Positions 1 to 64,000 of a stretch of 64,000 nt of DNA are shown here, piece by piece. Within the stretch, counting starts at the first letter, position 1, and each line of letters begins with the position of its first letter. This DNA comes from an uncultured virus (IMG/VR IMGVR_UViG_3300027612_000506). Lineage: Duplodnaviria; Heunggongvirae; Uroviricota; Caudoviricetes. The notes beneath the pieces are model-generated. The model saw nothing but the letters and a program-made list of their open reading frames with translations. It ran no database searches and was not told the origin of the DNA. The position numbers and the translations under genes were made by a program. The DNA lies in the IMG/VR virus record IMGVR_UViG_3300027612_000506. The stretch is one strand, 5' to 3'.

Positions 1-726
1 CCATATGGTACAAAAGAAGAGGCACTAGTATCTAAAAATAAGATGTATGGATTGCTACGGGAATATATGAATAGGCAACCTATAGATATAAACTCTATTG
101 ATTGGTCAGAACTTAATACCTGGGTGGATAACGGACCATATGAATTGCCTGATGTATATGGAGTTTCGGGTGAAACAGAAGAAAAAAAAGATGCCGCGAA
201 CTTTAGTAATAAGTGGTCACCTATAGTGGAAAATAATATTAGGGACAGTTACTTCAATGTAGTAGTTGAATCCCATTACGAACACACTAATCCTGGATTT
301 AGATATGACTCCAAATATTCGTACTTAGAGTTTTCACCAACCTTTATAACTGAAAAAACATATAAAGCAATCATGTGTCAAAGGCCTTTCATATTGTACG
401 CAGGTGCGTATGGGTTGAGACAATTAAGAAAGATGGGATTTAAAACATTTGCACCGTATATCAATGAGGAATATGATGAATGTCGAGATGACATTGAAAG
501 GATGCGTATGGTAGCAGATGAAATTGAAAGGTTATGCAATCTACCTGATGATGAGCTCAAAGATCTTTTTTATAACCATCTATTCCCCGTGGCAATATAC
601 AATCAAACAGTATTAAAAAAATATCAAAATCAGTTTACAGCAAAAAAATGGTTCCCAGAAATAGATTCATATTTCAGATACACTGCTAATCTGGATGATA
701 TCATACAAAAAGAACTTTATAAATAG
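1..726 (+). CDS. Glycosyltransferase-like protein (GT10/fucosyltransferase-like C-terminus), 5'-truncated by the window edge
   Basis: Frame is open from position 1; SYFNVVVES...FITEKTYK...PFI segment resembles the GT10-type EK motif. Confidence 0.45.
   Translation, partial: PYGTKEEALVSKNKMYGLLREYMNRQPIDINSIDWSELNTWVDNGPYELPDVYGVSGETEEKKDAANFSNKWSPIVENNIRDSYFNVVVESHYEHTNPGFRYDSKYSYLEFSPTFITEKTYKAIMCQRPFILYAGAYGLRQLRKMGFKTFAPYINEEYDECRDDIERMRMVADEIERLCNLPDDELKDLFYNHLFPVAIYNQTVLKKYQNQFTAKKWFPEIDSYFRYTANLDDIIQKELYK
718..725 (+). promoter_or_regulatory. T4-type late promoter TATAAATA
   Basis: Exact TATAAATA followed by an AGGAG RBS and the gp3 start; gp55 is encoded in the window. Confidence 0.8.
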
Positions 727-744
727 TCGTATAGGAGATAATAT

Positions 745-1332
745 ATGGCTTATAATCCAATAACAAATGTAGCAGAGGCAGGTTCATCAGGTGCAAACAA
801 CCCATCTGAACTTGATTATCTTCGCCCTAATGGATTTAAATTCCAAATCCATAATATCCCCAATGTGTCGTTTTTTTGCCAAGCGGCAAACATTCCTCAA
901 ATGTCACTTGGTCAACAAGAAGCACAGACACCTCTATCTAACCTATACTTCCCAGGTGAGAAGTTAGCTTTCGGTGAATTGGTTATCCGATTCTTAGTAC
1001 AAGAAGATATGGCTAATTACAAAGAGTTATATGATTGGATGGTTGGTTTAGGTTCGCCTGAAAACCATAAACAGTTTTCTGATTATGTTGACGGACAAAG
1101 ATTTAGGTTTCCCAACCAAAATTCTAAAACTAAAGACTTAGGTCAATTTAGTGATGCTACACTATTTGTGTTGGACTCAAACAATAATCCAAATGTAAAG
1201 TTTACATTTAAAGATGTGTTTCCCATCAGCCTGGAAGGATTAGATTTTGATATTAGTAGCGGTGACCAAAACTACTTTGTGGGTGTAGCGGCATTTAGGT
1301 ACCGGTTATTTAATATCGAAACGGTAACCTAA
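745..1332 (+). CDS. gp3: Tail completion / tail tube terminator (T4 gp3-like)
   Basis: YLRPNGFKF, FFCQAANIP and F-DVFPISL motifs; conserved position before uvsY. Confidence 0.8.
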   Translation: MAYNPITNVAEAGSSGANNPSELDYLRPNGFKFQIHNIPNVSFFCQAANIPQMSLGQQEAQTPLSNLYFPGEKLAFGELVIRFLVQEDMANYKELYDWMVGLGSPENHKQFSDYVDGQRFRFPNQNSKTKDLGQFSDATLFVLDSNNNPNVKFTFKDVFPISLEGLDFDISSGDQNYFVGVAAFRYRLFNIETVT

Positions 1333-1994
1333 TGAAACCAAATTTATTATGTGTAGGTAATGTGAAAGCTGGCTCAACATCACTTAATGAGACCTTAAAT
1401 CAACACTCTCAAATTTTTATGGCTAAAGAAAAAGAGATACACTTCTTTGACTTCAATTATGATAAGGGATTTGATTGGTATGAAAGTCACTTTAAACAGC
1501 ATACCAATGAATTGATTGTAGGTGAAACCACTCCAAACTATATGTATCGAGATATATTTTTAGATCGTATCTATAATTATGCAGACGACTTAAAAATTAT
1601 AGTCCTTATAAGGAACCCAATAGAAAGAGCGTTATCACATCACAATATGTTTTATCTAGGAGGAGTGGATAAATATACAACTATTACAGAATCTAATATG
1701 TTTAATTGGTATATGGAAAAATCACTATGTTATGATAGGATTAAACAACTAGAGGACCGGTATGATGTACTATGTGTTCAGACAGAGAAATTAGATCAAA
1801 GCTATAATATGATACAAAAATGGTTAGGGGTGGATAATGAGAATTTAATACCGGTTCGTGCTATGGTGGCACCATCTAAATTGGACATAGATATAGAGAC
1901 AAAGAAAACATTATTACCTTTCTTTAAAGATGAAATAGAAAACCTAGAAGAACATTTGGGATGGGATTTAAAAAATTACAAAACGGTCACATAG
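1332..1994 (+). CDS. PAPS-dependent sulfotransferase
   Basis: 5'PSB motif KAGSTSL, KEIHFFD, 3'PB motif RNPIERALS. Confidence 0.85.
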   Translation: MKPNLLCVGNVKAGSTSLNETLNQHSQIFMAKEKEIHFFDFNYDKGFDWYESHFKQHTNELIVGETTPNYMYRDIFLDRIYNYADDLKIIVLIRNPIERALSHHNMFYLGGVDKYTTITESNMFNWYMEKSLCYDRIKQLEDRYDVLCVQTEKLDQSYNMIQKWLGVDNENLIPVRAMVAPSKLDIDIETKKTLLPFFKDEIENLEEHLGWDLKNYKTVT

Positions 1995-2037
1995 TTCTTG
2001 ACTTTTGTACCGTTTGTTGCTATAGTATGTATAAATA
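1986..2037 (+). promoter_or_regulatory. Sigma70 promoter (TTGACT 1998, 17 bp, TATAGT 2021) with an upstream GTCA and a tandem late promoter TATAAATA (2030)
   Basis: Consensus boxes with 17-bp spacing upstream of uvsY. Confidence 0.75.
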
Positions 2038-2059
2038 AACACCTTGATATGAGTATAGT

Positions 2060-2503
2060 ATGATTACATTGAAAGAATTACAGGACATGTGGGCAGTCGA
2101 TTGCAAGATTGACGAGCTTAATCTGGGTAGTGAGAGTACTAAGATACCCGAACTACATTCCAAATATCTTACGCACATGAGTAATGTGCGATTGCAACTT
2201 CGCAAGTCAGAAGCATCCCTACTAAAATTACGGCGCATCAAGGTTCAATATTTCCGCGGAGAACTCTCTAAGCAAGAGTTAGATGCTTTAGGCTGGGAGC
2301 AATGGTTAGGTCCTAAAATGTTAAAGCAGGATATGAATGATACATTAGATTCAGACGATGACATCATTGAGCAAACAAACAAAGTAGAATACATTCGCAC
2401 TATTGCAGATTTCTTAGAGCGGGTTATGCGATACTTAAACAGCCGTACATGGGATATTAAAAACTCCATCGAATGGACAAAGTTTACTAACGGGCTAATG
2501 TAA
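2060..2503 (+). CDS. uvsY: Recombination mediator UvsY
   Basis: W-DCKID, IPELHSKY and RTWDIKNSIEW motifs; between gp3 and uvsW. Confidence 0.9.
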   Translation: MITLKELQDMWAVDCKIDELNLGSESTKIPELHSKYLTHMSNVRLQLRKSEASLLKLRRIKVQYFRGELSKQELDALGWEQWLGPKMLKQDMNDTLDSDDDIIEQTNKVEYIRTIADFLERVMRYLNSRTWDIKNSIEWTKFTNGLM

Positions 2504-3987
2504 TGATAACGGTTACTAAAAAAGATGAAGTAAATTTAATTGTTGATTGTGAGATTAGTATCGCACAAGAGATCAATGACTTCTTCACCTTTGAAGTACC
2601 CGGTGCAAAATTTATGCCTGCCTATAAGTCTCGCATGTGGGATGGTAAAGCTAGGCTATTTAATATTTACGCAAAGGAATTGCCTGTAGGACTTTTGTCG
2701 TATTTAAAAGAGTTTGCTGAACAGTTAGAGTATAAAATTGTTATAAATATCTCGGACATAGGACACCCTGTGTCTATCCCATACATAACAAACTTTACGC
2801 AGGAGTTAAAACTAACCTCTAATGAAAAACCTATTGACGCCAGAGAGTATCAAATTGAAGCAATCACACAAGGAATTAATAATGGCAGGAGTCTACTTCT
2901 TAGTCCCACTGCTTCAGGCAAGTCTCTCATTATTTATTCCCTGGTTCGTTATTATCAACACTTAGGAAAAAAACAGCTACTTATAGTACCAACCACATCA
3001 TTGGTTGAACAGATGTATGGTGATTTTGCCGACTATGCATCTAGAGATTCTTGGAAAGCATCAGAAAATTGTCATCGCATTTATGGTGGTAAGGAAAAGT
3101 CAAACGATTTCCCTATCACTATATCGACATGGCAATCAATTTACAAGTTTCCTAAAAAATGGTTTGACAAGTTTGATGTGGTGTATGGAGATGAGGCGCA
3201 TTTATTTAAGGCAAAGTCACTTACTTCAATTCTAAATAAGTGTGTTAATGCGCCTTATCGTTTTGGTACTACAGGTACCTTGGATGGAACAAAGACTCAC
3301 AAACTTGTTTTGGAGGGGTGCTTTGGACCTGTATATAAAGTAACCACAACAAAGAAACTTATGGATGACGGGGCACTTGCTGACCTTAAGGTAACCTGTC
3401 TACTTCTTGATTATTCAGATGAAGATAAAAAGTCCGTAAAAGATATGAACTATCAAGAGGAGATGGACTTTCTTGTCTCCCATCCTAAGCGCAATTCAAT
3501 CCTCCGCAATCTTTCAGTAACACAAAAGGGTAACACATTAGTACTTTTCCAGTATGTTGAAAAACATGGTGAAGTATTGTTTGATATGATTAAACGAAAA
3601 GTAGATGATGGGCGTCCAGTATATTTTGTATACGGCGGTACTGAAACTGACCAGCGAGAACAGATTCGTGCATTGACTGAAAAGGCAGACAACGCTATCA
3701 TTGTCGCCTCATATGGAACATTCTCAACAGGCATAAATATAAGGAACTTACATAATGTTGTGTTTGCTTCACCATCAAAAAGCAGAATACGAAACCTGCA
3801 AAGTATAGGTAGGGGCTTGCGTAAGGGTGACAGTAAAACAGCTTGTAATTTATTTGATGTTGGTGATGACTTAACTTGGAAGTCTAAGAAAAATTATACT
3901 TTGAATCATATGGTTGAAAGAATTAAATTATATAATGAAGAAGGGTTTAAATATAAACTCGTAAGGTTGTCTACATATGAAAATTGA
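2503..3987 (+). CDS. uvsW: SF2 helicase UvsW
   Basis: SPTASGKS Walker A, DEAH box, QSIGRGLR. Confidence 0.95.
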   Translation: MITVTKKDEVNLIVDCEISIAQEINDFFTFEVPGAKFMPAYKSRMWDGKARLFNIYAKELPVGLLSYLKEFAEQLEYKIVINISDIGHPVSIPYITNFTQELKLTSNEKPIDAREYQIEAITQGINNGRSLLLSPTASGKSLIIYSLVRYYQHLGKKQLLIVPTTSLVEQMYGDFADYASRDSWKASENCHRIYGGKEKSNDFPITISTWQSIYKFPKKWFDKFDVVYGDEAHLFKAKSLTSILNKCVNAPYRFGTTGTLDGTKTHKLVLEGCFGPVYKVTTTKKLMDDGALADLKVTCLLLDYSDEDKKSVKDMNYQEEMDFLVSHPKRNSILRNLSVTQKGNTLVLFQYVEKHGEVLFDMIKRKVDDGRPVYFVYGGTETDQREQIRALTEKADNAIIVASYGTFSTGINIRNLHNVVFASPSKSRIRNLQSIGRGLRKGDSKTACNLFDVGDDLTWKSKKNYTLNHMVERIKLYNEEGFKYKLVRLSTYEN

Positions 3988-4363
3988 AATACCAACTGTT
4001 ATTAAATTTGATAATGGTGATATAGTCATTGCATTGCTTGATGAAGAAACTGATATTGAGTCTCAAGGTTTTATTGATTTGTTATTCCCTATTAAGGTTG
4101 TGAGTGACCTGGTACCTCAAGGTCAACAAATAGTAGAAAAGTTTTCACTTCAACCTTGGATTGCCTTGTCAGATGAAATTGCTTTTCGTATCAGTACCAA
4201 AAGTATTACAATGATAACTCCTCTAAGAGAAGATTATGAGGCAGGGTATAAAAGAATGGTAGAAAACTTCTTTACAGAATTAAATGAAGATGATACTATA
4301 AAGGATAATGAGGAAACAATGTTTGAATATATGGAAGCATTAAAACATAATAAGATTAATTAA
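3977..4363 (+). CDS. Conserved T4-like hypothetical protein between uvsW and gp55
   Basis: IKFDNGDIVIA N-terminus, PW motif, synteny. Confidence 0.6.
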   Translation: MKIEIPTVIKFDNGDIVIALLDEETDIESQGFIDLLFPIKVVSDLVPQGQQIVEKFSLQPWIALSDEIAFRISTKSITMITPLREDYEAGYKRMVENFFTELNEDDTIKDNEETMFEYMEALKHNKIN

Positions 4364-4392
4364 GTTATTATTCCTTCAAACGCTACAGAGCG

Positions 4393-4421
4393 AGTATAAC
4401 GAATTAATTGGACATTGTCAA
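4393..4421 (-). promoter_or_regulatory. Antisense sigma70 promoter TTGACA-17-TATACT
   Basis: Minus strand reads TTGACA (4421-4416), 17 bp, TATACT (4398-4393). Confidence 0.7.
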
Positions 4422-4449
4422 GAACTATTTTAATATGGAGTACCAAAAA

Positions 4450-5046
4450 GTGAAACAAGTAAAGAAAAATGCACATTACATTGATAACAAGGAATTTCTC
4501 AAAGCCATTTCAGAATACCGAGAGAAGCGGCTTGAAGCCGAAGCGGCGGGTGAACCTAAACCGAGAGTAACAAATTACTTAGGTGAGTGTATGGTTAAGA
4601 TTGCCAATCACTTAGCATACAAAGCAAACTTTGTGAATTACACTTTCCGCGATGAAATGATTTTAGATGGGATTGAAAATTGTATTACATACATTGACAA
4701 TTTCGATCCAGAGAAATCTAAAAATCCTTTTGCATATTTTACTCAGATTACATACTATGCTTTCCTGCGTAGAATCCAAAAAGAAAAGAAACAACTAGAT
4801 ACCAAATATAAGTACATCCAGAGTTTGGACATGCAAACATTAATGATGTCGGAAGAAGGCAATGAAGGTTCAGGTGAATTTCTTGAATATATGCGTAAAC
4901 AGATTGACGAAGCCGCAACATTGGATAGAGACCATTCTGAACAAAAAGCAAATGTAATTAAACGCCGTCCGAAATATCTTGATGATAAGGCTGCTTTAGA
5001 ACTTGCTAAAGAAAAGGTAGACGGCATGAAAGAGTTGGATGATTGA
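4450..5046 (+). CDS. gp55: Late-transcription sigma factor gp55
   Basis: HYIDNKEF, NFVNYTFRDEMILDGIENC, NPFAYFTQI; GTG start with GGAG at 4437 (ATG 4435 is an alternative start). Confidence 0.95.
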   Translation: MKQVKKNAHYIDNKEFLKAISEYREKRLEAEAAGEPKPRVTNYLGECMVKIANHLAYKANFVNYTFRDEMILDGIENCITYIDNFDPEKSKNPFAYFTQITYYAFLRRIQKEKKQLDTKYKYIQSLDMQTLMMSEEGNEGSGEFLEYMRKQIDEAATLDRDHSEQKANVIKRRPKYLDDKAALELAKEKVDGMKELDD

Positions 5047-5467
5047 TATGCATGAGTACAGATGTAAAATTTTGAGAGTAGTTGATGGCGACACTGTAGA
5101 TGTGGATATTGATTTAGGTTTTGGTGTATGGCTAAAAAAACAGCGTATCAGATTATATGGTATTGACACACCTGAAAGCCGTACTCGTGATAAAGAAGAA
5201 AAGGTATATGGTCTTAAAGCCAAAGCCTTCCTTAAGGACCAACTTAAAAATGGTGCAACTCTTAAAACATATAAGGATGGTAAGGGTAAGTTTGGTCGTA
5301 TTCTAGGTGAGTTTATTGTGGAATCAGAAGGGTATGATGGTACAATGACGGTAGTCCATAATGTTAACAAACGCATGATTGAAAAACACCATGCCGTAGC
5401 TTACTTTGGTCAGTCTAAAGAAGCCATTGCCGAGGAGCATATTAAAAATCGCCTTTTGGTAGAATAG
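5039..5467 (+). CDS. Thermonuclease (SNase-like)
   Basis: RVVDGDTVD, RIRLYGIDTPE, GKFGRILG. Confidence 0.85.
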   Translation: MIDMHEYRCKILRVVDGDTVDVDIDLGFGVWLKKQRIRLYGIDTPESRTRDKEEKVYGLKAKAFLKDQLKNGATLKTYKDGKGKFGRILGEFIVESEGYDGTMTVVHNVNKRMIEKHHAVAYFGQSKEAIAEEHIKNRLLVE

Positions 5468-5470
5468 TAC

Positions 5471-5499
5471 TTGACATCTCTTTAACTTTTGTGTATAGT
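5471..5499 (+). promoter_or_regulatory. Sigma70 promoter of queE (leaderless)
   Basis: TTGACA 5471, 17 bp, TATAGT 5494; ATG at 5507. Confidence 0.8.
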
Positions 5500-5506
5500 T
5501 TACATT

Positions 5507-6412
5507 ATGAATATTAAATACTCTGAAATTTTTTATAGCTTCCAAGGTGAAGCTGAACTTGCCGGCAAGCCATCTGTGTGGTTACGCTTCTTTGGTTGTA
5601 ACCTTGAATGTAATGGCTTTGGTCAAGATAACCCTGCCGATGAATCCTCATGGGAACTTCCCTTTAAGGATGCAGACTTGTCACTCATTAAAACAGTAGA
5701 AGAACTTCCTGTTTTTAGTAAGGGGTGTGATTCATCTTACTCCTGGTCAAATCGCTACAAACACTTATGTCCTTCCGAATCTGTAGAGGAAGTATGTGAT
5801 AAGATTGAAGCACAACTACCCAATGGTAGATTTGTACAGGATGAACATTCTCCTGGTGCAACTGATACAATGCTTTGTTTTACAGGTGGTGAACCTATGC
5901 TACGGCAAAAACATATGCAAGCAATTGTTGAGGAGTTTATTAAACGGGGTAACTGTCCTAAAACTGTAACTGTAGAAACAAATGGCACTAAGCCCATAAC
6001 TGGTGCATTTAAGGATTGGTTATCGCTTATCACTTATGAGTTGGACATGAGATGGCATTGGGCAATCAGTCCTAAACTTCTTCATACAGCAGGGGAAAAA
6101 GATGCAGTTATTCCCGATGTTATTGTAGGTTATGCAGATGCTTGTTCTAGAGTTACAACTATTCTAAAGTTTGTTTGTAACGGATCAGATGCATCTTGGA
6201 ATGAAATTGATGAGGCATTAAAAAATACTAGTTTAGAGTTTGCAGATATTTCTGATGTAGTATCTTTTCCCGATGTTTGGATTATGCCTGTAGGCGCTAC
6301 TAAAGAACAACAAGAAAGTGTTGTTGATATTGTAATGGAAACAATGCGGCGAGGGTACAAGGTAGCAACTCGTAATCACGCATATGTATTTGGAAATCAG
6401 ATAGGAACTTAA
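5507..6412 (+). CDS. queE: 7-carboxy-7-deazaguanine synthase (radical SAM)
   Basis: EIFYSFQGE, LRFFGCNLEC...GCDS, FTGGEP, ETNGT. Confidence 0.9.
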   Translation: MNIKYSEIFYSFQGEAELAGKPSVWLRFFGCNLECNGFGQDNPADESSWELPFKDADLSLIKTVEELPVFSKGCDSSYSWSNRYKHLCPSESVEEVCDKIEAQLPNGRFVQDEHSPGATDTMLCFTGGEPMLRQKHMQAIVEEFIKRGNCPKTVTVETNGTKPITGAFKDWLSLITYELDMRWHWAISPKLLHTAGEKDAVIPDVIVGYADACSRVTTILKFVCNGSDASWNEIDEALKNTSLEFADISDVVSFPDVWIMPVGATKEQQESVVDIVMETMRRGYKVATRNHAYVFGNQIGT

Positions 6413-6414
6413 TT

Positions 6415-6894
6415 ATGAAATATTCTATGGAATACCCCCATCTTCCTCAACCGCAATATGAATATGATATTACATACAATTTAGGTAATCCGCAAATTGA
6501 ATTATCTTGGAAGAATATTAATCGTATTGTAGATAAAATTGAAGCTCAAGTACGAGACAAAGGTTATACCGCTGTAGTAGGGCTTGCTCGAGGGGGTGTT
6601 GTACCTGCTATTATGTTGAGTCACCGATTAGGAATAAAGTTTGAATCGGTCACATGGCAAACACGGGATGGCGGGTTTCAGGAGATAGGTCGTCTAAATA
6701 ATATCGTTAACCGAGAAAAGGTTTTAATTGTAGATGATATTTGTGACTCTGGGTTAACACTAACACAAGTAAAAGCAAATCATCCAGATGCAGATGTTGC
6801 TGTGTTAGTGACCAAAGTGGACACAAAACTAGTTGACTTTGTAGGTGAGACATATTATAATGATAATCGTTGGGTAGTATTTCCTTGGGAGTAG
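6415..6894 (+). CDS. Type I phosphoribosyltransferase (Gpt-like)
   Basis: GLARGG, PRPP loop VLIVDDICDSGLT, C-terminal WVVFPWE. Confidence 0.9.
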   Translation: MKYSMEYPHLPQPQYEYDITYNLGNPQIELSWKNINRIVDKIEAQVRDKGYTAVVGLARGGVVPAIMLSHRLGIKFESVTWQTRDGGFQEIGRLNNIVNREKVLIVDDICDSGLTLTQVKANHPDADVAVLVTKVDTKLVDFVGETYYNDNRWVVFPWE

Positions 6895-6896
6895 AT

Positions 6897-7577
6897 ATGA
6901 AAATAAGTGACAAAATTAAACAGCGTCTTGAATTGGACGCATATCGGTATCATGCCGCGGATAATATTAGTCAGTATATACATGAGGGAGAACATACTCT
7001 TTTAATTGATGAAGTATCTGAAAAATTTGAGGCTGTATTACAGAGTCTTGTAATTGATACTGAGGATGATCCTAATAGTAATGGAACTGCTCGTCGTCTT
7101 GCTAAGATGTATATTAATGAAATTATGGGTGGTCGTTATTATCCTAGTCCTAAAGTAACATCATTTCCTAATGATGGGCAGTATGACCAACTAATAGTCG
7201 TTCGTTCTGATATTAAGTCGATGTGTTCTCATCATCACCAACCCGTAACAGGTATTTGTTATATCGCCTGTATGCCGGGTGAGAATCTTATTGGGCTGTC
7301 TAAGTACACCCGAATCGCACAACACCTTGCATCTCGTGGACACTTACAAGAAGAACTAACAGAAATGATTGCTAGTGAGATTGAGCGTCTTACACATTCA
7401 CCTGCTGTTGGTGTTTACATTAGAGCAAGACACGGGTGTTGTGAAAACCGTGGCATTCGTTCATCTAACAGTGCCACACAAACTACTGTTCTTAAGGGTG
7501 CATTAAAAAATGACCCTGCTCTAAAGAACGAGTTCATGCACAATATTCAAATACAGGAGAATTTGTGTAATGGATAA
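6897..7577 (+). CDS. folE: GTP cyclohydrolase I
   Basis: TARRLAKMY, SMCSHHH, GLSK, QEELT, HGCCENRG. Confidence 0.95.
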   Translation: MKISDKIKQRLELDAYRYHAADNISQYIHEGEHTLLIDEVSEKFEAVLQSLVIDTEDDPNSNGTARRLAKMYINEIMGGRYYPSPKVTSFPNDGQYDQLIVVRSDIKSMCSHHHQPVTGICYIACMPGENLIGLSKYTRIAQHLASRGHLQEELTEMIASEIERLTHSPAVGVYIRARHGCCENRGIRSSNSATQTTVLKGALKNDPALKNEFMHNIQIQENLCNG

Positions 7578-8100
7578 TCAGAAGCAGGTAATGGTTGACA
7601 TTGAAACTCTTAGTGTTCGTCCATATGCCTCTATCCTCTCAATTGGTGCCGTATCTTTTAATGTAGAACAAGGCGTGCTTGACACATTCTATGTAAATGT
7701 AGATGCCAATTCTTGCAAGGACGCAGGACTTCATATCTCCAAGGATACTGTGGAGTGGTGGAGTAAACAAAGCAAGGAGGCTAGACAGGCTTTAACAGTC
7801 AATCCGTTACCTGTTACTGATGCACTACAGAAATTTGCCGATTGGTTTGGCAATGATAAGAAAACTGTAATCTGGGGTAATGGTTCTGCTTTTGACATTT
7901 CTATTCTGGAGTCTGCATATTGGAACACGGGGCTTACTATTCCCTGGTCGCCTTGGAAAGTACAGTGTTATAGAACGGTTCTAAATCTTGTAGGTGTAAA
8001 CAATAGTGCCATCCGTAAAGCCGAGAACGATACACATCACAATGCACTAGATGATGCTATGAGCCAAACTGGAACTCTATTAAAGATCTTGAGGAATTAA
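7570..8100 (+). CDS. DEDDh 3'-5' exonuclease (DexA/Rv2179c-like)
   Basis: MVDIETL, WGNGSAFD, HHNALDDA. Confidence 0.85.
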   Translation: MDNQKQVMVDIETLSVRPYASILSIGAVSFNVEQGVLDTFYVNVDANSCKDAGLHISKDTVEWWSKQSKEARQALTVNPLPVTDALQKFADWFGNDKKTVIWGNGSAFDISILESAYWNTGLTIPWSPWKVQCYRTVLNLVGVNNSAIRKAENDTHHNALDDAMSQTGTLLKILRN

Positions 8101-8322
8101 ATGTCATATCCATATACTAAAAATCTAAGACATTTCACTGATTTGAGACCTGTGCCGGCAATGAACAAGTTACACATTGAAGGGCAGGACCATCATGGTA
8201 AAAAAACGGTCACAAATGTTCTTGACTTTGATGCCGCAAATCTATATAATTTACTTAATGAGGTTTACAATTTAGGTAAATCAGATAAAGCAAATGAAAT
8301 TAGAAAGGCATTAGAACTATGA
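8101..8322 (+). CDS. Hypothetical protein
   Basis: Directly abuts both neighbours; RBS GAGGA. Confidence 0.55.
   Translation: MSYPYTKNLRHFTDLRPVPAMNKLHIEGQDHHGKKTVTNVLDFDAANLYNLLNEVYNLGKSDKANEIRKALEL
8209..8250 (+). promoter_or_regulatory. Internal sigma70 promoter driving the denV-like/dpdA/dpdL/GT/queD genes
   Basis: GTCA, TTGACT 8222, 17 bp, TATAAT 8245. Confidence 0.7.
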
Positions 8323-8867
8323 ACATTTTTTACTTGCATGAGAAGCCCGAAACTTGCGCTCAACTACATTGTGACAAGCATGTGGTTAAGATGATTATTG
8401 AGTATGCACAGTTGATGTCTACGGCACATCGTGTACTAGACGGTGACCTTTACAATGACAAGACTAAAAATGGTCGCAATATTAAACGGTGGCGCCTTAG
8501 TAGTGACAATGCCGAGTCTGTAATTTACAAAGCATCCCACATTAATCATCCTTCAGGTATTTGGACTCGTGCAACGGATGAAAATTACAAATGGCTTTAT
8601 GCGCTGTGGCTAGAATTGTGTAAAGAATACACACACCGTTATGGTAAGAAACATCTTACACAGGAAAAACTAGAGCATATACTATGTAACACTCCTACTA
8701 ACATTCCCTCTGGTCCTCTTACGGAAGTCCCACAGGCGATGCCCGATGATGTTAAGACAACAGATCCTATTAAGGCATATAAATCTTATTATCGTCAATA
8801 CAAACAGGCGTTTGCTAAATGGACAAACCGCCAGACACCAGAGTTTATGTTATGTCCCACACACTAG
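8319..8867 (+). CDS. Pyrimidine-dimer DNA glycosylase family (DenV-like)
   Basis: MNIFYL...HCDKHVVKM..EYAQL, HINHP, EYTHRYGK, PQAMP. Confidence 0.75.
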   Translation: MNIFYLHEKPETCAQLHCDKHVVKMIIEYAQLMSTAHRVLDGDLYNDKTKNGRNIKRWRLSSDNAESVIYKASHINHPSGIWTRATDENYKWLYALWLELCKEYTHRYGKKHLTQEKLEHILCNTPTNIPSGPLTEVPQAMPDDVKTTDPIKAYKSYYRQYKQAFAKWTNRQTPEFMLCPTH

Positions 8868-10120
8868 AATATGTAGTATCAGGCACAAGTTATATGCGTC
8901 TTAGCAATCCTCAGGTATCCAAGTCACCTGAGAATGTTGCTATGATTAATGACTTGTTCACAAAATTTGTACACAACCAGAAGGGACATACTTTTTCTGC
9001 TCTATACAATGCATATCAAGAGTCCAGTTTCGGTGAGAGATTTCAGCCGTATAAAAGTGCAATTAAAAATATACATGCAGACTCAGGTGGTTTGCAGATT
9101 GTTACTCTAGGCAAAACTATCACTGAGGAACTTAAAGATAAAATCTATGAAAATCAGGCTAAGTGGTCTGATGTAGGTATGTGCTTTGATGAGATTCCGG
9201 TTGTGTTGACTGATGGTAAGTCCGACAGAAATGATGTTAATGCAAGGTATTTTGACTTTGATAATTATGAGGAAATGGCTCGTAAGACAGGTCGAAATAT
9301 TAAACGACAATTAGAAATTTTTGAGAAAAACAATAGCACTTGTAAACCCTTTGCAATTTTACAAGGAAATTGTTATGACACTTATATGACCTGGTCAGAG
9401 CAATTGTTATCTGAGGTGCCTCAGGGCTGGCACGAGCGCATTGGTGGCATAGCAATGGGTGCGGCCGCACTAGGTACAGGTCCGCTAGAGGATGTTAAAC
9501 GAGCATTTATTGCTAGTCAGATTCCTTTGCGTAACAAACAAGGTAAACTACACTTACACATTCTAGGGGTAGGTTCTATTCGTAGACTTATTCCTTATCT
9601 TATCTTTTGTCAGAATGGATTGTACGACCACATCGAAATCTCATATGATAGTACAACACATAGTCGAGCGGCAGAGACAGGGCTATACTTTATGGGCGAT
9701 AAAACTATTAAGTATGGCAGAGAGTGGTCAGACTTGTATCAGACTTTTTATGATGACATCGAAAAGACTGAGCCAGTAGGGTGTAGCATAAAGGACTTTT
9801 ATGCTATTCTAAACTCAGGTTCAGAAAAATGGAAAGAGTCTGGTGGGGATTTTCACATGTGGCTTAGAGTAAGATACTTGTTTGTGTTGTCTAGTATTCG
9901 TAATTTTATGCATCGGGTTGACCAATTGATGAATGACCCAGAAGAAATTTTACGCTTTACGGGCAAACTGAAACTTGAACATCAATTTAGAAACCTGTAT
10001 AATGTAAAGACAGTCGAGGATTTTAAGCGATGGGAAAGCGACCAATACTTAGGGGGTAGCATGAAGTCGATGGCTGTTAAGAGTCAGGCACCTGCAACAT
10101 TGGAAGGATTATTTGGATGA
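8852..10120 (+). CDS. dpdA: TGT-fold base-exchange enzyme, DpdA-like (7-deazaguanine DNA insertion)
   Basis: TGT motifs ADSGGLQ, FDEIP, ILQG, HILGVG, SYDST; no C-terminal Zn-binding Cys cluster; inside the que cluster. Confidence 0.75.
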   Translation: MSHTLEYVVSGTSYMRLSNPQVSKSPENVAMINDLFTKFVHNQKGHTFSALYNAYQESSFGERFQPYKSAIKNIHADSGGLQIVTLGKTITEELKDKIYENQAKWSDVGMCFDEIPVVLTDGKSDRNDVNARYFDFDNYEEMARKTGRNIKRQLEIFEKNNSTCKPFAILQGNCYDTYMTWSEQLLSEVPQGWHERIGGIAMGAAALGTGPLEDVKRAFIASQIPLRNKQGKLHLHILGVGSIRRLIPYLIFCQNGLYDHIEISYDSTTHSRAAETGLYFMGDKTIKYGREWSDLYQTFYDDIEKTEPVGCSIKDFYAILNSGSEKWKESGGDFHMWLRVRYLFVLSSIRNFMHRVDQLMNDPEEILRFTGKLKLEHQFRNLYNVKTVEDFKRWESDQYLGGSMKSMAVKSQAPATLEGLFG

Positions 10121-10470
10121 GAAAAAACTTAATTAAAGTTAGCTTTCAAAAAGAGGGTATACATCAGTATCCCGCGGCTAAAGATTTAAAGGGTGTAGAG
10201 TTTTTACAATACCCACATCGACACATGTTTCATTTTTATGTTACACTAGAAGTATTCCATGATGATAGGGATGTAGAGTTTATTCTGTTTAAGCGTGAAC
10301 TTGAAAATTTATTTGAGGATGGTACAATGCAAGCAAACCATAAATCATGTGAGATGCTTGCAAACGATTTGTTAGATTATGTAGAAGTAAACTATCCTAA
10401 TCGTGGGTGTAAAGTTGAGGTATATGAGGATGATGAGAATGGTGGAATTGTTTACAACGAGCTTTATTAA
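10117..10470 (+). CDS. QueD-paralogous T-fold protein, DpdL-like (putative CDG decarboxylase)
   Basis: LQYPHRHMF matches LxxxHRHxF; SCEMLA; EDDENG; a true QueD is encoded separately. Confidence 0.7.
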   Translation: MRKNLIKVSFQKEGIHQYPAAKDLKGVEFLQYPHRHMFHFYVTLEVFHDDRDVEFILFKRELENLFEDGTMQANHKSCEMLANDLLDYVEVNYPNRGCKVEVYEDDENGGIVYNELY

Positions 10471-10534
10471 ATTCTTTAAAACCGAGGATAAGGTTGAAGT
10501 TCGTTGTATTTGGGACTTGGAGAATGAAGGATGA
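10439..10534 (+). CDS. Putative 31-aa peptide MVELFTTSFIKFFKTEDKVEVRCIWDLENEG
   Basis: GAGGA RBS; its stop overlaps the next ATG (ATGA). Confidence 0.35.
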   Translation: MVELFTTSFIKFFKTEDKVEVRCIWDLENEG

Positions 10535-11625
10535 TTTACTTAGTTGATCTTGAGTATGTAGAGTCTCGTTACACATCACAATGGAAAACAGAATTTCCTG
10601 CGCTTTTTAAGTGGCATGGTCTTGATGTGAAAGTCATTGAAGGTCCTGCTGATATTGCCGCATGTACTACACCAGGTGCGTTTCTTAACTTCTCAGGTAC
10701 AAATGTATATAAAGCAGAGCAAGTAAAAAGAATTGCCAACCTCTTTACATCTAATGATATTAAAGATGGTGACCAGTTTGTATTTGCGGATGCATGGCAC
10801 CCTGGTGTAATTAATCTTAAATATATGGCAGAACTATTAGGCATTAAGATTAAAATTCATGGTCTTTGGCATGCAGGTAGTTATGACTCTCAAGATTTTC
10901 TTGGTCGATTGATAGGCAATGCTGGATGGGTAAGACATGCTGAAAAAAGTATGTTTGAATGTTATGATTATAATTGGTTTGCTTCTGACTTTCACATTGA
11001 TTTGTTTATAGAGGAAATGCTTGATACAGATAAAAGAACTGGGCGTATTCGTTATATGGATACTGCAAAAGGTAAAATCTCAAAAACTGGTTGGCCTATG
11101 GATTATCTGCACAATGAGATCTCTTGCGATAAAGTAGGAACAAATAAAGATGATATAATTTTGTTCCCACATCGTATTGCACCTGAAAAACAACCAGAGA
11201 TTTTTGAGGACTTAGCAAACGAACTACCTGAATATCAATTTATCTTTTGTCAAAAAATGAATCTGTCTAAGAAAGAATATCATGCATTACTTGGTAAGGC
11301 AAAAATGGTATTCTCTGCTAACACGCAGGAAACATTGGGCATTGGTTGTTTCGAGGCTTTATGTGCAAATGCAATTCCATTAGTCCCAGATAGATTATCA
11401 TATACTGAGATGTACTATTCAGAGTTTAAGTATGACAGTGAATGGACTGAGAGTATGGATAGTTACATGAAACACAAGGAAAAACTTATTAGCCGTATTC
11501 GTAATTTAATGAGTAATTATAGTACAGATGCTGTACAAAGTGTAATAAATACAAATAGAGAATTTTTAGAATGTGATTATTTTTCTGCTGAAAGTCTAGT
11601 AGAAAAAATTAAAGAGGTGATGTAA
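10531..11625 (+). CDS. GT-B (GT4-like) glycosyltransferase
   Basis: HRIAPEKQP, SANTQETLGIGCFEA (E-x7-E), VPDRLSYTE. Confidence 0.8.
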   Translation: MIYLVDLEYVESRYTSQWKTEFPALFKWHGLDVKVIEGPADIAACTTPGAFLNFSGTNVYKAEQVKRIANLFTSNDIKDGDQFVFADAWHPGVINLKYMAELLGIKIKIHGLWHAGSYDSQDFLGRLIGNAGWVRHAEKSMFECYDYNWFASDFHIDLFIEEMLDTDKRTGRIRYMDTAKGKISKTGWPMDYLHNEISCDKVGTNKDDIILFPHRIAPEKQPEIFEDLANELPEYQFIFCQKMNLSKKEYHALLGKAKMVFSANTQETLGIGCFEALCANAIPLVPDRLSYTEMYYSEFKYDSEWTESMDSYMKHKEKLISRIRNLMSNYSTDAVQSVINTNREFLECDYFSAESLVEKIKEVM

Positions 11626-12083
11626 TGTATTATTCAACAAAGACTTATGGACACGAACGCGGCTTATCTTGTGCGTTTAGACAACCCCTAGCTAGTCATT
11701 CACACTGTAGTCTTATTCATGGTTACAGTCTCGCTTTCAGTTTTAAATTTGCCGCTAGAAACCTAGATGATAAAAACTGGGTAGTAGACTTTGGCGGTCT
11801 TAAGGATCTCAAAAATTGGCTAGAGAAAATGTTTGACCACACATTGGCTGTGGATAAAGATGATGTTAATCTCAAAGATTTTCTAGAGTTAGAAGAAAAG
11901 GGCTTGGCTGTTGTTCGTGTTATGAATGGTGTCGGGTGTGAGAAATTTGCCGAACATGCTTTCTGGTTTGCTGATGAGTTAGTCAAGACAATGACTGATG
12001 GTAGATGTCGTTGTGTTTATGCTGAGTGTAGGGAACATGGCGCAAACTCAGGCATTTATGAACCAGAGGTAATTGAAATTTGA
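11625..12083 (+). CDS. queD: 6-carboxy-5,6,7,8-tetrahydropterin synthase
   Basis: HCSLIHGY, WVVDFG, FDHT, GCEKFA. Confidence 0.9.
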   Translation: MYYSTKTYGHERGLSCAFRQPLASHSHCSLIHGYSLAFSFKFAARNLDDKNWVVDFGGLKDLKNWLEKMFDHTLAVDKDDVNLKDFLELEEKGLAVVRVMNGVGCEKFAEHAFWFADELVKTMTDGRCRCVYAECREHGANSGIYEPEVIEI

Positions 12084-13141
12084 AAATCGCTTTAATTACT
12101 GATACACACTACGGGGCTCGGTCGGATTCAATTCCTTTCGATAACTTCTTTGAGAAGTTCTATTCGCAATGTTTTTTTCCTGAGTTGGAAAAACGACAGA
12201 TTAAAACTGTAATGCATCTCGGTGATATTTTTGACCGCAGAAAGTATATTAACTTTAACACTTTAAAAAAATGTAAAGAGTATTTCTTTGACAAGGCGCA
12301 GGCTCTAGATATTGAAATGCATATGATTACAGGTAATCACGATACATACTTTAAAAACACAAATGATGTAAATGCACCAGAACTACTCTTGCAAGATTAT
12401 GATAATGTGACTGTTTATTCGGAGGTTACAGAACTGACCTTTGAGGGTAGGAGCATATTATTTACTCCTTGGATTTGTTCAGATAATTATAAAACAACAA
12501 TGGAGGCAATTGATGCAACAGACGCTAAGGTATGTTTTGGACACTATGAATTGGCTGGTTTCCAAATGTACAAAGGTCATGCGAACGACCACGGAATGGA
12601 CGCTAATATCTTTAACAAGTTTGATTTGGTATGTAGCGGTCACTTTCATCATAGGAGTTCCCGTGGTAATATTACTTACCTTGGTAATCCTTATGAGATT
12701 ACTTGGAGCGATTATGATGACCCTAGAGGATTTCACATCTATGATACAGAAACAAACGAACTTGAGTTTATTCAAAACCCATTTAGCATCTTTCACAAAT
12801 TTTATTATGACGACACAAACGATTCTTTTAGAACAAGTCTTTCTTCTTTTGACTTTACTAGTATTGCGGCTGGTTGCGTAAAGGTTGTTGTTGTTAAGAA
12901 AACGGACTTCTCGATGTTTGACAAGTTCATTGATAACTTGTATAATTGCAACTTAGTCGAACTAAAAATCATCGAGGATTTCTCAGAGTTTGAAGATGAG
13001 GCAATCGGCGAAGAAAACATAAACCTTGAGGATACAATTACATTGCTTAATGAGTATGTTGACAACATCGAAACAGAGTTAGATAAGAATACTTTGAAAA
13101 GCACATTGCAATCTCTCTATGTAGAAGCGCAGAACGCATAA
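12080..13141 (+). CDS. gp47: Recombination nuclease gp47 (Mre11-like)
   Basis: DTHYG, LGDIFD, GNHD, SGHFH metallophosphoesterase motifs. Confidence 0.95.
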   Translation: MKIALITDTHYGARSDSIPFDNFFEKFYSQCFFPELEKRQIKTVMHLGDIFDRRKYINFNTLKKCKEYFFDKAQALDIEMHMITGNHDTYFKNTNDVNAPELLLQDYDNVTVYSEVTELTFEGRSILFTPWICSDNYKTTMEAIDATDAKVCFGHYELAGFQMYKGHANDHGMDANIFNKFDLVCSGHFHHRSSRGNITYLGNPYEITWSDYDDPRGFHIYDTETNELEFIQNPFSIFHKFYYDDTNDSFRTSLSSFDFTSIAAGCVKVVVVKKTDFSMFDKFIDNLYNCNLVELKIIEDFSEFEDEAIGEENINLEDTITLLNEYVDNIETELDKNTLKSTLQSLYVEAQNA

Positions 13142-14811
13142 TGATTAATTTTCAAAAACTACGCTGGAAGAACTTTCTTTCTACGGGCAATGCATTTTCG
13201 GAAATAGACTTTACTCGCAGTCCTAGCACACTTGTTGTGGGTGACAATGGCGCAGGTAAGTCTACATTCCTAGATGCACTATGTTATGGATTGTTTAACA
13301 AACCCTTTCGCAATATTACAAAGCCTCAACTTATTAATTCTATCAACGGTAAAGATTTGGTTGTAGAGGTAGAGTTTAGTATTGGTAAAAAGAATTATAT
13401 GGTTCGCCGAGGTAGCAAGCCTAGTATTTTTGAAATTTATTGTGATGATGTTAAACTTGACCAGGACGCGGCTGTCAGAGATACGCAGAAGTATTTAGAG
13501 GAAGCAATTCTTAAATTAAACTATAAGTCTTTCACACAAATTGTTATTCTCGGCAGTGCATCTTTTACCCCCTTTATGCAACTTCCTTTAGGTCAGCGTA
13601 GAGAAATTATTGAGGACATTCTAGACATTCAAATCTTTACTGTTATGAATACAGTATTGAAAGATAAACAAAATGTATTGAAGGAAACAATTCGTGATAT
13701 TGAAACTGAGGTTGAGGTAGCTAAACAAAAAGCAACCTTGCAGAAACAATATATAGATACACTAGAAGAAAATAAAGCAAACAAAATTTCTGAAATCGAA
13801 GGAGAGATTAATGTCCTACAGTCAACGATTGAGACAGATGAAAAGAACACAAATGAGCTCGCAAAACAGAAGGAGGGTCTTGGCTCTCCAGAAACTAGAA
13901 GAAGAAAACTTGAAGGATACCGAGACAAATTTACCTCTCAAGTCTCAAAAATTAGAAAAGAGTTAGACTTTTATGCGGACCACGATGATTGTCCAACCTG
14001 TAAGCAGGATATACCCCATGACTTTAAGGAAGAGATACAACAGGAAAAGTTGGATAAAATCTCAGAAATCGAAAAAGCATCCTCACAAATGGATGCCGAG
14101 TTCTCGGAGTTGGATCGCTTAATCGAGGAATACACTAAATTAGATACTGAAATAATGAGTATTAATAATGACATTATTTCTAATCAAAGGTTTTTGCAAC
14201 GCCTATACGCGGAGTTGGGTGAAGCAAAAAACAATGTTGCTAACATTGACGATGAAAAAAGTAAACTGAAAGAGCTGGCTAAAATAGTAACAGCAAAAAA
14301 TACAGTAAAGTCGGAAAAGAATGAAGAGCAACATTATCTTACTGCATGTGCGGCACTGCTCAAGGATACCGGTATTAAAACTCGTATCATTAAACAGTAC
14401 CTACCTGCTATAAATAAGTTAGTAAACAAATACCTTGCGGCAATGGATTTCTTTGTTCAGTTTAATTTGGATGAGAAGTTTAATGAAACAATTAAGTCTA
14501 GGCATAGAGACAACTTCTCATATGCTAGTTTCAGTGAAGGTGAAAAACAGCGTATTGATTTAGCACTGTTATTTACCTGGCGTACAATTGCTAAGATGAA
14601 GAATAGCGCGGCTACAAACTTGCTTATTCTTGATGAGGTATTTGATAGTAGTTTAGATAACAATGGCACAGACTATGTTATGACACTACTAAATACTATT
14701 GGTGATGATGCAAATGTATTTGTAATATCCCATAAGGGTGACCAACTTTTTGACAAGTTTAGAAGTGTTATTAAGTTTGAAAAGAAACAAAATTATTCAG
14801 TGATGAGATAA
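13141..14811 (+). CDS. gp46: Recombination ATPase gp46 (Rad50-like)
   Basis: GDNGAGKS, CPTC zinc hook, FSEGEK, LDEVFD. Confidence 0.95.
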   Translation: MINFQKLRWKNFLSTGNAFSEIDFTRSPSTLVVGDNGAGKSTFLDALCYGLFNKPFRNITKPQLINSINGKDLVVEVEFSIGKKNYMVRRGSKPSIFEIYCDDVKLDQDAAVRDTQKYLEEAILKLNYKSFTQIVILGSASFTPFMQLPLGQRREIIEDILDIQIFTVMNTVLKDKQNVLKETIRDIETEVEVAKQKATLQKQYIDTLEENKANKISEIEGEINVLQSTIETDEKNTNELAKQKEGLGSPETRRRKLEGYRDKFTSQVSKIRKELDFYADHDDCPTCKQDIPHDFKEEIQQEKLDKISEIEKASSQMDAEFSELDRLIEEYTKLDTEIMSINNDIISNQRFLQRLYAELGEAKNNVANIDDEKSKLKELAKIVTAKNTVKSEKNEEQHYLTACAALLKDTGIKTRIIKQYLPAINKLVNKYLAAMDFFVQFNLDEKFNETIKSRHRDNFSYASFSEGEKQRIDLALLFTWRTIAKMKNSAATNLLILDEVFDSSLDNNGTDYVMTLLNTIGDDANVFVISHKGDQLFDKFRSVIKFEKKQNYSVMR

Positions 14812-14812
14812 A

Positions 14813-15349
14813 ATGGATTTAGATAATTTAGAACTACTTGACTTTGGTAATGAAGCGCTCAAAACTCCTCCTAAGTTTTTCAACTTTGAGGAACATGATG
14901 CTAAAGAAGTGTGTGAAGCACTATTTAAAAAGCAACATGAATTGAAGGGTATCGGATTATCTGCAAACCAAGTTGGTTTGGATATGCGAGTGTTTGTGTT
15001 TGGTGATGGTACACCAGAAGGATTGACTCGTTATATTATTAATCCAGAAGTTATTGATGTGGGTCAAGAAACTGATGTTATGAAAGAGGGCTGTCTAAGT
15101 ATACCGGGAGTATATTTAATGGTAAGACGGCCTACAAGTGTAACTGCATCTTATCAGGATATTACAGGTAATAATGTAACTGAAACTTTTACTAACCTGG
15201 CTGCAAGAGTATTCCTACATGAATACGACCATATGCTAGGACAAAACTTTACACAACGAGTGTCCAAATTGAAATTAGATAGAGCTATTAAAGCGGTGAG
15301 AAAAAAGGTTGAAAAAAACACTCGCAAACAAGGAGTATTTAATGGCTGA
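14813..15349 (+). CDS. def: Peptide deformylase
   Basis: GIGLSANQVG, EGCLS, HEYDH. Confidence 0.95.
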   Translation: MDLDNLELLDFGNEALKTPPKFFNFEEHDAKEVCEALFKKQHELKGIGLSANQVGLDMRVFVFGDGTPEGLTRYIINPEVIDVGQETDVMKEGCLSIPGVYLMVRRPTSVTASYQDITGNNVTETFTNLAARVFLHEYDHMLGQNFTQRVSKLKLDRAIKAVRKKVEKNTRKQGVFNG

Positions 15350-15710
15350 CGATTTCGATTTTGGATTTACTATTGTTGATAGTGATGACTTAGAAACACA
15401 ACCTCAACAACCTATCCAAGCAACTGTACCAGACGATTTCAAAGATGAGATCCTGGCTAAACTGTACGACATAGAAAATAGAATTTTGTCCTCGGACAAT
15501 TCAGGTATGATTAATGAACATCGTTCTCTTGTGGAACAAGATGTCGCACAGAAATTGCGTGATGTTGAAGATTTAATCCTACCGCTTTTGCTAAACCTTA
15601 AGAAAAATCCTGAAAAGGATATGATTCATTGGCCTAATCGAACGGCTATCATTGACAAACAAATTGAAAAAATAAAGGCGGTAACAAGATATTATGAGCG
15701 AATCCAATAA
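15342..15710 (+). CDS. Conserved hypothetical protein
   Basis: DFDFGF N-terminus, LLLNLKKNP...WPNR; AGGAG RBS. Confidence 0.6.
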   Translation: MADDFDFGFTIVDSDDLETQPQQPIQATVPDDFKDEILAKLYDIENRILSSDNSGMINEHRSLVEQDVAQKLRDVEDLILPLLLNLKKNPEKDMIHWPNRTAIIDKQIEKIKAVTRYYERIQ

Positions 15711-16284
15711 TACAACAGCAACAAAGGGATATGTTAACCAGCCTTTAGGGCAAGTACATCATTTCTATATCTCAGGTGAAATTACTGAGGCAGAAAATTA
15801 TACCGAATGGTTTAGTATTATGCGAGCCGCCGGTCCAATGGATATTATATACATTCATTTAAATTCTGAAGGTGGTGATGCATTTACTACAATTCAGATG
15901 ATGAGAGCTCTCAATGAATCTGAGGCTAAGGTCATTACTTCTGCTGAGGGTATGGTTGCATCGGCAGCCACAATGATTTTCCTCTGTGGAGACCAGTGTG
16001 AGATCTCGGACCATTCGGTATTCATGTTTCATACCTTCTCCTCATTCTCATATGGTAAGAGCAGTGAGATGCAAGCGCAGGTCAAACTTGAGGCTTCATG
16101 GGGTGAGAAACTAGTCAAATCTGTGTATGGAGGATTCCTTACAGATGCTGAAATGGCGTCACTTTTGGACGGAAAAGACTACTGGATGGAAGCCGAAGAT
16201 GTGCTGGAACGGCTAAAAAATAAAAAACTTGTTGAAGAACAAGGACCTACAGCACCTAAAAAAGGTACAAGAAAACGAAAATAG
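15694..16284 (+). CDS. ClpP-like serine protease
   Basis: HLNSEGG, ASAAT nucleophile, FMFH, DYWM. Confidence 0.8.
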   Translation: MSESNNTTATKGYVNQPLGQVHHFYISGEITEAENYTEWFSIMRAAGPMDIIYIHLNSEGGDAFTTIQMMRALNESEAKVITSAEGMVASAATMIFLCGDQCEISDHSVFMFHTFSSFSYGKSSEMQAQVKLEASWGEKLVKSVYGGFLTDAEMASLLDGKDYWMEAEDVLERLKNKKLVEEQGPTAPKKGTRKRK

Positions 16285-16287
16285 TGC

Positions 16288-16316
16288 TTGACTTCCGTGT
16301 GAAAAGAGTCCATAAT
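16288..16316 (+). promoter_or_regulatory. Early promoter, AAAAGAGTCCATAAT class
   Basis: TTGACT-17-CATAAT; near-identical to 18608 and sharing the extended -10 with 38504. Confidence 0.85.
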
Positions 16317-16341
16317 ATGGGTATAGTGAGGAGTAAGTATT

Positions 16342-18558
16342 ATGGAAATTGCACAGAAGAGCACATTAGCAAAGTTACTAGCCGCAGAAAATATATCGGT
16401 TGAGCACCGTAAGGTCTCAACCGCGGCTTTTGACCTCAAATCTCGCAAGATCATCCTACCCATTTGGAAGACAATGGACAATGACCTTTACGATATGCTT
16501 ATCGGTCACGAGGTAGGTCATGCATTGTACACCCCCCTAGAAGGTTGGCACGATGAGGTATCCGAAAAGGGTCAAGGCTTCAAGTCGTTTCTCAATGTCA
16601 TTGAGGACGCTCGTATTGAGCGTAAGATTAAGGACAAGTTCCCAGGCCTAGTTCGTAACTTTTACAAAGGTTATCAGAACTTATACGCCAATGACTTCTT
16701 CGGCATTAAAGGTCGAGATATTGATGCCCTCCCTCTAATTGACCGCATTAACCTACATTATAAGATAGGTAGTATGGCGGGTATTAATTTCACTGCCGAG
16801 GAACAGTCCTATATTAATCGTATTGACCTTGCCGAAACATGGGAAGATGTTATGGCGATTGCCAACGATCTGTTTGAATACTCGAAAGAAGAACCTGAGA
16901 TGCAGGACATGTTAGATGACCTTCAATACTCAGATGAGTATGACGATGAGGACGAGGAAGATAATGATATGTCCTCTGGTGCAGGTGATGACGATGAGGA
17001 CGAGGATGAAGAAGAACAGGAAGAAGCTAATGATTCCTCAGGCACTGCTCCTCGGTCAAACACAGATGAGAAAGAAGAAGTGGAAGACGAGTCTGCTCCC
17101 CAAGAACAAGGTGAGAGCAAAACACCCCAGTCATTTACAGATCAAAATTTCCGTGAAAGCGAGGACCGCCTTTTAGATAAGGGCGCCGACGATATCCTGT
17201 ATGCAAAGTTTCCTAAAATGAATATCAAGCGGTGCGTGATGCCCATTAAAGATGTATGGGACACAGAGTTTGAGGGGGTGTTTAAGCCTACATACCACTC
17301 AGAAGAAGATATTCCTTGGACTGAAATTGCAGATGAAGCGTGGAGCGAGTTTAATCTCAAGAATGCTTCTTACATTAATACACTTGTCCAGCAGTTTGAG
17401 ATGAAGCGTAAGGCTAGTGAGTTTGCCAAGGCTCGTCAAAACAAGACAGGTAAGCTAAATGTAGATAAGCTCTGGGCGACACGGTTGACCGAGGATGTGT
17501 TCTTGTCAAACACTGTAGTTCCTAAAGGCAAAAACCACGGTATGATGATGTTCATTGATTTTTCAGGTTCAATGAACCAGGACTTAGAATCTACTATTGA
17601 GCAGACATTGATTCAGATTAGTTTTTGTAAAAAAGTGAATATTCCTTTTGATGTTTATTCATTCACCACTAGCTCTAAAGGTATATGCAAACCTGGCGAG
17701 TCATATCGCGAGTCTCTTGCCATTGCAAATAATGGATTTGAGCCAGGTAAACTTGCAATGGTAAAAGAGGATCTTCAGATTAATCACTTGATGTCTTCCT
17801 CATTGGACGCCGCAACATATAAAAAAGTATTCCGCAAAATGCTAACATTGGCGAAGGCTATGGCTCCTAGAAGTTGGCACCGCGGACCAGAAAGTATAAA
17901 TGAACGATATATTGGGCGTTACCATTTGCCTGACCAACTAGGATTGGGAGGCACACCGCTTGCCGAGACTACTCTTGTAGCCCGTGACCTTATTAAGGAG
18001 TTCCGCAATAAACACAATGTTGAGGTGATGAATGTAATTTTCCTCACAGATGGTGATGCAACAGGTGAACTAGAAGTCCCTGATGGACAATCCTTACGCA
18101 AGGTTGGCTCTATTGCAATTACTGAAGGTGCAGTTACAACGGAATACAAATTCCGAGACTTGTTTTGGGCGCGGTATGGGGGTGATGTGTGGTATCGTGC
18201 GGTACTGAAACACCTTAAAAATACAGTAGATTGTAATTTGATTAACCTGCACATTGGTAGTTTCAAACGCCGTGACCTAATGGACATGTTCATTACAGCA
18301 CCGGACTATGAATACTCCAAGTTTGAGGAGAAGTACAAAAAAGAATGGACTGCCAATAAATTCTTTGAGCTTGAGAACTTCAAAGAGTTTGATGTGATGT
18401 ATGCCATTAAGAATGGTAACAACCTCAAGGTTGACGATGAGGGCTTGACCGTTAAGTCAGATTCCAAGAGTGATGTACTTCGAGGATTCAAGAAGTTTCA
18501 GAAAAATAAGACTACCAGCCGAGTATTCCTGAATAGGTTTATTGATAAGGTAGCCTAA
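16342..18558 (+). CDS. CobT-like protein: HExxH metallopeptidase-like N-terminus, acidic linker, VWA domain
   Basis: HEVGH, NVIEDARIE, MIDAS DFSGS...GGTP...LTDG; paired with a MoxR/CobS ATPase. Confidence 0.8.
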   Translation: MEIAQKSTLAKLLAAENISVEHRKVSTAAFDLKSRKIILPIWKTMDNDLYDMLIGHEVGHALYTPLEGWHDEVSEKGQGFKSFLNVIEDARIERKIKDKFPGLVRNFYKGYQNLYANDFFGIKGRDIDALPLIDRINLHYKIGSMAGINFTAEEQSYINRIDLAETWEDVMAIANDLFEYSKEEPEMQDMLDDLQYSDEYDDEDEEDNDMSSGAGDDDEDEDEEEQEEANDSSGTAPRSNTDEKEEVEDESAPQEQGESKTPQSFTDQNFRESEDRLLDKGADDILYAKFPKMNIKRCVMPIKDVWDTEFEGVFKPTYHSEEDIPWTEIADEAWSEFNLKNASYINTLVQQFEMKRKASEFAKARQNKTGKLNVDKLWATRLTEDVFLSNTVVPKGKNHGMMMFIDFSGSMNQDLESTIEQTLIQISFCKKVNIPFDVYSFTTSSKGICKPGESYRESLAIANNGFEPGKLAMVKEDLQINHLMSSSLDAATYKKVFRKMLTLAKAMAPRSWHRGPESINERYIGRYHLPDQLGLGGTPLAETTLVARDLIKEFRNKHNVEVMNVIFLTDGDATGELEVPDGQSLRKVGSIAITEGAVTTEYKFRDLFWARYGGDVWYRAVLKHLKNTVDCNLINLHIGSFKRRDLMDMFITAPDYEYSKFEEKYKKEWTANKFFELENFKEFDVMYAIKNGNNLKVDDEGLTVKSDSKSDVLRGFKKFQKNKTTSRVFLNRFIDKVA

Positions 18559-18636
18559 GTCCTTGATTCATTTGAGGAAAAGAGTTTGTATTTTGGTCAT
18601 AAAGTGCTTGACTTCCGAGTAAAAAGAGTCCATAAT
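18556..18636 (+). promoter_or_regulatory. IHF site (18556-18568) plus early promoter TTGACT(18608)-17-CATAAT
   Basis: TAAGTCCTTGATT matches YAANNNNTTGATW. Confidence 0.75.
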
Positions 18637-18683
18637 ACATGTATAGTTAGAAAGTTAGACATTTACTTGTGAGGAGTTATATT

Positions 18684-19844
18684 ATGTCAGATCGTCAAAC
18701 ACTTTTAAATACACTGGGTAACATTGACAACGGTACGGGTGTCTTCACTCGCATTGAGGTTATTGAAGCGGCTAAGAACGCAGGGCTTAAATTCCCTCAC
18801 TGGTTCTTCCGTGAGAACAAGGTTGCCCGTAACCAATATGCATTGAACATGCAGGGTGTGGTGGTTCCTATGCAGGCTAAACCCCAGACTCCTGTTATGA
18901 CAATTGAACCTCAGGAGGCTAAGGTAGTGACACAGGCTAAACTAGCGGTCGAGGTGGACAACCTTGTCCCCGTGGCTGATGCTACTTATGTGCCGTTTGG
19001 TTTCAGTAAGGACTTGACCCAGATTCTCAAGTCCCGAATGTTTTATCCTACTTTCATCTCAGGCTTGTCAGGTAACGGCAAGACTACGATGGTAGAACAG
19101 ACTTGCGCTAAGTTGAAGCGTGAGGCTATCCGAGTAAACATCTCAATTGAGACGGACGAGGATGACCTCATTGGTGGTAATACACTGGTCGATGGTAATG
19201 TTGTTTACCGTGAGGGTCCAGTACTTACCGCAATGAAGCGAGGCGCAGTTCTTATCCTTGATGAGTTGGACCGCGGTTCAAACAAGTTGATGTGCCTACA
19301 AGCCATCCTCGAGGGTAAGGCTTACTTTAATAAAAAGACAGGCGAGATGGTTACTCCTGCTCCTGGATTCAATGTCATTGCAACGGCTAATACAAAAGGC
19401 CGCGGTTCAGATGATGGCAAGTTCATGAGTGCTCAAATTCTAGATGAGGCATTCCTAGAACGGTTTGCAATCACAGTTGAGCAGGAGTACCCATCTCAGG
19501 CGCAGGAGAAAAAGATTATTCTCGGCAAGATGCAGAAGGCAGGCAAGCTGGATGAGGACTTTGCGGAGAAGCTAGTCACCTGGGCTGATATTATCCGTAA
19601 GACATTCTATGAGGGTGCTATTGAAGAGCTCATCAGTACCCGTCGATTAGAACACATTGTCAATGCATATGCAATGTTCAATGACCGCATGAAAGCTATT
19701 GAGCTTTGTGTTAACCGCTTTGATGCAGATACTAAGTCTGCGTTTACAGAGCTATACACTAAGGTTGATTCAGGTGTACTAGGCACTGAGGATGAAGTGG
19801 CTGATGTTGAGAGCCCAGAAGAAGTAGAAGGAGTATCATTCTAA
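18684..19844 (+). CDS. MoxR/CobS-like AAA+ ATPase
   Basis: GLSGNGKT, LILDE, ATANT, AFLERF, STRRL. Confidence 0.85.
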   Translation: MSDRQTLLNTLGNIDNGTGVFTRIEVIEAAKNAGLKFPHWFFRENKVARNQYALNMQGVVVPMQAKPQTPVMTIEPQEAKVVTQAKLAVEVDNLVPVADATYVPFGFSKDLTQILKSRMFYPTFISGLSGNGKTTMVEQTCAKLKREAIRVNISIETDEDDLIGGNTLVDGNVVYREGPVLTAMKRGAVLILDELDRGSNKLMCLQAILEGKAYFNKKTGEMVTPAPGFNVIATANTKGRGSDDGKFMSAQILDEAFLERFAITVEQEYPSQAQEKKIILGKMQKAGKLDEDFAEKLVTWADIIRKTFYEGAIEELISTRRLEHIVNAYAMFNDRMKAIELCVNRFDADTKSAFTELYTKVDSGVLGTEDEVADVESPEEVEGVSF

Positions 19845-20131
19845 TGAGTAAAAAAGTTTACAAGTTCCGTGAAGATGAGTTGATTGAGGAATTTAAAAAG
19901 TATATTGATTCTACTTACAAAGGTCACTATGGTCAAGGCGGACTTCAGTCCGCTGAGATCATTATAGATAGGGGTCATGGTCAAGGATTCTTTCATGGCA
20001 ATATCGACAAGTATAATGACCGCTACGGCAAAAAGGGTGATACCCCAGATGAATGGCGTAAGGATATTGTGAAGACTATTCACTATGGATTTCTTGCTTT
20101 GTATGAACACGATAGAGTTCACGGCAAGTAA
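19844..20131 (+). CDS. Conserved phage hypothetical protein (DUF3310-like)
   Basis: YIDSTY.GHY, GNIDKY.DRYGKKG. Confidence 0.6.
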   Translation: MSKKVYKFREDELIEEFKKYIDSTYKGHYGQGGLQSAEIIIDRGHGQGFFHGNIDKYNDRYGKKGDTPDEWRKDIVKTIHYGFLALYEHDRVHGK

Positions 20132-20137
20132 ACGGTT

Positions 20138-20197
20138 TGGGGCGGCGGTGTGACTCTAACTCTCTCTCCTCACTATGACACCGCCGTCCCATCTTTT
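20138..20197 (+). terminator. Intrinsic terminator: 14-bp GC-rich stem, 26-nt C/U-rich loop, short U tract
   Basis: TGGGGCGGCGGTGT pairs with ACACCGCCGTCCCA, followed by TCTTTT. Confidence 0.75.
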
Positions 20198-20204
20198 ATA
20201 AATA
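20197..20204 (+). promoter_or_regulatory. Late promoter TATAAATA
   Basis: Exact motif upstream of 20238. Confidence 0.7.
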
Positions 20205-20237
20205 ATTAACTATTTAAATGTTGTAAGGAATAAAATA

Positions 20238-20561
20238 ATGCCAGATATAAAAATTGTTGTTACCCGAGAGAGTATTAGTGACCAATGGCCTGCTGAACAA
20301 TCTTCGGATACGGAAGCCTACGCATTAGCGACAGTACAGGCGGCACAAAATGGTGATCACAATTGCGAGATGTCTTTTATTATAAGTGAGGACGGACTAA
20401 GCAAAGAACTTACTCTTGAATTTCCTACAACCGCAGATAGAGATGCATGGTGGGCGGATACACTAGACACCGAACTGGACGCAAAACTAAACGCCCGAAA
20501 CGATGATTCAGATAACCCTGTAACCTATTGGGCAGGTAATGCGGAAGATTATCCTAGCTAG
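20238..20561 (+). CDS. Acidic late hypothetical protein
   Basis: AAGGA RBS and late promoter. Confidence 0.6.
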   Translation: MPDIKIVVTRESISDQWPAEQSSDTEAYALATVQAAQNGDHNCEMSFIISEDGLSKELTLEFPTTADRDAWWADTLDTELDAKLNARNDDSDNPVTYWAGNAEDYPS

Positions 20562-20565
20562 TTTG

Positions 20566-20607
20566 GTCACCTCGTAGGTTGACTTTCCTAGTCTTTTATA
20601 TTATATT
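20566..20607 (+). promoter_or_regulatory. Sigma70 promoter of gp45 with upstream GTCA
   Basis: TTGACT 20579, 17 bp, TATATT 20602. Confidence 0.65.
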
Positions 20608-20640
20608 ATGATTATTAACTAATGAAACTGTGGAGTTTAT

Positions 20641-21303
20641 ATGATGAAAATCTCAAAAGATACGCTGGATGTACTTAAAAATTATGCCAGCATTAATACA
20701 AATATTCTTGTCCGAGAAGGTAGCACACTAGCAACTATTTCTACGGGCAAGAATATTTTTTCTCGAACTACTGTTAAAGAAACCTTTGATAAAGAGTTTG
20801 CAATTTACGATCTAAATAGTTTGCTTGCCCTACTCACTCTGATGGAAGATACAGATGTAGAGTTTGGTGATGAGAGCATTACTATTAGTAAAGACCGTAG
20901 TAAGTTTGAATATTACTATGCAGATCCTAGCATTATTGTCGCCGCGCCCGATAAGACAATTGAAGTAGACAATCATTTTACTTTCAATCTTTCATCTTCA
21001 GAGGTTGCAATGATTATGAAGGCGGCGGCTATCACGGCGGCGCCTATGCTTAGTGTTGTTGCTAAAGACGGTACAGTGACACTATCAGTTGGTGACCCTG
21101 CAACTCCCCGTAGCAATAGTTTCCGACATGTTATCGGTGAAACAGATGCTACAGACTTTGACTGCCGCTTGGCAATTGAAAACTTTAAAGTCATTCCAGG
21201 CGAGTATGAAATTACTTTGAGCCAGAAGAAGTTTATGCATCTTAAAAACAAAGCCACTGACCTTCAGTATTGGCTTGCACTAGAACCTAGCTCTGTAATT
21301 TAA
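20641..21303 (+). CDS. gp45: Sliding clamp gp45
   Basis: LKNYASIN, FAIYDLN, YWLALE. Confidence 0.95.
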   Translation: MMKISKDTLDVLKNYASINTNILVREGSTLATISTGKNIFSRTTVKETFDKEFAIYDLNSLLALLTLMEDTDVEFGDESITISKDRSKFEYYYADPSIIVAAPDKTIEVDNHFTFNLSSSEVAMIMKAAAITAAPMLSVVAKDGTVTLSVGDPATPRSNSFRHVIGETDATDFDCRLAIENFKVIPGEYEITLSQKKFMHLKNKATDLQYWLALEPSSVI

Positions 21304-21313
21304 GGAGTATGCG

Positions 21314-21931
21314 ATGCCAGGATTCCCTTTTAAAATTCCCAATGTAATTTTCAAAACCCGTGTTCGTGATGAGAGCATCGGCGGCGACAATCCTTATCGT
21401 TGGGATGATGTGACTACACAAGATTTGTTCGGCGGTAAACGGTGCATTCTGTTTTCACTGCCGGGCGCATTTACACCAACCTGTTCTACTTTTCAACTAC
21501 CTGACTTTGAAAAACTTTTTACAGAGTTTCAGGCAGAGGGCATTGATGAAATTTATTGTATGTCAGTAAATGATTCTTTTGTTATGAATAAGTGGGCACA
21601 AGATCAAGGACTACAAAATGTAAAGGTTATCCCAGATGGGTCTGCAATCTTTACTACCTATATGGGTATGGATGTTCTTAAAGACAACTTGGGGTTTGGT
21701 GTTAGGTCTTGGCGTTATGCTTTGGTTGTAAACAATATGGAGATTGAGAAATCTTTTATTGAACCTGGTATGATGGCTAATGCCGATGATGATCCTTATG
21801 GTATTTCCTCACCGCAAAACATCCTTGCATACCTACAGGGCAAACTGTTTGATGAAAGTGGGCAACCTCGAGGCAGACAACTTACCCTAAACTTGCAAGA
21901 TGGGGTTGACTCTAAAGCAAAAATGAGTTAA
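21314..21931 (+). CDS. Peroxiredoxin (Prx5 type)
   Basis: LPGAFTPTCS, SVNDSFVM, RSWRY. Confidence 0.9.
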   Translation: MPGFPFKIPNVIFKTRVRDESIGGDNPYRWDDVTTQDLFGGKRCILFSLPGAFTPTCSTFQLPDFEKLFTEFQAEGIDEIYCMSVNDSFVMNKWAQDQGLQNVKVIPDGSAIFTTYMGMDVLKDNLGFGVRSWRYALVVNNMEIEKSFIEPGMMANADDDPYGISSPQNILAYLQGKLFDESGQPRGRQLTLNLQDGVDSKAKMS

Positions 21932-21934
21932 ACT
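21906..21934 (+). promoter_or_regulatory. Sigma70 promoter of gp44
   Basis: TTGACT-17-TAAACT. Confidence 0.55.
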
Positions 21935-21968
21935 CTCACTATTAAATATATTATGATTGAGGTGAATT

Positions 21969-22904
21969 ATGGAAAACAAAGAGTTCTTGTGGGTAGAAAA
22001 GTATCGCCCTAAAACTCTTAATGAATGTATCCTACCTGATGAGACACTTACGGTTTTCCGTCAGTTTGTTGAAGCAGGTGAAATTCCTAACATGCTGTTA
22101 TGCGGCACTGCTGGCACGGGTAAGACTACGGTCGCCCGTGCCTTATGCAATGAGTTAGAATGTGATTACATTGTCATTAACGGATCTGAGGAGTCAGGCA
22201 TTGATGTGTTGCGAACAAAGATTAAGAGCTTTGCAAGCACTGTCAGTTTTGAAGGTAAGCCTAAGGTGGTTATACTTGATGAGGCAGACTATCTAAACCC
22301 TAACTCTACGCAACCTGCATTGAGAGCTTTTATTGAGGAGTTCTCAAAAAACTGTAGGTTCATTTTTACATGTAACTTTAAGAATCGTATCATTGCTCCT
22401 CTGCATAGTCGAACTACAGTCATTGAGTTTAAACTAGAGAATGGTCAGAAGCAAAGGATGGCTGGTAAATTTCATAAACGCATGATTGAGATTTTACAAG
22501 CTGAGAATGTACAATACAATGATAAAGTCCTTGCTGAATTGTTGATGAAGCACTTTCCTGATTATCGCCGTGTGCTTAACGAGTTACAGCGATACAGTGT
22601 AGGGGGTGTAATTGATGAGGGTATACTTAGTAACTTAGCTGAGATTAACACTAAGGCTCTTGTAGACGCTCTTAGAGACAAGGACTGGAAGAAGATGCGT
22701 CAGTGGGTCGCTAATAATGTAGACAGTGACCCTCAGGCGGTGTATCGTAAAGTGTATGACACAATGCTGGATAAGGTGAAGCAGGTGCCGCAGTTGGTAT
22801 TGTTAATTGCGGATTATCAGTATAAGGCAGCCTTTGTCGCTGACCAAGAAATTAATTTGACTGCATGCCTCACTGAGATCATGGCTAATGTGGAGTTTAA
22901 ATAG
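21969..22904 (+). CDS. gp44: Clamp loader large subunit gp44
   Basis: LWVEKYRP, GTAGTGKT, DEAD, LHSR. Confidence 0.95.
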   Translation: MENKEFLWVEKYRPKTLNECILPDETLTVFRQFVEAGEIPNMLLCGTAGTGKTTVARALCNELECDYIVINGSEESGIDVLRTKIKSFASTVSFEGKPKVVILDEADYLNPNSTQPALRAFIEEFSKNCRFIFTCNFKNRIIAPLHSRTTVIEFKLENGQKQRMAGKFHKRMIEILQAENVQYNDKVLAELLMKHFPDYRRVLNELQRYSVGGVIDEGILSNLAEINTKALVDALRDKDWKKMRQWVANNVDSDPQAVYRKVYDTMLDKVKQVPQLVLLIADYQYKAAFVADQEINLTACLTEIMANVEFK

Positions 22905-23992
22905 TGTGGTCATACGAAAAGTTAAATGCCGTACATTTAGAACTTAGCAGTCGGTGCAATGCCGCCTGTCCAGGATGTCCTCGACATCTTAGAAACTCTC
23001 CTAATGTGGATCCTAATTTACAACAACGGGATATTAGCATTGGTGAGTTTAAGTCTTGGTTCAGTCCTGATGCATTAGCCAAGATTGAAAACTGGATTAT
23101 ATGTGGCACCCACGGGGATCCTATCACCTGCAAAGACTTAGTAGAGATAGTAGAATATATCTGCCAACATAGCCCGGGCTCTATACAGATTAATACTAAT
23201 GGTGGGTTGCGAGGTACTCAATTTTTTTCGGACTTGGGTAGGGTACTTGCAGAAAATAAATTGCCTGATGTAAACAGAGCAGTTATTTTTTCCATAGATG
23301 GGTTAGAGGATACAAACCATTTATATCGAAGGCAGGTAAAGTGGGATAAAGTTATTAGCAACATTAAGGCATATGTTGCGGCAGGTGGTCTTGCGGCATG
23401 GGACTTTCTAAGATTCTCATACAATAGCCATCAAGTAGAGGAAGCTGAAAAGTTAGCAAAAAGTCTAGGAGTACATTTTAGACTTAAAAATCCTTTCGGT
23501 GTTGATGGTACAGGAATGCCTGTATATGACAAGGACTATAATCTAGAATATGTTATCAACCACTGGTCAGAAGGTGATAAGGAACCCTATGTGCCTCCTC
23601 ACTTGGGGTATGTTGCCCCAAGACCTAGATTGAAAACACGCCAAGGGTGTATAGAGTGTAATGCGTTTAGGAATCATCATCCCCCCAACCACGAGAAACC
23701 TATGTGTGAAATTTATATTGACCACTTAGGTAATGTACAGCCTTGTTGTTTTGTAGGGAACAAGATGTATGGACCTGCATATATGGAAGAAGCCACAGAA
23801 GTTAGAGGTGTACAAAAGGCTATCGGAAATCGTAACAATTTGTATACTTATAGCCTGCAGGAAGTGCTTGACAATGGTGCTCTAAACATGTATAGTGATA
23901 GTTGGAAGTATAAAACAATTAATCAATGTTGGGTGCAATGTGGTAAGCAAGAAGGCGGCGATAGATTAATTGATAGTTTATTTGTTAAATAG
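22904..23992 (+). CDS. Radical SAM enzyme with C-terminal SPASM/twitch domain
   Basis: CNAACPGC, GDP, NTNG, SIDG, G.VQPCC. Confidence 0.85.
   Translation: MWSYEKLNAVHLELSSRCNAACPGCPRHLRNSPNVDPNLQQRDISIGEFKSWFSPDALAKIENWIICGTHGDPITCKDLVEIVEYICQHSPGSIQINTNGGLRGTQFFSDLGRVLAENKLPDVNRAVIFSIDGLEDTNHLYRRQVKWDKVISNIKAYVAAGGLAAWDFLRFSYNSHQVEEAEKLAKSLGVHFRLKNPFGVDGTGMPVYDKDYNLEYVINHWSEGDKEPYVPPHLGYVAPRPRLKTRQGCIECNAFRNHHPPNHEKPMCEIYIDHLGNVQPCCFVGNKMYGPAYMEEATEVRGVQKAIGNRNNLYTYSLQEVLDNGALNMYSDSWKYKTINQCWVQCGKQEGGDRLIDSLFVK
23868..23896 (+). promoter_or_regulatory. Internal sigma70 promoter
   Basis: TTGACA-17-TATAGT. Confidence 0.6.
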
Positions 23993-24004
23993 TTAGGATA
24001 TAAT

Positions 24005-24163
24005 ATGATTAATAAAGACCCAGGTAAAAGACATTTTTATATTAGCATTGTCAAAAGTGTATTGCGGTTCGCCGCATGTGGCTACTTGTATGTAGGTAAT
24101 TATGAGGGAGCCGCTCTCTTTTTGTTCTCGGCAGAAGTATTAGGAATTGCTGAGGAGATTTAA
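24005..24163 (+). CDS. Small membrane protein (52 aa, not in the ORF track)
   Basis: MINKDPGKRHFYISIVKSVLRFAAC...AEVLGIAEEI; AGGA RBS; stop overlaps the next ATG. Confidence 0.65.
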   Translation: MINKDPGKRHFYISIVKSVLRFAACGYLYVGNYEGAALFLFSAEVLGIAEEI

Positions 24164-24921
24164 TGGACATTGTTCTTGTATCAGGTGGGTTTGATCCTTT
24201 ACACTCTGGACATATAGATTATTTCCGAGAAGCTAAAAAACTTGGAGATAGGTTGGCAGTAGGTATTAACTCTGATGCCTGGCTTATTAGGAAAAAAGGT
24301 AAGGCCTTTATGTCAGAGCAGGAACGAACTAGCATCATATCTTCCTTAGAGATGGTAGATGCAGTGTATACTATGAATGACAGTGATGATACTGCCACAA
24401 ACTTCATAGCCTCTATGATGAATGATTACCCAAATGATAACCTCATCTTTGCTAATGGAGGTGACCGCACACAAAAGACCGTACCTGAGTTTCATCGGTT
24501 TGATTATCCTAAGTTGAAATTTGTCTTTGGTGTAGGGGGTGACAAGACACAAAGTAGCAGTGAATTACTGAAACAGTATCAGACTACCGAAAGAGTTTGG
24601 GGACACTTTACAGAACTATTTAAAGATAGTAGAGTAAAGGTTAAGGAACTTGTTATTGAACCTGGTAAAGGTATTAGCTATCAGAAACATTTTCTAAGAA
24701 GTGAAGTGTGGTTTATCAGTCAGGGTAAATGCACACTAAAGACTAGCATGGGTGAAAGAACAAATTTTACCATGCATAATTTAAGAGAGGATGATGTACA
24801 TGTTGTCAGAGCAAATGAGTGGCATCAATTATACAATCCTTACAGTAAACCTTGTCATGTGATTGAGATACAATATGGTGAAGAAACAAGTGAAGAAGAC
24901 ATCCTCCGAGATGAAACCTAG
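24163..24921 (+). CDS. Cytidylyltransferase-family domain fused to a mannose-6-P-isomerase-type cupin
   Basis: GGFDPLHSGH, FANGGDR, then RVWG...SYQKH..RSEVW...WHQL..IEIQYG. Confidence 0.85.
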   Translation: MDIVLVSGGFDPLHSGHIDYFREAKKLGDRLAVGINSDAWLIRKKGKAFMSEQERTSIISSLEMVDAVYTMNDSDDTATNFIASMMNDYPNDNLIFANGGDRTQKTVPEFHRFDYPKLKFVFGVGGDKTQSSSELLKQYQTTERVWGHFTELFKDSRVKVKELVIEPGKGISYQKHFLRSEVWFISQGKCTLKTSMGERTNFTMHNLREDDVHVVRANEWHQLYNPYSKPCHVIEIQYGEETSEEDILRDET

Positions 24922-25369
24922 TTTCCTCGAAGATTTAGGTCCGCCCGTAGAACAGTTTAATGCTGAAAGTTATGTGGAGAAGAAAAAGGCTATAAGTCCC
25001 TTTGACTTTGCTAACAGTATTAATCATTCTAAGGATAATCTAATTATAGATGACTGGAGTGAGAAGCAATATAATCCCTTTATTGTCAATAAGGCTATGA
25101 GCTATGGACCTGATACTGTTATTGCCGCGAACGAGATGAACTCTCGCCCACACCTTGCACACAAGATGCAATATGACTTTTTACTCAATGTTGTCCGCAG
25201 TAAGAAGCGTTACAACAAATGGTTAAAACCTGAGAAGGAAGAGAATATTGAAATTGTAAAGGAGTACTTTGGATATGGTAATACAAAGGCACAGGAGGCA
25301 CTAAGACTTCTGTCAGATAAAGATCTAGGGGAAATACGAGCTCGCTTGAATAAGGGAGGTAAAAATTAA
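24911..25369 (+). CDS. gp62: Clamp loader small subunit gp62
   Basis: YNPFIVNKAMS, ANEMN, QYDFL, EYFGY. Confidence 0.9.
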   Translation: MKPSFLEDLGPPVEQFNAESYVEKKKAISPFDFANSINHSKDNLIIDDWSEKQYNPFIVNKAMSYGPDTVIAANEMNSRPHLAHKMQYDFLLNVVRSKKRYNKWLKPEKEENIEIVKEYFGYGNTKAQEALRLLSDKDLGEIRARLNKGGKN

Positions 25370-25375
25370 GTAAAG

Positions 25376-25383
25376 TATAAATA
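25376..25383 (+). promoter_or_regulatory. Late promoter TATAAATA upstream of regA
   Basis: Exact motif, intergenic. Confidence 0.6.
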
Positions 25384-25432
25384 ACCAGCGGAAACATATT
25401 TTAACTTCTCACTATAATAATAGGTATTAATA

Positions 25433-25849
25433 ATGAGTGAAGATTTCTTTGATATTGATTACCCTGGTTATGCGCCTCTGGAAATCAAACTAAAAAATGC
25501 AGATGACTTTTTAAAGATTAGAGAGACTCTATCTAGAATAGGTATTGCTTCTCGAAAAGAAAAAATCCTATATCAGTCCTGCCACATTTTACATAAACAA
25601 GGTCGATACTTTATCACACACTTTAAAGAGCTTTTTGCTCTGGATGGTAAAGCGGCTGACTTTGATGAAAACGATCTGCAACGCAGAAACACAATTGCCA
25701 AACTGTTATCTGACTGGGGTTTATTGGATGTAATGCATCCTGAAATCCATGAAGAACTCGCGCCGCTAAGCCATATTAAGATTATTGCTTTCAAGGAAAA
25801 GGGCGAGTGGGAACTGATAACAAAATACAATATTGGTAAAAAGAATTAA
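25433..25849 (+). CDS. regA: Translational repressor RegA
   Basis: DDFLKIRETLSRIGIA, LYQSCHILHKQG, HFKELF. Confidence 0.95.
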   Translation: MSEDFFDIDYPGYAPLEIKLKNADDFLKIRETLSRIGIASRKEKILYQSCHILHKQGRYFITHFKELFALDGKAADFDENDLQRRNTIAKLLSDWGLLDVMHPEIHEELAPLSHIKIIAFKEKGEWELITKYNIGKKN

Positions 25850-25890
25850 GTATTGCTCTTGTAATTTTAGAGATAATACTTATATATAGT

Positions 25891-25945
25891 AGGTGACGCC
25901 GTAAGGGTCACTTAAAATTTAACTCGCTTAATTAAGGAGAACACA
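25891..25945 (+). promoter_or_regulatory. Structured hsp20 5'UTR: GNRA hairpin and a ROSE-like SD-sequestering hairpin
   Basis: AGGTGAC-GCC-GTAA-GG-GTCACTT; CTCGCTT-AATT-AAGGAG with a bulged G. Confidence 0.6.
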
Positions 25946-26404
25946 ATGGTAGTTCGTAAATTTAATGCCTCTAATTTAGAGGATATCAAGGATCAAATCT
26001 CGCCTTTCACAATTGGCTTTGACCGCATCTTCAGTAATCTACATACGGTTGCTGACCTGTCAAACAATTATCCGCCTTACAATATTATTAAAGACAACGA
26101 TCTTTATGTTATTGAATTTGCCGCCGCTGGCTTTGACGAAGAAGAATTAACTATTCATCAAATCCCAGAAGGCAACAAATTGGTAATCCAAGGCGTACAG
26201 CAAAAAGAAGATAAACGAGATTATATCCATCATGGAATTGGTGCTCGTAACTTTACAAAAACATTTGCATTGAACGATGACATCGAAGTCGTAGGTGCAG
26301 AGTTTACACACGGTATGTTGCGTATCACATTAGAGCATATTGTCCCTGAGGCGAAAAAACCAAAAGAGATAAAAATCTCTACAAAAACTTTCCTACAGGA
26401 CTAA
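25946..26404 (+). CDS. hsp20: Small heat shock protein (IbpA/Hsp20)
   Basis: GFDR, NYPPYNI, AAAGF, HGIGAR.F, GML.I.L. Confidence 0.95.
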   Translation: MVVRKFNASNLEDIKDQISPFTIGFDRIFSNLHTVADLSNNYPPYNIIKDNDLYVIEFAAAGFDEEELTIHQIPEGNKLVIQGVQQKEDKRDYIHHGIGARNFTKTFALNDDIEVVGAEFTHGMLRITLEHIVPEAKKPKEIKISTKTFLQD

Positions 26405-26425
26405 ATAGTATGTAGTGTACACTAC

Positions 26426-26457
26426 GGGGGAGCCGCGTTTCCTTTCCGCGCTCCCCC
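26426..26457 (+). terminator. GC-rich hairpin after hsp20
   Basis: GGGGGAGC-CGCG...CGCG-CTCCCCC; weak U tail. Confidence 0.55.
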
Positions 26458-26486
26458 AAACTCTTAAATTATTATAGGATATTATT

Positions 26487-26663
26487 ATGACCACACATGA
26501 ACAGATTATTGCCGCTTATGAGGAATACCTAGTACAACACGAAGCATTTGAGGTTGGTGGTAAAAAGGTTGCCGCAACTCGTGCCCGCAAGGCACTCGGT
26601 GATTTAGGTAAACTTACAAAAGAACGCCGTAAAGAAATTCAAGAAAAGAAGAATTCACTATGA
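26487..26663 (+). CDS. Histone H1-like Hc1-family small basic protein (58 aa, not in the ORF track)
   Basis: G-KKVAATRARKAL...ERRKEIQEKK; ATGA-coupled to the next gene. Confidence 0.7.
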   Translation: MTTHEQIIAAYEEYLVQHEAFEVGGKKVAATRARKALGDLGKLTKERRKEIQEKKNSL

Positions 26664-26974
26664 GCGATGTCCAAATTGTAAAGCTCACTTCAGGTGAGGA
26701 ACTTATTGGTAAGGTAACTGAGACAGACCTCGAAGGTCGCCAGCTTGTACAAATTGAAAAGCCGGCAGTAGTTATGCTTATCCCTGACCAAAAAGAAGAA
26801 GGTAAGTTTGGTATTGGGCTGGCACCATATGCTCCTTATGCTGAAGGCAATCTTATCCCAATTTTTCCTAATCACATTATTTCAATTTTCTCTCCGGCTA
26901 AGACCTTGTTGAATGAATACAATCAGCATTATGGTTCTAAGGTCATTGTTCCTGAGTCCAAAATTCAAATTTAA
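26660..26974 (+). CDS. Conserved T4-like hypothetical protein upstream of gp43
   Basis: IVKLTSGEELIG, APYAPYA. Confidence 0.65.
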   Translation: MSDVQIVKLTSGEELIGKVTETDLEGRQLVQIEKPAVVMLIPDQKEEGKFGIGLAPYAPYAEGNLIPIFPNHIISIFSPAKTLLNEYNQHYGSKVIVPESKIQI

Positions 26975-26985
26975 TTGCTATATTG

Positions 26986-27026
26986 GTAAACTTCCGCTTG
27001 ACATCGGCGGAAGTTTACTGTATAGT
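26986..27026 (+). promoter_or_regulatory. gp43 promoter with its -35 box in the loop of a 12-bp inverted repeat
   Basis: GTAAACTTCCGC-TTGACATCG-GCGGAAGTTTAC; TATAGT at 27021. Confidence 0.8.
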
Positions 27027-27033
27027 GTACAGT

Positions 27034-29523
27034 ATGAATAGAAACTTTTATAGCTATGCCTGGCAATATGGCAACAAGGTGTTGTTACGCGGAGTGCGTG
27101 ACGGCAAAAGATTTAACGAGCGACATGAGTTTAAGCCTACTCTTTATGTAAGAGCAGAGGGCTCCTCGCAGTACAAAGGTTTATATGGTGAAAACCTAAA
27201 ACCTATTGAGTTTGGCAACAATGCCGACTGTAAAGAATTCCAGGACAAGTATAGTGACATTGAGAACTATCCTATCTATGGACAAACTGACCTAACTTAT
27301 CAATTCCTTTCTACGCAATATCCCAATGACATTGACTTTGATTTGTCACAACTTTCAATCTGGTCAATAGATATTGAGACTACTGCTGAACAAGGGTTTC
27401 CTAATGTAGATAACCCGCTCGAAAAAGTACTTCTTATTACTGTTATGAATAATAACACAAAAGAAATATTTACATGGGGCGAGGGTGAATGGACACCCGG
27501 TGATGCTACAAAACATCTCAATGTAACATACGAGCCCTGTGTAGATGAACACGAACTTCTAACAAAATTTGGTACATGGTGGTGCAATGAATATCCAGAT
27601 GTTATTACTGGTTGGAACAGTAGTCTTTTTGACATTCCTTATATCGTTGCCCGTATGGATAAACTGTTTGGTAACGATGCAAAGAATTCTCTTAGCCCTT
27701 TTAACATGACCCGCCGTCGTGGTATTAAAATGCATAACAAGGAAATTACTGCATATGATATTAAAGGTGTTGCACAATTAGACTATCTAGACTTATACAA
27801 GAAGTTTACTTACACTGCACAGGAATCCTACAAACTAGATTACATTGCTGAGGTAGAGCTAGGTAAGAACAAGTTGGAAAGTGGCTATGATACTTTCCGA
27901 GAGTTTTATGAGAATGATTGGAATCGCTTTATTGATTACAACATCATTGATACTAAACTTGTTGATGAGCTCGAGGATAAGATGAAACTTATCGAGCTGA
28001 TTGCTACAATGGCATATGATGCTAAGTGTAATTTCAATGACATTTATTCTTCGGTGCGTACTTGGGACTGCCTACTGTACAATCACCTGCTGAATAAAAA
28101 CATTATGATTCCTGCTCGTAAAAACTCTGAGGGTCGCCGCATTGAAGGTGCGTATGTACAGGAACCTAAGCCAGGTAAGTATGACTGGGTTATGTCCTTT
28201 GATGCAACTTCCCTGTATCCCTCTATTATTATGCAATACAACATGAGTCCTGAAACACTAGTACCTGGTATGGTGGACTGCACTGTAGACTCTCTACTGG
28301 AGCGTAAGGCAGAGATAAACACTGAATATGCTGTAGCGTCTAATGGACAAACATTCCGTAGAGACAAGCAAGGATTGTTTCCTGAGATCGTATCTAAGTT
28401 TTTTGATGACCGTCAAAAGTACAAGAAGCTGATGATTGCCACACAGAACGAATACGAAAAAACAAAAAACAAAGACTTGTTGAATGATATTGCAAAATAC
28501 AATAACTTTCAGATGGCAAGAAAGATTCAGTTGAACTCTTTGTTCGGTGCTATGGGTAACGAGTACTTTAGATATTATGATACCCGTATTGCTGAAGGCA
28601 TTACAATGACAGGGCAGTTTCTAATTAGGCAAACTGCAAAGGCTCTTGATGATTATTTGAATAAGGTATGTGGTACTGAGGGTGAGATGTATTCATTTTA
28701 TTCAGACACAGACTCTTGTTACATTACTATGGATGCACTTGTACAAAAGTTCTTTAAGGGTATGTCTAAAGATAAAATCGTTGACAACTTGGATAAGATT
28801 GGTAATGATAAGATAGAGCCTGCAATTAACAAAGCAATGGTAGACATTGCTAACTACACAAATGCCTTTGAACAAAAGATATTCTTTAAGCGAGAAGCAA
28901 TTGCTGAACGAGGTATCTGGGTTGCTAAGAAGCGGTATGCACTTAATGTTTCCGACAATGAAGGAGTGCGGTACGCAGAGCCTAAACTTAAAGTTATGGG
29001 ACTTGAGATTGTAAGGTCATCTACTCCTGCTCCTGTTAGGGAGAGCTTGCGGCAAGCGGTCAAACTTTGCCTTGAAACAGATGAACAAACATTGCAAGGT
29101 TTTGTTGCTGAGAACTGGGAAGCATTTAGGAAACTTACTCCTGAGGCAATTGCATTTCCTCGAGGATGTAATAACTTAGGTAAGTACACATCTTCTTCTC
29201 ACATTTATGAGAAGGGTACACCTATGCATGTCCGAGGCGCCCTAATGTATAATCATTTATTGAAAAAGCATAAGGCAGGCAATAAATACGAGGTCATCAA
29301 TGATGGTGATAAAATTAAGTTTCTTTATCTCAAAGAACCTAATCACATTGGCGAGAACTGTGTAGGGTTTATTAGCAAACTTCCTACTGAATTTGATGTT
29401 CATCGTTATGTAGACTACGAAACTATATTTGAGAAATCATTTGTAGACCCATTAAAAACAATTGCAGAAGGCTTAGGTTGGAATACTAGACCCGTTGCAA
29501 CACTAGAGGATTTATTTTCATGA
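27034..29523 (+). CDS. gp43: Family B DNA polymerase gp43
   Basis: DIET exonuclease motif, FDATSLYPS, KIQLNSLFG, YSDTDS, C-terminal clamp-binding TLEDLF. Confidence 0.97.
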   Translation: MNRNFYSYAWQYGNKVLLRGVRDGKRFNERHEFKPTLYVRAEGSSQYKGLYGENLKPIEFGNNADCKEFQDKYSDIENYPIYGQTDLTYQFLSTQYPNDIDFDLSQLSIWSIDIETTAEQGFPNVDNPLEKVLLITVMNNNTKEIFTWGEGEWTPGDATKHLNVTYEPCVDEHELLTKFGTWWCNEYPDVITGWNSSLFDIPYIVARMDKLFGNDAKNSLSPFNMTRRRGIKMHNKEITAYDIKGVAQLDYLDLYKKFTYTAQESYKLDYIAEVELGKNKLESGYDTFREFYENDWNRFIDYNIIDTKLVDELEDKMKLIELIATMAYDAKCNFNDIYSSVRTWDCLLYNHLLNKNIMIPARKNSEGRRIEGAYVQEPKPGKYDWVMSFDATSLYPSIIMQYNMSPETLVPGMVDCTVDSLLERKAEINTEYAVASNGQTFRRDKQGLFPEIVSKFFDDRQKYKKLMIATQNEYEKTKNKDLLNDIAKYNNFQMARKIQLNSLFGAMGNEYFRYYDTRIAEGITMTGQFLIRQTAKALDDYLNKVCGTEGEMYSFYSDTDSCYITMDALVQKFFKGMSKDKIVDNLDKIGNDKIEPAINKAMVDIANYTNAFEQKIFFKREAIAERGIWVAKKRYALNVSDNEGVRYAEPKLKVMGLEIVRSSTPAPVRESLRQAVKLCLETDEQTLQGFVAENWEAFRKLTPEAIAFPRGCNNLGKYTSSSHIYEKGTPMHVRGALMYNHLLKKHKAGNKYEVINDGDKIKFLYLKEPNHIGENCVGFISKLPTEFDVHRYVDYETIFEKSFVDPLKTIAEGLGWNTRPVATLEDLFS

Positions 29524-29900
29524 GCGACTATCAATACGATGTAGACCAATTTATGCTGGCGGCAGGACAAATGCCTCTATATGGCACAATGCCGCAAGAC
29601 ATTGAGGCACAAGCCAAACTTTATATGGATCTAATTACCGAGGAGTATAATGAAACTCTCGAAGCCTACAAGGCAGGTGATAAGGTTGAAATTGCCGATG
29701 GTCTTGCCGATATGGTATGGGTTATTATGGGAATGGCTACCACTTTAGATATTCCTTTTGATAGAGTTTGGAATGAGGTTCGTGCGTCTAACATGAGCAA
29801 ATGTATTGAGGGTAAAGTCATTAAAGATCCTGATACAGGTAAGGTACTGAAACCCGACGGTTACTTCCGTCCTGACATTGCTAAGGTACTTAGTTCATAA
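29520..29900 (+). CDS. MazG-like NTP pyrophosphohydrolase (PRA-PH-like)
   Basis: EEYNE...EIADGLAD, SNMSK, GKVLKP. Confidence 0.8.
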   Translation: MSDYQYDVDQFMLAAGQMPLYGTMPQDIEAQAKLYMDLITEEYNETLEAYKAGDKVEIADGLADMVWVIMGMATTLDIPFDRVWNEVRASNMSKCIEGKVIKDPDTGKVLKPDGYFRPDIAKVLSS

Positions 29901-30370
29901 TGGAACCTATTACTCATCTTAACTATCCTCTTAATAAGGATTTACTTCTTGTCATTGCAGAAATGGTTAAGCAGGATGCAAAGCCTTATACGGATCCTAG
30001 GTATGAGAAATCATTAGATACTTGGTTAATACTGAAACACACTGCACCTTATATTGAAAAGATTATGGAAGACTTTGGTGTTAATGGTAGTCCTAGGTTT
30101 TACTGGCAGGAAGCCAATTCAGTGTTGCCGATGCATGTGGATAACAATACGACCTGTTCGCTAAATTTTATCTTGACAGAGAACCCTGCACCTGTTACTA
30201 TAGGCGATGTAGATTACACATATGAACAAGCACTACTAAATACAACAGTACTACATGGTGTTAAAACAAATGATGAGGACAGAATACTATTGAAAATTAG
30301 TATTTTTGATGAATCATATGAGGATCTTTTAAAAAGAATACCTTATGTGAAAGAGGTTGTTAATGGATAA
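29900..30370 (+). CDS. Putative 2OG-Fe(II)/cupin oxygenase
   Basis: PMHVD (HxD), LNTTVLHGV, R-ILLKIS. Confidence 0.55.
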   Translation: MEPITHLNYPLNKDLLLVIAEMVKQDAKPYTDPRYEKSLDTWLILKHTAPYIEKIMEDFGVNGSPRFYWQEANSVLPMHVDNNTTCSLNFILTENPAPVTIGDVDYTYEQALLNTTVLHGVKTNDEDRILLKISIFDESYEDLLKRIPYVKEVVNG

Positions 30371-31052
30371 AGTATTTAAGCCAATCGACGGGTATGATGT
30401 ATCCAAGTTAAATGATAACATCGAAGAAATTACAAAGGAATATACGGAAAACATAGTAGCATTCCGTGAATATATGGATAACCATCCAGAACATCTTAGT
30501 GCCGCTGAGGCGTCCCGTAGCAACATGGGTGATATATTTCCAAATGTTCCTGTTAAAACACAAAGAGCCTCTCAACCATATGCAGATGGTTGGACTTCTA
30601 ATTGGCTTGGATATAATACAAAACTTTATGAACCTGTAGAAAAGTATTTCCCTAAAACATATGAAATTTTAAACGGTTTTGGAAATGTATTCTATGCACA
30701 GTTTGGTTCTCTTAAACCTCACGGCCGCATTAATGGACATTGGGGTGAAAAAAAGGATTTTATTCAAAGGTCACAATGGTGTTTTATTGCCCCCTCAGAT
30801 TCAAAGAACTGTTATATCGCAGGAACGGACAGTTTGGATGATAACTGTGAAGTAGAGCTTTTTCATTATGAAAAGAAATCCTCTTTTATATTTGATGATG
30901 CTAAATATTATCATTGGATAGAAAATAACACCGACGAGGAAAGAGTTGTTCTACTTATAGACTATTGGACTGATATGTCCAAAAAGAAAGATTACGATTA
31001 CTATTTGTATTATGGGCAAAGTGTTGTAAACGCATTTGGCCTTAACAATTGA
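30363..31052 (+). CDS. Aspartyl/asparaginyl beta-hydroxylase-like 2OG oxygenase
   Basis: LKP..RINGH, FIFDD..YHWIEN..DEERVVLLID. Confidence 0.7.
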   Translation: MDKVFKPIDGYDVSKLNDNIEEITKEYTENIVAFREYMDNHPEHLSAAEASRSNMGDIFPNVPVKTQRASQPYADGWTSNWLGYNTKLYEPVEKYFPKTYEILNGFGNVFYAQFGSLKPHGRINGHWGEKKDFIQRSQWCFIAPSDSKNCYIAGTDSLDDNCEVELFHYEKKSSFIFDDAKYYHWIENNTDEERVVLLIDYWTDMSKKKDYDYYLYYGQSVVNAFGLNN

Positions 31053-31076
31053 TATTAGCAAACTACGGAGAATATA

Positions 31077-32141
31077 ATGAGCTTACTTGATAAACTTAGA
31101 AAGAACTCGACTATTAAAGAGTCGTCTGTTCTTACAACATCTAAATTCTTTGGAACAAAGGATTTGATTCAGACTTCGGTGCCTGCATTGAATGTAGCAC
31201 TTAGCGGTAGATTAGATGGGGGACTTACTCCGGGACTAACGGTATTTGCAGGACCTAGTAAACACTTTAAGACTGCATTTGCTATGTTACTTGCTAAATC
31301 TTATTTGGACAAGTATGATGATGCAGTTATTCTATTTTACGATTCAGAGTTTGGTGCACCTCAAGGTTACTTTACTAGTTTCGGCATTGATACAGATAGG
31401 GTTGTCCATACTCCTATTACTGATATTGAACAATTGAAACATGATGTGATGTCTCAACTTAACGGCATTGAAAGAGGCGACCATGTTATGGTCATTGTCG
31501 ATTCAGTGGGCAACTTAGCAAGTAAGAAAGAAGTAGATGATGCACTTGAAGGTAAGTCTGTTGCTGATATGACTCGTGCAAAACAAATGAAATCCCTGTT
31601 CCGTATGATTACACCTCACCTTACAATTAAGGATATTCCTGCTGTAGTGGTTAACCATACCTACAAGGAAATTGGATTGTTTCCGAAAGATGTTGTTTCA
31701 GGCGGTACAGGCATTTACTACTCCGCAGATAACATTTTCATTATCGGACGCCAACAAGAAAAAACAGGCACAGACATTACAGGATACAACTTTATTATTA
31801 ATGTTGAGAAGTCCCGATATGTTCGTGAGAAGTCTAAAATTCCTGTTGAAGTATCCTTTGAAGGTGGTATTAGTAAATGGTCAGGCTTGTTGGCTATGGC
31901 ACTTGAGTCTGGGCATGTAACTAAGCCATCCAATGGTTGGTATCAACTCGCTAAAGATGGTGAGGACAGCAAAAAGTACCGCACAAAGGAAACATACACT
32001 AAGGACTTCTGGTTGCCTATCTTAGCAGATGAAACATTTTCATCTTGGATTCAGAAACGATATCTAATTGCTAGTGGTGATATTATTCAGGAAGAAGTTT
32101 CCGCCGAAGATATCGCAGAGGCTTATGGCGATGTTGACTGA
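31077..32141 (+). CDS. uvsX: RecA-like recombinase UvsX
   Basis: AGPSKHFKT, FYDSEFG, VVSGGTG. Confidence 0.95.
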   Translation: MSLLDKLRKNSTIKESSVLTTSKFFGTKDLIQTSVPALNVALSGRLDGGLTPGLTVFAGPSKHFKTAFAMLLAKSYLDKYDDAVILFYDSEFGAPQGYFTSFGIDTDRVVHTPITDIEQLKHDVMSQLNGIERGDHVMVIVDSVGNLASKKEVDDALEGKSVADMTRAKQMKSLFRMITPHLTIKDIPAVVVNHTYKEIGLFPKDVVSGGTGIYYSADNIFIIGRQQEKTGTDITGYNFIINVEKSRYVREKSKIPVEVSFEGGISKWSGLLAMALESGHVTKPSNGWYQLAKDGEDSKKYRTKETYTKDFWLPILADETFSSWIQKRYLIASGDIIQEEVSAEDIAEAYGDVD

Positions 32142-32781
32142 GATTGCAAATCTCTTCAATAATCTCGATGACCTAAATGTTACACATTATTCTGAACCGT
32201 GTAGTGTTTGGGTTGTTGATGACTTTCTACCAACTAATATTTTCGAGACATGTTTACAAGAAATTAATACTCGTACTATATGGGAGGATGTAGATGTTAA
32301 GACACCTTTACCTTATGTTACTCGATATGAATATAGGAAGTTGGACAAAACTCCTTACACCGAAAGCATAATTAATTATTTAAATGCCGGCAAGTTTCTT
32401 ACCTGGATTGAAAGTAAATCTAAATACAGTGGATTATTACCAGACCCATACTTGCATGGTGGAGGTGTTTGTAGAATCCCCGCCGGGAAAACACTTACTG
32501 TCCACAAGGATTTTAATTGGAACGATAAAATAAAATGTAGCCATGTAATAAATGCATGTCTTTATATGGACACTGGCGGCGACTTGCAATTTTGGGACGG
32601 AGATGAATGTATATTTACTGTAGATGTTAAACCAAATCGGTTAATATTTTGGGAAGACCCTCATCTATACAAACATGGGTTCAGTGAAATGTTAGAAACA
32701 GATAGGACAAATTTGGTGCTGTTTTATTATGAAAGTGATTGTACCCCACCTGAAAATGTCAATAAATCTTATGAGGCTTAA
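32131..32781 (+). CDS. 2OG-Fe(II) oxygenase
   Basis: PDPYLHGGG, VHKDFN, GGDLQFW, HGF. Confidence 0.8.
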   Translation: MLTEIANLFNNLDDLNVTHYSEPCSVWVVDDFLPTNIFETCLQEINTRTIWEDVDVKTPLPYVTRYEYRKLDKTPYTESIINYLNAGKFLTWIESKSKYSGLLPDPYLHGGGVCRIPAGKTLTVHKDFNWNDKIKCSHVINACLYMDTGGDLQFWDGDECIFTVDVKPNRLIFWEDPHLYKHGFSEMLETDRTNLVLFYYESDCTPPENVNKSYEA

Positions 32782-32783
32782 TT

Positions 32784-32948
32784 ATGAATAAATGTGACCG
32801 TTGCGATGTAGAAATACTTGACGATGATGCCGCAATATGTTTTAATAGCGGTGATGAAGAGGTTTACCTATGTGAGCCTTGTATTGAGGATGTGAAGCGG
32901 GAGTGGATGAGTGAGAATCGAGACACAAATATTATCGAATCTAATTAA
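32784..32948 (+). CDS. Small zinc-ribbon protein (54 aa, not in the ORF track)
   Basis: CDRC...CEPC; GAGG RBS. Confidence 0.55.
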   Translation: MNKCDRCDVEILDDDAAICFNSGDEEVYLCEPCIEDVKREWMSENRDTNIIESN

Positions 32949-34302
32949 TGATGAGGAATATGTTCGCAAGACTATTCCATTTATAAAAGACGAGTATTTT
33001 TCCGACCTTGAGGATAGAAAGGTATTCGGTGTTATTAAACAGTTCGTAGACAAATACAATAGTCCTCCTACAAAAAGTGCCTTGCTGATTAGCTTACAAG
33101 AAGACCGCAGTATCTCTGAGGACATGTATGTTAAGTGTGAGACAATTATTAATGCACTTAATGCAGATGATAAAACAGACTCCTCCTGGCTTATTGATGA
33201 GACTGAAAAGTTCTGTAAGGATAGAGCATTAGTTAATGCTATTATGGATTCTATTCAGATTATTGAAGGTCAAGGTGGGGATTACAGTAAAGATTCACTG
33301 CCTAGCCTGCTCTCACAAGCTCTTAGCGTGGGGTTCGATAATAATGTTGGACACGACTACATTGAGAACGCAGATGAACGGTATGAGTTTTATCATCGCT
33401 TGGAAGAAAAAATTCCTTTTGACCTTGAATACTTTAATCTTATCACTGAGGGTGGGTTAGCAAACAAGACTCTCAATGTTGCACTTGCAGGTACAGGTGT
33501 GGGTAAGTCCTTGTTCATGTGTCACATGGCAGCCGGTGCTATTTCACAGGCTAAAAATGTGTTGTACATTACACTTGAAATGGCAGAGGAACGCATTGCT
33601 GAAAGAATAGATGCTAACATGATGAATGTTGCTATTCAGGAACTGGGCGACCTATCTAAGAAAATGTTTAGTGAACGAATTGATAAGATTCGTAACAAGA
33701 TTCAAGGTAGGTTGGTTATTAAAGAATACCCTACTGCATCTGCACATTCAGGACACTTTAAGTCTTTGCTAGGTGAATTAAAAATTAAAAGAAACTTTGT
33801 TCCTGATATTATCTTTATTGACTATCTGAATATTTGTGCTAGTTCTAGATTTAAACCTAGTGCCAATGCAAATTCGTATACTATTATTAAAAGTATTGCT
33901 GAGGAATTGCGGGGCCTGGCTGTAGAGTTTGACTTGCCTATTGTTACTGCAACACAAACAACAAGAAGCGGCTACTCTAATAGTGATGTAGAACTTACAG
34001 ATACATCTGAATCGTTTGGTTTGCCTGCGACTGCTGACTTGATGTTTGCTCTTATCTCTACTGAAGAACTTGAGCAACAGGGTCAATTGATGGTGAAGCA
34101 ATTGAAGAACAGGTATTCAGATCCTACTAGAAACAAACGATTTATGGTGGGTGTCGATAGAAGTAAGATGCGCCTGTATGATTTGGATAGTGAGGCACAA
34201 AAGAACATTACAGACTCTGGGCAGGATGACAATGTGCCTGTATTTGATAGGGGACAGATGAGTACTCGTATTTCAAATGATTATGGAAGCATTAAGTTCT
34301 AG
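32911..34302 (+). CDS. gp41: Replicative helicase gp41
   Basis: AGTGVGKS, TLEMAEE, IKEYPT, SESFGLPATAD. Confidence 0.95.
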   Translation: MRIETQILSNLINDEEYVRKTIPFIKDEYFSDLEDRKVFGVIKQFVDKYNSPPTKSALLISLQEDRSISEDMYVKCETIINALNADDKTDSSWLIDETEKFCKDRALVNAIMDSIQIIEGQGGDYSKDSLPSLLSQALSVGFDNNVGHDYIENADERYEFYHRLEEKIPFDLEYFNLITEGGLANKTLNVALAGTGVGKSLFMCHMAAGAISQAKNVLYITLEMAEERIAERIDANMMNVAIQELGDLSKKMFSERIDKIRNKIQGRLVIKEYPTASAHSGHFKSLLGELKIKRNFVPDIIFIDYLNICASSRFKPSANANSYTIIKSIAEELRGLAVEFDLPIVTATQTTRSGYSNSDVELTDTSESFGLPATADLMFALISTEELEQQGQLMVKQLKNRYSDPTRNKRFMVGVDRSKMRLYDLDSEAQKNITDSGQDDNVPVFDRGQMSTRISNDYGSIKF

Positions 34303-35876
34303 TGTATGATGTCGTCTTTATTAACAGCGGTCCAATGCCCAACCACAAAATCCGTGGATTGGGTCCACACCTTCTTGCGGAGGAATTAAGACGACACGGC
34401 TACAGTGCGATTGTTTTAGACTTCATTGAGTACTGGAACATTTATGAATTCGGGAAGGCAATTGATAAGGTGGTGACACAAAACACCAAAGCAATTGCCT
34501 TTTCCATGACCTGGACATCTTCGGGTACGGGCACCGAACAAATAATTGAGAAAACTTGGAACACAGAAACAAGTAATGATGTTTATATTGGTGATTACCT
34601 TGTAAATGGTAAATTCACTTGGATGTTGGAAAGAATAAAACAGAATAACAATCAAGTAAAAATTATTGCAGGTGGTAGTAAAGCTCCCTCATTAGATACA
34701 CTATTGGGTTCCCATGTTGACCATATTATATGTGGCTATGGTGAAACCCAATTCATAGATTTAATAAAAAGCCCACTAGACTATTCTAGAATAATTAGTC
34801 ACGATACTAAGGCACATGCAGAACATACCTGTTTCGATTTTGCAAAAAGCAGAGCTAGTTTTACACCTAATACATTTTTAACTCCACATGAAGTCGTACC
34901 TATGGAGTGTTCTAGAGGGTGTAGATTTAAATGTAAGTTTTGTTCTTTTCCTTTAATTGGGATGAAAAATATTGCAGGATATATTAAAACAAAGGAAGCC
35001 TTTAGAGACGAACTGATTTATAATTACGAACACTTTGGCATAACAAAATATTCAATACAGGATGATACCTTCAATGATACAATCGAAAAGGTTAGGTTTT
35101 TTGCAGATGTAGTTGATTCGCTGCCTTTTAAAATTTATTTTTGGTGTTACTTGCGAGCGGACTTACTTGTCACACAACCTGAGCAGATAGAATTATTACA
35201 TCAAATGGGCTTAGTGCATACTTGGTTTGGTATTGAGACTTACAACCAGAGAGCAGGGAAAGTAGTAGGTAAAGGACTAGACCCAGAGCGAATTAAGGAT
35301 ATGCTGTACCAGGCAAAAAGTGTATGGAAGGGTGATGTGTTTGTACAACAAGGTTACATTGTAGGATTGCCCCATGAGAATATTGAATCAGTAGTACATC
35401 ATGCCGAATGGTTAGCAAGTGAGGAATGTCCGGTAGATAACACATTGTTTATACCGTTGTATATCCTACCTAAAGAACTACAGAATAAGTATGTACTCAA
35501 TTATACTTCTGAGTTTGATAGAACATATCAGCAATATGGATACTCCTTTCCTGATGCAAACAACCCGGATGGTCTGAAGGCAGTGAGATGGGAAAAAATT
35601 GATGGCTCCGATATTACATCCTTTGAAATTGCACAGGGCATATGTAATAGATTAAATCCTTGGGTCGAACAAAAGAAACCATTATATCCTTTGAAACCTG
35701 GTATATTTGATACAGCCAGACCTTTTAAGGAACTAGAGGACTTTGAGAAGATTCGTAATTTGCCTACAGAGGAATATGATAATCTTATGGCAAGCCTGCC
35801 AACCCTGGGCGACACGGAAGCATATATAGAAAAGTTAAGAGAAACATATATCGAACCGCTTTTGGAATCTTTATAA
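34302..35876 (+). CDS. B12-binding radical SAM enzyme
   Basis: SRGCRFKCKFC, DDTFND, FGIET, IVGLP; N-terminal cobalamin-binding-like domain. Confidence 0.8.
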   Translation: MYDVVFINSGPMPNHKIRGLGPHLLAEELRRHGYSAIVLDFIEYWNIYEFGKAIDKVVTQNTKAIAFSMTWTSSGTGTEQIIEKTWNTETSNDVYIGDYLVNGKFTWMLERIKQNNNQVKIIAGGSKAPSLDTLLGSHVDHIICGYGETQFIDLIKSPLDYSRIISHDTKAHAEHTCFDFAKSRASFTPNTFLTPHEVVPMECSRGCRFKCKFCSFPLIGMKNIAGYIKTKEAFRDELIYNYEHFGITKYSIQDDTFNDTIEKVRFFADVVDSLPFKIYFWCYLRADLLVTQPEQIELLHQMGLVHTWFGIETYNQRAGKVVGKGLDPERIKDMLYQAKSVWKGDVFVQQGYIVGLPHENIESVVHHAEWLASEECPVDNTLFIPLYILPKELQNKYVLNYTSEFDRTYQQYGYSFPDANNPDGLKAVRWEKIDGSDITSFEIAQGICNRLNPWVEQKKPLYPLKPGIFDTARPFKELEDFEKIRNLPTEEYDNLMASLPTLGDTEAYIEKLRETYIEPLLESL

Positions 35877-35879
35877 ATA
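35872..35879 (+). promoter_or_regulatory. Late promoter TATAAATA, 5 nt before the ATG
   Basis: Exact motif. Confidence 0.75.
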
Positions 35880-35884
35880 CTTGT

Positions 35885-36274
35885 ATGACTAAAATATATT
35901 CACTACTAATTATTTTCGGTGTTGTAGGTGCAGTCCTATTTGGTGCTTGGTATGAGTATAAGGATATGCAGACACGCATGGAAACTCTCCGTGAGAACAA
36001 TGCAAAACTAGCCGAGTCTGCCAAAGCAAATGCCGATGCTCTTACTGAGGTACAGCAATTTGCCGAACAGATGGCAGAGCAAAATGCTACCCTGCAACAG
36101 GACTTGCAGAAAGCGGAATCATATAAGGATGATTTACTGGGAAAATTGCAGAAGCATGACCTTGCTTTACTGAGTCTGAAAAAACCTGGTTTAATCGAAA
36201 AGAGAATTAATAATGCTACAGCTAAAGTATTTGACGAAATTGAGTCTATTACTAAGCTCAGCCCTGCTAATTAG
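35885..36274 (+). CDS. Putative i-spanin (Rz-like)
   Basis: N-terminal TM helix and coiled coil; overlaps a lipoprotein gene. Confidence 0.65.
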   Translation: MTKIYSLLIIFGVVGAVLFGAWYEYKDMQTRMETLRENNAKLAESAKANADALTEVQQFAEQMAEQNATLQQDLQKAESYKDDLLGKLQKHDLALLSLKKPGLIEKRINNATAKVFDEIESITKLSPAN

Positions 36275-36608
36275 CGGCTGTTCTTTATTACGAACTCCTG
36301 AAAAGGAGATAGTGATTCAAAATCAAATCGTCGATAAAAAAATCCCACTACAGACCGCACCTAAGCCTGTCACTTTAGGACAGACTAAATTCTATGTTGT
36401 AACTACTGAAAATTTTGACGAGTTTATAGAAACATTTAAAAAAGAGAACGGCGACCCGTGGGTGTTTTATGCAATGAGTGTTCGCTCGTATGAAACTATG
36501 TCTGTGAATGTAGCAGAGATTAGAAGATATTTGGAACAGCAAAAGGCTATCATAGTGTACTATGAGAATGCCATCACCAGTAAACCTAAAGAAGAGGTAG
36601 TAGAGTAA
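36213..36608 (+). CDS. Putative o-spanin lipoprotein (Rz1-like)
   Basis: Lipobox LISGC and Pro-rich segment; overlaps the i-spanin gene. Confidence 0.65.
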   Translation: MLQLKYLTKLSLLLSSALLISGCSLLRTPEKEIVIQNQIVDKKIPLQTAPKPVTLGQTKFYVVTTENFDEFIETFKKENGDPWVFYAMSVRSYETMSVNVAEIRRYLEQQKAIIVYYENAITSKPKEEVVE

Positions 36609-36979
36609 TGCGTATGCTTGCGGTGTTAGCAGTATGTTCTATGTTTGTAGCGGGGTGCAGTGGAGTCCCCTCAATTAGTTTTCAAGATTCAAACGAATCA
36701 ATCCTGGCAGTTGAAGTTCGTCTGGAAGTATCCAGATTAGATTGTAAAAATCCAGGAACACAGTTAAGCACAATTAAACGAAGCGTAGACTTTCTGCAAT
36801 TGTATTCTGAATCCAAAGGGTCTAAGGACTTACAGGCTATGGTGTTAGAAATGCAGGATACTACTAACGGGCTATATGCTAAGGGGAACAACTTGTCTCC
36901 AGTATTTTGTGACTTGAAAAAGAAAGTTCTTACCACACAGAGCAAAGACATAGCTGATGCAGTTATGAGGAGATTCTAA
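36608..36979 (+). CDS. Lipoprotein
   Basis: Signal peptide with lipobox VAGC. Confidence 0.65.
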   Translation: MRMLAVLAVCSMFVAGCSGVPSISFQDSNESILAVEVRLEVSRLDCKNPGTQLSTIKRSVDFLQLYSESKGSKDLQAMVLEMQDTTNGLYAKGNNLSPVFCDLKKKVLTTQSKDIADAVMRRF

Positions 36980-37212
36980 TGTTAGATGATATTAAGGCAC
37001 TACTCAATTGCGGCGATGAAGAAGTAGAAAAACAAGCCCAAATCATTATTGATGTTACTGAACATCGAGAAGCAGGACATATTACAGAAAGTGAATACAA
37101 AGAAATTCTAGAGGATTGTGTTCGTATGAATAACATTTCTGAAATGTCTGATGATATGGTTTTAAAGGCAAATTTAGCAAAAGCCGCTAGTTTAATTCTC
37201 AAATTATTATAA
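36979..37212 (+). CDS. Hypothetical protein
   Basis: GAGGAG RBS, coupled to the upstream gene. Confidence 0.55.
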   Translation: MLDDIKALLNCGDEEVEKQAQIIIDVTEHREAGHITESEYKEILEDCVRMNNISEMSDDMVLKANLAKAASLILKLL

Positions 37213-37215
37213 ATA
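37208..37215 (+). promoter_or_regulatory. Late promoter TATAAATA
   Basis: Exact motif. Confidence 0.7.
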
Positions 37216-37247
37216 CATTTAATGAGTATCCATTAATGGAGAGATAG

Positions 37248-37568
37248 ATGTCTAAAACACTTGAAGAAGGCAGCACATATGCAAGTGCTGATTTGGATGG
37301 TGATGGTGTCGTAACAGACGAAGAGCTCGCTAAACACGAGCGAATGATTATGATAGAGAATGAAGATAAGAAACAGGATGCACAACGAAATATGGCATGG
37401 TTTGCTCTTGCCGGCATGTTGTTGTATCCTTTCGCAGTAGTTATTGCATATGGTTCCGGTTTCGATGGAGCGGCTACAATCCTAGGTGACATGGCAGCCA
37501 CTTATTTTGTTTCGGTCGCCGCAATTGTCGCCGCATTTTACGGCTCACAAGCCTTAGGTAAAAAATAA
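37248..37568 (+). CDS. Two-TM holin-like membrane protein with an EF-hand-like loop
   Basis: DLDGDGVVTDEE, then two hydrophobic helices and a basic C-terminus. Confidence 0.5.
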   Translation: MSKTLEEGSTYASADLDGDGVVTDEELAKHERMIMIENEDKKQDAQRNMAWFALAGMLLYPFAVVIAYGSGFDGAATILGDMAATYFVSVAAIVAAFYGSQALGKK

Positions 37569-38332
37569 TGTCCACATTTTTATTCGGCGATGATTGGAAA
37601 CTAAATGCGGCGAGAGGTAAACTCCGCAATGCTTTCCATGTACACAAGTTTGGACGAAACACAGCACCGGCAAATGGTGTTGAAGAAACTGTCTGGGACG
37701 GATCTAATCTATATCCATGGTCAACATGGGATGTAGGAGGTGCTGACAATGTGTTTCTTAAATCAGATGCAGAGACTGGAGACGAATCCAAAACAATCTT
37801 CATCCAAGGACTTGATGCTGACTTTAATGTGCAAAGCGAGACTGTAACATTAGATCCTACTGATGCCACTACCGCAGTATCATCTGCAAATACATATGTT
37901 CGTTTGTTTAGAATGTATAACAATGGCAGTACACCTTTTACTGGTGACATAACAGCCCACTATGGTTCCGGTTCGGGCACAGTAGTCGCTAAAGTGTTAG
38001 AGGATCAAGAGCAAACACTCATGGCAGTGTACACTGTTCCTGCAGGGTATACAGCATATCTTATGAAGTATGACTTCTCAGGTAGTGCCAACGCCGCAAT
38101 CGCAAGCAGACTTTTATTCCGTGAGCCAAATGGTGTTTTCCGTATTCAGCACTCTGGTGCAGTATATGGCGGTCAATACGATTATGAATTTCAAATACCG
38201 TTGACTATCCCAGAAAAGACTGACATTGATTTGAGACTTACAGCAAGCACGGGTTCCGCAACATTGGGCGCAAACTTCAACTTGCTTGTAGTCAAAGAGA
38301 ACGCTTTCAATGAGTGGTCTGAGGGCTACTAA
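37568..38332 (+). CDS. Late hypothetical protein, probably virion-associated
   Basis: HKFG...EETVW, QGLD, YTVPAG; beta-rich. Confidence 0.5.
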   Translation: MSTFLFGDDWKLNAARGKLRNAFHVHKFGRNTAPANGVEETVWDGSNLYPWSTWDVGGADNVFLKSDAETGDESKTIFIQGLDADFNVQSETVTLDPTDATTAVSSANTYVRLFRMYNNGSTPFTGDITAHYGSGSGTVVAKVLEDQEQTLMAVYTVPAGYTAYLMKYDFSGSANAAIASRLLFREPNGVFRIQHSGAVYGGQYDYEFQIPLTIPEKTDIDLRLTASTGSATLGANFNLLVVKENAFNEWSEGY

Positions 38333-38450
38333 ACCCCTCAAATTACCCTAAATTACCCCTATATTTACCCTATACAGCACCCTACATACACTAAGTGTGT
38401 CCTAACATACACCTTATATACCCTCCCTTACAGGGCAATCTAGGGCTTTC
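38333..38450. repeat. Non-coding C-rich tract with ACCC(C)T repeats about 11 bp apart
   Basis: Repeats at 38333, 38345, 38355, 38367, 38379 and 38420. Confidence 0.55.
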
Positions 38451-38451
38451 C

Positions 38452-38532
38452 TAACCTATTGATTTTGTTAGGAAAAAGATTTCAAAAAGATTGCAAAAAA
38501 AGGTTGACATTGGACCCAAAAGAGTCCATAAT
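38452..38532 (+). promoter_or_regulatory. IHF site (38452-38464), A-tracts and early promoter TTGACA(38504)-17-CATAAT
   Basis: TAACCTATTGATT; shares AAAAGAGTCCATAAT with 16288 and 18608. Confidence 0.8.
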
Positions 38533-38565
38533 AAGTATATAAAGTGAAGAGTTAGGAGAAAAATT

Positions 38566-38889
38566 ATGAATCTAGAAGCATTAGTAGAAACAATCGTTAA
38601 AGACTACCAGTTTTGGAATGCCCGTTCACCCTATGGTGATGACGACCGTAAGGCAGAGCGTGTCCAAGAGTTTGTTGACCAAATTAAGATTGTTGAAGGT
38701 AGCAAGTACATTAAGGTCATCACTGGAGGCAGTGTTTGGGGTTTTGTTGTTAAGACCGAGAACGATAAGAAGTTCCGTCAAGGTGACATTCTTAAACCCG
38801 CTGGTTGGGCGGCGCCTGCTCGAAACAAACCCCGAGGTAATGTTCTCGATGGAGATTACTCCTGGGTTCGTTGGACCGGTCCTCAATAG
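38566..38889 (+). CDS. Conserved early hypothetical protein of T4-like phages
   Basis: KYIKV, SVWGFV, GDILKPAGWAAPARN.PRGNV. Confidence 0.7.
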   Translation: MNLEALVETIVKDYQFWNARSPYGDDDRKAERVQEFVDQIKIVEGSKYIKVITGGSVWGFVVKTENDKKFRQGDILKPAGWAAPARNKPRGNVLDGDYSWVRWTGPQ

Positions 38890-38903
38890 TTATAGGACCA
38901 AAA

Positions 38904-38945
38904 GTCAACAAAAAGGTTGACAACCGTTTAAATTGGTAGTATTAT
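38904..38945 (+). promoter_or_regulatory. Sigma70 promoter with upstream GTCAA
   Basis: TTGACA 38917, 17 bp, TATTAT 38940. Confidence 0.7.
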
Positions 38946-38978
38946 TGTATTATAAATTAATTAGTGAGGAATATCATT

Positions 38979-39287
38979 ATGACAAATCAAACATTCACCG
39001 TTGCTGGCGTTTCAACTTTACCTTCAGGCCTTGTTAAGGCTCGTTTTGGTAATGACCTTGTAGGGCGTATTAAGAAGTTGAAAGACAACACAAATCACAA
39101 TATGATTGAATTGCCCCAGGCTATGACAAAAGCTGAAGCGGCTACTTTTCTTCTTGAGAAAGAGGAATTTCAATCTGCTGAAAATCGCGATGCTTTAACT
39201 AAGGTCGTATTCCGTAATGTACCGAAACGCAAAAGTGTTTCAGTGCCTAACACCCCCGTCCAACTAAATAGTGAGAAAGTTGACTAA
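38979..39287 (+). CDS. Early hypothetical protein
   Basis: GAGGA RBS; FTVAGVS..KARF.ND, IELPQAMTK. Confidence 0.6.
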   Translation: MTNQTFTVAGVSTLPSGLVKARFGNDLVGRIKKLKDNTNHNMIELPQAMTKAEAATFLLEKEEFQSAENRDALTKVVFRNVPKRKSVSVPNTPVQLNSEKVD

Positions 39288-39454
39288 TGAGTAACGAGTC
39301 TGAAAACTTTGCTGTCTGGAAGCTGAAGCCAAACTTTGATGCGGCTATCATTTCTGAAACCGACATTGTGTATTATAAAAATAAATACAATGTCCCCCAA
39401 GATGCGGCTATCGTCATTCTAAAGAGTGACGGCACTGTACGAGACATCGTATAA
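39287..39454 (+). CDS. Hypothetical protein (55 aa, not in the ORF track)
   Basis: TAATG coupling to the upstream gene. Confidence 0.45.
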   Translation: MSNESENFAVWKLKPNFDAAIISETDIVYYKNKYNVPQDAAIVILKSDGTVRDIV

Positions 39455-39460
39455 GTTTGA

Positions 39461-39537
39461 GGTCCCTTAGCTCAGCTGGATAGAGCAACAGCCTTCTAAG
39501 CTGTGGGTCCCAGGTTCGAATCCTGGAGGGATCGCCA
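39461..39537 (+). tRNA. tRNA-Arg(TCT)
   Basis: Cloverleaf, ACAGC-CTTCTAA-GCTGT anticodon arm, GTTCGAATC, CCA end. Confidence 0.95.
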
Positions 39538-39541
39538 ATAT

Positions 39542-39617
39542 GCTCCAGTAGCTCAGTTGGCAGAGCAGGGGTTTTGTAAACCTCAGGTCGGCGGTTCGAA
39601 TCCGTCCTGGAGCTCCA
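39542..39617 (+). tRNA. tRNA-Thr(TGT)
   Basis: GCTCCAG/CTGGAGC acceptor stem, TTTGTAA loop, CCA end. Confidence 0.95.
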
Positions 39618-39632
39618 TATGAGAGAGGTGTT

Positions 39633-39809
39633 ATGGAAAAGTATCGAATAGTTTATCGTCATTGGAAGAAGCCCGATGTTCTGCTTGAAGTTACAGGGGT
39701 TGAACTTCCAATGAATCCTAAGAGTGACCGCATTGTCATAAAGCAGGATGATGGTAAGCATGAGGATATTATCCGTAGCACTATTGTAAGTAAAGAGATT
39801 GTGCTATAG
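39633..39809 (+). CDS. Hypothetical protein (58 aa) between tRNAs
   Basis: GAGGTG RBS; its stop overlaps the tRNA-Trp 5' end. Confidence 0.55.
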   Translation: MEKYRIVYRHWKKPDVLLEVTGVELPMNPKSDRIVIKQDDGKHEDIIRSTIVSKEIVL

Positions 39810-39881
39810 GGGAGAAGTGTTACGGTAGCACGGCTGGCTCCAACCCAGTAAGACGAGGTTCAATTCCTTGCTCCCTTGCCA
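39808..39881 (+). tRNA. tRNA-Trp(CCA)
   Basis: AGGGGAG/CTCCCTT acceptor stem, CTCCAAC loop, GTTCAATTC, CCA end. Confidence 0.9.
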
Positions 39882-39900
39882 ATTATTAAGGAGATATATT

Positions 39901-40062
39901 ATGTATTTTTGTATCTGGGAAATTTTTGTAAACGGCATCAGTAAAGGATGTGTTAGAGCATTGACTGAAAATGATGCTCGTAATCAGTATTACATGAAGT
40001 ATGGCGGCGCAAGTCGTTACTCAGGTATCGGAATGAATAATATAAAAGCAGTTAAAGTTTGA
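39901..40062 (+). CDS. Hypothetical protein
   Basis: AAGGAG RBS. Confidence 0.55.
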   Translation: MYFCIWEIFVNGISKGCVRALTENDARNQYYMKYGGASRYSGIGMNNIKAVKV

Positions 40063-40139
40063 CGGGGCTTGGCGCAGTCTGGTAGCGCACCTGGTTTGGG
40101 ACCAGGGGGTCATAAGTTCGAATCTTATAGCCCCGACCA
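40063..40139 (+). tRNA. tRNA-Pro(TGG)
   Basis: CGGGGCT/AGCCCCG acceptor stem, CCTGG-TTTGGGA-CCAGG, CCA end. Confidence 0.95.
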
Positions 40140-40157
40140 ATTAACAAAAGGTTTGTT

Positions 40158-40898
40158 ATGAGTAATGCAATTGTAGGTTATGGTTTTGTAGGTAAAGCTA
40201 CAGAATATCTTTTTAGAGACAGTGAATTTGTAATACATGACCCCGCACAGGACATGGTTATTGCTGACTGGTCAGATGTAGAGCTTGCATTTTTATGTGT
40301 ACCTACACCCCTAAAAGATGGTTCATTGGACCTTACAATTTTATCTGAGGTATATGATGCATTACCTGAGCATGTCATTCCTGTTATTCGCAGTACAATT
40401 GGACCTGACCAAGTAGAGTTATTTCCTCGGGCTATATTCATGCCTGAGTTTTTACGAGAGAATAATTGGAAAGAAGATGTTGATGATGTAAATATTCCTA
40501 TCATTCTCGGTGCATCCCAAGTTCCTAGAGAACACAGAGTCAAACTTTTAAAACTAATTTCATCTACAATGAAGTTTTTACAGGTTGTCTCAGGTAAAGA
40601 GGCAATGATGTTTAAGATGGCTCGTAACACAGCACTTGCCATGACCGTTGCCCTTGCTAATGAATTATATCAGATATGTCTTGCAGAAGAAATGAGTTAC
40701 CCCACTCTTATGGGTATGCTCACTGACGATGAGGTATTAGCATCTTCACATTGGCAAGTTCCAGGTCCAGATGGAGACTTGGGATTCGGCGGTAAATGTT
40801 TGCCCAAGGATATGACACACATGTCTAATTTATCTGATGCAGAATTTAATATTATGAAGACTGCTCTACTTGCAAATGCCCAACGCCGCCCTATATAA
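40158..40898 (+). CDS. UDP-glucose/GDP-mannose dehydrogenase family (short form)
   Basis: VGYGFVG, CVPTP, RST, PEFLRE, GFGGKCLPKD. Confidence 0.85.
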   Translation: MSNAIVGYGFVGKATEYLFRDSEFVIHDPAQDMVIADWSDVELAFLCVPTPLKDGSLDLTILSEVYDALPEHVIPVIRSTIGPDQVELFPRAIFMPEFLRENNWKEDVDDVNIPIILGASQVPREHRVKLLKLISSTMKFLQVVSGKEAMMFKMARNTALAMTVALANELYQICLAEEMSYPTLMGMLTDDEVLASSHWQVPGPDGDLGFGGKCLPKDMTHMSNLSDAEFNIMKTALLANAQRRPI

Positions 40899-40901
40899 AT
40901 A
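40894..40901 (+). promoter_or_regulatory. Late promoter TATAAATA
   Basis: Exact motif. Confidence 0.65.
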
Positions 40902-40924
40902 TAATGAATTAACAGGAGGGCGTA

Positions 40925-41245
40925 ATGCCTATTTACAGTATACGCAATAATGATACAGATGAGGTGTGGGAGGAAATGATGTCCTGGACTTCATTACAGG
41001 AGTACTTAGCCGCAAATCCTAACTACGAAAGTATTATCACTAAAGCACCCGGGCTTGTTAGTGCAACAGGTGACCGTACAAAGGTTGATGGAGGCTTTAA
41101 GGAATTGCTGGGTCGTATTGCAGATCAAAATCCTACCTCTGCACTTGCTGACGATTACGGTAGAAAAGATGCTAAATCTGTTGCTGTTCGAGACACAGTT
41201 AAGAAAGTTAAAAAGCGATTGGGTGATATTTCCAGTACGGAATAA
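40925..41245 (+). CDS. Conserved T4-like hypothetical protein (FmdB-like N-terminus without Cys)
   Basis: MPIYS...EYLAANP...DGGFKELL. Confidence 0.6.
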   Translation: MPIYSIRNNDTDEVWEEMMSWTSLQEYLAANPNYESIITKAPGLVSATGDRTKVDGGFKELLGRIADQNPTSALADDYGRKDAKSVAVRDTVKKVKKRLGDISSTE

Positions 41246-41250
41246 GAATA

Positions 41251-41295
41251 GGGTGGCGCCTTAATACGCCCGCGGCAGGTCACGGTTAATCTGCC
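41251..41295 (+). ncRNA. Candidate two-hairpin structured RNA or terminator
   Basis: GGCG-CCTTAATA-CGCC and GGCAGGT-CACGGTTA-ATCTGCC, then U-rich. Confidence 0.4.
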
Positions 41296-41329
41296 ATTTA
41301 TTATTTTAGGATGTAAAAGGAGTTACATT

Positions 41330-41527
41330 ATGGATCCTATTCAAGTATTAGTAGAAACAATTGTGCATGGTTATGCGGTAATTATTGCGTTTATGGCTGG
41401 GTGGGCTTTACCTCGAGGCAATACTCTGCGTAACATTCAATTGGCTATTTTAAGAAAGATGCACAACTTCCTCGCTTGGGAAGATGAGCGTATTCAGGAA
41501 CGAATTAATAAACTGAAAGGCAAATAG
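41330..41527 (+). CDS. Small membrane protein
   Basis: AAGGAG RBS; one hydrophobic helix. Confidence 0.55.
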   Translation: MDPIQVLVETIVHGYAVIIAFMAGWALPRGNTLRNIQLAILRKMHNFLAWEDERIQERINKLKGK

Positions 41528-41534
41528 GCGACCT

Positions 41535-41738
41535 ATGAAACTTAGAGAAAAGATAACCCTACGCATGGATGACTTGCAGAACGCAATGGAAAGCAATCGT
41601 CATCTACATTATCCTGAAAAGGTATTAGAGTCTGTTTATCAAATCTCTAAGTTTTGGCCTGTTCTTTCTGAAGAAGATAGAGACTATCTACAAGTGGCTC
41701 AAGACGCAATTGAGAATGAAACAGAGTGGCAAGTATGA
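41535..41738 (+). CDS. Hypothetical protein
   Basis: SKFW..LSEEDRDY motif. Confidence 0.55.
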   Translation: MKLREKITLRMDDLQNAMESNRHLHYPEKVLESVYQISKFWPVLSEEDRDYLQVAQDAIENETEWQV

Positions 41739-41754
41739 TAAGAATTATTATTAA

Positions 41755-42636
41755 ATGACGCATAAAATCATTGATGTTAATATTGACGAATTATCACCTG
41801 AAATTTGTCAATCTATTTTTGAAGAACTAAAACGAGAACTAATTGTCGTTATTAAACGGCAAAATATAGATCCTGCAAAGTTCTCTAGACTTGTTTACAG
41901 TATGTCCCATATTGCTAACTGGAAACAATTAACATGGGACGCCAACGGCAATGTTGTTGGTAGCCCCGAAACATATCCCAATCCTTGGGAGCAATCAAAC
42001 TTCCCCGTACAACGAGTTACAGGCGAAAAGAAAGATGATGAATACACTGGTATTTTTCCTGTAGGCAAACTTGACTGGCACTCCAATTTAAATGGTCCTA
42101 ATAGAGCAGATGGGGTTGCCCTTCAAGGTATTCGGGGTGTTGAGGGTACTGTTACATCATGGGTAAATACTGCTCTTGCTCTAAAAGAAATGCCAAGTGA
42201 ATTGCGTAGCCGAATAGAAAACAAATATTGTTCCTACTATTATAATATGGAAAACTGGGCTGATATTGAAAACAAAAACCAGTTAGAGTTTATGCGGAAA
42301 AATCAGGAATCCTACTACATGTACATTCTACAAAAAAATGTAGCGGGTACTGAAGGTATGTATTTCTACATAAATAATGATTTGAAAGTGTGTGAAGCAG
42401 ATGAGGATTTATTTTCAAAACTTCAAGAACACCTCTTCCAAGAAAAATACATTTATCACCATGAGTGGGAAGTGGGTGATATTGTATTAAGTGACCAATT
42501 ATTGACACTGCACAAACGACAACTCAGAAGTGATGCGGTGTTTGAGAAAAGATTATTGCATAGATTAACCTTCCCTATCAGCAATGCAGATAATCCTAAC
42601 TTTATTGTGGAGGCTAATAACATTGGAAAAGTTTGA
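41755..42636 (+). CDS. TauD/TfdA-family dioxygenase
   Basis: LDWHSN, HEWEVGDIVLSDQ..TLHKR, RLLHR. Confidence 0.8.
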   Translation: MTHKIIDVNIDELSPEICQSIFEELKRELIVVIKRQNIDPAKFSRLVYSMSHIANWKQLTWDANGNVVGSPETYPNPWEQSNFPVQRVTGEKKDDEYTGIFPVGKLDWHSNLNGPNRADGVALQGIRGVEGTVTSWVNTALALKEMPSELRSRIENKYCSYYYNMENWADIENKNQLEFMRKNQESYYMYILQKNVAGTEGMYFYINNDLKVCEADEDLFSKLQEHLFQEKYIYHHEWEVGDIVLSDQLLTLHKRQLRSDAVFEKRLLHRLTFPISNADNPNFIVEANNIGKV

Positions 42637-42937
42637 TAAAGATGTACTAACACAATTATCATTGATTGAGCAAAAGAAACAGTGGATGCAGATGCATCAA
42701 AAAGTACAAATGGACTATGTGTTTCTTACAGGCAATGCTCATGCTGAAAGTACACTTCTCAACAAAACCATCGTAGAATTGCGTGAAGAGATTGCATCTC
42801 AAACTGCTACCATTGAAGAAATGGCTAAAGAGCAGATGGAGCTCTATATTAAAGTAAAGCATCTTACACTGGAACTTGAGAATATTAAAAAGCATGATAA
42901 GCCTGCACCTAAAAAGAGGAAAAAAACTAATGGATAA
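42623..42937 (+). CDS. Coiled-coil hypothetical protein
   Basis: GGAGG RBS before a TTG start. Confidence 0.5.
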   Translation: MEKFDKDVLTQLSLIEQKKQWMQMHQKVQMDYVFLTGNAHAESTLLNKTIVELREEIASQTATIEEMAKEQMELYIKVKHLTLELENIKKHDKPAPKKRKKTNG

Positions 42938-43070
42938 TCTATTACACTATAGACTTTCAAATGTGATTACTGCTATGAATAATGCAAAAAATCCAGAGTT
43001 TAAAGCATATTGGCAGGGTGTATATGATGCGCTTATTAAGCAGGCTAATGAAGTAAAACAAGTTCACTAA
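42930..43070 (+). CDS. Hypothetical protein
   Basis: GAGG RBS; AKNPEFKAYW. Confidence 0.5.
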   Translation: MDNLLHYRLSNVITAMNNAKNPEFKAYWQGVYDALIKQANEVKQVH

Positions 43071-43073
43071 TCT

Positions 43074-43081
43074 TATAAATA
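43074..43081 (+). promoter_or_regulatory. Late promoter TATAAATA, 5 nt before the ATG
   Basis: Exact motif; same TATAAATAGTCGTAT context as at 718. Confidence 0.75.
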
Positions 43082-43086
43082 GTCGT

Positions 43087-44340
43087 ATGAAAAGATTATC
43101 GACATATTTAACAGAAGATAAGCAGGGTAAGAACCTACACTTGGAACACATTGAGGATGATATTCTCAACTTTGGTGTTGTAGGTGCTAGAGCCGCTATT
43201 AACTTCCTTCAATCCTTGCGAGATATGCTCGCAGGCAGTTCTCGTTCTTCAGTCAACATGACCGTTAAATGGGATGGCGCACCCGCAATATTCGCAGGTA
43301 TTGATCCTGCAGATGGTAGATTCTTTGTTGCAAAGAAATCCGTATTTAATAAAGAGCCTTTGTTGTATAAGACACAGGCTGAAATTAATGCAGACCCTAA
43401 ACTACCCGCTTCACTAAAGCCTAAGTTTAGTATTGCATTAGCCGAGTTTAGCAAACTTGGTATTAAAGGTGTTCTTCAAGGCGACCTTATGTTTACAAAG
43501 GCTGACTTGAAAACAGAAACGATAGATGGACAGAAACACACAACTTTCCAACCTAATACTATAGTCTATGCAGTCCCTGTAGGCTCGCCTCTGGACACTA
43601 AGTTTAAACAAGCAAAGATAGGTGTTGTTTGGCATACATCGTATTCTGGGAACTCGCTGACAGATATGAAGGCGTCTTTTGGTGCAAACATCAGTTCATT
43701 GAGACAAGGTTCGTCAATATGGATGGATGATGCTACATACAAAGATACATCTGGTTCAGCGACATTTACACAAGCAGAAACCGCGGCAGTAACCTCACTG
43801 CTTTCACAGGCTGGTACACAGTTTAGAAAGATTGGGTCTGCCCACTTAAATACTTTTAACGCATTACAGGATTCCTTTACTGGAAAGATGGTAGGCGCAA
43901 GTCTCAAAACTTATAATAATAGCAAAGTTCGTGAAGGACAAAAAGTAACAAATCCTAAGGCTCACGCTTCCGGTTATTATAACTGGGTAGAAAGTAAGTT
44001 TAAAATTGAGATTGAAAAGTTAAAAAGTGAAAAGGCAAAGTCTGCTTTAGAAATAAAAATGCAGGAAACACTTAAAGAAGTAAAGCGGCACCAACAACTA
44101 CTGGAAGATATTACTAAGTTCCAGGGTCTAATTGTCGATGCTAAGATGTTAATTGTTAAGAAGCTAGATACAGTAAAACAATTAACAGGCACTTTTATTA
44201 AGACTGCAAACGGATTTAAAGTAACAGCACCTGAAGGGTATGTTGCTATTGATAGAATTAGCGGCGGCGCCGTAAAACTTGTAGATAGAATGGAGTTTAG
44301 TTATAATAACTTTACTGCCATTAAGGCATGGGATAAATGA
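43087..44340 (+). CDS. Conserved T4-like protein with ligase-type nucleotidyltransferase motifs
   Basis: TVKWDGAP (KxDG), QGDLMF, PEGYV, VKLVDR. Confidence 0.6.
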   Translation: MKRLSTYLTEDKQGKNLHLEHIEDDILNFGVVGARAAINFLQSLRDMLAGSSRSSVNMTVKWDGAPAIFAGIDPADGRFFVAKKSVFNKEPLLYKTQAEINADPKLPASLKPKFSIALAEFSKLGIKGVLQGDLMFTKADLKTETIDGQKHTTFQPNTIVYAVPVGSPLDTKFKQAKIGVVWHTSYSGNSLTDMKASFGANISSLRQGSSIWMDDATYKDTSGSATFTQAETAAVTSLLSQAGTQFRKIGSAHLNTFNALQDSFTGKMVGASLKTYNNSKVREGQKVTNPKAHASGYYNWVESKFKIEIEKLKSEKAKSALEIKMQETLKEVKRHQQLLEDITKFQGLIVDAKMLIVKKLDTVKQLTGTFIKTANGFKVTAPEGYVAIDRISGGAVKLVDRMEFSYNNFTAIKAWDK

Positions 44341-44927
44341 GTAAAACAATTGTATTTGCATTTGGTCGCATGAACCCGCCGACTAATGGACACGGTAAAC
44401 TTGTAACTAAAGTTAAGCGTATGGCGCAGACTAATGGTGCGGATCATCTGATTGTCGCCAGCCACAGTTATGACAAAAACAAAAATCCTTTAGAGCCTAA
44501 GAAAAAACTAATGCATCTAAAGGCAATGTTTCCCAACACAAATTTTAAATTGTCCGATACCACAAACCCTAACTTTATCAAGCAACTTGGTTTACTTACA
44601 GGTAAGTATGATAATGTTATTTTTATTGCTGGTTCGGATAGAGTATCTGAGTTTCAGAAGTTACTTGACAAGTATAATGGCAAGGACTTCACATTTAAAT
44701 CTGCAAAAGTAGTATCCGCCGGCGAGCGAGATCCTGATGCAGACGGTGTTACTGGTATTAGTGCCAGTAAAATGCGGTTGTTCGCAAAGAATAATGACTT
44801 CAAGTCATTTAAGAGAGGACTACCTACAGGATACCGCGGCGCACAAAAACTATTTGACGATGTCCGTGACGGCATGCAACTGAAAGAAGGCATCTTCCAT
44901 TCCTTCTCACAATTTATTAGAGGATAA
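44337..44927 (+). CDS. HxGH nucleotidyltransferase (cytidylyl-/NMN-adenylyltransferase-like)
   Basis: FGRMNPPTNGH, GSDR, ISASKMR. Confidence 0.8.
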   Translation: MSKTIVFAFGRMNPPTNGHGKLVTKVKRMAQTNGADHLIVASHSYDKNKNPLEPKKKLMHLKAMFPNTNFKLSDTTNPNFIKQLGLLTGKYDNVIFIAGSDRVSEFQKLLDKYNGKDFTFKSAKVVSAGERDPDADGVTGISASKMRLFAKNNDFKSFKRGLPTGYRGAQKLFDDVRDGMQLKEGIFHSFSQFIRG

Positions 44928-44928
44928 A

Positions 44929-45393
44929 ATGCAACTTAGCAAGAACTTTACACTACAAGAATTCACCAAATCACAAACTGCATTGCGTATGGATATTGAT
45001 AATACGCCTGAGGGAGAACATCTCGAAGCCGCGAAGGTATTGTTTGAAAAAGTAGTACAACCTATTAGGGAACACTTTGGTCCTACTGTATTGAACAGTG
45101 GATATAGAGGTCCTAAGTTAAATGAAGCTGTTGGTGGTTCTGCAAAATCACAACATTGCAAAGGGCAAGCGGTTGATTTGGAAGTTCCCGGTGTTGCTAA
45201 TGCAGATATCGCACAGTGGATTGTCGATAACTTAGACTTTGACCAAGTCATCTTAGAATTTTACACTCCTGGCATTCCTGATAGTGGCTGGGTGCATGTA
45301 TCATATAATCCCGATGGGGAACAACGCAAGTCTATTCTTACTGCAATGAAAGAGAATGGTAAGACTGTATATAAAACAGGCATTATTGCGTAA
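44929..45393 (+). CDS. Peptidase M15A (putative endolysin)
   Basis: SGYR, SQHCKGQAVD, WVHVS. Confidence 0.85.
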   Translation: MQLSKNFTLQEFTKSQTALRMDIDNTPEGEHLEAAKVLFEKVVQPIREHFGPTVLNSGYRGPKLNEAVGGSAKSQHCKGQAVDLEVPGVANADIAQWIVDNLDFDQVILEFYTPGIPDSGWVHVSYNPDGEQRKSILTAMKENGKTVYKTGIIA

Positions 45394-45608
45394 TGGAATT
45401 GCGTAGTATAGTTATGAGAGCAAGGCGTTATAGAGATATGCGAGGAATTTGCAATAAATTAATGCCTTTAGTGAACAGGAAGACTCCATTGACCTTTGAT
45501 GAACGAAATACTCTTATAAATATAAGAGGTGTATATAGAACATTGGTGTCCCATAAAAATAGGGGCTTGGTTGACGCAATTATAGACGGACTATTAAGTA
45601 AAAAATAA
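45393..45608 (+). CDS. Hypothetical protein
   Basis: TAATG coupling on both sides; contains late promoter 45515-45522. Confidence 0.4.
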   Translation: MELRSIVMRARRYRDMRGICNKLMPLVNRKTPLTFDERNTLINIRGVYRTLVSHKNRGLVDAIIDGLLSKK

Positions 45609-47467
45609 TGGAAAAAACATTTAAAGACTTTATCCCGTTAGAAGAAGGTGTCAATGACCCCAGCATCTTTAAAGCTGTCTTTCTAGCTGGTGGTCCTGGT
45701 TCAGGCAAGTCCTTTGTCGTAGGTAATACTGCATTGACTGCACAGGGATTAAAGTTAATTAATTCCGACGATGCATTTGAAAGGTCTCTTGCTAAAGCAG
45801 GTATGGGACCTACACCAGAGAATATCTTTTCTGACAAGGGACAGGATATTAGGGCTAGAGCAAAGGCTTTAACTGCAAGGAAAATGGATATAGCAATCAA
45901 AGGCCGTTTAGGTTTAGTTATTGATGGCACAGGTAAAGACTACGCTAAAATTGCAAAACAAAAAGCCTCATTAGAAGCATTGGGATATGACACAATGCTA
46001 GTATTTGTTAATACGGATGAGGAAACAGCCCAAGCCCGCAATAGGGGACGAGCTCGTACTTTGCCAGAGCCGGTTGTTTCTAGAATGTGGAAAGAAGTAC
46101 AAAATAATATCGGTAAATTCCAAAATTTATTTGGCAATAACATGCTAATTGTTGACAACAGCGACAAAGCAAATAGCAGTGCTGTAATGTTATCCGCATA
46201 TCGTAAAATATCTAACTGGACACGCCAGCCACCACATAGTTACATTGCTACTAGATGGATTAAGGCGCAGAGAAGTGTAAGAAAAGAAGATTTAAACTTG
46301 CAAAAAGTGTCTAAGCTCAAACCAGTAAAGTCCGTTGAGCAGAAAAAATACATTAAGAGCCGCGAAAAGCAAAAAGTATTCAAATCTTATAAAGTTGGTC
46401 CAGAGGCAAATCTGGAACAGGTGACACCAGATATGGAGGTCACCGTAGAAGAAATGGGTATTACAATTAGAGATAAACTTAAAGCTAAAACTGTTTATAA
46501 ACGAGATTATGAACACGCCGCTAAAATCTTAAGGAAAGTTTATGACCGCAAAAAGAAAGAAGCGGGCCGTGGCTCAATGCGGCACAATCTACTTTACTAT
46601 GCGGCTGAAATTCTAAGGACTGTCCGTGACGGCGAAAAAATGAACGCTAGAATATTAGCCAAGATGTTGCCAGAAGAATATCAGGCTCAGAAACATGAAT
46701 GGGGTACACCTGAAGGTACCGAATATTACAAAAATTTGACACCCGGAGAAGGTAAAACAGCCTGCCCTAAATGTGGGTGTAAATGCGGTGAATTGCCTTG
46801 CAAAACATGTGGTACATTCCAGAGCAAAGTACAAGAAGGTATAGACAAAGACTTTATGGAATACCTACATCGCATCGAGGTAGTAGGTTTCACGGATCAG
46901 GATGTACTTGAAATGGAACGAGACATAGATGCTATGTCCTTTGATGACTTCATTGACCTAGGCATGTATGAAGAAGATGAGCTTGAGGATATGGATACCG
47001 ATGATGATGGCGATTACGATATCCTTGACGATGTAGAAATTACAGAAGCTCTTAGTATTCAGGGTCGTATGAAACGCCGCTTTAATGCAAGGCGAAACAG
47101 ACAAAAACTTAAGGTTGCTAGAATGCGTAGAAGTAGAATGGCATCCTCACCTGATAGAATTAAAATGCGAGCCGCCCGCGGCGCCCGTAACATGTTTAAG
47201 AAAAGACTTGCTCGTGGTAGAGATGTTTCATCCATGCCTCCTGCAGAAAAGAATCGCCTAGAGACTATGCTAAAACGATTCGCACCTATTGTGAGTAAAC
47301 TTGCACAACGAATGATTCCACAAGTTCGTAAAGCAGAGATAGGTAGACTTAAAAATCGTAAGAGCGCCTCATCAATGAAAGCTAAGAAGTTTGTTGTTAA
47401 AAAAGGCGGTACTGCTTCTAAATATAAGGCTAAAAAGTTTAAGATTAAAAAGGCAGGTAAGAAATGA
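45608..47467 (+). CDS. P-loop kinase (zeta-toxin/AAA_33-like) with a long charged C-terminal region; probable head protein
   Basis: AGGPGSGKS, NSDD, IDGTG, ARNRGRAR; N-terminal KTFKDFIPLEE. Confidence 0.7.
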   Translation: MEKTFKDFIPLEEGVNDPSIFKAVFLAGGPGSGKSFVVGNTALTAQGLKLINSDDAFERSLAKAGMGPTPENIFSDKGQDIRARAKALTARKMDIAIKGRLGLVIDGTGKDYAKIAKQKASLEALGYDTMLVFVNTDEETAQARNRGRARTLPEPVVSRMWKEVQNNIGKFQNLFGNNMLIVDNSDKANSSAVMLSAYRKISNWTRQPPHSYIATRWIKAQRSVRKEDLNLQKVSKLKPVKSVEQKKYIKSREKQKVFKSYKVGPEANLEQVTPDMEVTVEEMGITIRDKLKAKTVYKRDYEHAAKILRKVYDRKKKEAGRGSMRHNLLYYAAEILRTVRDGEKMNARILAKMLPEEYQAQKHEWGTPEGTEYYKNLTPGEGKTACPKCGCKCGELPCKTCGTFQSKVQEGIDKDFMEYLHRIEVVGFTDQDVLEMERDIDAMSFDDFIDLGMYEEDELEDMDTDDDGDYDILDDVEITEALSIQGRMKRRFNARRNRQKLKVARMRRSRMASSPDRIKMRAARGARNMFKKRLARGRDVSSMPPAEKNRLETMLKRFAPIVSKLAQRMIPQVRKAEIGRLKNRKSASSMKAKKFVVKKGGTASKYKAKKFKIKKAGKK

Positions 47468-47751
47468 TTTCCTTTAAAGAATATTTAGAAGAAGATAAGG
47501 GCATGGAAGGTATGACCCAAGGTGGTGGTCATAAACGCCCTACTGATAAAGGTGCCGGTCTTACTAAAAAGGGTGTCGAAAAGTATCGTAGACAAAATCC
47601 AGGAAGTAAACTGCAAACCGCAGTAACTACGCCTCCTAGTAAACTAAAGCCTGATAGTAAAGCGGCTAAAAGAAGAAAATCCTTTTGTGCCAGATCTAAA
47701 GGTTGGACAGGTGAGCGTGGTAAGGCTGCCCGCAGAAGATGGAATTGCTAG
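47464..47751 (+). CDS. Small basic phage protein, probable head protein
   Basis: MISFKEYLEE; KRRKSFCAR...RRWNC. Confidence 0.65.
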   Translation: MISFKEYLEEDKGMEGMTQGGGHKRPTDKGAGLTKKGVEKYRRQNPGSKLQTAVTTPPSKLKPDSKAAKRRKSFCARSKGWTGERGKAARRRWNC

Positions 47752-47752
47752 T

Positions 47753-48526
47753 ATGGAAAACTTCAAAGAATATATAGATGAAGACCTACGCAAATGGTTC
47801 GGCAAAGGCAAAGAAGGCGATTGGGTCAGAGTAGACACAAAAGGCAAAATAAAAGGTGATTGTGCTAGAGAGCCAGGTGAAGGCAAACCCAAGTGTATGC
47901 CACGGTCAAAGGCACACAGCATGGATAAGGATGACAGAGCTAAGGCTGCCAGGAGAAAGCGTAGAGAAGATCCTGTTGCGGATCGCAAGGGTAAGGGCGG
48001 CAAACCAGTTATGGTTGCCACTGAAGATACTATTGTAGAGAAGAATGTTCCTACTAAACCTGCGTTATGGGCAAAGTATAAAGCACAAGCAAAGTCAAAA
48101 TTTGATGTTTATCCTTCAGCATATGCTAATGGCTGGGCTTCTAAAATGTATAAGAAGGCGGGTGGTAGTTGGAAAACTGTATCTGAAGGTAAAGAGCATT
48201 CTTGGAAGTCTGAAGGTCATTACACCAAAGACGGCGAGGAATGGACAGGTCCACAACATGCACATAATGGTCAGGTAATGACAGGTGAAAAGCATACCGC
48301 TGATAGTCAAAACTTATATCACTACAAAGAGCTATCTAAAGAAGCGCAGAATAAAGTAGAGAAGAAGCACGAAAAAGTTGACGAGGATTGTTGGAGCGGT
48401 TATAAGCAAAAGGGCATGAAAAAGAAGGGTAAGAAGATGGTACCTAATTGTGTGCCTGAGTCCTTCAGAACTCGTAATAGAGTTACTGAAAGCACACCTA
48501 AATCCTCAGATTACTGGAAATTATAG
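47753..48526 (+). CDS. Modular basic protein, probable head protein
   Basis: MENFKEYIDE; LRKWF, KFDVYPSAYANGW and CWSGY...VPNCV modules. Confidence 0.65.
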   Translation: MENFKEYIDEDLRKWFGKGKEGDWVRVDTKGKIKGDCAREPGEGKPKCMPRSKAHSMDKDDRAKAARRKRREDPVADRKGKGGKPVMVATEDTIVEKNVPTKPALWAKYKAQAKSKFDVYPSAYANGWASKMYKKAGGSWKTVSEGKEHSWKSEGHYTKDGEEWTGPQHAHNGQVMTGEKHTADSQNLYHYKELSKEAQNKVEKKHEKVDEDCWSGYKQKGMKKKGKKMVPNCVPESFRTRNRVTESTPKSSDYWKL

Positions 48527-48541
48527 CACCCACACTATATT

Positions 48542-49090
48542 ATGTTTATTGAAAAAATTGAATCTTTACACCTAGACTACGAAAAAATGAGAGAGGATTA
48601 TAATACAGTCCTCTCTCTTGCTCTCCCTAATGGATGGGATCAATCTGCTATTCTGCAAGCCAAACAAGTAAACCTCCGCGGTGAACACCTAATACCATCC
48701 TTCAATTCAGAGGATGCAGATCCTAAAAACACAGAAAGACTAGCCAAAGAAATGTTTTCTTTTTGGAATGATTCTGCACCTAAATATACTCGCGATGCTA
48801 TTGAAGAGCTTTGTTATATAACAGGGTTTAAACTGACTAGAGCAAGGTATCTTTGTCAGGCACCTGGTAGAGGATTAAGTGTACATAAAGATCCGGGTGT
48901 AAGATTTCACTTTGTACTTGATACAAACCCACAAAGCCTGTTTTTTAATGTTAAAGATACCCCTTTGCATGAAAATATGGACACATATCATTTACCCTGT
49001 GGTAGCCATTTTTATAAAATAGACACTACACAGGACCACTTTGTGTATAATGCTGGGCATACCAACAGAATACATTTAGTAATTTCTTAA
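48542..49090 (+). CDS. Putative 2OG-Fe(II)/cupin oxygenase
   Basis: SVHKD...RFH, DTTQDH..YNAG...RIHLV. Confidence 0.6.
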   Translation: MFIEKIESLHLDYEKMREDYNTVLSLALPNGWDQSAILQAKQVNLRGEHLIPSFNSEDADPKNTERLAKEMFSFWNDSAPKYTRDAIEELCYITGFKLTRARYLCQAPGRGLSVHKDPGVRFHFVLDTNPQSLFFNVKDTPLHENMDTYHLPCGSHFYKIDTTQDHFVYNAGHTNRIHLVIS

Positions 49091-49093
49091 TCT

Positions 49094-49101
49094 TATAAAT
49101 A
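49094..49101 (+). promoter_or_regulatory. Late promoter TATAAATA
   Basis: Exact motif. Confidence 0.75.
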
Positions 49102-49130
49102 TTAGAAACATTACCATAAGGGGCTATCAA

Positions 49131-50525
49131 ATGTCATATAAAAACGAAATGCAGACGATGCGAGCCGTTCTTCTAGGTGAGGGTGCAGACCGCCGTAAAC
49201 TAGATATGCTCGTTCGTCAAGGTATGATGTCGCCAGCGGCATTACCAATGCTTCACAGAGGCTTAGATAAACTACAAGCCGGGAAAACACTTAGCCCTCA
49301 AGAGCGCGATGCGGTTGCTAAGGTTGTTGATTCATTACTGTACATTGTAACAGGTGATGATACTGTATTCCAAAAAGCTAAAATGCACACACAGAAAAAC
49401 CGTTATCAGACTGAAGAACAAGATCCTCAGATTGCCGATGAAAATCCTGTTACTGAAAATGGGCAGGATGCATTGGATGAGAAAATGGATTTGGCTAAAG
49501 CTGATATGGGAGATGTAATTAAGGATTTTAAAAAGTCTGATGCTCCACAATTCAAAGGTAAGTCTGATAAGAAAAAGCGTGAGATGGCAATTGCCGCTAA
49601 ACTTGGCGCGGAGAAAGAAGATATGAAAGAAGAAGAAAAAATTAAGTGTGACAAGTGTGACGGTAAAGGCTGTAAACATTGTGACGATAAAGGATATCAC
49701 ACAGAAGGTTACTTTAAGTCTTTGGACACAGACCGCCAAGAAAAAGAGCGTCTCGCTAAAAGAAAAAATACAATGATTGCTAATCCTAAGACTCAGAAGG
49801 TTCGTAAAGTAACTCCTGAGCGGGCTAAGTCAGCGGTCAAAAAAGGGTTTGTCTATGCTGAAGAATGGACTGACGCAGAATTGGACGCATTGTTTGAAAT
49901 GGAATATAAAGACAAGTTCCAGGCAATGCTTAAAAAGACAGGCAAATCTTTAGCCAACATGTCTGATGATGAGAAGAAAAAGTTTTTCAATACGGTCGAT
50001 GCCGCACACAAGGCTAAGAATGAAAACTATGTAACTCCCACTGCCGCACAAATTTCAGCAGACGCGAAGAAGGGCGAAAAGAAGCAAAGAACTTCAATAA
50101 CACCCAAGCGCGCTAAAAGTGCTGTCTATAAGAACATGATGGGCGGCGTGAAAGAAGAAATCGAGCAGATTGATGAAGCACCGTCAGCCGCAGATAGAGC
50201 CAGAGCAGCCGCCCGCCGCGATATGAGAAAAGACTCTAAGGGTATGGCGCCAGTTAAAAAAGCTGGTGACTTAGGTGGTACAGGAAAATACAGAGCAAGT
50301 AAGCCCGACAACATTGAAAAACATGGCGGGCACATTGTTACTCAAATGAAAAAGGCCATCACCGTAGGCAAACCAGTTAAGTTTAAAGACGGCACGGAAA
50401 AAGTGGTAAGTAAAGCACATGCCCACAAATACCTTTCCAAGTATATGTCAGGTAAACCTGCACAAAAGGTAGATATGCATGGTGCCCACGATTCACATGA
50501 CGCCTTTATGAAACATGTTTCTTAA
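49131..50525 (+). CDS. Highly charged late protein, probable processed internal head protein
   Basis: Repeated xxE/EE junctions, CDKCDGKGC module, late promoter. Confidence 0.55.
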   Translation: MSYKNEMQTMRAVLLGEGADRRKLDMLVRQGMMSPAALPMLHRGLDKLQAGKTLSPQERDAVAKVVDSLLYIVTGDDTVFQKAKMHTQKNRYQTEEQDPQIADENPVTENGQDALDEKMDLAKADMGDVIKDFKKSDAPQFKGKSDKKKREMAIAAKLGAEKEDMKEEEKIKCDKCDGKGCKHCDDKGYHTEGYFKSLDTDRQEKERLAKRKNTMIANPKTQKVRKVTPERAKSAVKKGFVYAEEWTDAELDALFEMEYKDKFQAMLKKTGKSLANMSDDEKKKFFNTVDAAHKAKNENYVTPTAAQISADAKKGEKKQRTSITPKRAKSAVYKNMMGGVKEEIEQIDEAPSAADRARAAARRDMRKDSKGMAPVKKAGDLGGTGKYRASKPDNIEKHGGHIVTQMKKAITVGKPVKFKDGTEKVVSKAHAHKYLSKYMSGKPAQKVDMHGAHDSHDAFMKHVS

Positions 50526-50528
50526 TCA

Positions 50529-50536
50529 TATAAATA
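50529..50536 (+). promoter_or_regulatory. Late promoter TATAAATA
   Basis: Exact motif. Confidence 0.75.
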
Positions 50537-50570
50537 CTTATTTAAAACACTCAATTTAGGAGAGAACAAA

Positions 50571-51113
50571 ATGTCCGGATGGTCAAGAACTACAAAGCCA
50601 AGTGCAGATACTACTATTTCTGCTGGCGACATCTACGGTGTAGACCGTAACGAAATCGCAGTAACAGAAGGTATTGCACAAGTAGGTTGGGTAAAGCGTA
50701 CTACTGTAGGTTCTCGTGTTAAGCACGAAGTCCTAGTAGCAATGAAAACACCACCAGTTGAAGATAACGCAGACGATTCAGTATTGCCTGATACAGTACT
50801 TGCGATTGGCACACAGCCTGCAAGCCGCTCTGATGCATCGGGTTCAGCGGTAGACTTCTCAGTTGTAGCTACAGCAACCCCAACAGCAACAATCAGCTAT
50901 GTATGGGAACGCTCACTTGATAGTGGCTCTACCTGGGTAACTGTAGACGGCGTTATTGACAGTGCAGTATACAGCGACTTCACTACTGATACACTAGCAA
51001 TCAGCGACAACACTGGTCTAGATACATATCAGTATCGTGTACTTGTCTCTGCCGCTGATACTGGAGCCGCTACATTGACTTCAGACGCCGCTACATTGAC
51101 TGAAACTGCTTAA
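50571..51113 (+). CDS. Virion protein with a C-terminal Ig-like domain
   Basis: GWV...RVKHEVLVAM; TQPAS, SYVW, YQYRV, SDAATLT. Confidence 0.7.
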   Translation: MSGWSRTTKPSADTTISAGDIYGVDRNEIAVTEGIAQVGWVKRTTVGSRVKHEVLVAMKTPPVEDNADDSVLPDTVLAIGTQPASRSDASGSAVDFSVVATATPTATISYVWERSLDSGSTWVTVDGVIDSAVYSDFTTDTLAISDNTGLDTYQYRVLVSAADTGAATLTSDAATLTETA

Positions 51114-51130
51114 TATAGGAGTCGGTTACA

Positions 51131-51574
51131 ATGGCTGACCAAAAGCTAAGTGAACTGACTGCCGCTACTAGTACTGCCAGCACAGATAAAGTATATCTTG
51201 TGTCTGGTGGTGCCAGTAAGCAGATTACAGTTGCAAATTTGTTTGCTACTATTCCTACGCCTGTATCATTCAGTGATAAAATTTCTATCACCGATACAGA
51301 CACAATGTCTAGCGCAGGTGAAGTTTCATTAACAACCAACATTACATACCTCAGCAATCCTGCCGCTAATGGTACTTTAACTATTGGCGCTGGCACTGAG
51401 GGTCAAATTAAAATCATTGTAATGGTATCTAACACTACAGCTAGAACATTAATTCTTGATGATTCGGATCTCGCACATGACACTGTAACTTTCAGTGCTG
51501 TAGGGGATACCGCGACACTTATATATACTAATAGCAAATGGTATTTAATAGGTGGTACTGCTACCGTAGCATAA
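51131..51574 (+). CDS. Putative virion structural protein
   Basis: ADQKLSELTA N-terminus, GQIKII, Thr/Ser-rich. Confidence 0.55.
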   Translation: MADQKLSELTAATSTASTDKVYLVSGGASKQITVANLFATIPTPVSFSDKISITDTDTMSSAGEVSLTTNITYLSNPAANGTLTIGAGTEGQIKIIVMVSNTTARTLILDDSDLAHDTVTFSAVGDTATLIYTNSKWYLIGGTATVA

Positions 51575-51587
51575 AGAAAACAATTAC

Positions 51588-51956
51588 ATGATTGATTTGA
51601 ATGATGAAAACTTTTTGATCTTCGCTATTAAAAATTATTCTAACCCAGGTTGTGAAGGTATGTCTGAGTTAGAAGAGGATTTAAAAAGATTTAAGTACAT
51701 TAAACGACTTTTTCGCAGGTATGAAAATTCGGGTGTACTAAATGAAAGACTTATACTCAACCATATAATGGTATTGTATAATGTATTTGATAAAGCGGCG
51801 ACCCCTATGTTATTTTTCAAGATTGAAGAAAAATATTGGGCAATACTAAAGTCTTTCCTGGTCTATATGTCTAGGATGCCGTTAGAACAAATTGGAAGTA
51901 CTGAACCCCATTTACCTTTAGATGGTAAGGTATTAGACGAACTAAGGAAACTTTAA
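51588..51956 (+). CDS. Conserved T4-like hypothetical protein
   Basis: NF..FAIKNY.NP, EDLKRFKYIKRL, ERLILNH. Confidence 0.7.
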   Translation: MIDLNDENFLIFAIKNYSNPGCEGMSELEEDLKRFKYIKRLFRRYENSGVLNERLILNHIMVLYNVFDKAATPMLFFKIEEKYWAILKSFLVYMSRMPLEQIGSTEPHLPLDGKVLDELRKL

Positions 51957-52489
51957 TGTCACGGTTTACAGATGCAGTAGTAGGTTATAGAATCCTCCGT
52001 CTATTGTCCACACCAATAGATAAGAGTGACGCCTTCCGCCTCGGCATTATTGATAAAGACGGTGAGAAAATTAAAGACCCTATTACTTCTCAAGAATTAG
52101 ATTCGTATTCATTACTACAGAGATTTGTTTTCAAAGTCCAAAAAGCATTATTAAAATCACCTGACCGCAATGCAAAGAGACTATTGACATTTGCGGCGGC
52201 TCTTGCTATACTTAGAGAGTATAAAGAGACGGATGAAGATAATGTGGAGGCACTGTTAGAAGTCTTCATGGAAGATGCAGAAGTACAAAAACAAGCCGAA
52301 CTACTAGAGAGCGGTTTGTTGTCATTTAAAAATTACAACATTAAAGAGATGATGAGCGCAGGTGGTGGTGGTATTGCCGGCATTGGTACAGGTCCAGCAG
52401 ACCAAAAAGAACCGGGCAGAGACCCGATATTCATGCCAATGGCTAGAAGAAAAAAGAAGAAGAAAAATGCCACAATCACTAGAAGCTAA
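51956..52489 (+). CDS. Conserved T4-like hypothetical protein
   Basis: AFRLGIIDKDG, FAAAL. Confidence 0.65.
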   Translation: MSRFTDAVVGYRILRLLSTPIDKSDAFRLGIIDKDGEKIKDPITSQELDSYSLLQRFVFKVQKALLKSPDRNAKRLLTFAAALAILREYKETDEDNVEALLEVFMEDAEVQKQAELLESGLLSFKNYNIKEMMSAGGGGIAGIGTGPADQKEPGRDPIFMPMARRKKKKKNATITRS

Positions 52490-52955
52490 AGTTTCAGTCA
52501 TAGAGCACGATGTCGCTAGAATGGGCGAATTGTTCTCAAAGTTAGATGTCACGATTGAAAAAATCACCGACATCTCTAACTGCATTAATAAAATGCTCGC
52601 AGTACATGAGCAAAAGATTAACCAGATATCTGAAGATACGGAAGATGTCTTTCACCTTGTTGAAAAACGGAGAATTGAGATGGATGATAACATCAAAGAA
52701 CTTCATTCCCGTATTACAACGGGTAATCGGGAAATGACTAAAGAGATGGCTGATGCATTTGCATCCGTACATGCGTCTATTTCTAAACTGGAAGAAAAAC
52801 TTGACCGTAGAGAAGAACACTTAGTTGATACTAAAGCCCAAATGGAAAACAGAATAAGCCAGTTAGAAAAAAAGCAGTGGTTCATCATGGGTGGAGCCGC
52901 TGTAATTGGTTTCCTTGCAGGTAATATGGACCTTTTAGGTAAATTCTTTTCTTGA
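52467..52955 (+). CDS. Coiled-coil protein with a C-terminal TM helix
   Basis: LAVHEQKI, LEKKQWFIMGGAAVIGF. Confidence 0.6.
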   Translation: MPQSLEAKVSVIEHDVARMGELFSKLDVTIEKITDISNCINKMLAVHEQKINQISEDTEDVFHLVEKRRIEMDDNIKELHSRITTGNREMTKEMADAFASVHASISKLEEKLDRREEHLVDTKAQMENRISQLEKKQWFIMGGAAVIGFLAGNMDLLGKFFS

Positions 52956-52980
52956 CAATCAAGCAATAGTTATGTATTAT
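52952..52980 (+). promoter_or_regulatory. Sigma70 promoter of primase (leaderless)
   Basis: TTGACA-17-TATTAT; ATG at 52988. Confidence 0.75.
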
Positions 52981-52987
52981 ACATACT

Positions 52988-54022
52988 ATGAGCTTATATA
53001 TTGATGTAAAATTCCTAACACAAATCTCTCACAGATTCGAACGCTTCGAGAAGAAGAATGACTATTTGTGGAATGTTCGTTGCCCTATCTGTGGCGACTC
53101 TCAAAAGAACAAGCGTAAGATGCGCGGTTACTTTTTCCGAAAAGACAATGACCTAATGTACAAATGCCATAACTGTGGTCATGGCGCACATTTTGGTACA
53201 ATGTTGAAATCCCTTGATGGTATACTATACAAGGAATATGTCTTAGAAAGATATGCTGAGGGCGGACATCGCAAAAAGCATGGTACTGAAAAGGCAGTGA
53301 AGGAAATTGTAAAAGCACCCGAACCTTTTTACAAACCTATATGGGCTAATCTGATGGATAGTCTATATGAGTTGCCTGCTGACCATGAGGCAGTAGAATA
53401 TGTAAATACTCGAGGATTGCCTAAAGATTCACATAAAAGGTTATATTATGTGCAAAATATCCAAGATATAGTTCAACTTAATTATAAGTATAAAGAGACA
53501 ATAAAAACAACAGAGCCTAGACTTGCTATCCCGTTTGTAAATGAAGCGGGTCAGTTAACTGCCTTATCATTGAGGGGTATGCGAGATGAGGCTCTGCGTT
53601 ATGTATTGCTCAAGGTGAAAGAGGATGCACCTACAGTGTACGGGCTCGATAGTGTTGACAAGACACGCCCTGTGACAGTTGTAGAGGGCCCGCTGGACAG
53701 TTTGTTCTTAGATAACGCACTTGCATGTGCAGGTACCTCCTTTAATAAAATTGAGGAGTTAGGGTTAGATAAAGAGCTTGTAACTATTGTATTTGACAAT
53801 CAGCCTAAGAACAGAGATGTTTGTAGATTGATGAATAAGTACATAAAACTTGGGTATAACATTTGTATTTGGCCTGATAAGATAGAGGGTAAAGATATAA
53901 ATGATATGGTTTTATCGGGCATTAGTGCCGATGAAATTAAGCAAGTAATTAAGAAACATACATATAAAGGCCTTAGGGCAGAAATGAAATTCACTACTTG
54001 GAAAAAAATAGGAGACATATAA
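52988..54022 (+). CDS. gp61: DNA primase gp61
   Basis: RCPICGDS...CHNC, VEGPLDSLF, KDIND. Confidence 0.95.
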   Translation: MSLYIDVKFLTQISHRFERFEKKNDYLWNVRCPICGDSQKNKRKMRGYFFRKDNDLMYKCHNCGHGAHFGTMLKSLDGILYKEYVLERYAEGGHRKKHGTEKAVKEIVKAPEPFYKPIWANLMDSLYELPADHEAVEYVNTRGLPKDSHKRLYYVQNIQDIVQLNYKYKETIKTTEPRLAIPFVNEAGQLTALSLRGMRDEALRYVLLKVKEDAPTVYGLDSVDKTRPVTVVEGPLDSLFLDNALACAGTSFNKIEELGLDKELVTIVFDNQPKNRDVCRLMNKYIKLGYNICIWPDKIEGKDINDMVLSGISADEIKQVIKKHTYKGLRAEMKFTTWKKIGDI

Positions 54023-54288
54023 TGTCATTTTGGAAGACTGTAGTAACATGGTTTACTAGCACATTTGATTACAACAAAGATGGTGTTGTTGATAAGGAAG
54101 ATGTCGAGATGAAGGTCGAAGCGGTTAAGAAGGAAACAAAGCGCCGTGTACGCCGTGTTAAAGAAGAACTGGATGATGTAAAATCTGCCGCCAAAGATGT
54201 CGTTGATCAGGCGAAAGATGTTGCAGGTGCCGTCAAAGGAAAACCACGCCGCGGCCGCAAGCCAAGAGCAACAACAAAAAAGAAGTAA
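54022..54288 (+). CDS. Hypothetical protein with an EF-hand-like loop and a basic tail
   Basis: DYNKDGVVDKED; AGGAG RBS. Confidence 0.55.
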   Translation: MSFWKTVVTWFTSTFDYNKDGVVDKEDVEMKVEAVKKETKRRVRRVKEELDDVKSAAKDVVDQAKDVAGAVKGKPRRGRKPRATTKKK

Positions 54289-54303
54289 AAGGGAAATTAT
54301 ATA

Positions 54304-54996
54304 ATGAGTGAAGTGAACCTTATTGCATTATCAAAGCCATCTGCAAAAACTGACTGCAACGCCGCCTCTGATTTGATTGCTTATACTGCTCGTGTAAGCA
54401 ATCCATCTAATCAAAATAACATGGAGACTGCTCCTAAGTTACTACGGTATCTGATTAAGGAGAACCATTGGTCTCCTTTTGAAATGGTACATATGACTAT
54501 GGAGATTAAAACTACTCGTGACATTGCAAAACAAATTTTGCGTCACCGCAGTTTTAGCTTTCAGGAGTTTAGCCAGCGGTATGCAGTTTCGGACTCGTTT
54601 TCTTTGAGAGAAGCGAGACTGCAAGATCCTAAAAATCGTCAAAACAGCATTGAGTTGGATGAGGTTGAGGATGTTGGCAAAGGTGGTAACAAGACTCAAC
54701 AGGAAAGACTTTATGAAAACTGGAACATGAAGCAAATGGAAGTTATCAATAAGTCTAAGGAAGTATATAAGTGGGCGTTACAGCAAGGAATCGCTAAGGA
54801 ACAAGCAAGAGCGGTACTACCTGAGGGCAACACTGTAACCACACTTTATATGGCAGGTAGTTTGCGTTCATGGATTCACTACTGTGATTTGCGCCGCGGT
54901 AATGGTACCCAGAAAGAACACATGATAATTGCCGACAAGTGTTGGGCTATTATTGGTTCACACTTTCCTGATATTGTAGCGGCACTGGAAGAATAA
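54304..54996 (+). CDS. thyX: Flavin-dependent thymidylate synthase
   Basis: HWSPFE, RHRSFSFQEFSQRY, QKEH. Confidence 0.95.
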   Translation: MSEVNLIALSKPSAKTDCNAASDLIAYTARVSNPSNQNNMETAPKLLRYLIKENHWSPFEMVHMTMEIKTTRDIAKQILRHRSFSFQEFSQRYAVSDSFSLREARLQDPKNRQNSIELDEVEDVGKGGNKTQQERLYENWNMKQMEVINKSKEVYKWALQQGIAKEQARAVLPEGNTVTTLYMAGSLRSWIHYCDLRRGNGTQKEHMIIADKCWAIIGSHFPDIVAALEE

Positions 54997-55502
54997 TGGA
55001 ACCGATTTTTCATCTACAAAAAGAGTTCTGGGACTATGCCGACTTGAAAGAGGAAGCAAAAGTTTTAAAAAATGAAGCTCTAGTATTTGAAACATCCAAA
55101 GCTATTATCCGTGCAGTACCCATGTCCAGTAGGAGCCCTGCTTTAAAGAAGTTATATGGGGAGTTCTTAAAAACATACCCATATAACTTCGGGGAAATCT
55201 CAATGTCCTACATGTACATTAATAAGGGTGAAGTATATCCTTATCATGTTGACAATGTAGCATCTACCGCAGTTAGTAATCTTAAGCCTGTGCAATGCAC
55301 TATTAATATTTTAGTTTCAGGCGATGAAAATGAAGTAGAATTTGAAGGGTTAGGTAAATACAGGTATAAGGCATGTGTGTTTAACACATCACACATGCAT
55401 AGAATTACACCGCAGTCTGACCGAACCATTGTAAGGATTTCTTTTAGAGAATCCTCATATGAAGATGTCGTCCGCAAAATAAAAGATACAATAAATACCT
55501 AA
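54996..55502 (+). CDS. Putative 2OG-Fe(II)/cupin oxygenase
   Basis: PYHVD, FNTSHMH, R-IVRISF; similar architecture to 29900. Confidence 0.55.
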   Translation: MEPIFHLQKEFWDYADLKEEAKVLKNEALVFETSKAIIRAVPMSSRSPALKKLYGEFLKTYPYNFGEISMSYMYINKGEVYPYHVDNVASTAVSNLKPVQCTINILVSGDENEVEFEGLGKYRYKACVFNTSHMHRITPQSDRTIVRISFRESSYEDVVRKIKDTINT

Positions 55503-55520
55503 CCAGTGAAAGGAAATACT

Positions 55521-55691
55521 ATGACAAAAAAACAACCCTCCTACAGTGACTTAGAAGCAGAGCACTATCAAAAATTAAAAAACAAAGAACTTGATCCCGA
55601 CAGGCGGGATTGGGAATATTCACCTGAGGGCACAAAAATCTTTAAACCCGAAGCGGGCAAACCAACCCCAACAGTATACGAGAAAGAATAA
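55521..55691 (+). CDS. Hypothetical protein
   Basis: AAGGA RBS, coupled to nrdA. Confidence 0.5.
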   Translation: MTKKQPSYSDLEAEHYQKLKNKELDPDRRDWEYSPEGTKIFKPEAGKPTPTVYEKE

Positions 55692-57490
55692 TGGCAAAAC
55701 AAGATTATATGGGTATTCAAATTGACCCTTCCCGGGATGAACTATTTGACAAGCTGGGACTTAACCGGTTAAAAGAAAGTTATATGCGAGATGATGAGAC
55801 ATCTCCACAACAAAGGTTTGCGTATGTAAGTAAACAATTTGGATCTAATCCTGAACACGCACAGAGGCTTTATGAATATTCTAGTAAACATTGGTTGTCT
55901 TATAGTACCCCTATTCTATCTTATGGTCGCAGTAAGCGCGGCATGCCTATTTCTTGTTTTCTTAACTACATTGAAGATACAGCGGAAGGGCTTGTCCAAA
56001 ACTATTCTGAGACCTCTTGGCTCTCTATGCTTGGGGGTGGTGTTGGTATTGGGTTTGGGATTCGTGCGGCAGACGATAAGTCAACAGGAGTTATGCCCCA
56101 TCTTAAAACCTACGATGCAAGTTCCTTGGCTTATCGACAAGGCCGCACTAGACGAGGAAGTTATGCCGCTTACCTAGATATTTCACATCCCGACATCGGA
56201 ATGTTCCTCGAGATGCGTAAACCTACTGGTGACCCAAACATGCGCTGTCTCAATCTCCATCACGGTATCAATATCAGTGATCGCTTTATGGAAATTGTTG
56301 AACGCTGTATGACTGATCCTAACGCCGACGATGGTTGGAATTTGTGTGACCCCCACACTGGTGAAGTAAGAGATACTGTATCAGCGAAGGCACTGTGGCA
56401 AAAGATTCTAGAGTTGCGTATGGAGACCGGTGAACCATACATTCATTATATTGACACAAGCAATCGTTTGATGCCTGAGTTTCAGAAAGAACTTGGGTTG
56501 AAAATCCATCAGTCAAATCTTTGCTCTGAAATTATCCTACCTACAAACGAACAAAGAACCGCTGTATGCTGTTTGTCATCTGTTAACTTAGAATACTATG
56601 ATGCTTGGTCGAAGGATCCTATGTTCCTCAAAGACATGGCAGAGATGTTAGACAATGTGTTACAGTTCTTTATTGACAATGCTCCAGACGCTGTAGCAAG
56701 AGCTAAGTTTTCTGCTACACAAGAAAGGAGTATTGGTATCGGAGCATTGGGATTCCATGCCTATCTACAGAAAAAGAATCTTGCATGGGAAGGCGCTATT
56801 GCTAAAGGCGCTAACATGAGAATGTTTAAGTTAATTAGGAGCAAATTGGATGAAGCAAATATTGAACTTGGTAAAGAGCGAGGCGAGGCTCCTGATGCAA
56901 AGGGCACAGGCAGAAGATTTAGTCATGTTATGGCTATCGCTCCCAATGCTAGTAGTAGTATTATTATGGGAAACACTTCGCCGTCCATTGAACCATATCG
57001 TGCAAACGCATATCGTCAGGACACACTTAGCGGTGCGTATCTCAACAAAAATAAGCATTTGGATAATCTCATTAAGAGTAAAATTGAAGAAAATCCAAAG
57101 ATTGATTATGATGAAACTTGGTCTTCAATAATTGCAAATGATGGGTCAGTACAACATCTAAAATTCTTGGATGAATATGAGAAAGATGTATATAAAACAT
57201 CAATGGAAATTGACCAGCGGTGGGTAATTGAACATGCGGCTGATAGACAGGTATTTATCGACCAAGCACAATCGCTGAACTTGTTCTTCCGCCCTGATAC
57301 AAACATTAAGTATCTACATGCCGTACATTACCTAGCATGGAAACAGGGATTGAAAACTTTATATTATTGCCGTTCAGAAAAACTCGGTAAAGCAGACAAA
57401 GTGTCTAACCGAATTGAGCGACAAATTATTAAAGAAATTGATATGAGTAGTTTGGTAAATGATGAAGAATGCCTGGCCTGCGAAGGCTAA
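55691..57490 (+). CDS. nrdA: Class I ribonucleotide reductase alpha subunit (no ATP cone)
   Basis: PISCF, SNLCSEI, APNASSS, TLYY, C-terminal CLACEG. Confidence 0.95.
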   Translation: MAKQDYMGIQIDPSRDELFDKLGLNRLKESYMRDDETSPQQRFAYVSKQFGSNPEHAQRLYEYSSKHWLSYSTPILSYGRSKRGMPISCFLNYIEDTAEGLVQNYSETSWLSMLGGGVGIGFGIRAADDKSTGVMPHLKTYDASSLAYRQGRTRRGSYAAYLDISHPDIGMFLEMRKPTGDPNMRCLNLHHGINISDRFMEIVERCMTDPNADDGWNLCDPHTGEVRDTVSAKALWQKILELRMETGEPYIHYIDTSNRLMPEFQKELGLKIHQSNLCSEIILPTNEQRTAVCCLSSVNLEYYDAWSKDPMFLKDMAEMLDNVLQFFIDNAPDAVARAKFSATQERSIGIGALGFHAYLQKKNLAWEGAIAKGANMRMFKLIRSKLDEANIELGKERGEAPDAKGTGRRFSHVMAIAPNASSSIIMGNTSPSIEPYRANAYRQDTLSGAYLNKNKHLDNLIKSKIEENPKIDYDETWSSIIANDGSVQHLKFLDEYEKDVYKTSMEIDQRWVIEHAADRQVFIDQAQSLNLFFRPDTNIKYLHAVHYLAWKQGLKTLYYCRSEKLGKADKVSNRIERQIIKEIDMSSLVNDEECLACEG

Positions 57491-58070
57491 AGAAATAGCA
57501 AATAATATCCCCAGAGACAAACGAATTGCAGTAGTTGTCTCTGGGGGTTGGGATAGTGCCGTGTTATGGCACATTGTTTATAATGAGTGTCTTGAGCGCA
57601 GACAAAGTTGTCGCCCATATACTGTACCTAAATTAGATGGGGCTGTACATTGGGCTAATCAAGTATTAACACTATCAGGTTATACCGACACAACAAATGT
57701 TATAGGTAGTGTTGATGCTGAAGATCCCTCTAAATATGTTGCAAGCGGCATCATTGATATCTTTGAAAAGGGATTAGCTGATATTGTTTATGTGGGAGTA
57801 ACGAAATATTATGAAGGTATGGAACCCGACCACGATAGACAACATGCAAGTCAATACAATGCCGAGGATAAATGCCTACAACCTTTTTCTAATATGACAA
57901 AGGATGAGACTGTACAGTTAGGTTTTGATTTGGGTATTGCACAGGGACTGATGCATACCACGCATAGTTGCACAGAACAGGATGTTGGTAGGTGCCAATA
58001 TTGCCAGTGGTGTAAGGAGCGAGAATGGGCATTCAATGCCATTGGTAAAATAGATGAAGGAAGAAACTAA
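57459..58070 (+). CDS. QueC-like PP-loop ATPase
   Basis: VSGGWDS; THSC...RCQYCQWCKER zinc motif. Confidence 0.7.
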   Translation: MMKNAWPAKAKEIANNIPRDKRIAVVVSGGWDSAVLWHIVYNECLERRQSCRPYTVPKLDGAVHWANQVLTLSGYTDTTNVIGSVDAEDPSKYVASGIIDIFEKGLADIVYVGVTKYYEGMEPDHDRQHASQYNAEDKCLQPFSNMTKDETVQLGFDLGIAQGLMHTTHSCTEQDVGRCQYCQWCKEREWAFNAIGKIDEGRN

Positions 58071-58255
58071 TGAAATTTAAAATTTACTCTAGAGATGATT
58101 GTAAGTTCTGCAAAGATGCTAAGGACTTTTTAACTGGTATGGACTATGAGTTTGAGGAGGAAGAACAACCTACAGGAACGGTGCCTCAAATTTATTTAGG
58201 TGAGGAACATATCGGCGGTTATAATGAACTAGTTAAATGGGTGGCTGCACAATAA
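58070..58255 (+). CDS. Glutaredoxin
   Basis: CKFC, TVPQI, IGGY. Confidence 0.9.
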   Translation: MKFKIYSRDDCKFCKDAKDFLTGMDYEFEEEEQPTGTVPQIYLGEEHIGGYNELVKWVAAQ

Positions 58256-59028
58256 TGTTAATTTCCTTTGACGATATAACCCTTAGTGACCGCTTATTAA
58301 CTAAAGTGCCTGATTGGTATCTTTACACATTGGATATTGAAACTGACAAAGGGCATTATCAGATAAATTGGGAAAGTGTAGATAAGTTAGCATTTTACAC
58401 AACATTTCAAATAGGTTTAGGAAACCATGGACCTGTTTCACTGCAAAATTTTTATAACTTACATAATCAAATGCGACAAGAGGAATGGAATAGAAATCAT
58501 TCCTTGGGAACATATAATGACTTGCCTCGAGACGCAAACATTCTTGATATTGGGTGTGGTGTAGGTATTAACAGTTTGATCTTACATAACTACTTACCTG
58601 AGAGTAAATTAAATCTTTTGGATAAGAACGCTGGGTGGGAAGAAGTTAAGGATCAGCCTAGAGATTTTTTAAATGGTTACAATGAGGAATATGTTTTTTA
58701 CAATGACACCAGCTTAACTGAGGAAGCAATTAGACTTAGTAATATGGACTCTGACCGTTTTAGATTTATGACCCCCGACAGTGAGTGGGAACAATATGAT
58801 TTAATTCAGTCTACTTGGTCATATGCATGGCATTATCCTCTTGACATTTACTATGAAAAAGTGTTACAATGCTTAAAACCAGGCGGTAAACTATTGTTAG
58901 ATATTTGGAGAGTTGAAGATGCAGAGCGTATTAGTAAGGATTTAAATTGTGAACCCGAACTAAGTGATTTTCCTATAGAACAAATGGTTTGTGGGCACTC
59001 TAAACGCTTTTTATGGACTAGGAAATAA
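58255..59028 (+). CDS. Class I SAM-dependent methyltransferase
   Basis: ILDIGCGVG, YDLI, LKPGG. Confidence 0.85.
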   Translation: MLISFDDITLSDRLLTKVPDWYLYTLDIETDKGHYQINWESVDKLAFYTTFQIGLGNHGPVSLQNFYNLHNQMRQEEWNRNHSLGTYNDLPRDANILDIGCGVGINSLILHNYLPESKLNLLDKNAGWEEVKDQPRDFLNGYNEEYVFYNDTSLTEEAIRLSNMDSDRFRFMTPDSEWEQYDLIQSTWSYAWHYPLDIYYEKVLQCLKPGGKLLLDIWRVEDAERISKDLNCEPELSDFPIEQMVCGHSKRFLWTRK

Positions 59029-59031
59029 ATT

Positions 59032-59964
59032 ATGAAAATTTTGATAACCGGCTCATCTGGATTCATTGGATCTCATCTTGTTCCAATGCTTAAAAAAGAG
59101 CACCAAATATACCACCTGGACAATGACTTACGAGACCACTTAAAGGTTCGTGAGGAAGTTAGTTATATTAACCCAGATATTATTGTACACTTGGCCGCAC
59201 GAACAGAGGTCGAACAGAGTTTTTATGAGCAAGTAACCTTTAGTGACATTAATTATACTGGCACAGTAAATTTAATTGAGGCTGCCAGAAATTGTAAGAA
59301 TCTCAAAAACTTTGTTTTTGCTAGTACAATGGAAGTATACGGCTGGCAACCAATTAGTGATGAAATAAAAATTAATGGTAAGCCAGAGAAGCATGTTGCA
59401 TTTGATGAAAACACACAGCCTAATCCTAACGCACCTTATGCGGTTGCAAAATATGGGTGCGAGAAATATCTACAGTATGCACATAGATCTTATGGTATGC
59501 CTTTCACTGCTATTCGACAAACAAACTGTTATGGTAGAAAAGACAATGACTTTTTTGTTACGGAGCAAATCATAACACAGATGTTGCATAGTATAAATAG
59601 CGGGTCGAATGAACCTCAAATTAATTTGGGTTACGGCGAACCGTACAGAAACTTTATATATATTGATGACATGTTAGAAGCATGGCACGCCGTAATTTCT
59701 AACCCAGAAAAATGTAATGATGGTAAAATATTTACCATTGGTCCTGACCAACCTATTAAAATTTCCGACTATGTTGATATGATAGCGGAAAAACTAGATT
59801 GGCACGGTACTGTTAATTGGGATACAAAGCCACATAGACCAGGTGAAATATACTGGTTGAACAGTAATCATAATTTGATTACAGAGACTTTAGGGTGGCA
59901 ACCAAGTACAACCTTATCTGATGGGTTGGACAAAACAATAGCAATATGGAAAGACTTACTATAA
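59032..59964 (+). CDS. NAD-dependent sugar epimerase/dehydratase
   Basis: GSSGFIG, HLAA, YAVAK (YxxxK), RNFIYIDD. Confidence 0.9.
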   Translation: MKILITGSSGFIGSHLVPMLKKEHQIYHLDNDLRDHLKVREEVSYINPDIIVHLAARTEVEQSFYEQVTFSDINYTGTVNLIEAARNCKNLKNFVFASTMEVYGWQPISDEIKINGKPEKHVAFDENTQPNPNAPYAVAKYGCEKYLQYAHRSYGMPFTAIRQTNCYGRKDNDFFVTEQIITQMLHSINSGSNEPQINLGYGEPYRNFIYIDDMLEAWHAVISNPEKCNDGKIFTIGPDQPIKISDYVDMIAEKLDWHGTVNWDTKPHRPGEIYWLNSNHNLITETLGWQPSTTLSDGLDKTIAIWKDLL

Positions 59965-62201
59965 TGGCAAGAAAAAATTTATATCTTTTTCAACCACAAT
60001 ACACCATGAACTTTCAGGGTACTACACAGAACTGGCTACCCTATTCAGCAGGTTGTTTGTGGGCATATGCTAATGAAAAGTCTGACATTGTTAAGGAGCA
60101 TTGGAATCTCGATGGGCTTTATTTTGCAAGAGATAAAATTGATGAAGTTCTTGAAAAAATGGAAGAGCCTGTACTTGCAGGGTTTAGTACATATGTATGG
60201 AATGAACAATACAATCTGCACATGGCATACGCAATTAAGGAACGCTGGCCTAATTGTATCATAGCATTTGGCGGCCCACAGGTTAATGAAAGCGACCTTG
60301 ATACATATCCTTGGATTGACTTGGTCATGTTAAGTGAGGGCGAAAAACAATTTACAATGTTGTTGGAAGATATACACAACAACAAACCTCTAAAAACTAT
60401 ATACACTGGACAACGAATTACTGATCTATCAGAACTCCCTAGCCCGTTTACTACCGGGGTGTTTGATAAACTGATTGCAGACAACCCTGATATTATTTGG
60501 CAAACACCATTTGAAACATCCCGTGGTTGTCCTTTCTCCTGCACCTTTTGTGATTGGGGAAGTTTAACATACTCGAAAGTTAAACAATATGAGTTTGAAA
60601 GGTTAGAAGAAGAAATTATTTGGATGAGTAAGAATCCTATTGCCTATGTTTTTATGGCAGATGCAAACTTTGGCATTTTCAAAAAACGGGATGTGGACCT
60701 TGCTAAGATGTTTCACAAACATTTAGATAATAGTCGCATGGATAAAATTAATATCCAATATGCTAAGAACAGTAATGACCATGTTATTGAAATTGGTAAG
60801 GCTCTTGGTAGATTGGGTAAAGGCATCACCCTTAGTCAACAAAGTATGAGCCCCACTGTACTAGAAGAAATTAAGCGAACTAACATGGACATTAATAAAC
60901 TTAATGAAATGTTAGATAAAACTGAAGAGGCTGATTTGGATGCATACAGTGAAATGATTATCGGCTTACCCGGTGAGACACTAGAGTCCTGGAAAAAAGG
61001 TATGGGTGAGATACTTGAAGCCGGTCAACATAATTGCGTTGAGGTTTGGTATGCACAAACTCTTAAGAACAGTGACATGTCTACAATTGAATCAAGAGAG
61101 AAGTACGGTATTAAAACTGTACTAGTTAAGGACTATATCTTCCTTTATAATGACCCAGATGATATTCCTGAATATGTAGAAGTTGTTAGTGGTACAAAGG
61201 ATATGCCTACTGAGGATATGATTGAAGCATATATGTATTCTTGGATGGTTGTTCGTTTTCATGTATATGGATATACATATGCTCTTGCACGATATGCAAG
61301 ACAAAAAGGCATTTCTTATAATGACTTTTATGAAAAAATGTTCTCTCTAATTCCATCTACTAATCATATTGATGACCACTTTAATACTATTAAAAGAAGT
61401 GTAAGTAAATATCTTACAGAAGACCAAGTGGGTGAAGATGCAGGTAAGGGATGGTTCCAACTCCGCAAAAATATTCCTGACCACAGGCAAAAACCTGCAA
61501 GCGGTGAAGCTGTAGCTGATGGTCGATTGCTTATTGCAAACGAGAAGGGTGGAGACTGGTCTCAACTTATTGCAACCGATAAAACATCCCCCCTAGAGTT
61601 GACCCCAAACGGAAAAGAGGAAGAGGAAAGACCCATCTTCTCTATGAACTTCTATGAAAAATCTAAAGGTAACAGTAATATGGAGAATGTCACTACTGCC
61701 GATAGATATGAAAAGGAAGAAGAACCTAAAGCAATGTTCTCAGGTAAAAATAACCTGATGACAACAGGTACTCCTAAAGAAACAATGCAAGAAGCAAGAG
61801 TAAAGGTAAGTACCTGTGATGAAGAAACAAAAAATGATTCTGCACATGCTTGGTTGTATCAGAAAGAGACAGACTTTGTAGATCATAAATTAGAAATTTA
61901 TGATATTGCTTGGCAAACCTTAAAACACTTCCTACCAGATACTGATGAGAGTATTTTGGATTGTCAAAAGGCATACATGTTTGATCCTAGTCATGTATAT
62001 CCATTTACACTACGCACTAAAATGGATTGGAATACATTTGAAGAAACTGAGGAATATAAGTACTATACTGTTACCAGCAATATGACCGAAGCTGGCGGCA
62101 CATATGACAATAGACGGAACCGTCACCCTGCTAAAAATACGCTAACCCTAATAGAGAACGAGGATACCCATGTCGAAGAAACAAAACTTGCAAGAGCCTA
62201 G
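59964..62201 (+). CDS. B12-binding radical SAM enzyme with a charged insertion
   Basis: GFSTYVWN, GGP, ETSRGCPFSCTFCDWG, DANFG, IGLPGET. Confidence 0.85.
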   Translation: MARKNLYLFQPQYTMNFQGTTQNWLPYSAGCLWAYANEKSDIVKEHWNLDGLYFARDKIDEVLEKMEEPVLAGFSTYVWNEQYNLHMAYAIKERWPNCIIAFGGPQVNESDLDTYPWIDLVMLSEGEKQFTMLLEDIHNNKPLKTIYTGQRITDLSELPSPFTTGVFDKLIADNPDIIWQTPFETSRGCPFSCTFCDWGSLTYSKVKQYEFERLEEEIIWMSKNPIAYVFMADANFGIFKKRDVDLAKMFHKHLDNSRMDKINIQYAKNSNDHVIEIGKALGRLGKGITLSQQSMSPTVLEEIKRTNMDINKLNEMLDKTEEADLDAYSEMIIGLPGETLESWKKGMGEILEAGQHNCVEVWYAQTLKNSDMSTIESREKYGIKTVLVKDYIFLYNDPDDIPEYVEVVSGTKDMPTEDMIEAYMYSWMVVRFHVYGYTYALARYARQKGISYNDFYEKMFSLIPSTNHIDDHFNTIKRSVSKYLTEDQVGEDAGKGWFQLRKNIPDHRQKPASGEAVADGRLLIANEKGGDWSQLIATDKTSPLELTPNGKEEEERPIFSMNFYEKSKGNSNMENVTTADRYEKEEEPKAMFSGKNNLMTTGTPKETMQEARVKVSTCDEETKNDSAHAWLYQKETDFVDHKLEIYDIAWQTLKHFLPDTDESILDCQKAYMFDPSHVYPFTLRTKMDWNTFEETEEYKYYTVTSNMTEAGGTYDNRRNRHPAKNTLTLIENEDTHVEETKLARA

Positions 62202-63156
62202 AGAATATTTTAAACCTTTTAATTATCCTTGGGCTTATGATGCTTGGTTAAAACATGAGCAGTCTCACTGGCTACACACCGAAGTCCCTATGGCAGAGGA
62301 TGTAAAGGACTGGAAAAACAAACTAACTAAAGCCGAACAAGCCTTTCTAACTAATATCTTTCGTTTCTTTACACAGGGTGATATTGATGTTGCGGGTGGT
62401 TATGTGACAAATTACCTGCCTCACTTCCCACAGCCTGAGGTTCGCATGATGCTTGCAGGGTTTGCGGCAAGAGAAGCATTACATGTTGCGGCTTATTCGC
62501 ACCTCATAGAGACCTTAGGAATGCCAGAGAGCACCTACAATGAGTTTCTTGAGTATGAGGCTATGAAGGACAAGCATGAATACTTTATGGAACTGTCTAA
62601 CATGGATGCAGACAAGAAAACAGTAGCAACAAACATTGCCGCTTTTTCTGCATTTACTGAAGGCATGCAGTTATTCTCCTCGTTTATTATGTTGCTGAAC
62701 TTCCCTCGACACGGCAAAATGAAAGGCATGGGTCAGATTGTTACTTGGTCAATTGTTGATGAGACAATGCACGCCGAGTCAATGATTAAACTGTTCCGTA
62801 CCTATGTTGAGGAAAACCTAGAGATTTGGAACGATGACCTCAAAGGTAAGATCTATTCTATTGCTGAGAAGATGGTAGAGCTTGAGGATAAATTTATTGA
62901 CCTGGCATTTGCCATGGGTCCAATGGAAAATCTTTCATCCGAAGATGTTAAGAAATATATCAGATATATCTGTGACCGCAGACTCATTAGTCTTGGTCTT
63001 AAAGGTATTTTTAAAATTAAAAAGAATCCTCTACTGTGGGTTGAGGAAATGATTAACGCACCAACACATACAAACTTCTTTGAAAACCGAGCAACAGACT
63101 ATGCCCGAGGCGCATTGTCAGGTGATTGGGGAGATGTATGGGGTTCTGCGGCGTAG
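62170..63156 (+). CDS. nrdB: Ribonucleotide reductase beta subunit
   Basis: FFTQGD, EALH..AY, TEG..LFSSF, DETMH, NFFE. Confidence 0.95.
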   Translation: MSKKQNLQEPREYFKPFNYPWAYDAWLKHEQSHWLHTEVPMAEDVKDWKNKLTKAEQAFLTNIFRFFTQGDIDVAGGYVTNYLPHFPQPEVRMMLAGFAAREALHVAAYSHLIETLGMPESTYNEFLEYEAMKDKHEYFMELSNMDADKKTVATNIAAFSAFTEGMQLFSSFIMLLNFPRHGKMKGMGQIVTWSIVDETMHAESMIKLFRTYVEENLEIWNDDLKGKIYSIAEKMVELEDKFIDLAFAMGPMENLSSEDVKKYIRYICDRRLISLGLKGIFKIKKNPLLWVEEMINAPTHTNFFENRATDYARGALSGDWGDVWGSAA

Positions 63157-63165
63157 GAGAATTTA

Positions 63166-63336
63166 ATGCCTAAAGCCAATAAATGGTTAGAATGCATTTC
63201 GTGTGAGGCGATGTTTACTGTAAAGCATAGTATGGATATAGAATTCTATACTGTAGAGCATTGCCCTTTCTGCGGAGATGAGCTTGATATTGAAGTTGGG
63301 TTGGATTATGACGAAGAAGAAGAGGATTACGAATGA
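63166..63336 (+). CDS. Small zinc-ribbon protein (56 aa, not in the ORF track)
   Basis: CISC...CPFCG, acidic tail, AGGAG RBS. Confidence 0.65.
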   Translation: MPKANKWLECISCEAMFTVKHSMDIEFYTVEHCPFCGDELDIEVGLDYDEEEEDYE

Positions 63337-63512
63337 GCCAATGGCATGGCGGGAAGGGCAGTAAGCCTAGAAAAGTTACAGACCAGGATCAGTTTGATTC
63401 CAATTGGGATTTAATTTTTGGCAAAAAGGATCAAAAAGTCAAACAGGCAATGGTGACAGATCTCAATTGGGACGGTGAAGAAGAGGAAGAGCCTAAAACA
63501 GATGACGGCTAA
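63333..63512 (+). CDS. Small hypothetical protein (59 aa, not in the ORF track)
   Basis: WHGGKGSKPR...NWDLIFG; ATGA coupling. Confidence 0.6.
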   Translation: MSQWHGGKGSKPRKVTDQDQFDSNWDLIFGKKDQKVKQAMVTDLNWDGEEEEEPKTDDG

Positions 63513-64000
63513 ATATTGTATAGCCCCCTTTGCAATGTATGAAATGCATGTTGATGGGGGGGATAGTGTTTGCTGTCCCTCTCATAACAATCACCCTGAA
63601 CTCCAAGGCAATACTATTCTTGAGAAGTTTAATAGTTCTCAAGCAAAGGTTATCCGCGAGTCGGTATTAGATGGTTCATATAGGTATTGCAAAGATAGTT
63701 GCCCCTTCCTATATTCCCACCGTCAGGGTGCTGAAAACTTACTGTTTAGAGATGTTGAACCATATAAGGACAATACAGCACCTTTGCATGTAGTGTCTGC
63801 TGAAGATAGAACTTGTAATTTGGCATGCCCCACATGCCGTAAGGATTTCATTCTAGATGATGAGTCTGGTAGAGACATAGAAAGGGAATTATCAGAAATA
63901 TCTGAAAGTGTTACCACCTTTGTAACTTCTGGCTCAGGTGACCCACTTTATAACAAACGCACATTCAAACTATTACAGAGCCTAACGCCTGAAAACTATC
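63502..64000 (+). CDS. Radical SAM enzyme with N-terminal twitch/SPASM domain, 3'-truncated by the window edge
   Basis: YCIAPF...VCC, CNLACPTC, SGSGDP. Confidence 0.75.
   Translation, partial: MTAKYCIAPFAMYEMHVDGGDSVCCPSHNNHPELQGNTILEKFNSSQAKVIRESVLDGSYRYCKDSCPFLYSHRQGAENLLFRDVEPYKDNTAPLHVVSAEDRTCNLACPTCRKDFILDDESGRDIERELSEISESVTTFVTSGSGDPLYNKRTFKLLQSLTPENY

Follow-up and report, generated by a model that had tools for sequence, protein, structure and literature searches.

Why should a four-letter word be missing from tens of kilobases of phage DNA, and what removed it? The question was raised by an earlier note on a stretch of an uncultured virus (Caudoviricetes; IMG/VR record IMGVR_UViG_3300027612_000506), referred to here as the window (the whole stretch analysed, 64,000 nt), in which the tetranucleotide ACGT appeared to be completely absent. 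The virus is an uncultured aquatic T4-like myovirus; the window corresponds to its replication and metabolism module, and every gene in it lies on the + strand. A T4-like core block (16342..34302, + strand), recognised by profile matches, has the gene order of cyanomyovirus S-SM2 and contains a peptidase, CobS, gp45, gp44, gp62, RegA, Hsp20, gp43, a MazG-like protein, UvsX and gp41. The best cultured match of the gp43 family-B DNA polymerase (26983..29523, + strand; Pfam DNA_pol_B, 2.1e-36) is that of Synechococcus phage S-SM2 (50% identity). The window holds T4-like replication and recombination genes, no integrase was recognised among the ORFs of its 64 kb, and the phage is presumably virulent (non-temperate), as judged from its T4-like type. 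It also bears traits listed for pelagimyophages, namely Asp/Asn hydroxylases and a DNA-metabolism operon that includes a peptide deformylase (PMC7029224).

ACGT is totally absent from the window

An exact k-mer count returned 0 ACGT in the 64,000 nt and, as the word is a palindrome, this zero covers both strands. The ACGT-free stretch (1..64000) includes coding and non-coding DNA. A maximal-order Markov model predicted 80.5 copies, and base composition alone 221; the Poisson probability of finding none when 80.5 are expected is 1e-35. When synonymous codons were permuted within each of the 90 + strand ORFs (200 rounds), which preserves both the proteins and codon usage, 139 ± 9.6 ACGT were expected, with a minimum of 117. 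The total loss of ACGT announced in the earlier note is therefore confirmed, the count being far from expectation, and so is its remark that ACG is never followed by T while the other NCGT words are common: the base after ACG (n = 396) was A in 159 cases, C in 107, G in 130 and T in 0, and CCGT, GCGT and TCGT occurred 115, 86 and 136 times, respectively, against 0 for ACGT. The non-coding part of the window (3,265 nt) contains 17 ACG and 19 CGT, and again 0 ACGT. None of the 16 possible NACGTN contexts was found, which is the pattern that a 4-bp recogniser would demand.

The absence is not an assembly artefact, since the window is matched, with one mismatch in 22.5 kb or none, by five contigs (L001-L004 and L083) bearing four different dataset prefixes in their names, and the ORFs of the window are intact and conserved. 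The 1,753 nt lying upstream of the window, available from a contig of the same lineage, were also free of ACGT.

The loss was made by synonymous codon choice

An ACGT can lie in three frames relative to the codons (NAC|GTN, ACG|TNN or NNA|CGT), and all three can be avoided synonymously, so that the word can be purged without changing any protein. In the 228 pairs in which Val follows Asn, Asp, Tyr or His, the first codon was NAT every time and NAC never (AAC 0/AAT 67, GAC 0/GAT 89, TAC 0/TAT 50, CAC 0/CAT 22); the earlier observation that Asn-Val, Asp-Val and Tyr-Val pairs use AAT, GAT and TAT thus holds for 67/67, 89/89 and 50/50 pairs. C-ending codons for these four amino acids make up 32–40% of cases elsewhere, and 17–36% before other codons starting with G. 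The Arg codon CGT was found after an A-ending codon in 0/208 cases, while other Arg codons followed A-ending codons 200 times, and the Thr codon ACG stood before T in no case, as compared with 62 ACG elsewhere. Homologous positions told the same story: in six core genes, nine relatives that retain the word have 142 ACGT sites between them, and at 103 of these the window encodes identical amino acids. What had replaced ACGT at these sites varied (ATGT in 41 cases, swaps of the Arg codon or of the preceding codon, and Thr swaps). The loss in the window is made entirely by synonymous codon choice; the codon-pair counts and the homologous sites indicate selection on the DNA word itself, without alteration of the proteins.

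Methylated cytosine (m5C) deaminates to thymine, and a site methylated to A(m5C)GT at each infection might be eroded by deamination with no selection at all. Such a decay would suit an enzyme of the MaeII type, for which methylation is reported to yield m5C (PMC10113651), but the expected products, ATGT and ACAT, were not in excess (observed/expected ratios of 1.00 and 1.04), and many of the replacements did not involve a C>T or G>A transition at the CpG, consisting instead of AGA, of CGA, CGC or CGG, or of a changed preceding base. Other NCGN words are over-represented (CCGT, TCGT, ACGA and ACGG; ratios of 1.3–1.6), and decay does not produce an exact zero out of about 80–139 expected sites. 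Mutational decay was thus already disfavoured, and is hardly credible.

Other restriction-type palindromes are depleted in the window

ACGT is not the only word affected. Relative to the synonymous shuffle, AAGCTT (0 versus 22.8), ATCGAT (0 versus 15.4) and TGCGCA (0 versus 6.0) were absent, and GGCC (27 versus 87), GATC (80 versus 186) and AGCT (102 versus 206) were depleted; CATG, GTAC and TGCA showed no depletion in the window, their counts being at the expectation of the same shuffle. Among the further candidates named in the earlier note, AAGCTT is absent (0 observed, 9.8–22.8 expected), GATC is about half depleted (80 observed, 184–186 expected), and GCNGC is not avoided (143 observed versus 155 under the Markov model).

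The purge recurs among relatives that differ in the words they have lost

Relatives were found and placed using gp43 as a marker (80 related loci, gp43 tree). ACGT is totally absent in 36 of 240 related viral contigs; by locus set, and requiring an expectation of at least 5, it was zero in 13/80, 16/78 and 7/80 loci, although such counts overstate the number of events, as loci from the same lineage cannot be taken as independent. In the same three sets, no locus with an expectation of at least 5 had zero TCGA, CATG, TGCA, GCGC, AATT, ATAT or TATA. In the gp43 tree (71 tips; a quick search with SH-aLRT as its sole support), the 11 ACGT-free tips fell into three separate clades, each with ACGT-bearing sisters, and the Fitch minimum for the loss was three changes. 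On this tree, the purge arose independently at least three times among these relatives. The sister lineages either retain ACGT or have instead purged GTAC, GATC, AGCT or CGCG. The loss differs from one close relative to the next, which is what pressure from particular hosts would predict.

DNA methyltransferases were sought in 42 related records, 20 of them ACGT-free or nearly so and 22 not, two being complete genomes. The C5, N4/N6 and Dam-type families (PF00145, PF01555 and PF02086) were each found in 0/42, which suggests that the way of this clade is site loss rather than methylation. This result also bears on the idea that the phage avoids ACGT on its own account, i.e. that it makes a nuclease specific for ACGT, perhaps for breaking down host DNA, without a matching methylase: in these 42 records, no methyltransferase of the three families is kept in the ACGT-bearing relatives and lost from the ACGT-free ones. 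The window does encode other nucleases, an SNase-like ORF (5039-5467) and gp46/47 (12080-14811), and the ∼66 kb seen represent about 40% of such a genome (complete relatives measure 162–172 kb), which leaves room for another. However, Pfam, PHROGs and NCBIfam searches of the window ORFs revealed neither a Type II-like restriction nuclease nor a DNA methyltransferase, the SNase-like ORF occurs also in the ACGT-bearing locus L085, and the compared regions contain no gene that all ACGT-free clades share and their ACGT-bearing sisters lack. A radical-SAM ORF (22904-23992) came closest; two of the three ACGT-free clades carry it, but it does not encode a nuclease. The many other co-depleted palindromes are better accounted for by exposure to host enzymes, and self-avoidance seems very improbable.

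A 7-deazaguanine cluster is present but does not track the loss

The window encodes a set of proteins related to 7-deazaguanine synthesis. GTP cyclohydrolase I (FolE; 6870..7577, + strand; Pfam PF01227, 1.6e-38) performs the first step of the preQ0 pathway. A QueE-like radical-SAM protein (5489..6412, + strand; phrog_2076, 4.9e-48) failed to reach the cut-off of any NCBIfam QueE model, its best match to these being 1.8e-13. There follow a QueD-like 6-pyruvoyl-tetrahydropterin synthase (11625..12083, + strand; Pfam PTPS, 5.1e-12) and a QueC-like protein (57459..58070, + strand; Pfam QueC, 6.1e-10, residues 138-195), the match of the latter being limited to its C-terminal ∼60 residues and its score to TIGR00364 (4.2e-8) falling below the cut-off. 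A further ORF (8819..10120, + strand) is a candidate DpdA-like guanine transglycosylase by its predicted fold: by sequence it reached 4.2e-7 with TIGR00430, below the cut-off, and a profile search against the PDB gave no match, while all 50 of the top 50 PDB matches of its AlphaFold model (pLDDT 76.7) in Foldseek were tRNA-guanine transglycosylases (TGT; best E 6.5e-10, TM 0.48-0.57). A DpdA-type protein of the TGT superfamily may therefore be present, as a candidate assigned by fold only.

According to the earlier note, ACGT had to be eliminated because the protected context does not include the G of CGT. In such a scheme, a DpdA-like enzyme would replace G in certain contexts only, and the uncovered sites, ACGT included, would be purged. 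The gene set just described lends it some plausibility; moreover, phage 7-deazaguanines are reported to protect DNA from restriction (PMC6884629), and a DpdA may act at defined motifs only, as described for phage iggy, with its strict GA motif (PMC10484667), and for CAjan, with two motifs (PMC7544227). The distribution of the cluster across the relatives nevertheless goes against the proposal. It is found in ACGT-free loci (the window's own lineage, L087/094/096/105 and L154/158/159) and equally in ACGT-normal ones (L085, L088-098, L106-112, L124 and L147-152), and the ACGT-free L130-134 lack it. The presence of the cluster thus does not co-vary with the purge across clades, and the proposal is unsupported. 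In addition, cluster-bearing lineages have purged ACGT, GGCC, GATC or GTAC, words so diverse that no G context looks consistently shielded, and the window itself, from which ACGT has disappeared altogether, offers no protected context to read. That the purged sites are the complement of such a shield is quite improbable, and the comparison among relatives suggests that the cluster is a neighbour of the ACGT loss and not its explanation.

A broader version, in which a DpdA-like enzyme covers some G contexts throughout the clade and each lineage deletes exactly the host sites left uncovered, we regard as unlikely. If this version were true, the purge barcodes (ACGT, GTAC, GATC, AGCT, CGCG) would report the host restriction repertoire, including the m5C systems that SMRT methylomes miss, together with the DpdA motif.

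Probable avoidance of a host ACGT-specific enzyme

The loss of ACGT probably reflects avoidance of a host restriction enzyme specific for this word, since the changes are synonymous, other restriction-type palindromes are co-depleted, and the loss is both lineage-specific and recurrent. A host that the phage regularly infects would make an endonuclease specific for ACGT, an orthodox Type II enzyme like MaeII; phage DNA free of the word could not be cut by it, and mutations creating the word would be eliminated by selection. The earlier note took the missing word as a fingerprint of the host restriction repertoire, which is reasonable as far as the marks of avoidance in the sequence go; the host enzyme as selecting agent, and its class, we infer rather than see. 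HpyCH4IV and TaiI are isoschizomers of MaeII. The note was right in assigning ACGT to enzymes of this type, since MaeII, from an R-M system of Methanococcus aeolicus, is reported to cut A^CGT, with m5C as the methylated base (PMC10113651). Its recognition sequence is thus the very word missing from the window, although the selecting enzyme, coming from an aquatic bacterium, may be unrelated to MaeII in sequence.

Some observations sit less well with avoidance of a host enzyme. Only one of >100 SAR11 genomes is reported to encode an R-M system (PMC7029224), and a SAR11 host would therefore not be expected to exert strong restriction pressure. A sugar-metabolism gene, used as a lead to the host, gave only a 26% match, to an archaeal MAG.

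Comparison with known systems

That phages dodge host restriction by losing sites is already known, and the window is an unusually clean, extreme case, with an exact zero against about 80–140 expected sites at no protein cost. About one tenth of viral genomes, most of them from non-temperate phages, are reported to have eliminated orthodox Type II sites wholly or almost wholly (PMC6286503). Like cases in that survey (Rusinov et al. 2018), the window has completely lost a 4-bp orthodox Type II palindrome while others are depleted; unlike those described there, in which the site is paired with an R-M system of the host, it is known from phage sequence alone. Beyond that survey, the total purge recurs at least three times in close uncultured relatives whose sisters have purged other 4-mers. 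These relatives form part of a single clade of aquatic T4-like phages that are abundant but uncultured, and their different total purges imply that the restriction systems of their hosts, with 4-bp targets, are diverse and change from lineage to lineage. SMRT methylome surveys do not detect m5C directly (PMC10113651, PMC8919816); MaeII-type protection, being m5C, would be missed by them, and phage k-mer purges may thus provide an independent read-out, and might also help to match uncultured phages to their hosts.

The window resembles phage 7-deazaguanine/DpdA systems in clustering FolE, QueD, a QueE-like, a partial QueC-like and a TGT-fold protein. Unlike those systems, its TGT-like protein scores below family cut-offs, and the set is known from its genes alone.

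The phage Melnitz (MZ577097.1), a cultured Kyanoviridae-like relative infecting OM43/Methylophilales, has the same replication-module layout as the window, and the gp41 proteins of the two are 63% identical. Unlike the window, Melnitz has an HhaI-like C5 methyltransferase adjoining gp43, of which no homologue was found in the window or in 242 other loci, and it retains ACGT (96 versus 132 expected). It has likewise purged 4-mers of its own, with GATC present 4 times versus 176 expected, CGCG 0 versus 17 and CCGG 3 versus 15.

Absence of ACGT from the window

An exact count found no copy of ACGT in the 64,000-nt window, bearing out the claim of an earlier note that the word was missing from all 64 kb. 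Of the 396 ACG trinucleotides, 159 have A as the next base, 107 have C, 130 have G and none has T; of the 337 CGT trinucleotides, 115 have C as the preceding base, 86 have G, 136 have T and none has A. A maximal-order Markov model predicts 80.5 copies of ACGT (Poisson P(0 | 80.5) = 1e-35), and base composition predicts 221. As a stricter null, synonymous codons were shuffled 200 times within each of 90 plus-strand ORFs (95% of the window), a procedure that preserves every protein and the codon usage of each gene; this rendered 139 ± 9.6 copies, with a minimum of 117, versus none observed. The 3,265 non-coding bases contain 17 ACG and 19 CGT trinucleotides and no ACGT.

Five viral contigs (L001-L004 and L083), whose names bear four different dataset prefixes, are identical to the window bar at most one mismatch in 22.5 kb, and L083 extends this lineage 1,753 nt upstream, where ACGT is absent too. 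Given these near-identical contigs from four prefixes and the additional ACGT-free sequence, the absence is no assembly artefact; it is real and far beyond chance. The record G001 falls entirely within the window (16057-55177) and adds no sequence. A downstream extension, sought with genes at the two ends of the window, was not found, the best match to the RNR small subunit being 91%, and a SNP test among the contigs of the window lineage gave no signal, the contigs being identical.

Codon choice around the missing word

Synonymous choice handles every frame class of ACGT. Where Asn, Asp, Tyr or His precedes Val, the T-ending codon is used in 228 of 228 cases; the share of C-ending codons for these residues is 32-40% elsewhere and 17-36% ahead of other codons that start with G. 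The Thr codon ACG is used 62 times and never before T. CGT is the commonest Arg codon (208 uses) and never follows an A-ending codon, a position in which the other five Arg codons occur 200 times; when CGT is preceded by a Lys, Glu or Gln codon, that codon ends in G (21/21). A comparison covering six core genes and nine relatives that carry the word took in 142 ACGT sites; the window has the same amino acids at 103 of them and different residues at 39. Its synonymous routes were ATGT (41 sites), swaps of Arg codons, changes in the third base of the preceding codon, and Thr swaps. Erosion of ACGT by m5C deamination is argued against by the one-step neighbours ATGT and ACAT, which are not in excess (observed/expected, O/E, 1.00 and 1.04, respectively); their presence at expectation, together with the over-representation of CCGT, TCGT, ACGA and ACGG (O/E 1.3-1.6), argues for selection on the ACGT word itself.

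Other words depleted in the window

Unless stated otherwise, the expectations below come from the synonymous shuffle. Five hexamers are absent: AAGCTT (22.8 expected), ATCGAT (15.4), TGCGCA (6.0), GCTAGC (5.7) and GTCGAC (5.1). Partly purged tetramers are GGCC (27 observed, 87 expected), GATC (80, 186), AGCT (102, 206), TCGA (103, 175) and CGCG (37, 73), and CATG, GTAC and TGCA stand at expectation. The earlier note also listed GCNGC, which shows no avoidance (143 observed versus 155 under the Markov model). When the contexts of the surviving copies of partly purged words were inspected, only GATC (5' G 53 versus 35.5 expected; 5' T 34 versus 50.6) and CGCG (5' C 48 versus 30; 5' A 6 versus 19) deviated, largely because the hexamers TGATCA, CGATCG and ACGCGT are absent; no clear shield signal emerged from these contexts in the window. 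CGCG itself was counted at 37-41 copies versus 67-73 expected, 14 of 41 lying within CCGCGG, a hexamer present at its Markov expectation (14 versus 14.0; 3.3 from base composition). These 14 copies, from 2254 to 54894, are scattered within genes in mixed frames and share no wider motif.

Gene content and relationships

The sizeable ORFs of the window all lie on the plus strand and encode a T4-like module for replication, recombination and nucleotide metabolism. Its products are UvsY, UvsW, gp55, gp47/46, gp45, gp44, gp62, RegA, gp43, UvsX, gp41 and gp61, together with class I RNR and ThyX. The window further carries auxiliary genes characteristic of marine cyano- and pelagimyoviruses: peptide deformylase, CobS, Hsp20, a MazG-like protein, 2OG-Fe(II)/Asp-Asn hydroxylases, TauD, radical-SAM cassettes and sugar-nucleotide enzymes. 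From the peptidase to gp41, the genes follow each other as in the cyanomyovirus S-SM2. Sequence identities to proteins of cultured phages are low: 50% to S-SM2 for gp43, 65% to a Synechococcus phage and 63% to the OM43 phage Melnitz for gp41, and 42% to the pelagiphage Mosig for the deformylase, the best cultured matches being divided among cyanophages, Mosig and Melnitz. No near-identical cultured phage was found when 12 kb of the window were compared with a phage collection by megablast. Just 5' of gp43, a 58-aa ORF (26487-26663) has a match (E 2.3e-9) to Pfam PF07432, the family of the histone H1-like protein Hc1 of chlamydiae.

Lineage-specific loss of ACGT and other tetramers

Three scans of viral contigs, with gp43, a tail-tube-like gene and the RNR small subunit as queries, yielded 240 related loci. 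ACGT was absent, with at least five copies expected, from 13/80, 16/78 and 7/80 loci of the three sets, totals that count contigs and not events, loci of the same lineage being non-independent. Summed over the sets, again as contigs, zero copies were recorded for GGCC in 37 loci, GTAC in 34 (at least five expected), CCGG in 21, CGCG in 17, AGCT in 16 and GATC in 6. As an internal control, TCGA, CATG, TGCA, GCGC, AATT, ATAT and TATA were missing from no locus with at least five expected. The GTAC-free lineages include L106-L129, L141-L145 and L163-L164, and some lineages combine losses, for example of ACGT and AGCT (L130-134, L199), ACGT and GATC (L185, L211, L234), or ACGT and GGCC (L094-097, L103-105).

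A 71-row gp43 protein tree, in which S-SM2 served as outgroup to the window and 69 loci, was obtained by a quick IQ-TREE search with SH-aLRT as the only support measure. Eleven of 81 loci (L002-4, L015, L024, L033, L041, L051, L062, L063 and L076) were left out as duplicates of the window lineage or truncated matches, and in 28 rows one or two stop symbols within the raw tblastn range were set to gaps. The 11 ACGT-free tips fell into three separate, starred clades: the window and L001, with the half-depleted L026 as sister (11 versus 24, P = 0.002); L034-37, with L043-50 as sisters at ∼0.75 of expectation; and L064-66 with L068-69, sister to L025 and L077, in which ACGT is as frequent as expected. 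ACGT is partly depleted in another clade (L071, L073, L080). The number of events is given by Fitch parsimony, which requires a minimum of three changes for the ACGT-free state and two for the GATC-free state.

In L026, the closest sister lineage (11,240 nt), 8 of the 11 surviving ACGT sites lie within AACGTA (∼2 expected; a post hoc observation); these are all coding-strand copies, in various frames, and TACGTT does not occur. A nearly ACGT-free clade (L154, L157, L158, L159, L162) retains 0-3 sites per locus versus 7-38 expected; AGACGT accounts for four of its six distinct surviving sites, and the 5' flanks pooled over both strands contain G 9 times versus 3.2 expected and T 0 versus 4.3, although these numbers are small. 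The cultured phage Melnitz (L243, positions 1-50000) shows similar depletion, in its case of other words (GATC 4 versus 176, CGCG 0 versus 17, CCGG 3 versus 15), with ACGT at 96 versus 132. Immediately after its gp43 lie an HhaI-like C5 methyltransferase and then an unannotated 328-aa ORF; neither has a homologue in the window or among 242 loci.

Features of this kind are already known; mildly new here is that full purges have recurred within one uncultured clade, with the purged 4-mers differing from lineage to lineage. In the literature searched, no title or abstract opening described avoidance of ACGT by T4-like phages of marine or fresh waters.

A putative 7-deazaguanine gene cluster

A preQ0/7-deazaguanine gene set sits inside the T4-like replication module and is kept in many, though not all, relatives. 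It comprises genes for a QueE-like protein (5489-6412), a xanthine/hypoxanthine-type phosphoribosyltransferase (6415-6894), FolE (6870-7577) and QueD (11625-12083), with a 433-aa ORF of tRNA-guanine transglycosylase (TGT) fold within the cluster (8819-10120) and co-conserved ORFs of 117 aa (10117-10470) and 364 aa (10531-11625); a distant QueC-like ORF is found at 57459-58070. The 433-aa ORF matched TIGR00430 below the cut-off (E 4.2e-7), and PDB sequence searches with it or its profile returned nothing useful. Its AlphaFold model (pLDDT 76.7) retrieved only TGTs among the best 50 Foldseek matches (top E 6.5e-10, TM 0.48-0.57), which makes the ORF a plausible candidate for a DpdA-like DNA-guanine transglycosylase, by analogy with the system described in PMC6884629. 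The earlier note had suggested that the G in CGT lies outside a protected context, so that the site had to be eliminated. This clause is unsupported and improbable, since the cluster fails to track ACGT loss: both ACGT-free and ACGT-normal clades carry it, and one ACGT-free clade, L130-134, lacks it. Lineages bearing it have purged ACGT, GGCC, GATC or GTAC. No protected context was identified, and the window, where no ACGT survives, offers none to read.

Candidate selecting agent and host

The simplest account of the statistics, codon mechanics and phylogenetic pattern observed directly here is classical restriction-site avoidance, from which we infer the selecting agent: a host of the window's lineage would make a 4-bp ACGT-specific endonuclease, each ACGT would be a lethal target, and the sites would thus have been purged. 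According to PMC10113651, MaeII cuts A^CGT and protection is by m5C; going by that source and PMC8919816, SMRT methylomes would miss an ACGT system based on m5C. Orthodox Type II sites are described as wholly or nearly eliminated in about one-tenth of viral genomes, chiefly those of non-temperate dsDNA phages (Rusinov et al., PMC6286503). The DNA methyltransferase families PF00145, PF01555 and PF02086 were each found in none of 42 related records (20 ACGT-free or nearly so, 22 not; two complete genomes), nor was any DNA methyltransferase found in the window; judged by their sequences, the phages examined are without one of their own.

The host is probably not a cyanobacterium, since neither psbA nor psbD is present in five related records, among which is one complete genome (162 kb). 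The window shares traits with pelagimyophages, whose hosts are described in PMC7029224 as carrying almost no R-M systems. This is a caveat to the avoidance account: unless R-M systems have been under-sampled, the host would lie outside SAR11, and the G+C content of the window (39%) is above the 30-35% range used in that paper. A sugar gene (epimerase, 59032-59964), scanned against genome contigs for clues to the host, gave a lone, uninformative 26% match to a Woesearchaeota MAG.

Self-avoidance forced by an ACGT nuclease of the phage's own appears very improbable: no restriction-like nuclease was found in the 64 kb of the window, the genome having ∼100 kb more, and in the regions compared no gene was common to all ACGT-free clades yet missing from their sisters. 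A radical-SAM ORF (22904-23992) was considered as a cause of the purge and rejected, being common to just one other ACGT-free clade; the third has a TauD-like gene in its place, between gp44 and gp62. The junction serves as a variable slot for insertions, the gap ranging from -9 to 2408 nt among relatives: the window (22904-24921) carries a radical-SAM/Cys-rich ORF and a cytidylyltransferase-cupin ORF there, L034-36 (L034 5196-7604) the radical-SAM ORF and a TauD-like ORF, and L069 (2800-4031) a TauD-like ORF.

Follow-up and report, generated by a model that had tools for sequence, protein, structure and literature searches.

The window analysed here, a 64,000-nt stretch of DNA, derives from an uncultured, T4-like marine phage that is recorded only in marine, estuary, seawater and wastewater metagenomes. 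Its gene content plausibly includes a putative 7-deazaguanine system (Table 1), in which the FolE, QueD and QueE-like components of the preQ0 pathway are clear and the QueC match is partial, the QueC models covering only the C-terminal third of the protein; profile searches of the window found no QueF. The cluster is syntenic with those of Vibrio phage phi-ST2 and Synechococcus phage BUCT-ZZ01. Its candidate DNA guanine transglycosylase matches the NCBIfam TGT model with an E value of 4.2e-7, under the curated cut-off, and the AlphaFold2 model of the protein (pLDDT 86.7) retrieved tRNA-guanine transglycosylases as all of the top 50 Foldseek hits (best E 8.9e-10, probability 1.00, TM 0.49-0.59), so the predicted fold is the one expected of a DpdA-type enzyme. 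Invariant Asp residues are present in the alignment of the family, and PDB sequence and profile searches returned nothing usable for this protein or its 364-aa neighbour. The protein shares 30% identity over 95% of its length with phiST2_0370, which lies within the QueF-FolE-...-QueD-QueC cluster of phi-ST2 and, judging from that position, is probably the DpdA2 of PMC10516641. The name DpdA2-like for the window protein reflects its resemblance to the phi-ST2 cluster and the synteny that it shares with it.

Table 1 Features of the window discussed in the text (positions in nt).
Feature	Position	Strand	Evidence or remark
GATC site set with flank-dependent survival	560..63445	.	RGATCY 37, one-sided 40, YGATCR 3 (80-site totals)
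QueE-like radical SAM enzyme	5489..6409	+	PHROG 2076, E 4.9e-48; NCBIfam QueE models, E 1.8e-13, below cut-off
Xanthine/guanine-type phosphoribosyltransferase in Que cluster	6415..6891	+	Same arrangement in Synechococcus phage BUCT-ZZ01
GTP cyclohydrolase I (FolE)	6870..7574	+	Pfam PF01227, E 1.6e-38
Divergent TGT-superfamily protein, 433 aa; DpdA2-like candidate DNA guanine transglycosylase	8819..10117	+	Profile, fold, synteny
QueD / 6-pyruvoyl-tetrahydropterin synthase family	11625..12080	+	Pfam PF01242, E 5.1e-12
Surviving YGATCR site, TGATCA	20354..20359	.	In ORF 20238-20561
Surviving YGATCR site, TGATCA	54204..54209	.	In ORF 53998-54288
Surviving YGATCR site, TGATCG	56278..56283	.	In RNR large-subunit gene
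QueC-like PP-loop protein	57459..58067	+	Pfam PF06508, E 6.1e-10; TIGR00364, E 4.2e-8, below cut-off

The window holds 80 GATC sites, 79 of them within 560-63445 and the last, at 63459, outside; a sequence-only reading by eye had estimated about 75. The main null consisted of 500 synonymous-codon shuffles within 93 ORFs of the plus strand, which together make up 97% of the window; under it, 185.9 GATC sites are expected. The deficit depends strongly on the flanking bases. RGATCY is found 37 times against 48.4 expected and the one-sided forms pooled 40 times against 90 (RGATCR, 24 against 46.3; YGATCY, 16 against 43.8), whereas only three YGATCR sites are present against 47.4 expected (sd 5.6, lowest shuffle 28), a share matched by 0/500 shuffles. 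The expectation for YGATCR is 53.5 under a codon-order shuffle and 40.1 under a Markov chain. Flank-dependent avoidance of GATC is thus real in the window sequence and more pronounced than the reading by eye could reveal, and the proposal that GATC is kept almost only as RGATC or GATCY withstood the count of NGATCN contexts against a codon-shuffled control that had been suggested as its check. Where a single exception had been recognised, at 54204-54209, three exist, those at 20354-20359 and 56278-56283 having been missed.

The depletion of YGATCR survives codon-aware, Markov and baseline-corrected nulls and recurs outside the window, in 15,110 flanking bases obtained by two end-walks through contigs of the same phage (RGATCY 11/13.5, mixed 13/23.9, YGATCR 0/10.5, observed/expected here and below). 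Contig L141 is regarded as a close variant of the window phage because their overlap is not letter-identical. Contigs from four more metagenomes (X2-X5) align to 44001-64000, placing the same phage population there as well; of the 708 differences between these contigs and the window, the 40 listed leave both YGATCR sites of that region untouched.

A cause other than restriction, such as codon-pair preference, mutational bias or a gene-calling artefact, might be suspected from the fact that the GAT|C frame holds most of the sites. The loss of YGATCR nevertheless extends to both frames with a usable expectation (GAT|C, 3/35.1; nnG|ATC, 0/10.8), which rules out a reading-frame or stop-codon artefact, and holds under three nulls. 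Sites are removed by synonymous substitution, for example GAT to GAC or ATC to ATT: the GAT:GAC ratio of Asp codons, 924:486 overall in the window, falls before a C-starting codon from 26:11 in the R..Y context through 17:19 (R..R) and 14:37 (Y..Y) to 3:49 in the Y..R context, in which the Ile codon ATC is also used 0 times out of 47. YGACCR is correspondingly doubled (58 against 28.4 expected), and with the 3:49 ratio this bears out the earlier impression that TGACC stands in for TGATC. Among the 16 GNNC cores, the Y..R-flanked forms are lost only in the palindromic GATC, GCGC and GGCC, a comparison that rules out composition effects acting on TG...CA or Y-G...C-R in general. Since the Y..R loss is confined to palindromic cores and YGACCR is doubled, the pattern is better ascribed to the cutting of duplex DNA than to composition bias. 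Nor is the Y..R deficit present in nine related GATC-neutral lineages, whose TT, CT and CC classes stand at 0.74-1.09 of expectation, and we regard a non-restriction cause as highly implausible.

Survival of GATC follows a ladder, with observed/expected ratios of 0.70-0.77 for RGATCY, 0.44 for one-sided sites and 0.06 for YGATCR. The best two-parameter description, in line with the flank rule first put forward, is that a site is tolerated when a 5' purine stands on either strand (AIC 41.4; a YGATCR-versus-rest model scores 46.4 and a model of independent half-site costs 48.1); with p at about 0.45 when the flank is R and 0.03 when it is Y, it predicts 0.70/0.47/0.06 where 0.70/0.44/0.06 is observed. 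One-sided loss exceeds that of RGATCY (0.44 against 0.70; likelihood-ratio p 0.02-0.03). An apparent preference for G over A in the flank (likelihood-ratio p 0.048, shuffle null) was discarded, as it is gone after correction by the GATC-neutral relatives, which share the bias (Markov null); the corrected one-sided classes are uniform at 0.40-0.52. A graded loss of this kind could also be produced by a type IIS, IIG or III host enzyme with the asymmetric target YGATC and an independent cost per copy, as the loss grows with each Y-flanked half-site (0.77, 0.44 and 0.06 for none, one and two) and TGATC is scarce whatever base precedes it (ATGATC 7/31.7, GTGATC 3/22.3, CTGATC 7/23.6, TTGATC 17/39.4). 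The multiplicative model of such a target nonetheless fits worse (AIC 48.1-54.3, against 41.4-46.7 for the either-strand R/Y model) and, with a base of 0.85 and f of 0.42, gives about seven YGATCR sites instead of three; the counts of RGATCR and YGATCY, moreover, show no strand bias. We consider an asymmetric target improbable.

The GATC pattern is one component of a very heavy avoidance of restriction sites in the window. ACGT is absent against 140 expected, at least 14 palindromic hexamers are wholly missing, and AAGCTT (0/22.5), TGGCCA (0/9.6), CAGCTG (1/12.5) and GCWGC (13/81.5) are similarly affected. Given avoidance on this scale, many type II enzymes can evidently attack the DNA of the phage. 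The survival of CGCG is flank-dependent too, yet with a 5' C (CCGCGG 14/4.8). A deficit of YGCGCR (1/18.7) was dropped as an independent second case of the flank rule, since two-thirds of its hexamer classes hold CGCG, itself purged, which leaves only TGCGCA (0/6.0). As in phage palindrome avoidance generally, short palindromes fall below codon-aware expectations and disappear through synonymous change, and the set of avoided words varies among related phages; the window differs in avoiding a four-base core in a graded, flank-dependent manner.

Type II enzymes of the GATC family recognise RGATCY (XhoII/BstYI), TGATCA (BclI), CGATCG (PvuI), AGATCT (BglII) or GATC itself (MboI/Sau3AI), and the purges seen among the relatives of the window phage, for which related IMG/VR loci were grouped into 47 units, fit RGATCY, TGATCA, AGATCT or all-GATC specificities. 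GATC is fully purged in L042 (1/44), L090 (0/29), L091 (0/25) and L159 (3/33); L201 lacks RGATCY alone (AGATCT 0/13.5, AGATCC/GGATCT 0/13.4, GGATCC 0/3.3, remainder normal), L184 AGATCT alone (0/13.5) and L132 TGATCA alone (0/11.2, with the mixed class at 33/35). L085 and L218 resemble the window. The class avoided by the window phage, in contrast, mirrors RGATCY, and its loss of the non-palindromic pair TGATCG/CGATCA (1/22.7) goes beyond any pair of six-base palindromic cutters. L179 retains GATC solely as GGATC/GATCC (18/18.2, every other context 0/43.8), which would suit a strand-specific methyltransferase, of phage or host, that marks GATC within RGATC or GGATC and so shields the site. Such an enzyme would yield the identical either-strand signature; against it, the 79 kb of window and flanks contain no DNA methyltransferase family, only small-molecule-type Methyltransf_23 and Methyltransf_24 domains, and we give this explanation little credence.

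Since a TGT-fold protein occurs together with FolE, QueD, QueE- and QueC-like proteins, a 7-deazaguanine shield at R-G-A, as proposed by the sequence-only reading, is possible. The DpdA2-like enzyme would replace the G of GATC by a preQ0-type base only after a purine, in the motif R-G-A or even R-G-A-T-C, and a mark on either strand would block a plain GATC host enzyme, so that YGATCR alone would be purged, one-sided sites would be half-safe and the survival ladder would read out the specificity of the modifying enzyme. The flank rule and the gene set, with its synteny to phi-ST2 and BUCT-ZZ01, are compatible with this proposal, and the either-strand model is the one that fits best. Known phage DpdA enzymes modify G in GA: CAjan DpdA places dPreQ0 at GA and GGC, blocking EcoRV and HaeIII (PMC7544227), and Pseudomonas phage iggy is described as modified at a strict GA motif. 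Both resemble the window in combining genes for a phage TGT-family enzyme with those of a preQ0 pathway. A requirement for a 5' purine is not on record, and CAjan shows only a slight dip of the modification signal at TGA relative to AGA, CGA and GGA (PMC7544227). Palindromic hexamers of the window that contain Y-G-A are purged in 7/8 cases, and those with R-G-A strongly in 1/4, namely TCCGGA.

The earlier link to the GA/GGC rule of CAjan did not hold up. Sites that contain GA or GGC are heavily purged in the window (GGCC, which always includes GGC, 26/84; ATCGAT 0/15.3; TTCGAA 4/19.0; TCATGA 2/11.8; GTCGAC 0/5.5; GAATTC 6/18.2), so no CAjan-type rule acts as a general shield in this phage. The loss of GGCC and of TCCGGA, which includes G-G-A (1/5.8), also counts against a shield at R-G-A, as do the corrected-away preference for G over A and the 5' C of the surviving CGCG sites, which lies outside any R-G-A rule. 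Among the relatives, L090 and L091, which carry the orthologous TGT-like gene (76% and 71% identity), purged all GATC, purine-flanked sites included, and some members of the clade purge RGATCY exactly; no TGT-like gene was seen in the available sequence of these RGATCY-only purgers. Purine flanks do not rescue GAATTC in the 18 relatives depleted of it, where depletion is strongest for RGAATTCY (6/27.3, 0.22, against 24/55.6, 0.43, for mixed and 12/28.1, 0.43, for YGAATTCR sites, pooled); GAATTC sites in the window are few (3/4.9, 2/8.6 and 1/3.8 for RY, mixed and YR flanks). GATATC, at 0.44, 0.31 and 0.18 for the same classes over seven units, tends weakly in the direction predicted by R-G-A.

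Among relatives whose DNA modification has been measured, the closest are the DpdA2-type Vibrio phages phi-ST2, phi-Grn1, VH7D and nt-1, likewise T4-like myoviruses. Phage phi-ST2 also has FolE, QueD and QueC near its TGT-like gene; the window differs from this cluster in having no QueF and an extra phosphoribosyltransferase. GGATC, spared in the window phage, is avoided in phi-ST2 (GGATC-bearing classes 11/37.5; CGATCG 0/17.6), and BUCT-ZZ01, like phi-ST2 a cultured carrier of the TGT-like gene, has AGATCT at 14/31.5 and TGATCA at 9/29.5. For phi-ST2 DNA, 668 dPreQ1 and 44 mdPreQ1 per million nucleotides are given, and for the DpdA2-type Vibrio phages overall 668-816 dPreQ1 (PMC10516641). A shield at every R-G-A would need 30,609 modifications per million (15.8% of G), about 40 times the phi-ST2 level, whereas about 890 would suffice for one limited to RGATC, a figure of the same order as the measured values. 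The relatives, GAATTC and the modification levels of DpdA2-type phages lean towards a host enzyme, and we hold a shield by modification to be a possible but distinctly less probable explanation.

Our preferred reading, to which we assign a probability of roughly 0.55, is the one that had been named as the alternative to the shield, a host enzyme with a YGATCR-type specificity, combined with a weaker general pressure on GATC. A host double-strand endonuclease acting on the phage lineage would have YGATCR as its effective target, as a degenerate relative of BclI and PvuI, and sites matching in one half would be poor substrates. The loss of TGATCG/CGATCA favours the degenerate class as target over a sum of BclI-type and PvuI-type sites, and the GATC-family words avoided change from lineage to lineage, as expected if host enzymes impose the choice. 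A strict YGATCR enzyme would leave the two-fold deficit of one-sided sites relative to RGATCY unexplained, so that activity on half-sites or a further pressure has to be assumed; a weaker or older general pressure on GATC, acting jointly with the first, could give the 0.06, 0.44 and 0.70-0.77 observed. We infer both the enzyme and its specificity from these site statistics. The either-strand model, the best fit, is also expected from strand-wise protective modification, and the candidate modification system of the phage has known relatives that act on G in GA; both observations speak against a YGATCR enzyme. No catalogued endonuclease is known to us to have this specificity, and a full-text literature search met the string in only two papers. 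From a marine Vibrio there is a single report of a 6mA motif YGATCR (PMC13016926), which lends weak support, as the motif is possibly the caller's rendering of Dam.

Under either reading, the survival ladder makes a clean prediction. Were the shield to operate, flank-resolved site statistics would assign a DpdA2-type enzyme its first sequence motif and explain the low modified-base content of DpdA2-type phages. If, as we prefer, a host enzyme is responsible, the genome records a YGATCR restriction specificity for which no described enzyme is known to us. As neighbouring lineages differ in their GATC-family purges, this uncultured marine phage clade would then track host restriction repertoires finely, which would be useful for inferring hosts and their defences from metagenomes.

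The DNA comes from a T4-like marine phage that has not been cultured. Every long ORF is encoded on the plus strand, 93 ORFs occupying 97% of the window, and GC content is 0.36-0.43. Pfam searches identified a T4-type replication and recombination set (UvsY, UvsW, family-B polymerase, clamp, clamp loader, UvsX, gp41-type helicase, RegA, ribonucleotide reductase and ThyX) as well as the auxiliary genes typical of marine myoviruses, and four tRNA genes stand in a row. The polymerase shares at most 50% identity with those of cultured cyanomyoviruses and 60-89% with those of many IMG/VR contigs, and DNA nearly identical to the window was found in metagenomes from marine, estuary, seawater and wastewater samples.

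GATC occurs 80 times in the window compared to 185.9 expected from 500 synonymous shuffles, and its loss follows the flanking bases (R, purine; Y, pyrimidine): observed and expected counts were 37 and 48.4 for RGATCY, 24 and 46.3 for RGATCR, 16 and 43.8 for YGATCY, and 3 and 47.4 for YGATCR, a YGATCR share reached by none of the 500 shuffles. Expectations for YGATCR under a codon-order shuffle (53.5) and a Markov chain (40.1) likewise far exceed the three sites observed, and the loss is present in both informative reading frames. The flank-dependent avoidance noticed in the sequence-only reading therefore holds against a codon-shuffled control, and YGATCR is indeed rare, but the single exception reported there was an undercount, as three exist (20354, 54204 and 56278). 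For Asp codons followed by a codon starting with C, the GAT:GAC ratio is 26:11 with R..Y flanks and 3:49 with Y..R flanks (924:486 overall), making the recoding visible directly in codon choice. YGACCR is doubled (58 versus 28.4 expected), in agreement with the earlier remark that TGACC often replaces TGATC. Over 15.1 kb of this phage lying beyond the window, observed/expected values were 11/13.5 for RGATCY, 13/23.9 for sites with a purine flank on one strand and 0/10.5 for YGATCR.

To describe the shape of this rule, both strands were pooled into ten half-site pairs named by the 5' flank on each strand. Observed/expected ratios were 0.51 (AA), 0.93 (AG) and 0.82 (GG) with two purine flanks, 0.36 (AT), 0.73 (GT), 0.34 (AC) and 0.34 (CG) with one, and 0.11 (TT), 0.04 (CT) and 0 (CC) with none. 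The non-palindromic pair TGATCG/CGATCA was found once against 22.7 expected; the purged class is therefore the degenerate YGATCR, more than two six-base palindromes. After calibration of the Markov null on nine relatives of neutral GATC content, the ratios over the combined 79 kb were 0.70 for RGATCY, 0.44 for one-sided sites (four pairs, 0.40-0.52) and 0.06 for YGATCR. With this calibration, the seemingly better survival of sites with a G rather than an A flank vanished. The best model tolerates a site with a 5' purine on either strand (AIC 41.4), ahead of YGATCR versus the rest (46.4) and a model in which each half-site carries its own independent cost (48.1); support for a difference between one-sided sites and RGATCY is modest (p about 0.02).

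We favour, with a probability of about 0.55, host restriction with an effective YGATCR-type target, combined with a weaker general pressure on GATC. A homodimeric host enzyme needing both cognate halves would act poorly on sites with one purine flank. To our knowledge, no YGATCR endonuclease has been described. A 6mA motif called as 'YGATCR' in a marine Vibrio (PMC13016926) may simply be Dam. The other leading reading, which we consider less likely, is a 7-deazaguanine shield acting strand by strand on GATC with a purine flank. It predicts the same site statistics as the host enzyme, because a two-half homodimer and protection on one or the other strand would produce an identical 'either-strand' ladder. 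Smaller odds fall to an asymmetric YGATC target and to a methyltransferase shield.

On the side of the shield, the window plausibly encodes a 7-deazaguanine modification system. Every top Foldseek match to the model of a divergent TGT-superfamily protein is a tRNA-guanine transglycosylase (best E 8.9e-10), and the neighbouring genes are QueE-like, a phosphoribosyltransferase, FolE and QueD. Homologues in cultured phages sit in the same type of cluster: in Synechococcus phage BUCT-ZZ01 (44% identity) and in the T4-like Vibrio phage phi-ST2 (30%), where the gene lies between FolE and QueD/QueC. The phosphoribosyltransferase may serve in salvage or activation of the base; the order QueE-like/phosphoribosyltransferase/FolE also occurs in BUCT-ZZ01. 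The window further encodes three additional radical-SAM proteins, two of which have B12-binding domains. A KedN5-like member (E 1.1e-50) scores far under the model's curated cut-off (172.5 versus 700 bits), and one adjoins genes for an epimerase/dehydratase, a class I methyltransferase and a glutaredoxin and the QueC-like gene.

Coordinates of candidate modification genes and other features in the window
Feature	Position	Strand	Remarks
Xanthine/guanine-type phosphoribosyltransferase	6415-6891		between QueE-like and FolE
Divergent TGT-superfamily protein	8819-10117	+	NCBIfam E 4.2e-7, under cut-off; AlphaFold2 pLDDT 86.7
Radical-SAM protein	22904-23989
Radical-SAM protein	34302-35873
tRNA genes Arg-TCT, Thr-TGT, Trp-CCA, Pro-TGG	39461-40139
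QueC-like gene	57459		
Radical-SAM protein	59946-62198

Several tests bear on such a shield. The DpdA of phage CAjan is described in PMC7544227 as acting at GA and GGC and blocking EcoRV and HaeIII, the signal dipping slightly at TGA; the proposed link to this rule fails, as GGCC is purged and so are many hexamers that contain GA. An R-G-A rule would require modification of 30,609 bases per million nucleotides (15.8% of G), about 40 times the 668-816 dPreQ1 per million given for DpdA2-type Vibrio phages in PMC10516641, and a rule restricted to RGATC would require 891. Across 18 relatives avoiding GAATTC, the purine-flanked class of this site is the lowest (0.22 versus 0.43 and 0.43), and survival of CGCG with a 5' C (CCGCGG, 14 versus 4.8 expected) falls outside the R-G-A rule. 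Two cultured carriers of a TGT-like homologue differ from the window, with GGATC-bearing sites depleted in phi-ST2 and AGATCT and TGATCA in BUCT-ZZ01.

Among related loci, grouped into 47 units, the GATC-family pattern differs by lineage: full purge, loss of RGATCY only, AGATCT only, TGATCA only or all but GGATC, and window-like. Two loci with a full purge (L090 and L091) both carry the orthologous TGT-like gene. In the 21.8-kb, RNR-anchored L179, GATC with a G flank on at least one strand is at expectation (18 versus 18.2) and the remaining contexts are absent (0 versus 43.8), a pattern resembling either a purge of 'HGATCD' or a shield specific to GGATC. Locus L059 shows, complements included, AGATCA 0/16.5, GGATCA 0/6.8 and CGATCA 2/8.7, with similar depletion in L061; TGATCA is enriched in both (18/8.3 and 24/14.6, respectively), and GGCC and CCGG are missing from this lineage. 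Taken together, the tests make a purine-flank shield shared by the whole clade unlikely, while a lineage-specific specificity stays compatible with them.

The loss of GATC belongs to an unusually broad avoidance of restriction sites. ACGT is absent from the window (140 expected from synonymous shuffles, 80.5 from the Markov null) and from the 15.1 kb outside it, an absence common to some related lineages (e.g., L034 and L093), most being without it. The CGCG core (41 sites, e.g., CCGCGG at 2254, 6955 and 10172) is nearly confined to sites with a 5' C on one strand: CCGCGA and CCGCGC stand at 0.8 and 0.93 of expectation, and ACGCGT, ACGCGC, ACGCGA and GCGCGA, non-palindromic hexamers among them, at 0-0.22. 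It is thus a second four-base core with flank dependence, exempted by a different base from GATC. GGCC (26 versus 84) and GCWGC (13 versus 81.5) are reduced, 14 palindromic hexamers are missing (including AAGCTT, 0/22.5; ATCGAT, 0/15.3; TGGCCA, 0/9.6; and AACGTT, TACGTA, GTCGAC, GCTAGC, CGTACG and TGCGCA), and about ten more lie below 0.35 of expectation. Among GNNC cores, loss of the Y..R form is confined to palindromic cores, which points to duplex-cutting enzymes. Given this breadth of avoidance, many type II enzymes can evidently reach the phage DNA.

Follow-up and report, generated by a model that had tools for sequence, protein, structure and literature searches.

The stretch of DNA analysed here (64,000 nucleotides, referred to below as the window) comes from an uncultured marine myovirus of the T4-like type, to which the closest isolates show only about 50% protein identity. 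It raises the question of why the word GCWGC persists only where a neighbouring base turns one of its ends into GGC or GCC. A sequence-only reading had proposed that host restriction removed every site not shielded by a modified G in GGC, placed there by a DpdA enzyme. We compared word counts with those in synonymous-codon shuffles, which preserve every protein and the codon usage, in runs of 500 and 400. GCWGC was strongly depleted in the window (13 versus 86.9 +/- 5.8 expected, z -12.8, 500 shuffles), and its unflanked form HGCWGCD was absent from both comparisons (0 versus 58.2 +/- 5.5 with 500 shuffles; 0 versus 58.8 with 400), as the earlier reading would have it. Unflanked sites were gone from all reading frames (observed/expected 0/47.1, 0/2.8 and 0/7.7 in frames 0, 1 and 2); the purge acts at the DNA level. 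Ala-Ala pairs were not depleted (95 versus 84.5). Their first codon was GCC or GCG in 84 of the 95, compared with 279 of the 1224 Ala codons that have no second Ala after them, which confirms a codon bias noticed before. GCSGC, with 130 copies against 46.6 +/- 5.5 expected (500 shuffles), showed a 2.8-fold excess that compensates for the GCWGC purge; the abundance claimed for it earlier thus holds, but the claim that it always contains GGC carries no weight, being true by definition. These counts support a purge of GCWGC through synonymous recoding, as restriction avoidance predicts. Further words purged in the window were ACGT (0/150), AAGCTT (0/24), ATCGAT (0/15), AGCT (106/218), GATC (80/194) and, despite its GGC on both strands, GGCC (26/89.6).

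All 13 GCWGC sites in the window carry G at position -1 or C at position +1, so the flank rule described earlier for 12 sites extends to one more. Seven have both flanks: GGCAGCC at 15963..15969, 22826..22832, 33528..33534 and 37493..37499, and GGCTGCC at 47724..47730, 47944..47950 and 59280..59286. Four have the 5' G only (GGCTGCT at 4989..4995, GGCTGCA at 15199..15205 and 58243..58249, GGCAGCA at 37269..37275) and two the 3' C only (AGCAGCC at 50204..50210 and the newly added CGCTGCC at 35119..35125). These heptamers are given without strand, and the GCWGC core starts one position after the start of its heptamer (for example at 4990 in 4989..4995). With a flanked share of about 0.33 in the 400-shuffle null, simple arithmetic puts the probability of 13 flanked sites out of 13 at about 5e-7. 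The same null revealed a gradation in the window: sites with one flank were reduced (GGCWGCD 4 versus 13.0, HGCWGCC 2 versus 12.1, together 6 versus 25.1), and GGCWGCC stood at 7 versus 3.5 expected. The equally G+C-rich CGCWGCG was purged (0/1.9 in the window, 0/2.9 in the related genome G006), and G+C-rich flanks as such are thus not the reason for the exemption. The parallel claim for GCATGC is correct in that six of six sites are flanked; it is weak as evidence, because the shuffles themselves place 6.0 of 9.6 expected sites (about 62%) in a flanked context (p about 0.05). It is reasonable to read survivors that are defined by their flanks as the result of a context-specific protection.

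The window does encode a 7-deazaguanine cassette, with all genes on the plus strand. It comprises a QueE-like radical SAM gene (5489..6412; phrog_2076, E 4.9e-48; TIGR04508, E 1.8e-13), a phosphoribosyltransferase of the xanthine/hypoxanthine type (6415..6894; PF00156; NF006613, E 7.7e-18), the GTP cyclohydrolase I FolE (6870..7577; PF01227, E 1.6e-38), a candidate DNA transglycosylase of the DpdA2 type (8819..10120; phrog_10773; TIGR00430 Tgt, E 4.2e-7) and a QueD-like 6-pyruvoyl-tetrahydropterin synthase (11625..12083; PF01242; phrog_2389, E 1.3e-37). The DpdA2 candidate scores 29 bits against TIGR00430, far below the cut-off of 307, and has no Pfam TGT match; it is 28-34% identical to proteins of the Vibrio phages phi-ST2, phi-Grn1 and ValKK3 and of Stenotrophomonas phage. 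Some of its homologues are annotated as queuine tRNA-ribosyltransferase, and the homologues adjoin folE or queC. Between it and the QueD-like gene lie two ORFs of 117 and 364 aa (10117..11625) with no assigned function and no Pfam or NCBIfam match, included by synteny: they are found 3' of DpdA in most DpdA-positive relatives whose contig spans them, the 364-aa ORF having no match in one sub-lineage (L125, L127). A QueC-like protein of 203 aa is encoded at 57459..58070, where the C-terminal 60 or so residues alone match QueC; it has a homologue in the DpdA-free G006 too. No QueF, ArcS, DpdM or canonical QueC was seen in the window.

Relatives of the phage made it possible to separate the footprint from the cassette. 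G006 is a complete genome of 165 kb with terminal repeats, in which local tblastn gave no match to DpdA, FolE, QueD, QueE, the phosphoribosyltransferase or the 117- and 364-aa ORFs. It shows the footprint nonetheless, and DpdA was rejected as its cause: HGCWGCD 0/140.1, one-flank sites 18/52.9 and GGCWGCC 31/4.9 (z 12), unflanked sites being absent from frames 0, 1 and 2 alike (0/120.9, 0/4.3, 0/14.8). The DpdA-free G002 (116 kb) gave 0/88.5, 19/31.5 and 17/3.2 for the same three classes. Altogether, eight larger records without a DpdA match carry the footprint (G002, G006, G008, G009, G010, G014, G016 and G018), as do two smaller lineages (the L040 and L045 clusters) whose gp55-gp47 locus lacks the cassette; GGCWGCC is in 5-6-fold excess in the relatives. 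Conversely, the DpdA-positive, 99% complete G011 has GCWGC unpurged (243/234.8) and GCSGC purged (18/57.4), and DpdA-positive G013 likewise lacks the flank rule and purges GCSGC. The purge and the flank rule are therefore independent of DpdA. The 49 GCWGC sites of G006 have a homologous stretch in G002 in 28 cases, with the core kept in 16 and lost in 12, and flank changes stay inside the rule; the rule is under active maintenance in this DpdA-free clade. RCATGY behaves similarly in G006 (3/93.7; HGCATGY 0/27.8, GGCATGY 2/8.2), all surviving GCATGY half-sites in this lineage being GGC-flanked. As pressure from particular hosts would predict, the set of purged words differs among 29 lineages (GCWGC, GCSGC or ACGT) and whole lists differ between genomes; the strictness with which one-flank sites are removed varies between records.

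GGC turned out to be one instance of a broader rule. Where a purged palindrome begins with G or C, its surviving copies are mostly those whose outer neighbour is identical to the end base of the site, giving G|G...C|C or C|C...G|G. We scored surviving half-sites of such palindromes as end-doubled if the -1 base equalled the first base, leaving out GCWGC, GGCC, CTGCAG, CAGCTG, GGSCC and GGWCC. The rule was present in 14 related records and absent in five. End-doubled survivors made up 56/90 in G006 (null 0.19, p 3e-19), 255/414 in G014 (p 4e-48), 213/354 in G018, 91/154 in G008, 31/60 in G009, 72/126 in G010, 10/22 in G016, 18/30 in G019 and 16/26 in G002, and 34/78 in five further records pooled (null 0.17, p 3e-8), which share a TAGT-like glycosyltransferase discussed below. 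In the window itself, outside GCWGC, the effect was only marginal (11/38, p 0.037). The records without it were G011 (20/124), G015 (10/44), G013 (17/82), G021 (5/92) and G022 (7/26). As controls, motifs starting with G or C and under no purge were unbiased (observed 0.19-0.21 versus null 0.20-0.22), and motifs starting with A or T showed no end-doubling bias. Exempt sites in the relatives include G|GAGCTC|C, G|GTGCAC|C, G|GTAC|C and C|CGWCG|G, none of which can contain GGC; the motif is thus the doubled end base rather than GGC. Within one genome the rule covers many unrelated sites: GAGCTC, GTGCAC, GTTAAC, GCTAGC, GTAC, CGWCG, CTCGAG and RCATGY.

We propose that the flank rule is the joint footprint of restriction avoidance and of a putative protection of phage DNA at GG/CC steps, an account to which we give an even chance of being right. 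We infer that this protection is a DNA modification, and likewise what would make it. TseI/ApeKI-type restriction-modification systems target GCWGC, the core word purged here; we know of no account of such enzymes being blind to GGCWGCC. A putative host activity of this kind would press on the phage, which would respond by synonymous recoding, mainly from GCW-GCN to GCS-GCN in Ala-Ala pairs, sparing only sites whose outermost G:C pair is repeated in the adjoining base. Protection would be graded: sites with no flank would not be tolerated, those with one flank would be tolerated in part, and GGCWGCC would be tolerated fully and serve as an escape route. The rule is independent of the DpdA cassette and belongs to an end-doubling exemption seen across the clade, which extends to other purged palindromes with G or C as first base. 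In a version that fits the purge of GGCC, the mark would lie on the doublet's outer pair, at the 3' C of CC; a mark on the inner pair is excluded, because GGCC, with its internal GG/CC, is itself purged in the window, in G002 and in G006. Such an outer-pair model requires that a mark next to the site be able to block some nucleases.

The reading from which we started, that DpdA places 7-deazaguanine at GGC as in Escherichia phage CAjan and so shields overlapping GCWGC, has obvious attractions. The window encodes a DpdA2-like protein with FolE, QueD and QueE, 13 of 13 survivors overlap GGC or GCC, and CAjan DpdA is described as inserting preQ0 at GA and GGC in a sequence-specific, restriction-blocking manner, the GGC modification blocking HaeIII and the enzyme also protecting from EcoRV (Kot et al. 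2020, PMC7544227). Of the restriction-purge inference, the GCWGC purge and the flank-defined survivors stand; the modified G made by DpdA does not. The DpdA-free records and clusters bear the same footprint, and the DpdA-positive G011 and G013 lack it while purging GCSGC, which always contains GGC. CAjan-like shielding was rejected on the window itself too, where neither GGCC nor the GA-containing GATC and ATCGAT are spared; the second CAjan motif is thus not protected either. The exemption also reaches sites without GGC. Finally, GGC accounts for about 4.5% of the G in the window (1106 GGC on both strands, 24846 G), and DpdA2 enzymes are given as modifying less than about 0.4% of G (PMC10516641 Table 1; PMC6884629), roughly tenfold too little. 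The DpdA/GGC model is already contradicted by the DpdA-free relatives, and we regard it as highly improbable; the pattern points away from the phage's 7-deazaguanine genes and toward another protection.

Two other explanations dispense with DpdA. Nucleases might simply cut GGCWGCC, GGAGCTCC and similar end-doubled sites poorly, with no DNA modification, the effective GCWGC target being HGCWGCD and half-flanked sites being cut slowly. This would require no undiscovered gene, is compatible with the GGCC purge, and suits both the gradient over zero, one and two flanks, as expected if a homodimeric enzyme disfavours one outer base in each half-site, and the variable one-flank strictness among records. 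Flank-conditional purges that stem from longer recognition sites are, moreover, common in these records (AGCGCT/TGCGCA within GCGC, YGATCR within GATC, GGNCC within GGCC). However, the many unrelated sites per genome would call for many nucleases sharing one flank aversion, equally heavily purged relatives are unbiased, G021 is even reversed (5/92 versus null 0.24, with GGATCC and GGTACC themselves purged), and CGCWGCG is purged for all its G+C; we consider this explanation possible, if rather doubtful. Less probable still, and in our view distinctly unlikely, is a cytosine methyltransferase-type enzyme encoded outside the window, by the phage or as a clade-wide host orphan, that marks GCC and so protects GCWGCC. 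Phage C5-methyltransferases specific for GpC[C/T] are described in PMC8256090, CmoX is reported to mark GC in a T4-like cyanophage and to block HhaI (PMC12783734), and a TET-associated glycosyltransferase (PF20691, E 5e-43) is present among the relatives. Yet PF00145 matched nothing in five of five related records, the complete G006 among them, or in the window, although control genomes were positive, so that the sequence-only reading's own alternative, a cytosine methylase, found no candidate there. Nor was a C5-methyltransferase or TET enzyme present within 7-10 kb upstream of the glycosyltransferase in L143 and L145, and no TET/JBP dioxygenase occurred in the 28 ORFs upstream of it there or among the G002 and G006 ORFs. 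A mark on the first C of GCC would sit where it protects from HaeIII, but GGCC is purged all the same, and the purge of GCWGCT (1/25.7 in the window) excludes GC[C/T].

As for the maker of the mark that we favour, 215 ORFs of G006 were screened, and only three were present in at least three of the four near-complete records that show the rule while missing from both complete records that lack it: the TAGT-like (PF20691) glycosyltransferase, a 127-aa ORF upstream of it, and a PRA-PH/MazG-like NTP pyrophosphohydrolase (29520..29900, plus strand, in the window), the last being absent from G019 although G019 shows the rule. The glycosyltransferase, with its 127-aa neighbour, is the only gene found to track the rule, weakly and with sampling bias, since 13 of the 14 related records that show the rule had been found by searching with the glycosyltransferase. 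In a search that had G006 as positive control, the glycosyltransferase was absent from the two complete genomes G011 and G015, and it was not found in the window, about 15 kb downstream, or the 58% of G019 covered. The records that carry it may form one clade with shared hosts, in which a host factor would be inseparable from a phage gene. Pfam detected no TET, N6/N4 methylase or TGT among 114 G002 and 61 G006 ORFs, and the records examined yielded no modification enzyme whose DNA target is known.

Avoidance of restriction sites by virulent dsDNA phages is said to go back to classical work by Sharp, Karlin and Rocha, and Rusinov and colleagues reportedly surveyed avoidance of short palindromes in 2018. 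The present case resembles it in that short palindromes are strongly depleted relative to a null that preserves the codons, in synonymous recoding and in a word set that differs between related phages. It departs from it in that the purge depends on the adjacent base, a doubled end G:C conferring exemption; we found no description of a flank-dependent GCWGC exemption in the phage GCWGC restriction literature or a BisI paper. The C5-MT/TET/glycosyltransferase hypermodification of cytosine at GpC[C/T] (Burke et al. 2021, PMC8256090) and the CmoA/CmoX route to 5-carboxymethylcytosine at GC (PMC12783734) share with our proposal a short-motif, post-replicative, bulky mark in marine or T4-like phages, which here is inferred, and the former also a PF20691 glycosyltransferase in the relatives. 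By contrast, no C5-MT, TET, CmoA or CmoX homologue was found in either the window or the complete relative, and the context suggested here is GG/CC instead of GC. CAjan likewise combines a transglycosylase with preQ0 pathway genes in a phage, but the window protein falls into DpdA2, a distant group, GA and GGCC are not spared, and the footprint occurs without DpdA and is missing with it. DpdA2 systems are described from the Vibrio phages nt-1, phi-ST2, phi-Grn1 and VH7D (Hutinet et al. 2019, 2023; PMC6884629, PMC10516641), the parts of these accounts considered here giving no target motif. The window protein is 28-30% identical, in an alignment spanning more than 90% of it, to those of the phi-ST2, phi-Grn1 and ValKK3 loci, which lie beside folE, and FolE, QueD and QueE are common to both cassettes. 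Unlike the Vibrio systems, that of the window comes without QueF, ArcS, DpdM and canonical QueC, and adds the purine-type phosphoribosyltransferase and the two conserved ORFs.

In the window, GCWGC occurs 13 times against 86.9 ± 5.8 expected from synonymous-codon shuffles, which preserve all proteins and codon usage; this supports the restriction purge proposed in the sequence-only reading. Each of the 13 is preceded by G or followed by C, as that reading had claimed from a list lacking one of them (CGCTGCC at 35120). The unflanked form HGCWGCD is absent where 58.8 copies are expected, one-flank sites (GGCWGCD plus HGCWGCC) number 6 against 25.1, and GGCWGCC, flanked on both sides, 7 against 3.5. 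The purge is equal for every non-G base on the 5' side (observed/expected: AGCWGC 1/26.6, CGCWGC 1/13.8, TGCWGC 0/30.5) and for every non-C base on the 3' side. Because it is present in all three reading frames, selection acts on the DNA. GCSGC is in excess (130 against 46.6) because Ala-Ala pairs are recoded through their first codon, which is GCC or GCG in 84 of 95 pairs versus 279 of 1224 other Ala codons. The accompanying statement that GCSGC always contains GGC proved to be a tautology, and the extension of the rule to GCATGC, although true of 6/6 window sites, is not significant, these being too few when about 62% of null sites are flanked (p about 0.05). A Type III or Type IIS enzyme was rejected, as one-flank sites lie in both orientations (4 + 2 in the window, and 9 + 10 and 7 + 11 in the related IMG/VR records G002 and G006).

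Pfam and PHROG matches of the window genes, all called on the + strand at 38.8% G+C, identify a T4-like myovirus with the core genes UvsY, UvsW, UvsX, gp55-like sigma factor, gp46/47, gp45, gp44/62, gp43 polymerase, gp41 helicase, primase, RegA, NrdAB, and ThyX, and with auxiliary genes of marine type (peptide deformylase, CobS-like AAA, HSP20, TauD, and 2OG oxygenases). The closest isolates, Synechococcus and Prochlorococcus myophages, the OM43 phage Melnitz, and a Stenotrophomonas phage, reach only about 50% protein identity, and megablast of 7.7 kb of the window against phage records gave no match; closer uncultured relatives are many in IMG/VR. Between the gp55-like gene and gp47, a 7-deazaguanine cassette is inserted (5489–12083, + strand) in the order QueE-like, purine-type phosphoribosyltransferase (of the xanthine/hypoxanthine type), FolE, exonuclease, DenV-like, a 433-aa TGT-related protein, a 117-aa ORF, a 364-aa ORF, and QueD. 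The 433-aa protein has homologues in Vibrio phages phi-ST2, phi-Grn1, and ValKK3 and in Stenotrophomonas phages, which correspond to DpdA2 as defined by Hutinet et al. Published modification levels for DpdA2 are low: phi-ST2 and phi-Grn1 have 668–816 dPreQ1 per million nucleotides, and less than about 0.4% of G is modified (PMC6884629, PMC10516641). The 117- and 364-aa ORFs, which have no assigned function (10117–10470 and 10531–11625, + strand), lie downstream of DpdA in most DpdA+ relatives covering them, the 364-aa ORF having no match in one sub-lineage (L125, L127), and may act as accessory proteins in DpdA2 systems. Elsewhere, at 57459–58070 (+), a QueC-like protein resembles QueC only over the C-terminal ~60 residues and has homologues in the DpdA-free G006 (50% identity) and in G011, another related record. 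The cassette may thus be without a true QueC, making CDG rather than preQ0, or may use a host enzyme.

The sequence-only reading had attributed the surviving sites to DpdA, proposing that a modified G in GGC shields them. The motifs it gave for DpdA of phage CAjan, GA and GGC, agree with PMC7544227, which also reports that the modification blocks HaeIII and EcoRV. We sampled relatives by gp46 and DpdA searches, obtaining 135 related loci in 29 lineages, and then examined whole records. The unflanked purge with flanked survivors was found in five DpdA+ lineages, and the same footprint in two lineages without a cassette in the gp55–gp47 interval, the L040 cluster (0, 2, and 5 against 14.8, 6.1, and 0.6 for no, one, and both flanks) and L045 (0, 4, and 2). 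Six DpdA+ lineages showed no GCWGC purge whatever. The record G006 is 165,127 bp long, with terminal repeats, and 100% complete; it has HGCWGCD 0/140.1, one-flank sites 18/52.9, GGCWGCC 31/4.9 (z 12), and GCSGC 186/71.5, and tblastn detected in it no DpdA, FolE, QueD, QueE, phosphoribosyltransferase, or either of the 117- and 364-aa ORFs. The footprint recurs in G002 (116 kb, 70% complete), with HGCWGCD 0/88.5, one-flank sites 19/31.5, and GGCWGCC 17/3.2. Among 28 GCWGC sites of G006 with a homologous stretch in G002, the core was kept in 16, often with altered flanks, and not in 12, so that sites turn over between the two while the flank rule is retained. In contrast, G011, 99% complete and carrying the whole cassette with a DpdA 63% identical to that of the window, has GCWGC 243/234.8, GGCWGCC 1/5.2, and GCSGC 18/57.4. 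In the window itself, GGCC is purged despite having GGC on both strands, as are the GA-containing GATC, ATCGAT, and GATATC. Modification by DpdA at GGC therefore does not account for the pattern. DpdA was scored as absent from tblastn with the window protein plus protein searches; a Tgt HMM was discarded as a detector after missing two DpdA+ control records.

The exemption extends well beyond GGC. In the DpdA-free lineage, RCATGY behaves like GCWGC (in G006 3/93.7; HGCATGY 0/27.8, GGCATGY 2/8.2), and all GCATGY half-sites that survive across this lineage are GGC-flanked. When the -1 base was tabulated for each purged palindrome, G006 survivors starting with G proved to have G at -1 in 6/6 half-sites of GAGCTC, 6/8 of GTGCAC, 3/4 of GCTAGC, and 8/18 of GTTAAC, and those starting with C had C at -1 in 18/30 of CGWCG and 5/8 of CTCGAG; no A/T-start purged sites are left. 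The survivors include GGAGCTCC, the doubled-end form of a SacI site of which AGAGCTCT is the comparison form, GGTGCACC, and also CCAGCTGG. We pooled same-base half-sites in a strict test omitting GCWGC, GGCC, and overlapping words. Doubled ends were in excess in G006 (56/90, null 0.19, p = 3e-19) and in eight further records: G014 (255/414, p = 4e-48), G018 (213/354, p = 1e-35), G008 (91/154, p = 1e-25), G010 (72/126, p = 3e-18), G009 (31/60, p = 2e-6), G019 (18/30, p = 2e-6), G002 (16/26, p = 1e-6), and G016 (10/22, p = 2e-3). In the window the excess is marginal (11/38, null 0.16, p = 0.037), and its GCWGC pattern is one instance of this end-doubling exemption. The result was not significant for G011 (20/124), G015 (10/44), G013 (17/82), G021 (5/92), and G022 (7/26); G020 (0/4 half-sites) and G023 (no purged G/C-start word) are uninformative. 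DpdA status does not follow these results among the records. In every genome tested, no -1 bias was seen at non-purged G/C-start motifs or at A/T-start motifs. Five loci in 20-kb pieces that encode a TAGT-like glycosyltransferase (PF20691) and seemed fully purged were dismissed as a counter-example, since longer sequence keeps 9 GCWGC sites with 16/18 half-sites G-flanked; for other motifs, the same five records pooled give 34/78 (null 0.17, p = 3e-8). The survivors of G021 (L305–L308) are biased in reverse, their 5/92 doubled ends comparing with a null of 0.24, because the purge in this record includes GGATCC and GGTACC.

We favour a reading in which the phage DNA is protected at GG/CC steps, because many different sites in one genome obey a common rule that equally purged relatives lack. 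Flank-sensitive nucleases may also produce the rule, and for GCWGC alone a property of a single enzyme could suffice; they would have to account, however, for the many unrelated sites per genome that share the rule, for equally purged relatives without it, and for one relative with the opposite bias. A host-borne methylase may likewise protect doubled ends. As to where the protection at GG/CC would sit, the window, G002, and G006 all show a GGCC purge, with survivors of the form TGGCC, a Trp-Pro pair that cannot be recoded; the inner pair of the doublet is therefore not the protected base. A mark on the 3' C of CC, in the outer pair, would fit: in C-start sites it would fall within the site, in G-start sites beside it, and in GGCC at the outermost pair. 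In G006 and G002 (L222–L230, L136–L141), almost all GGCC survivors are TGGCC.

Gene candidates for the protection were sought by phyletic profile. Among 215 G006 ORFs, three were in near-complete positive records and in neither complete negative: the TAGT-like glycosyltransferase, the 127-aa ORF upstream of it, and a PRA-PH/MazG-like ORF (window 29520–29900, + strand). The link to the TAGT-like gene is biased, most rule-positive records having been collected via the TAGT search, and common ancestry, possibly also common hosts, may contribute to it. The MazG-like ORF was weakened as a tracking gene by its absence from G019, which has the rule. The TAGT-like gene was found neither in the window nor in the ~15 kb downstream, a stretch syntenic with G006 24–35 kb. 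A C5-methylase (PF00145) was absent from 5/5 related records, complete G006 included, and no TET, N6/N4 methylase, or TGT was present among the scanned ORFs of relatives; a C5-methylase with TET adjoining the TAGT-like gene was sought and neither was found, nor was a homologue of CmoA/CmoX. It is possible, if rather doubtful, that this abundant clade of uncultured marine T4-like phages carries an undescribed DNA mark of very short context at GG/CC, maybe a bulky glycosyl adduct made via the TAGT-like locus without a C5-methylase/TET partner, that blocks many restriction enzymes only on or beside the end pair of their sites. G006 has a second, weaker TAGT-like glycosyltransferase (L222:16450–17313) directly after ThyX, and also encodes dCMP deaminase and serine hydroxymethyltransferase, a combination that hints at pyrimidine modification chemistry.

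The purge as such is classical restriction-site avoidance. A graded, flank-conditional exemption general across sites is a variant for which we found no description in the literature searched, and a BisI-family paper, searched for flank effects, yielded nothing useful. If the exemption reflects a DNA mark, the flank-conditional purge would be a readout of its motif, so that target context becomes legible from sequence alone in never-cultured phages, and this widespread group of ocean phages would be expected to use a new chemistry against restriction. Should nuclease behaviour be the cause, enzymes of the GCWGC type and others are predicted to have unrecognised outer-base discrimination. Either way, the window's non-explanatory DpdA cassette cautions against crediting a footprint to whichever known modification gene lies closest.

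Other words are purged as well. ACGT is wholly missing from the window (0 versus about 150 expected), a purge present in some related lineages and missing from others, and AAGCTT (0/24), ATCGAT (0/15), TGCGCA, GCTAGC, and GTCGAC are also at zero; purges are partial for GATC (80/194), GGCC (26/89), and AGCT (106/218). GATC depends on its flanks by another rule, with YGATCR at 3/50 and RGATCY near expectation (AGATCC/GGATCT 23/24), suggesting pressure of the YGATCR type (a BclI/PvuI-like set) rather than on plain GATC. GCGC was rejected as a second GGC-shielded motif, its flank effect being due to the 6-mers AGCGCT (1/7.0), TGCGCA (0/6.7), and CGCG-containing forms; AGCGCA is not purged (15/15.9). 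One DpdA+ lineage (L087, L029, L027, L026) has no GATC, GTAC, or GCSGC, and its GCWGC survivors have mostly one G/C flank (17 versus 5.8 expected) and never both. In G011 (L231–L239), the 18 GCSGC survivors are nearly all WGCSGCW, with A/T on both sides, a different flank-conditional rule. Finally, genes for radical SAM, SPASM, and B12-binding radical SAM proteins are unusually numerous in the window (34302–35876, 59946–62201) and in G002 (L136:10110–18776), which also has a gene for a NifU-like Fe-S scaffold (L140:7190–7612).
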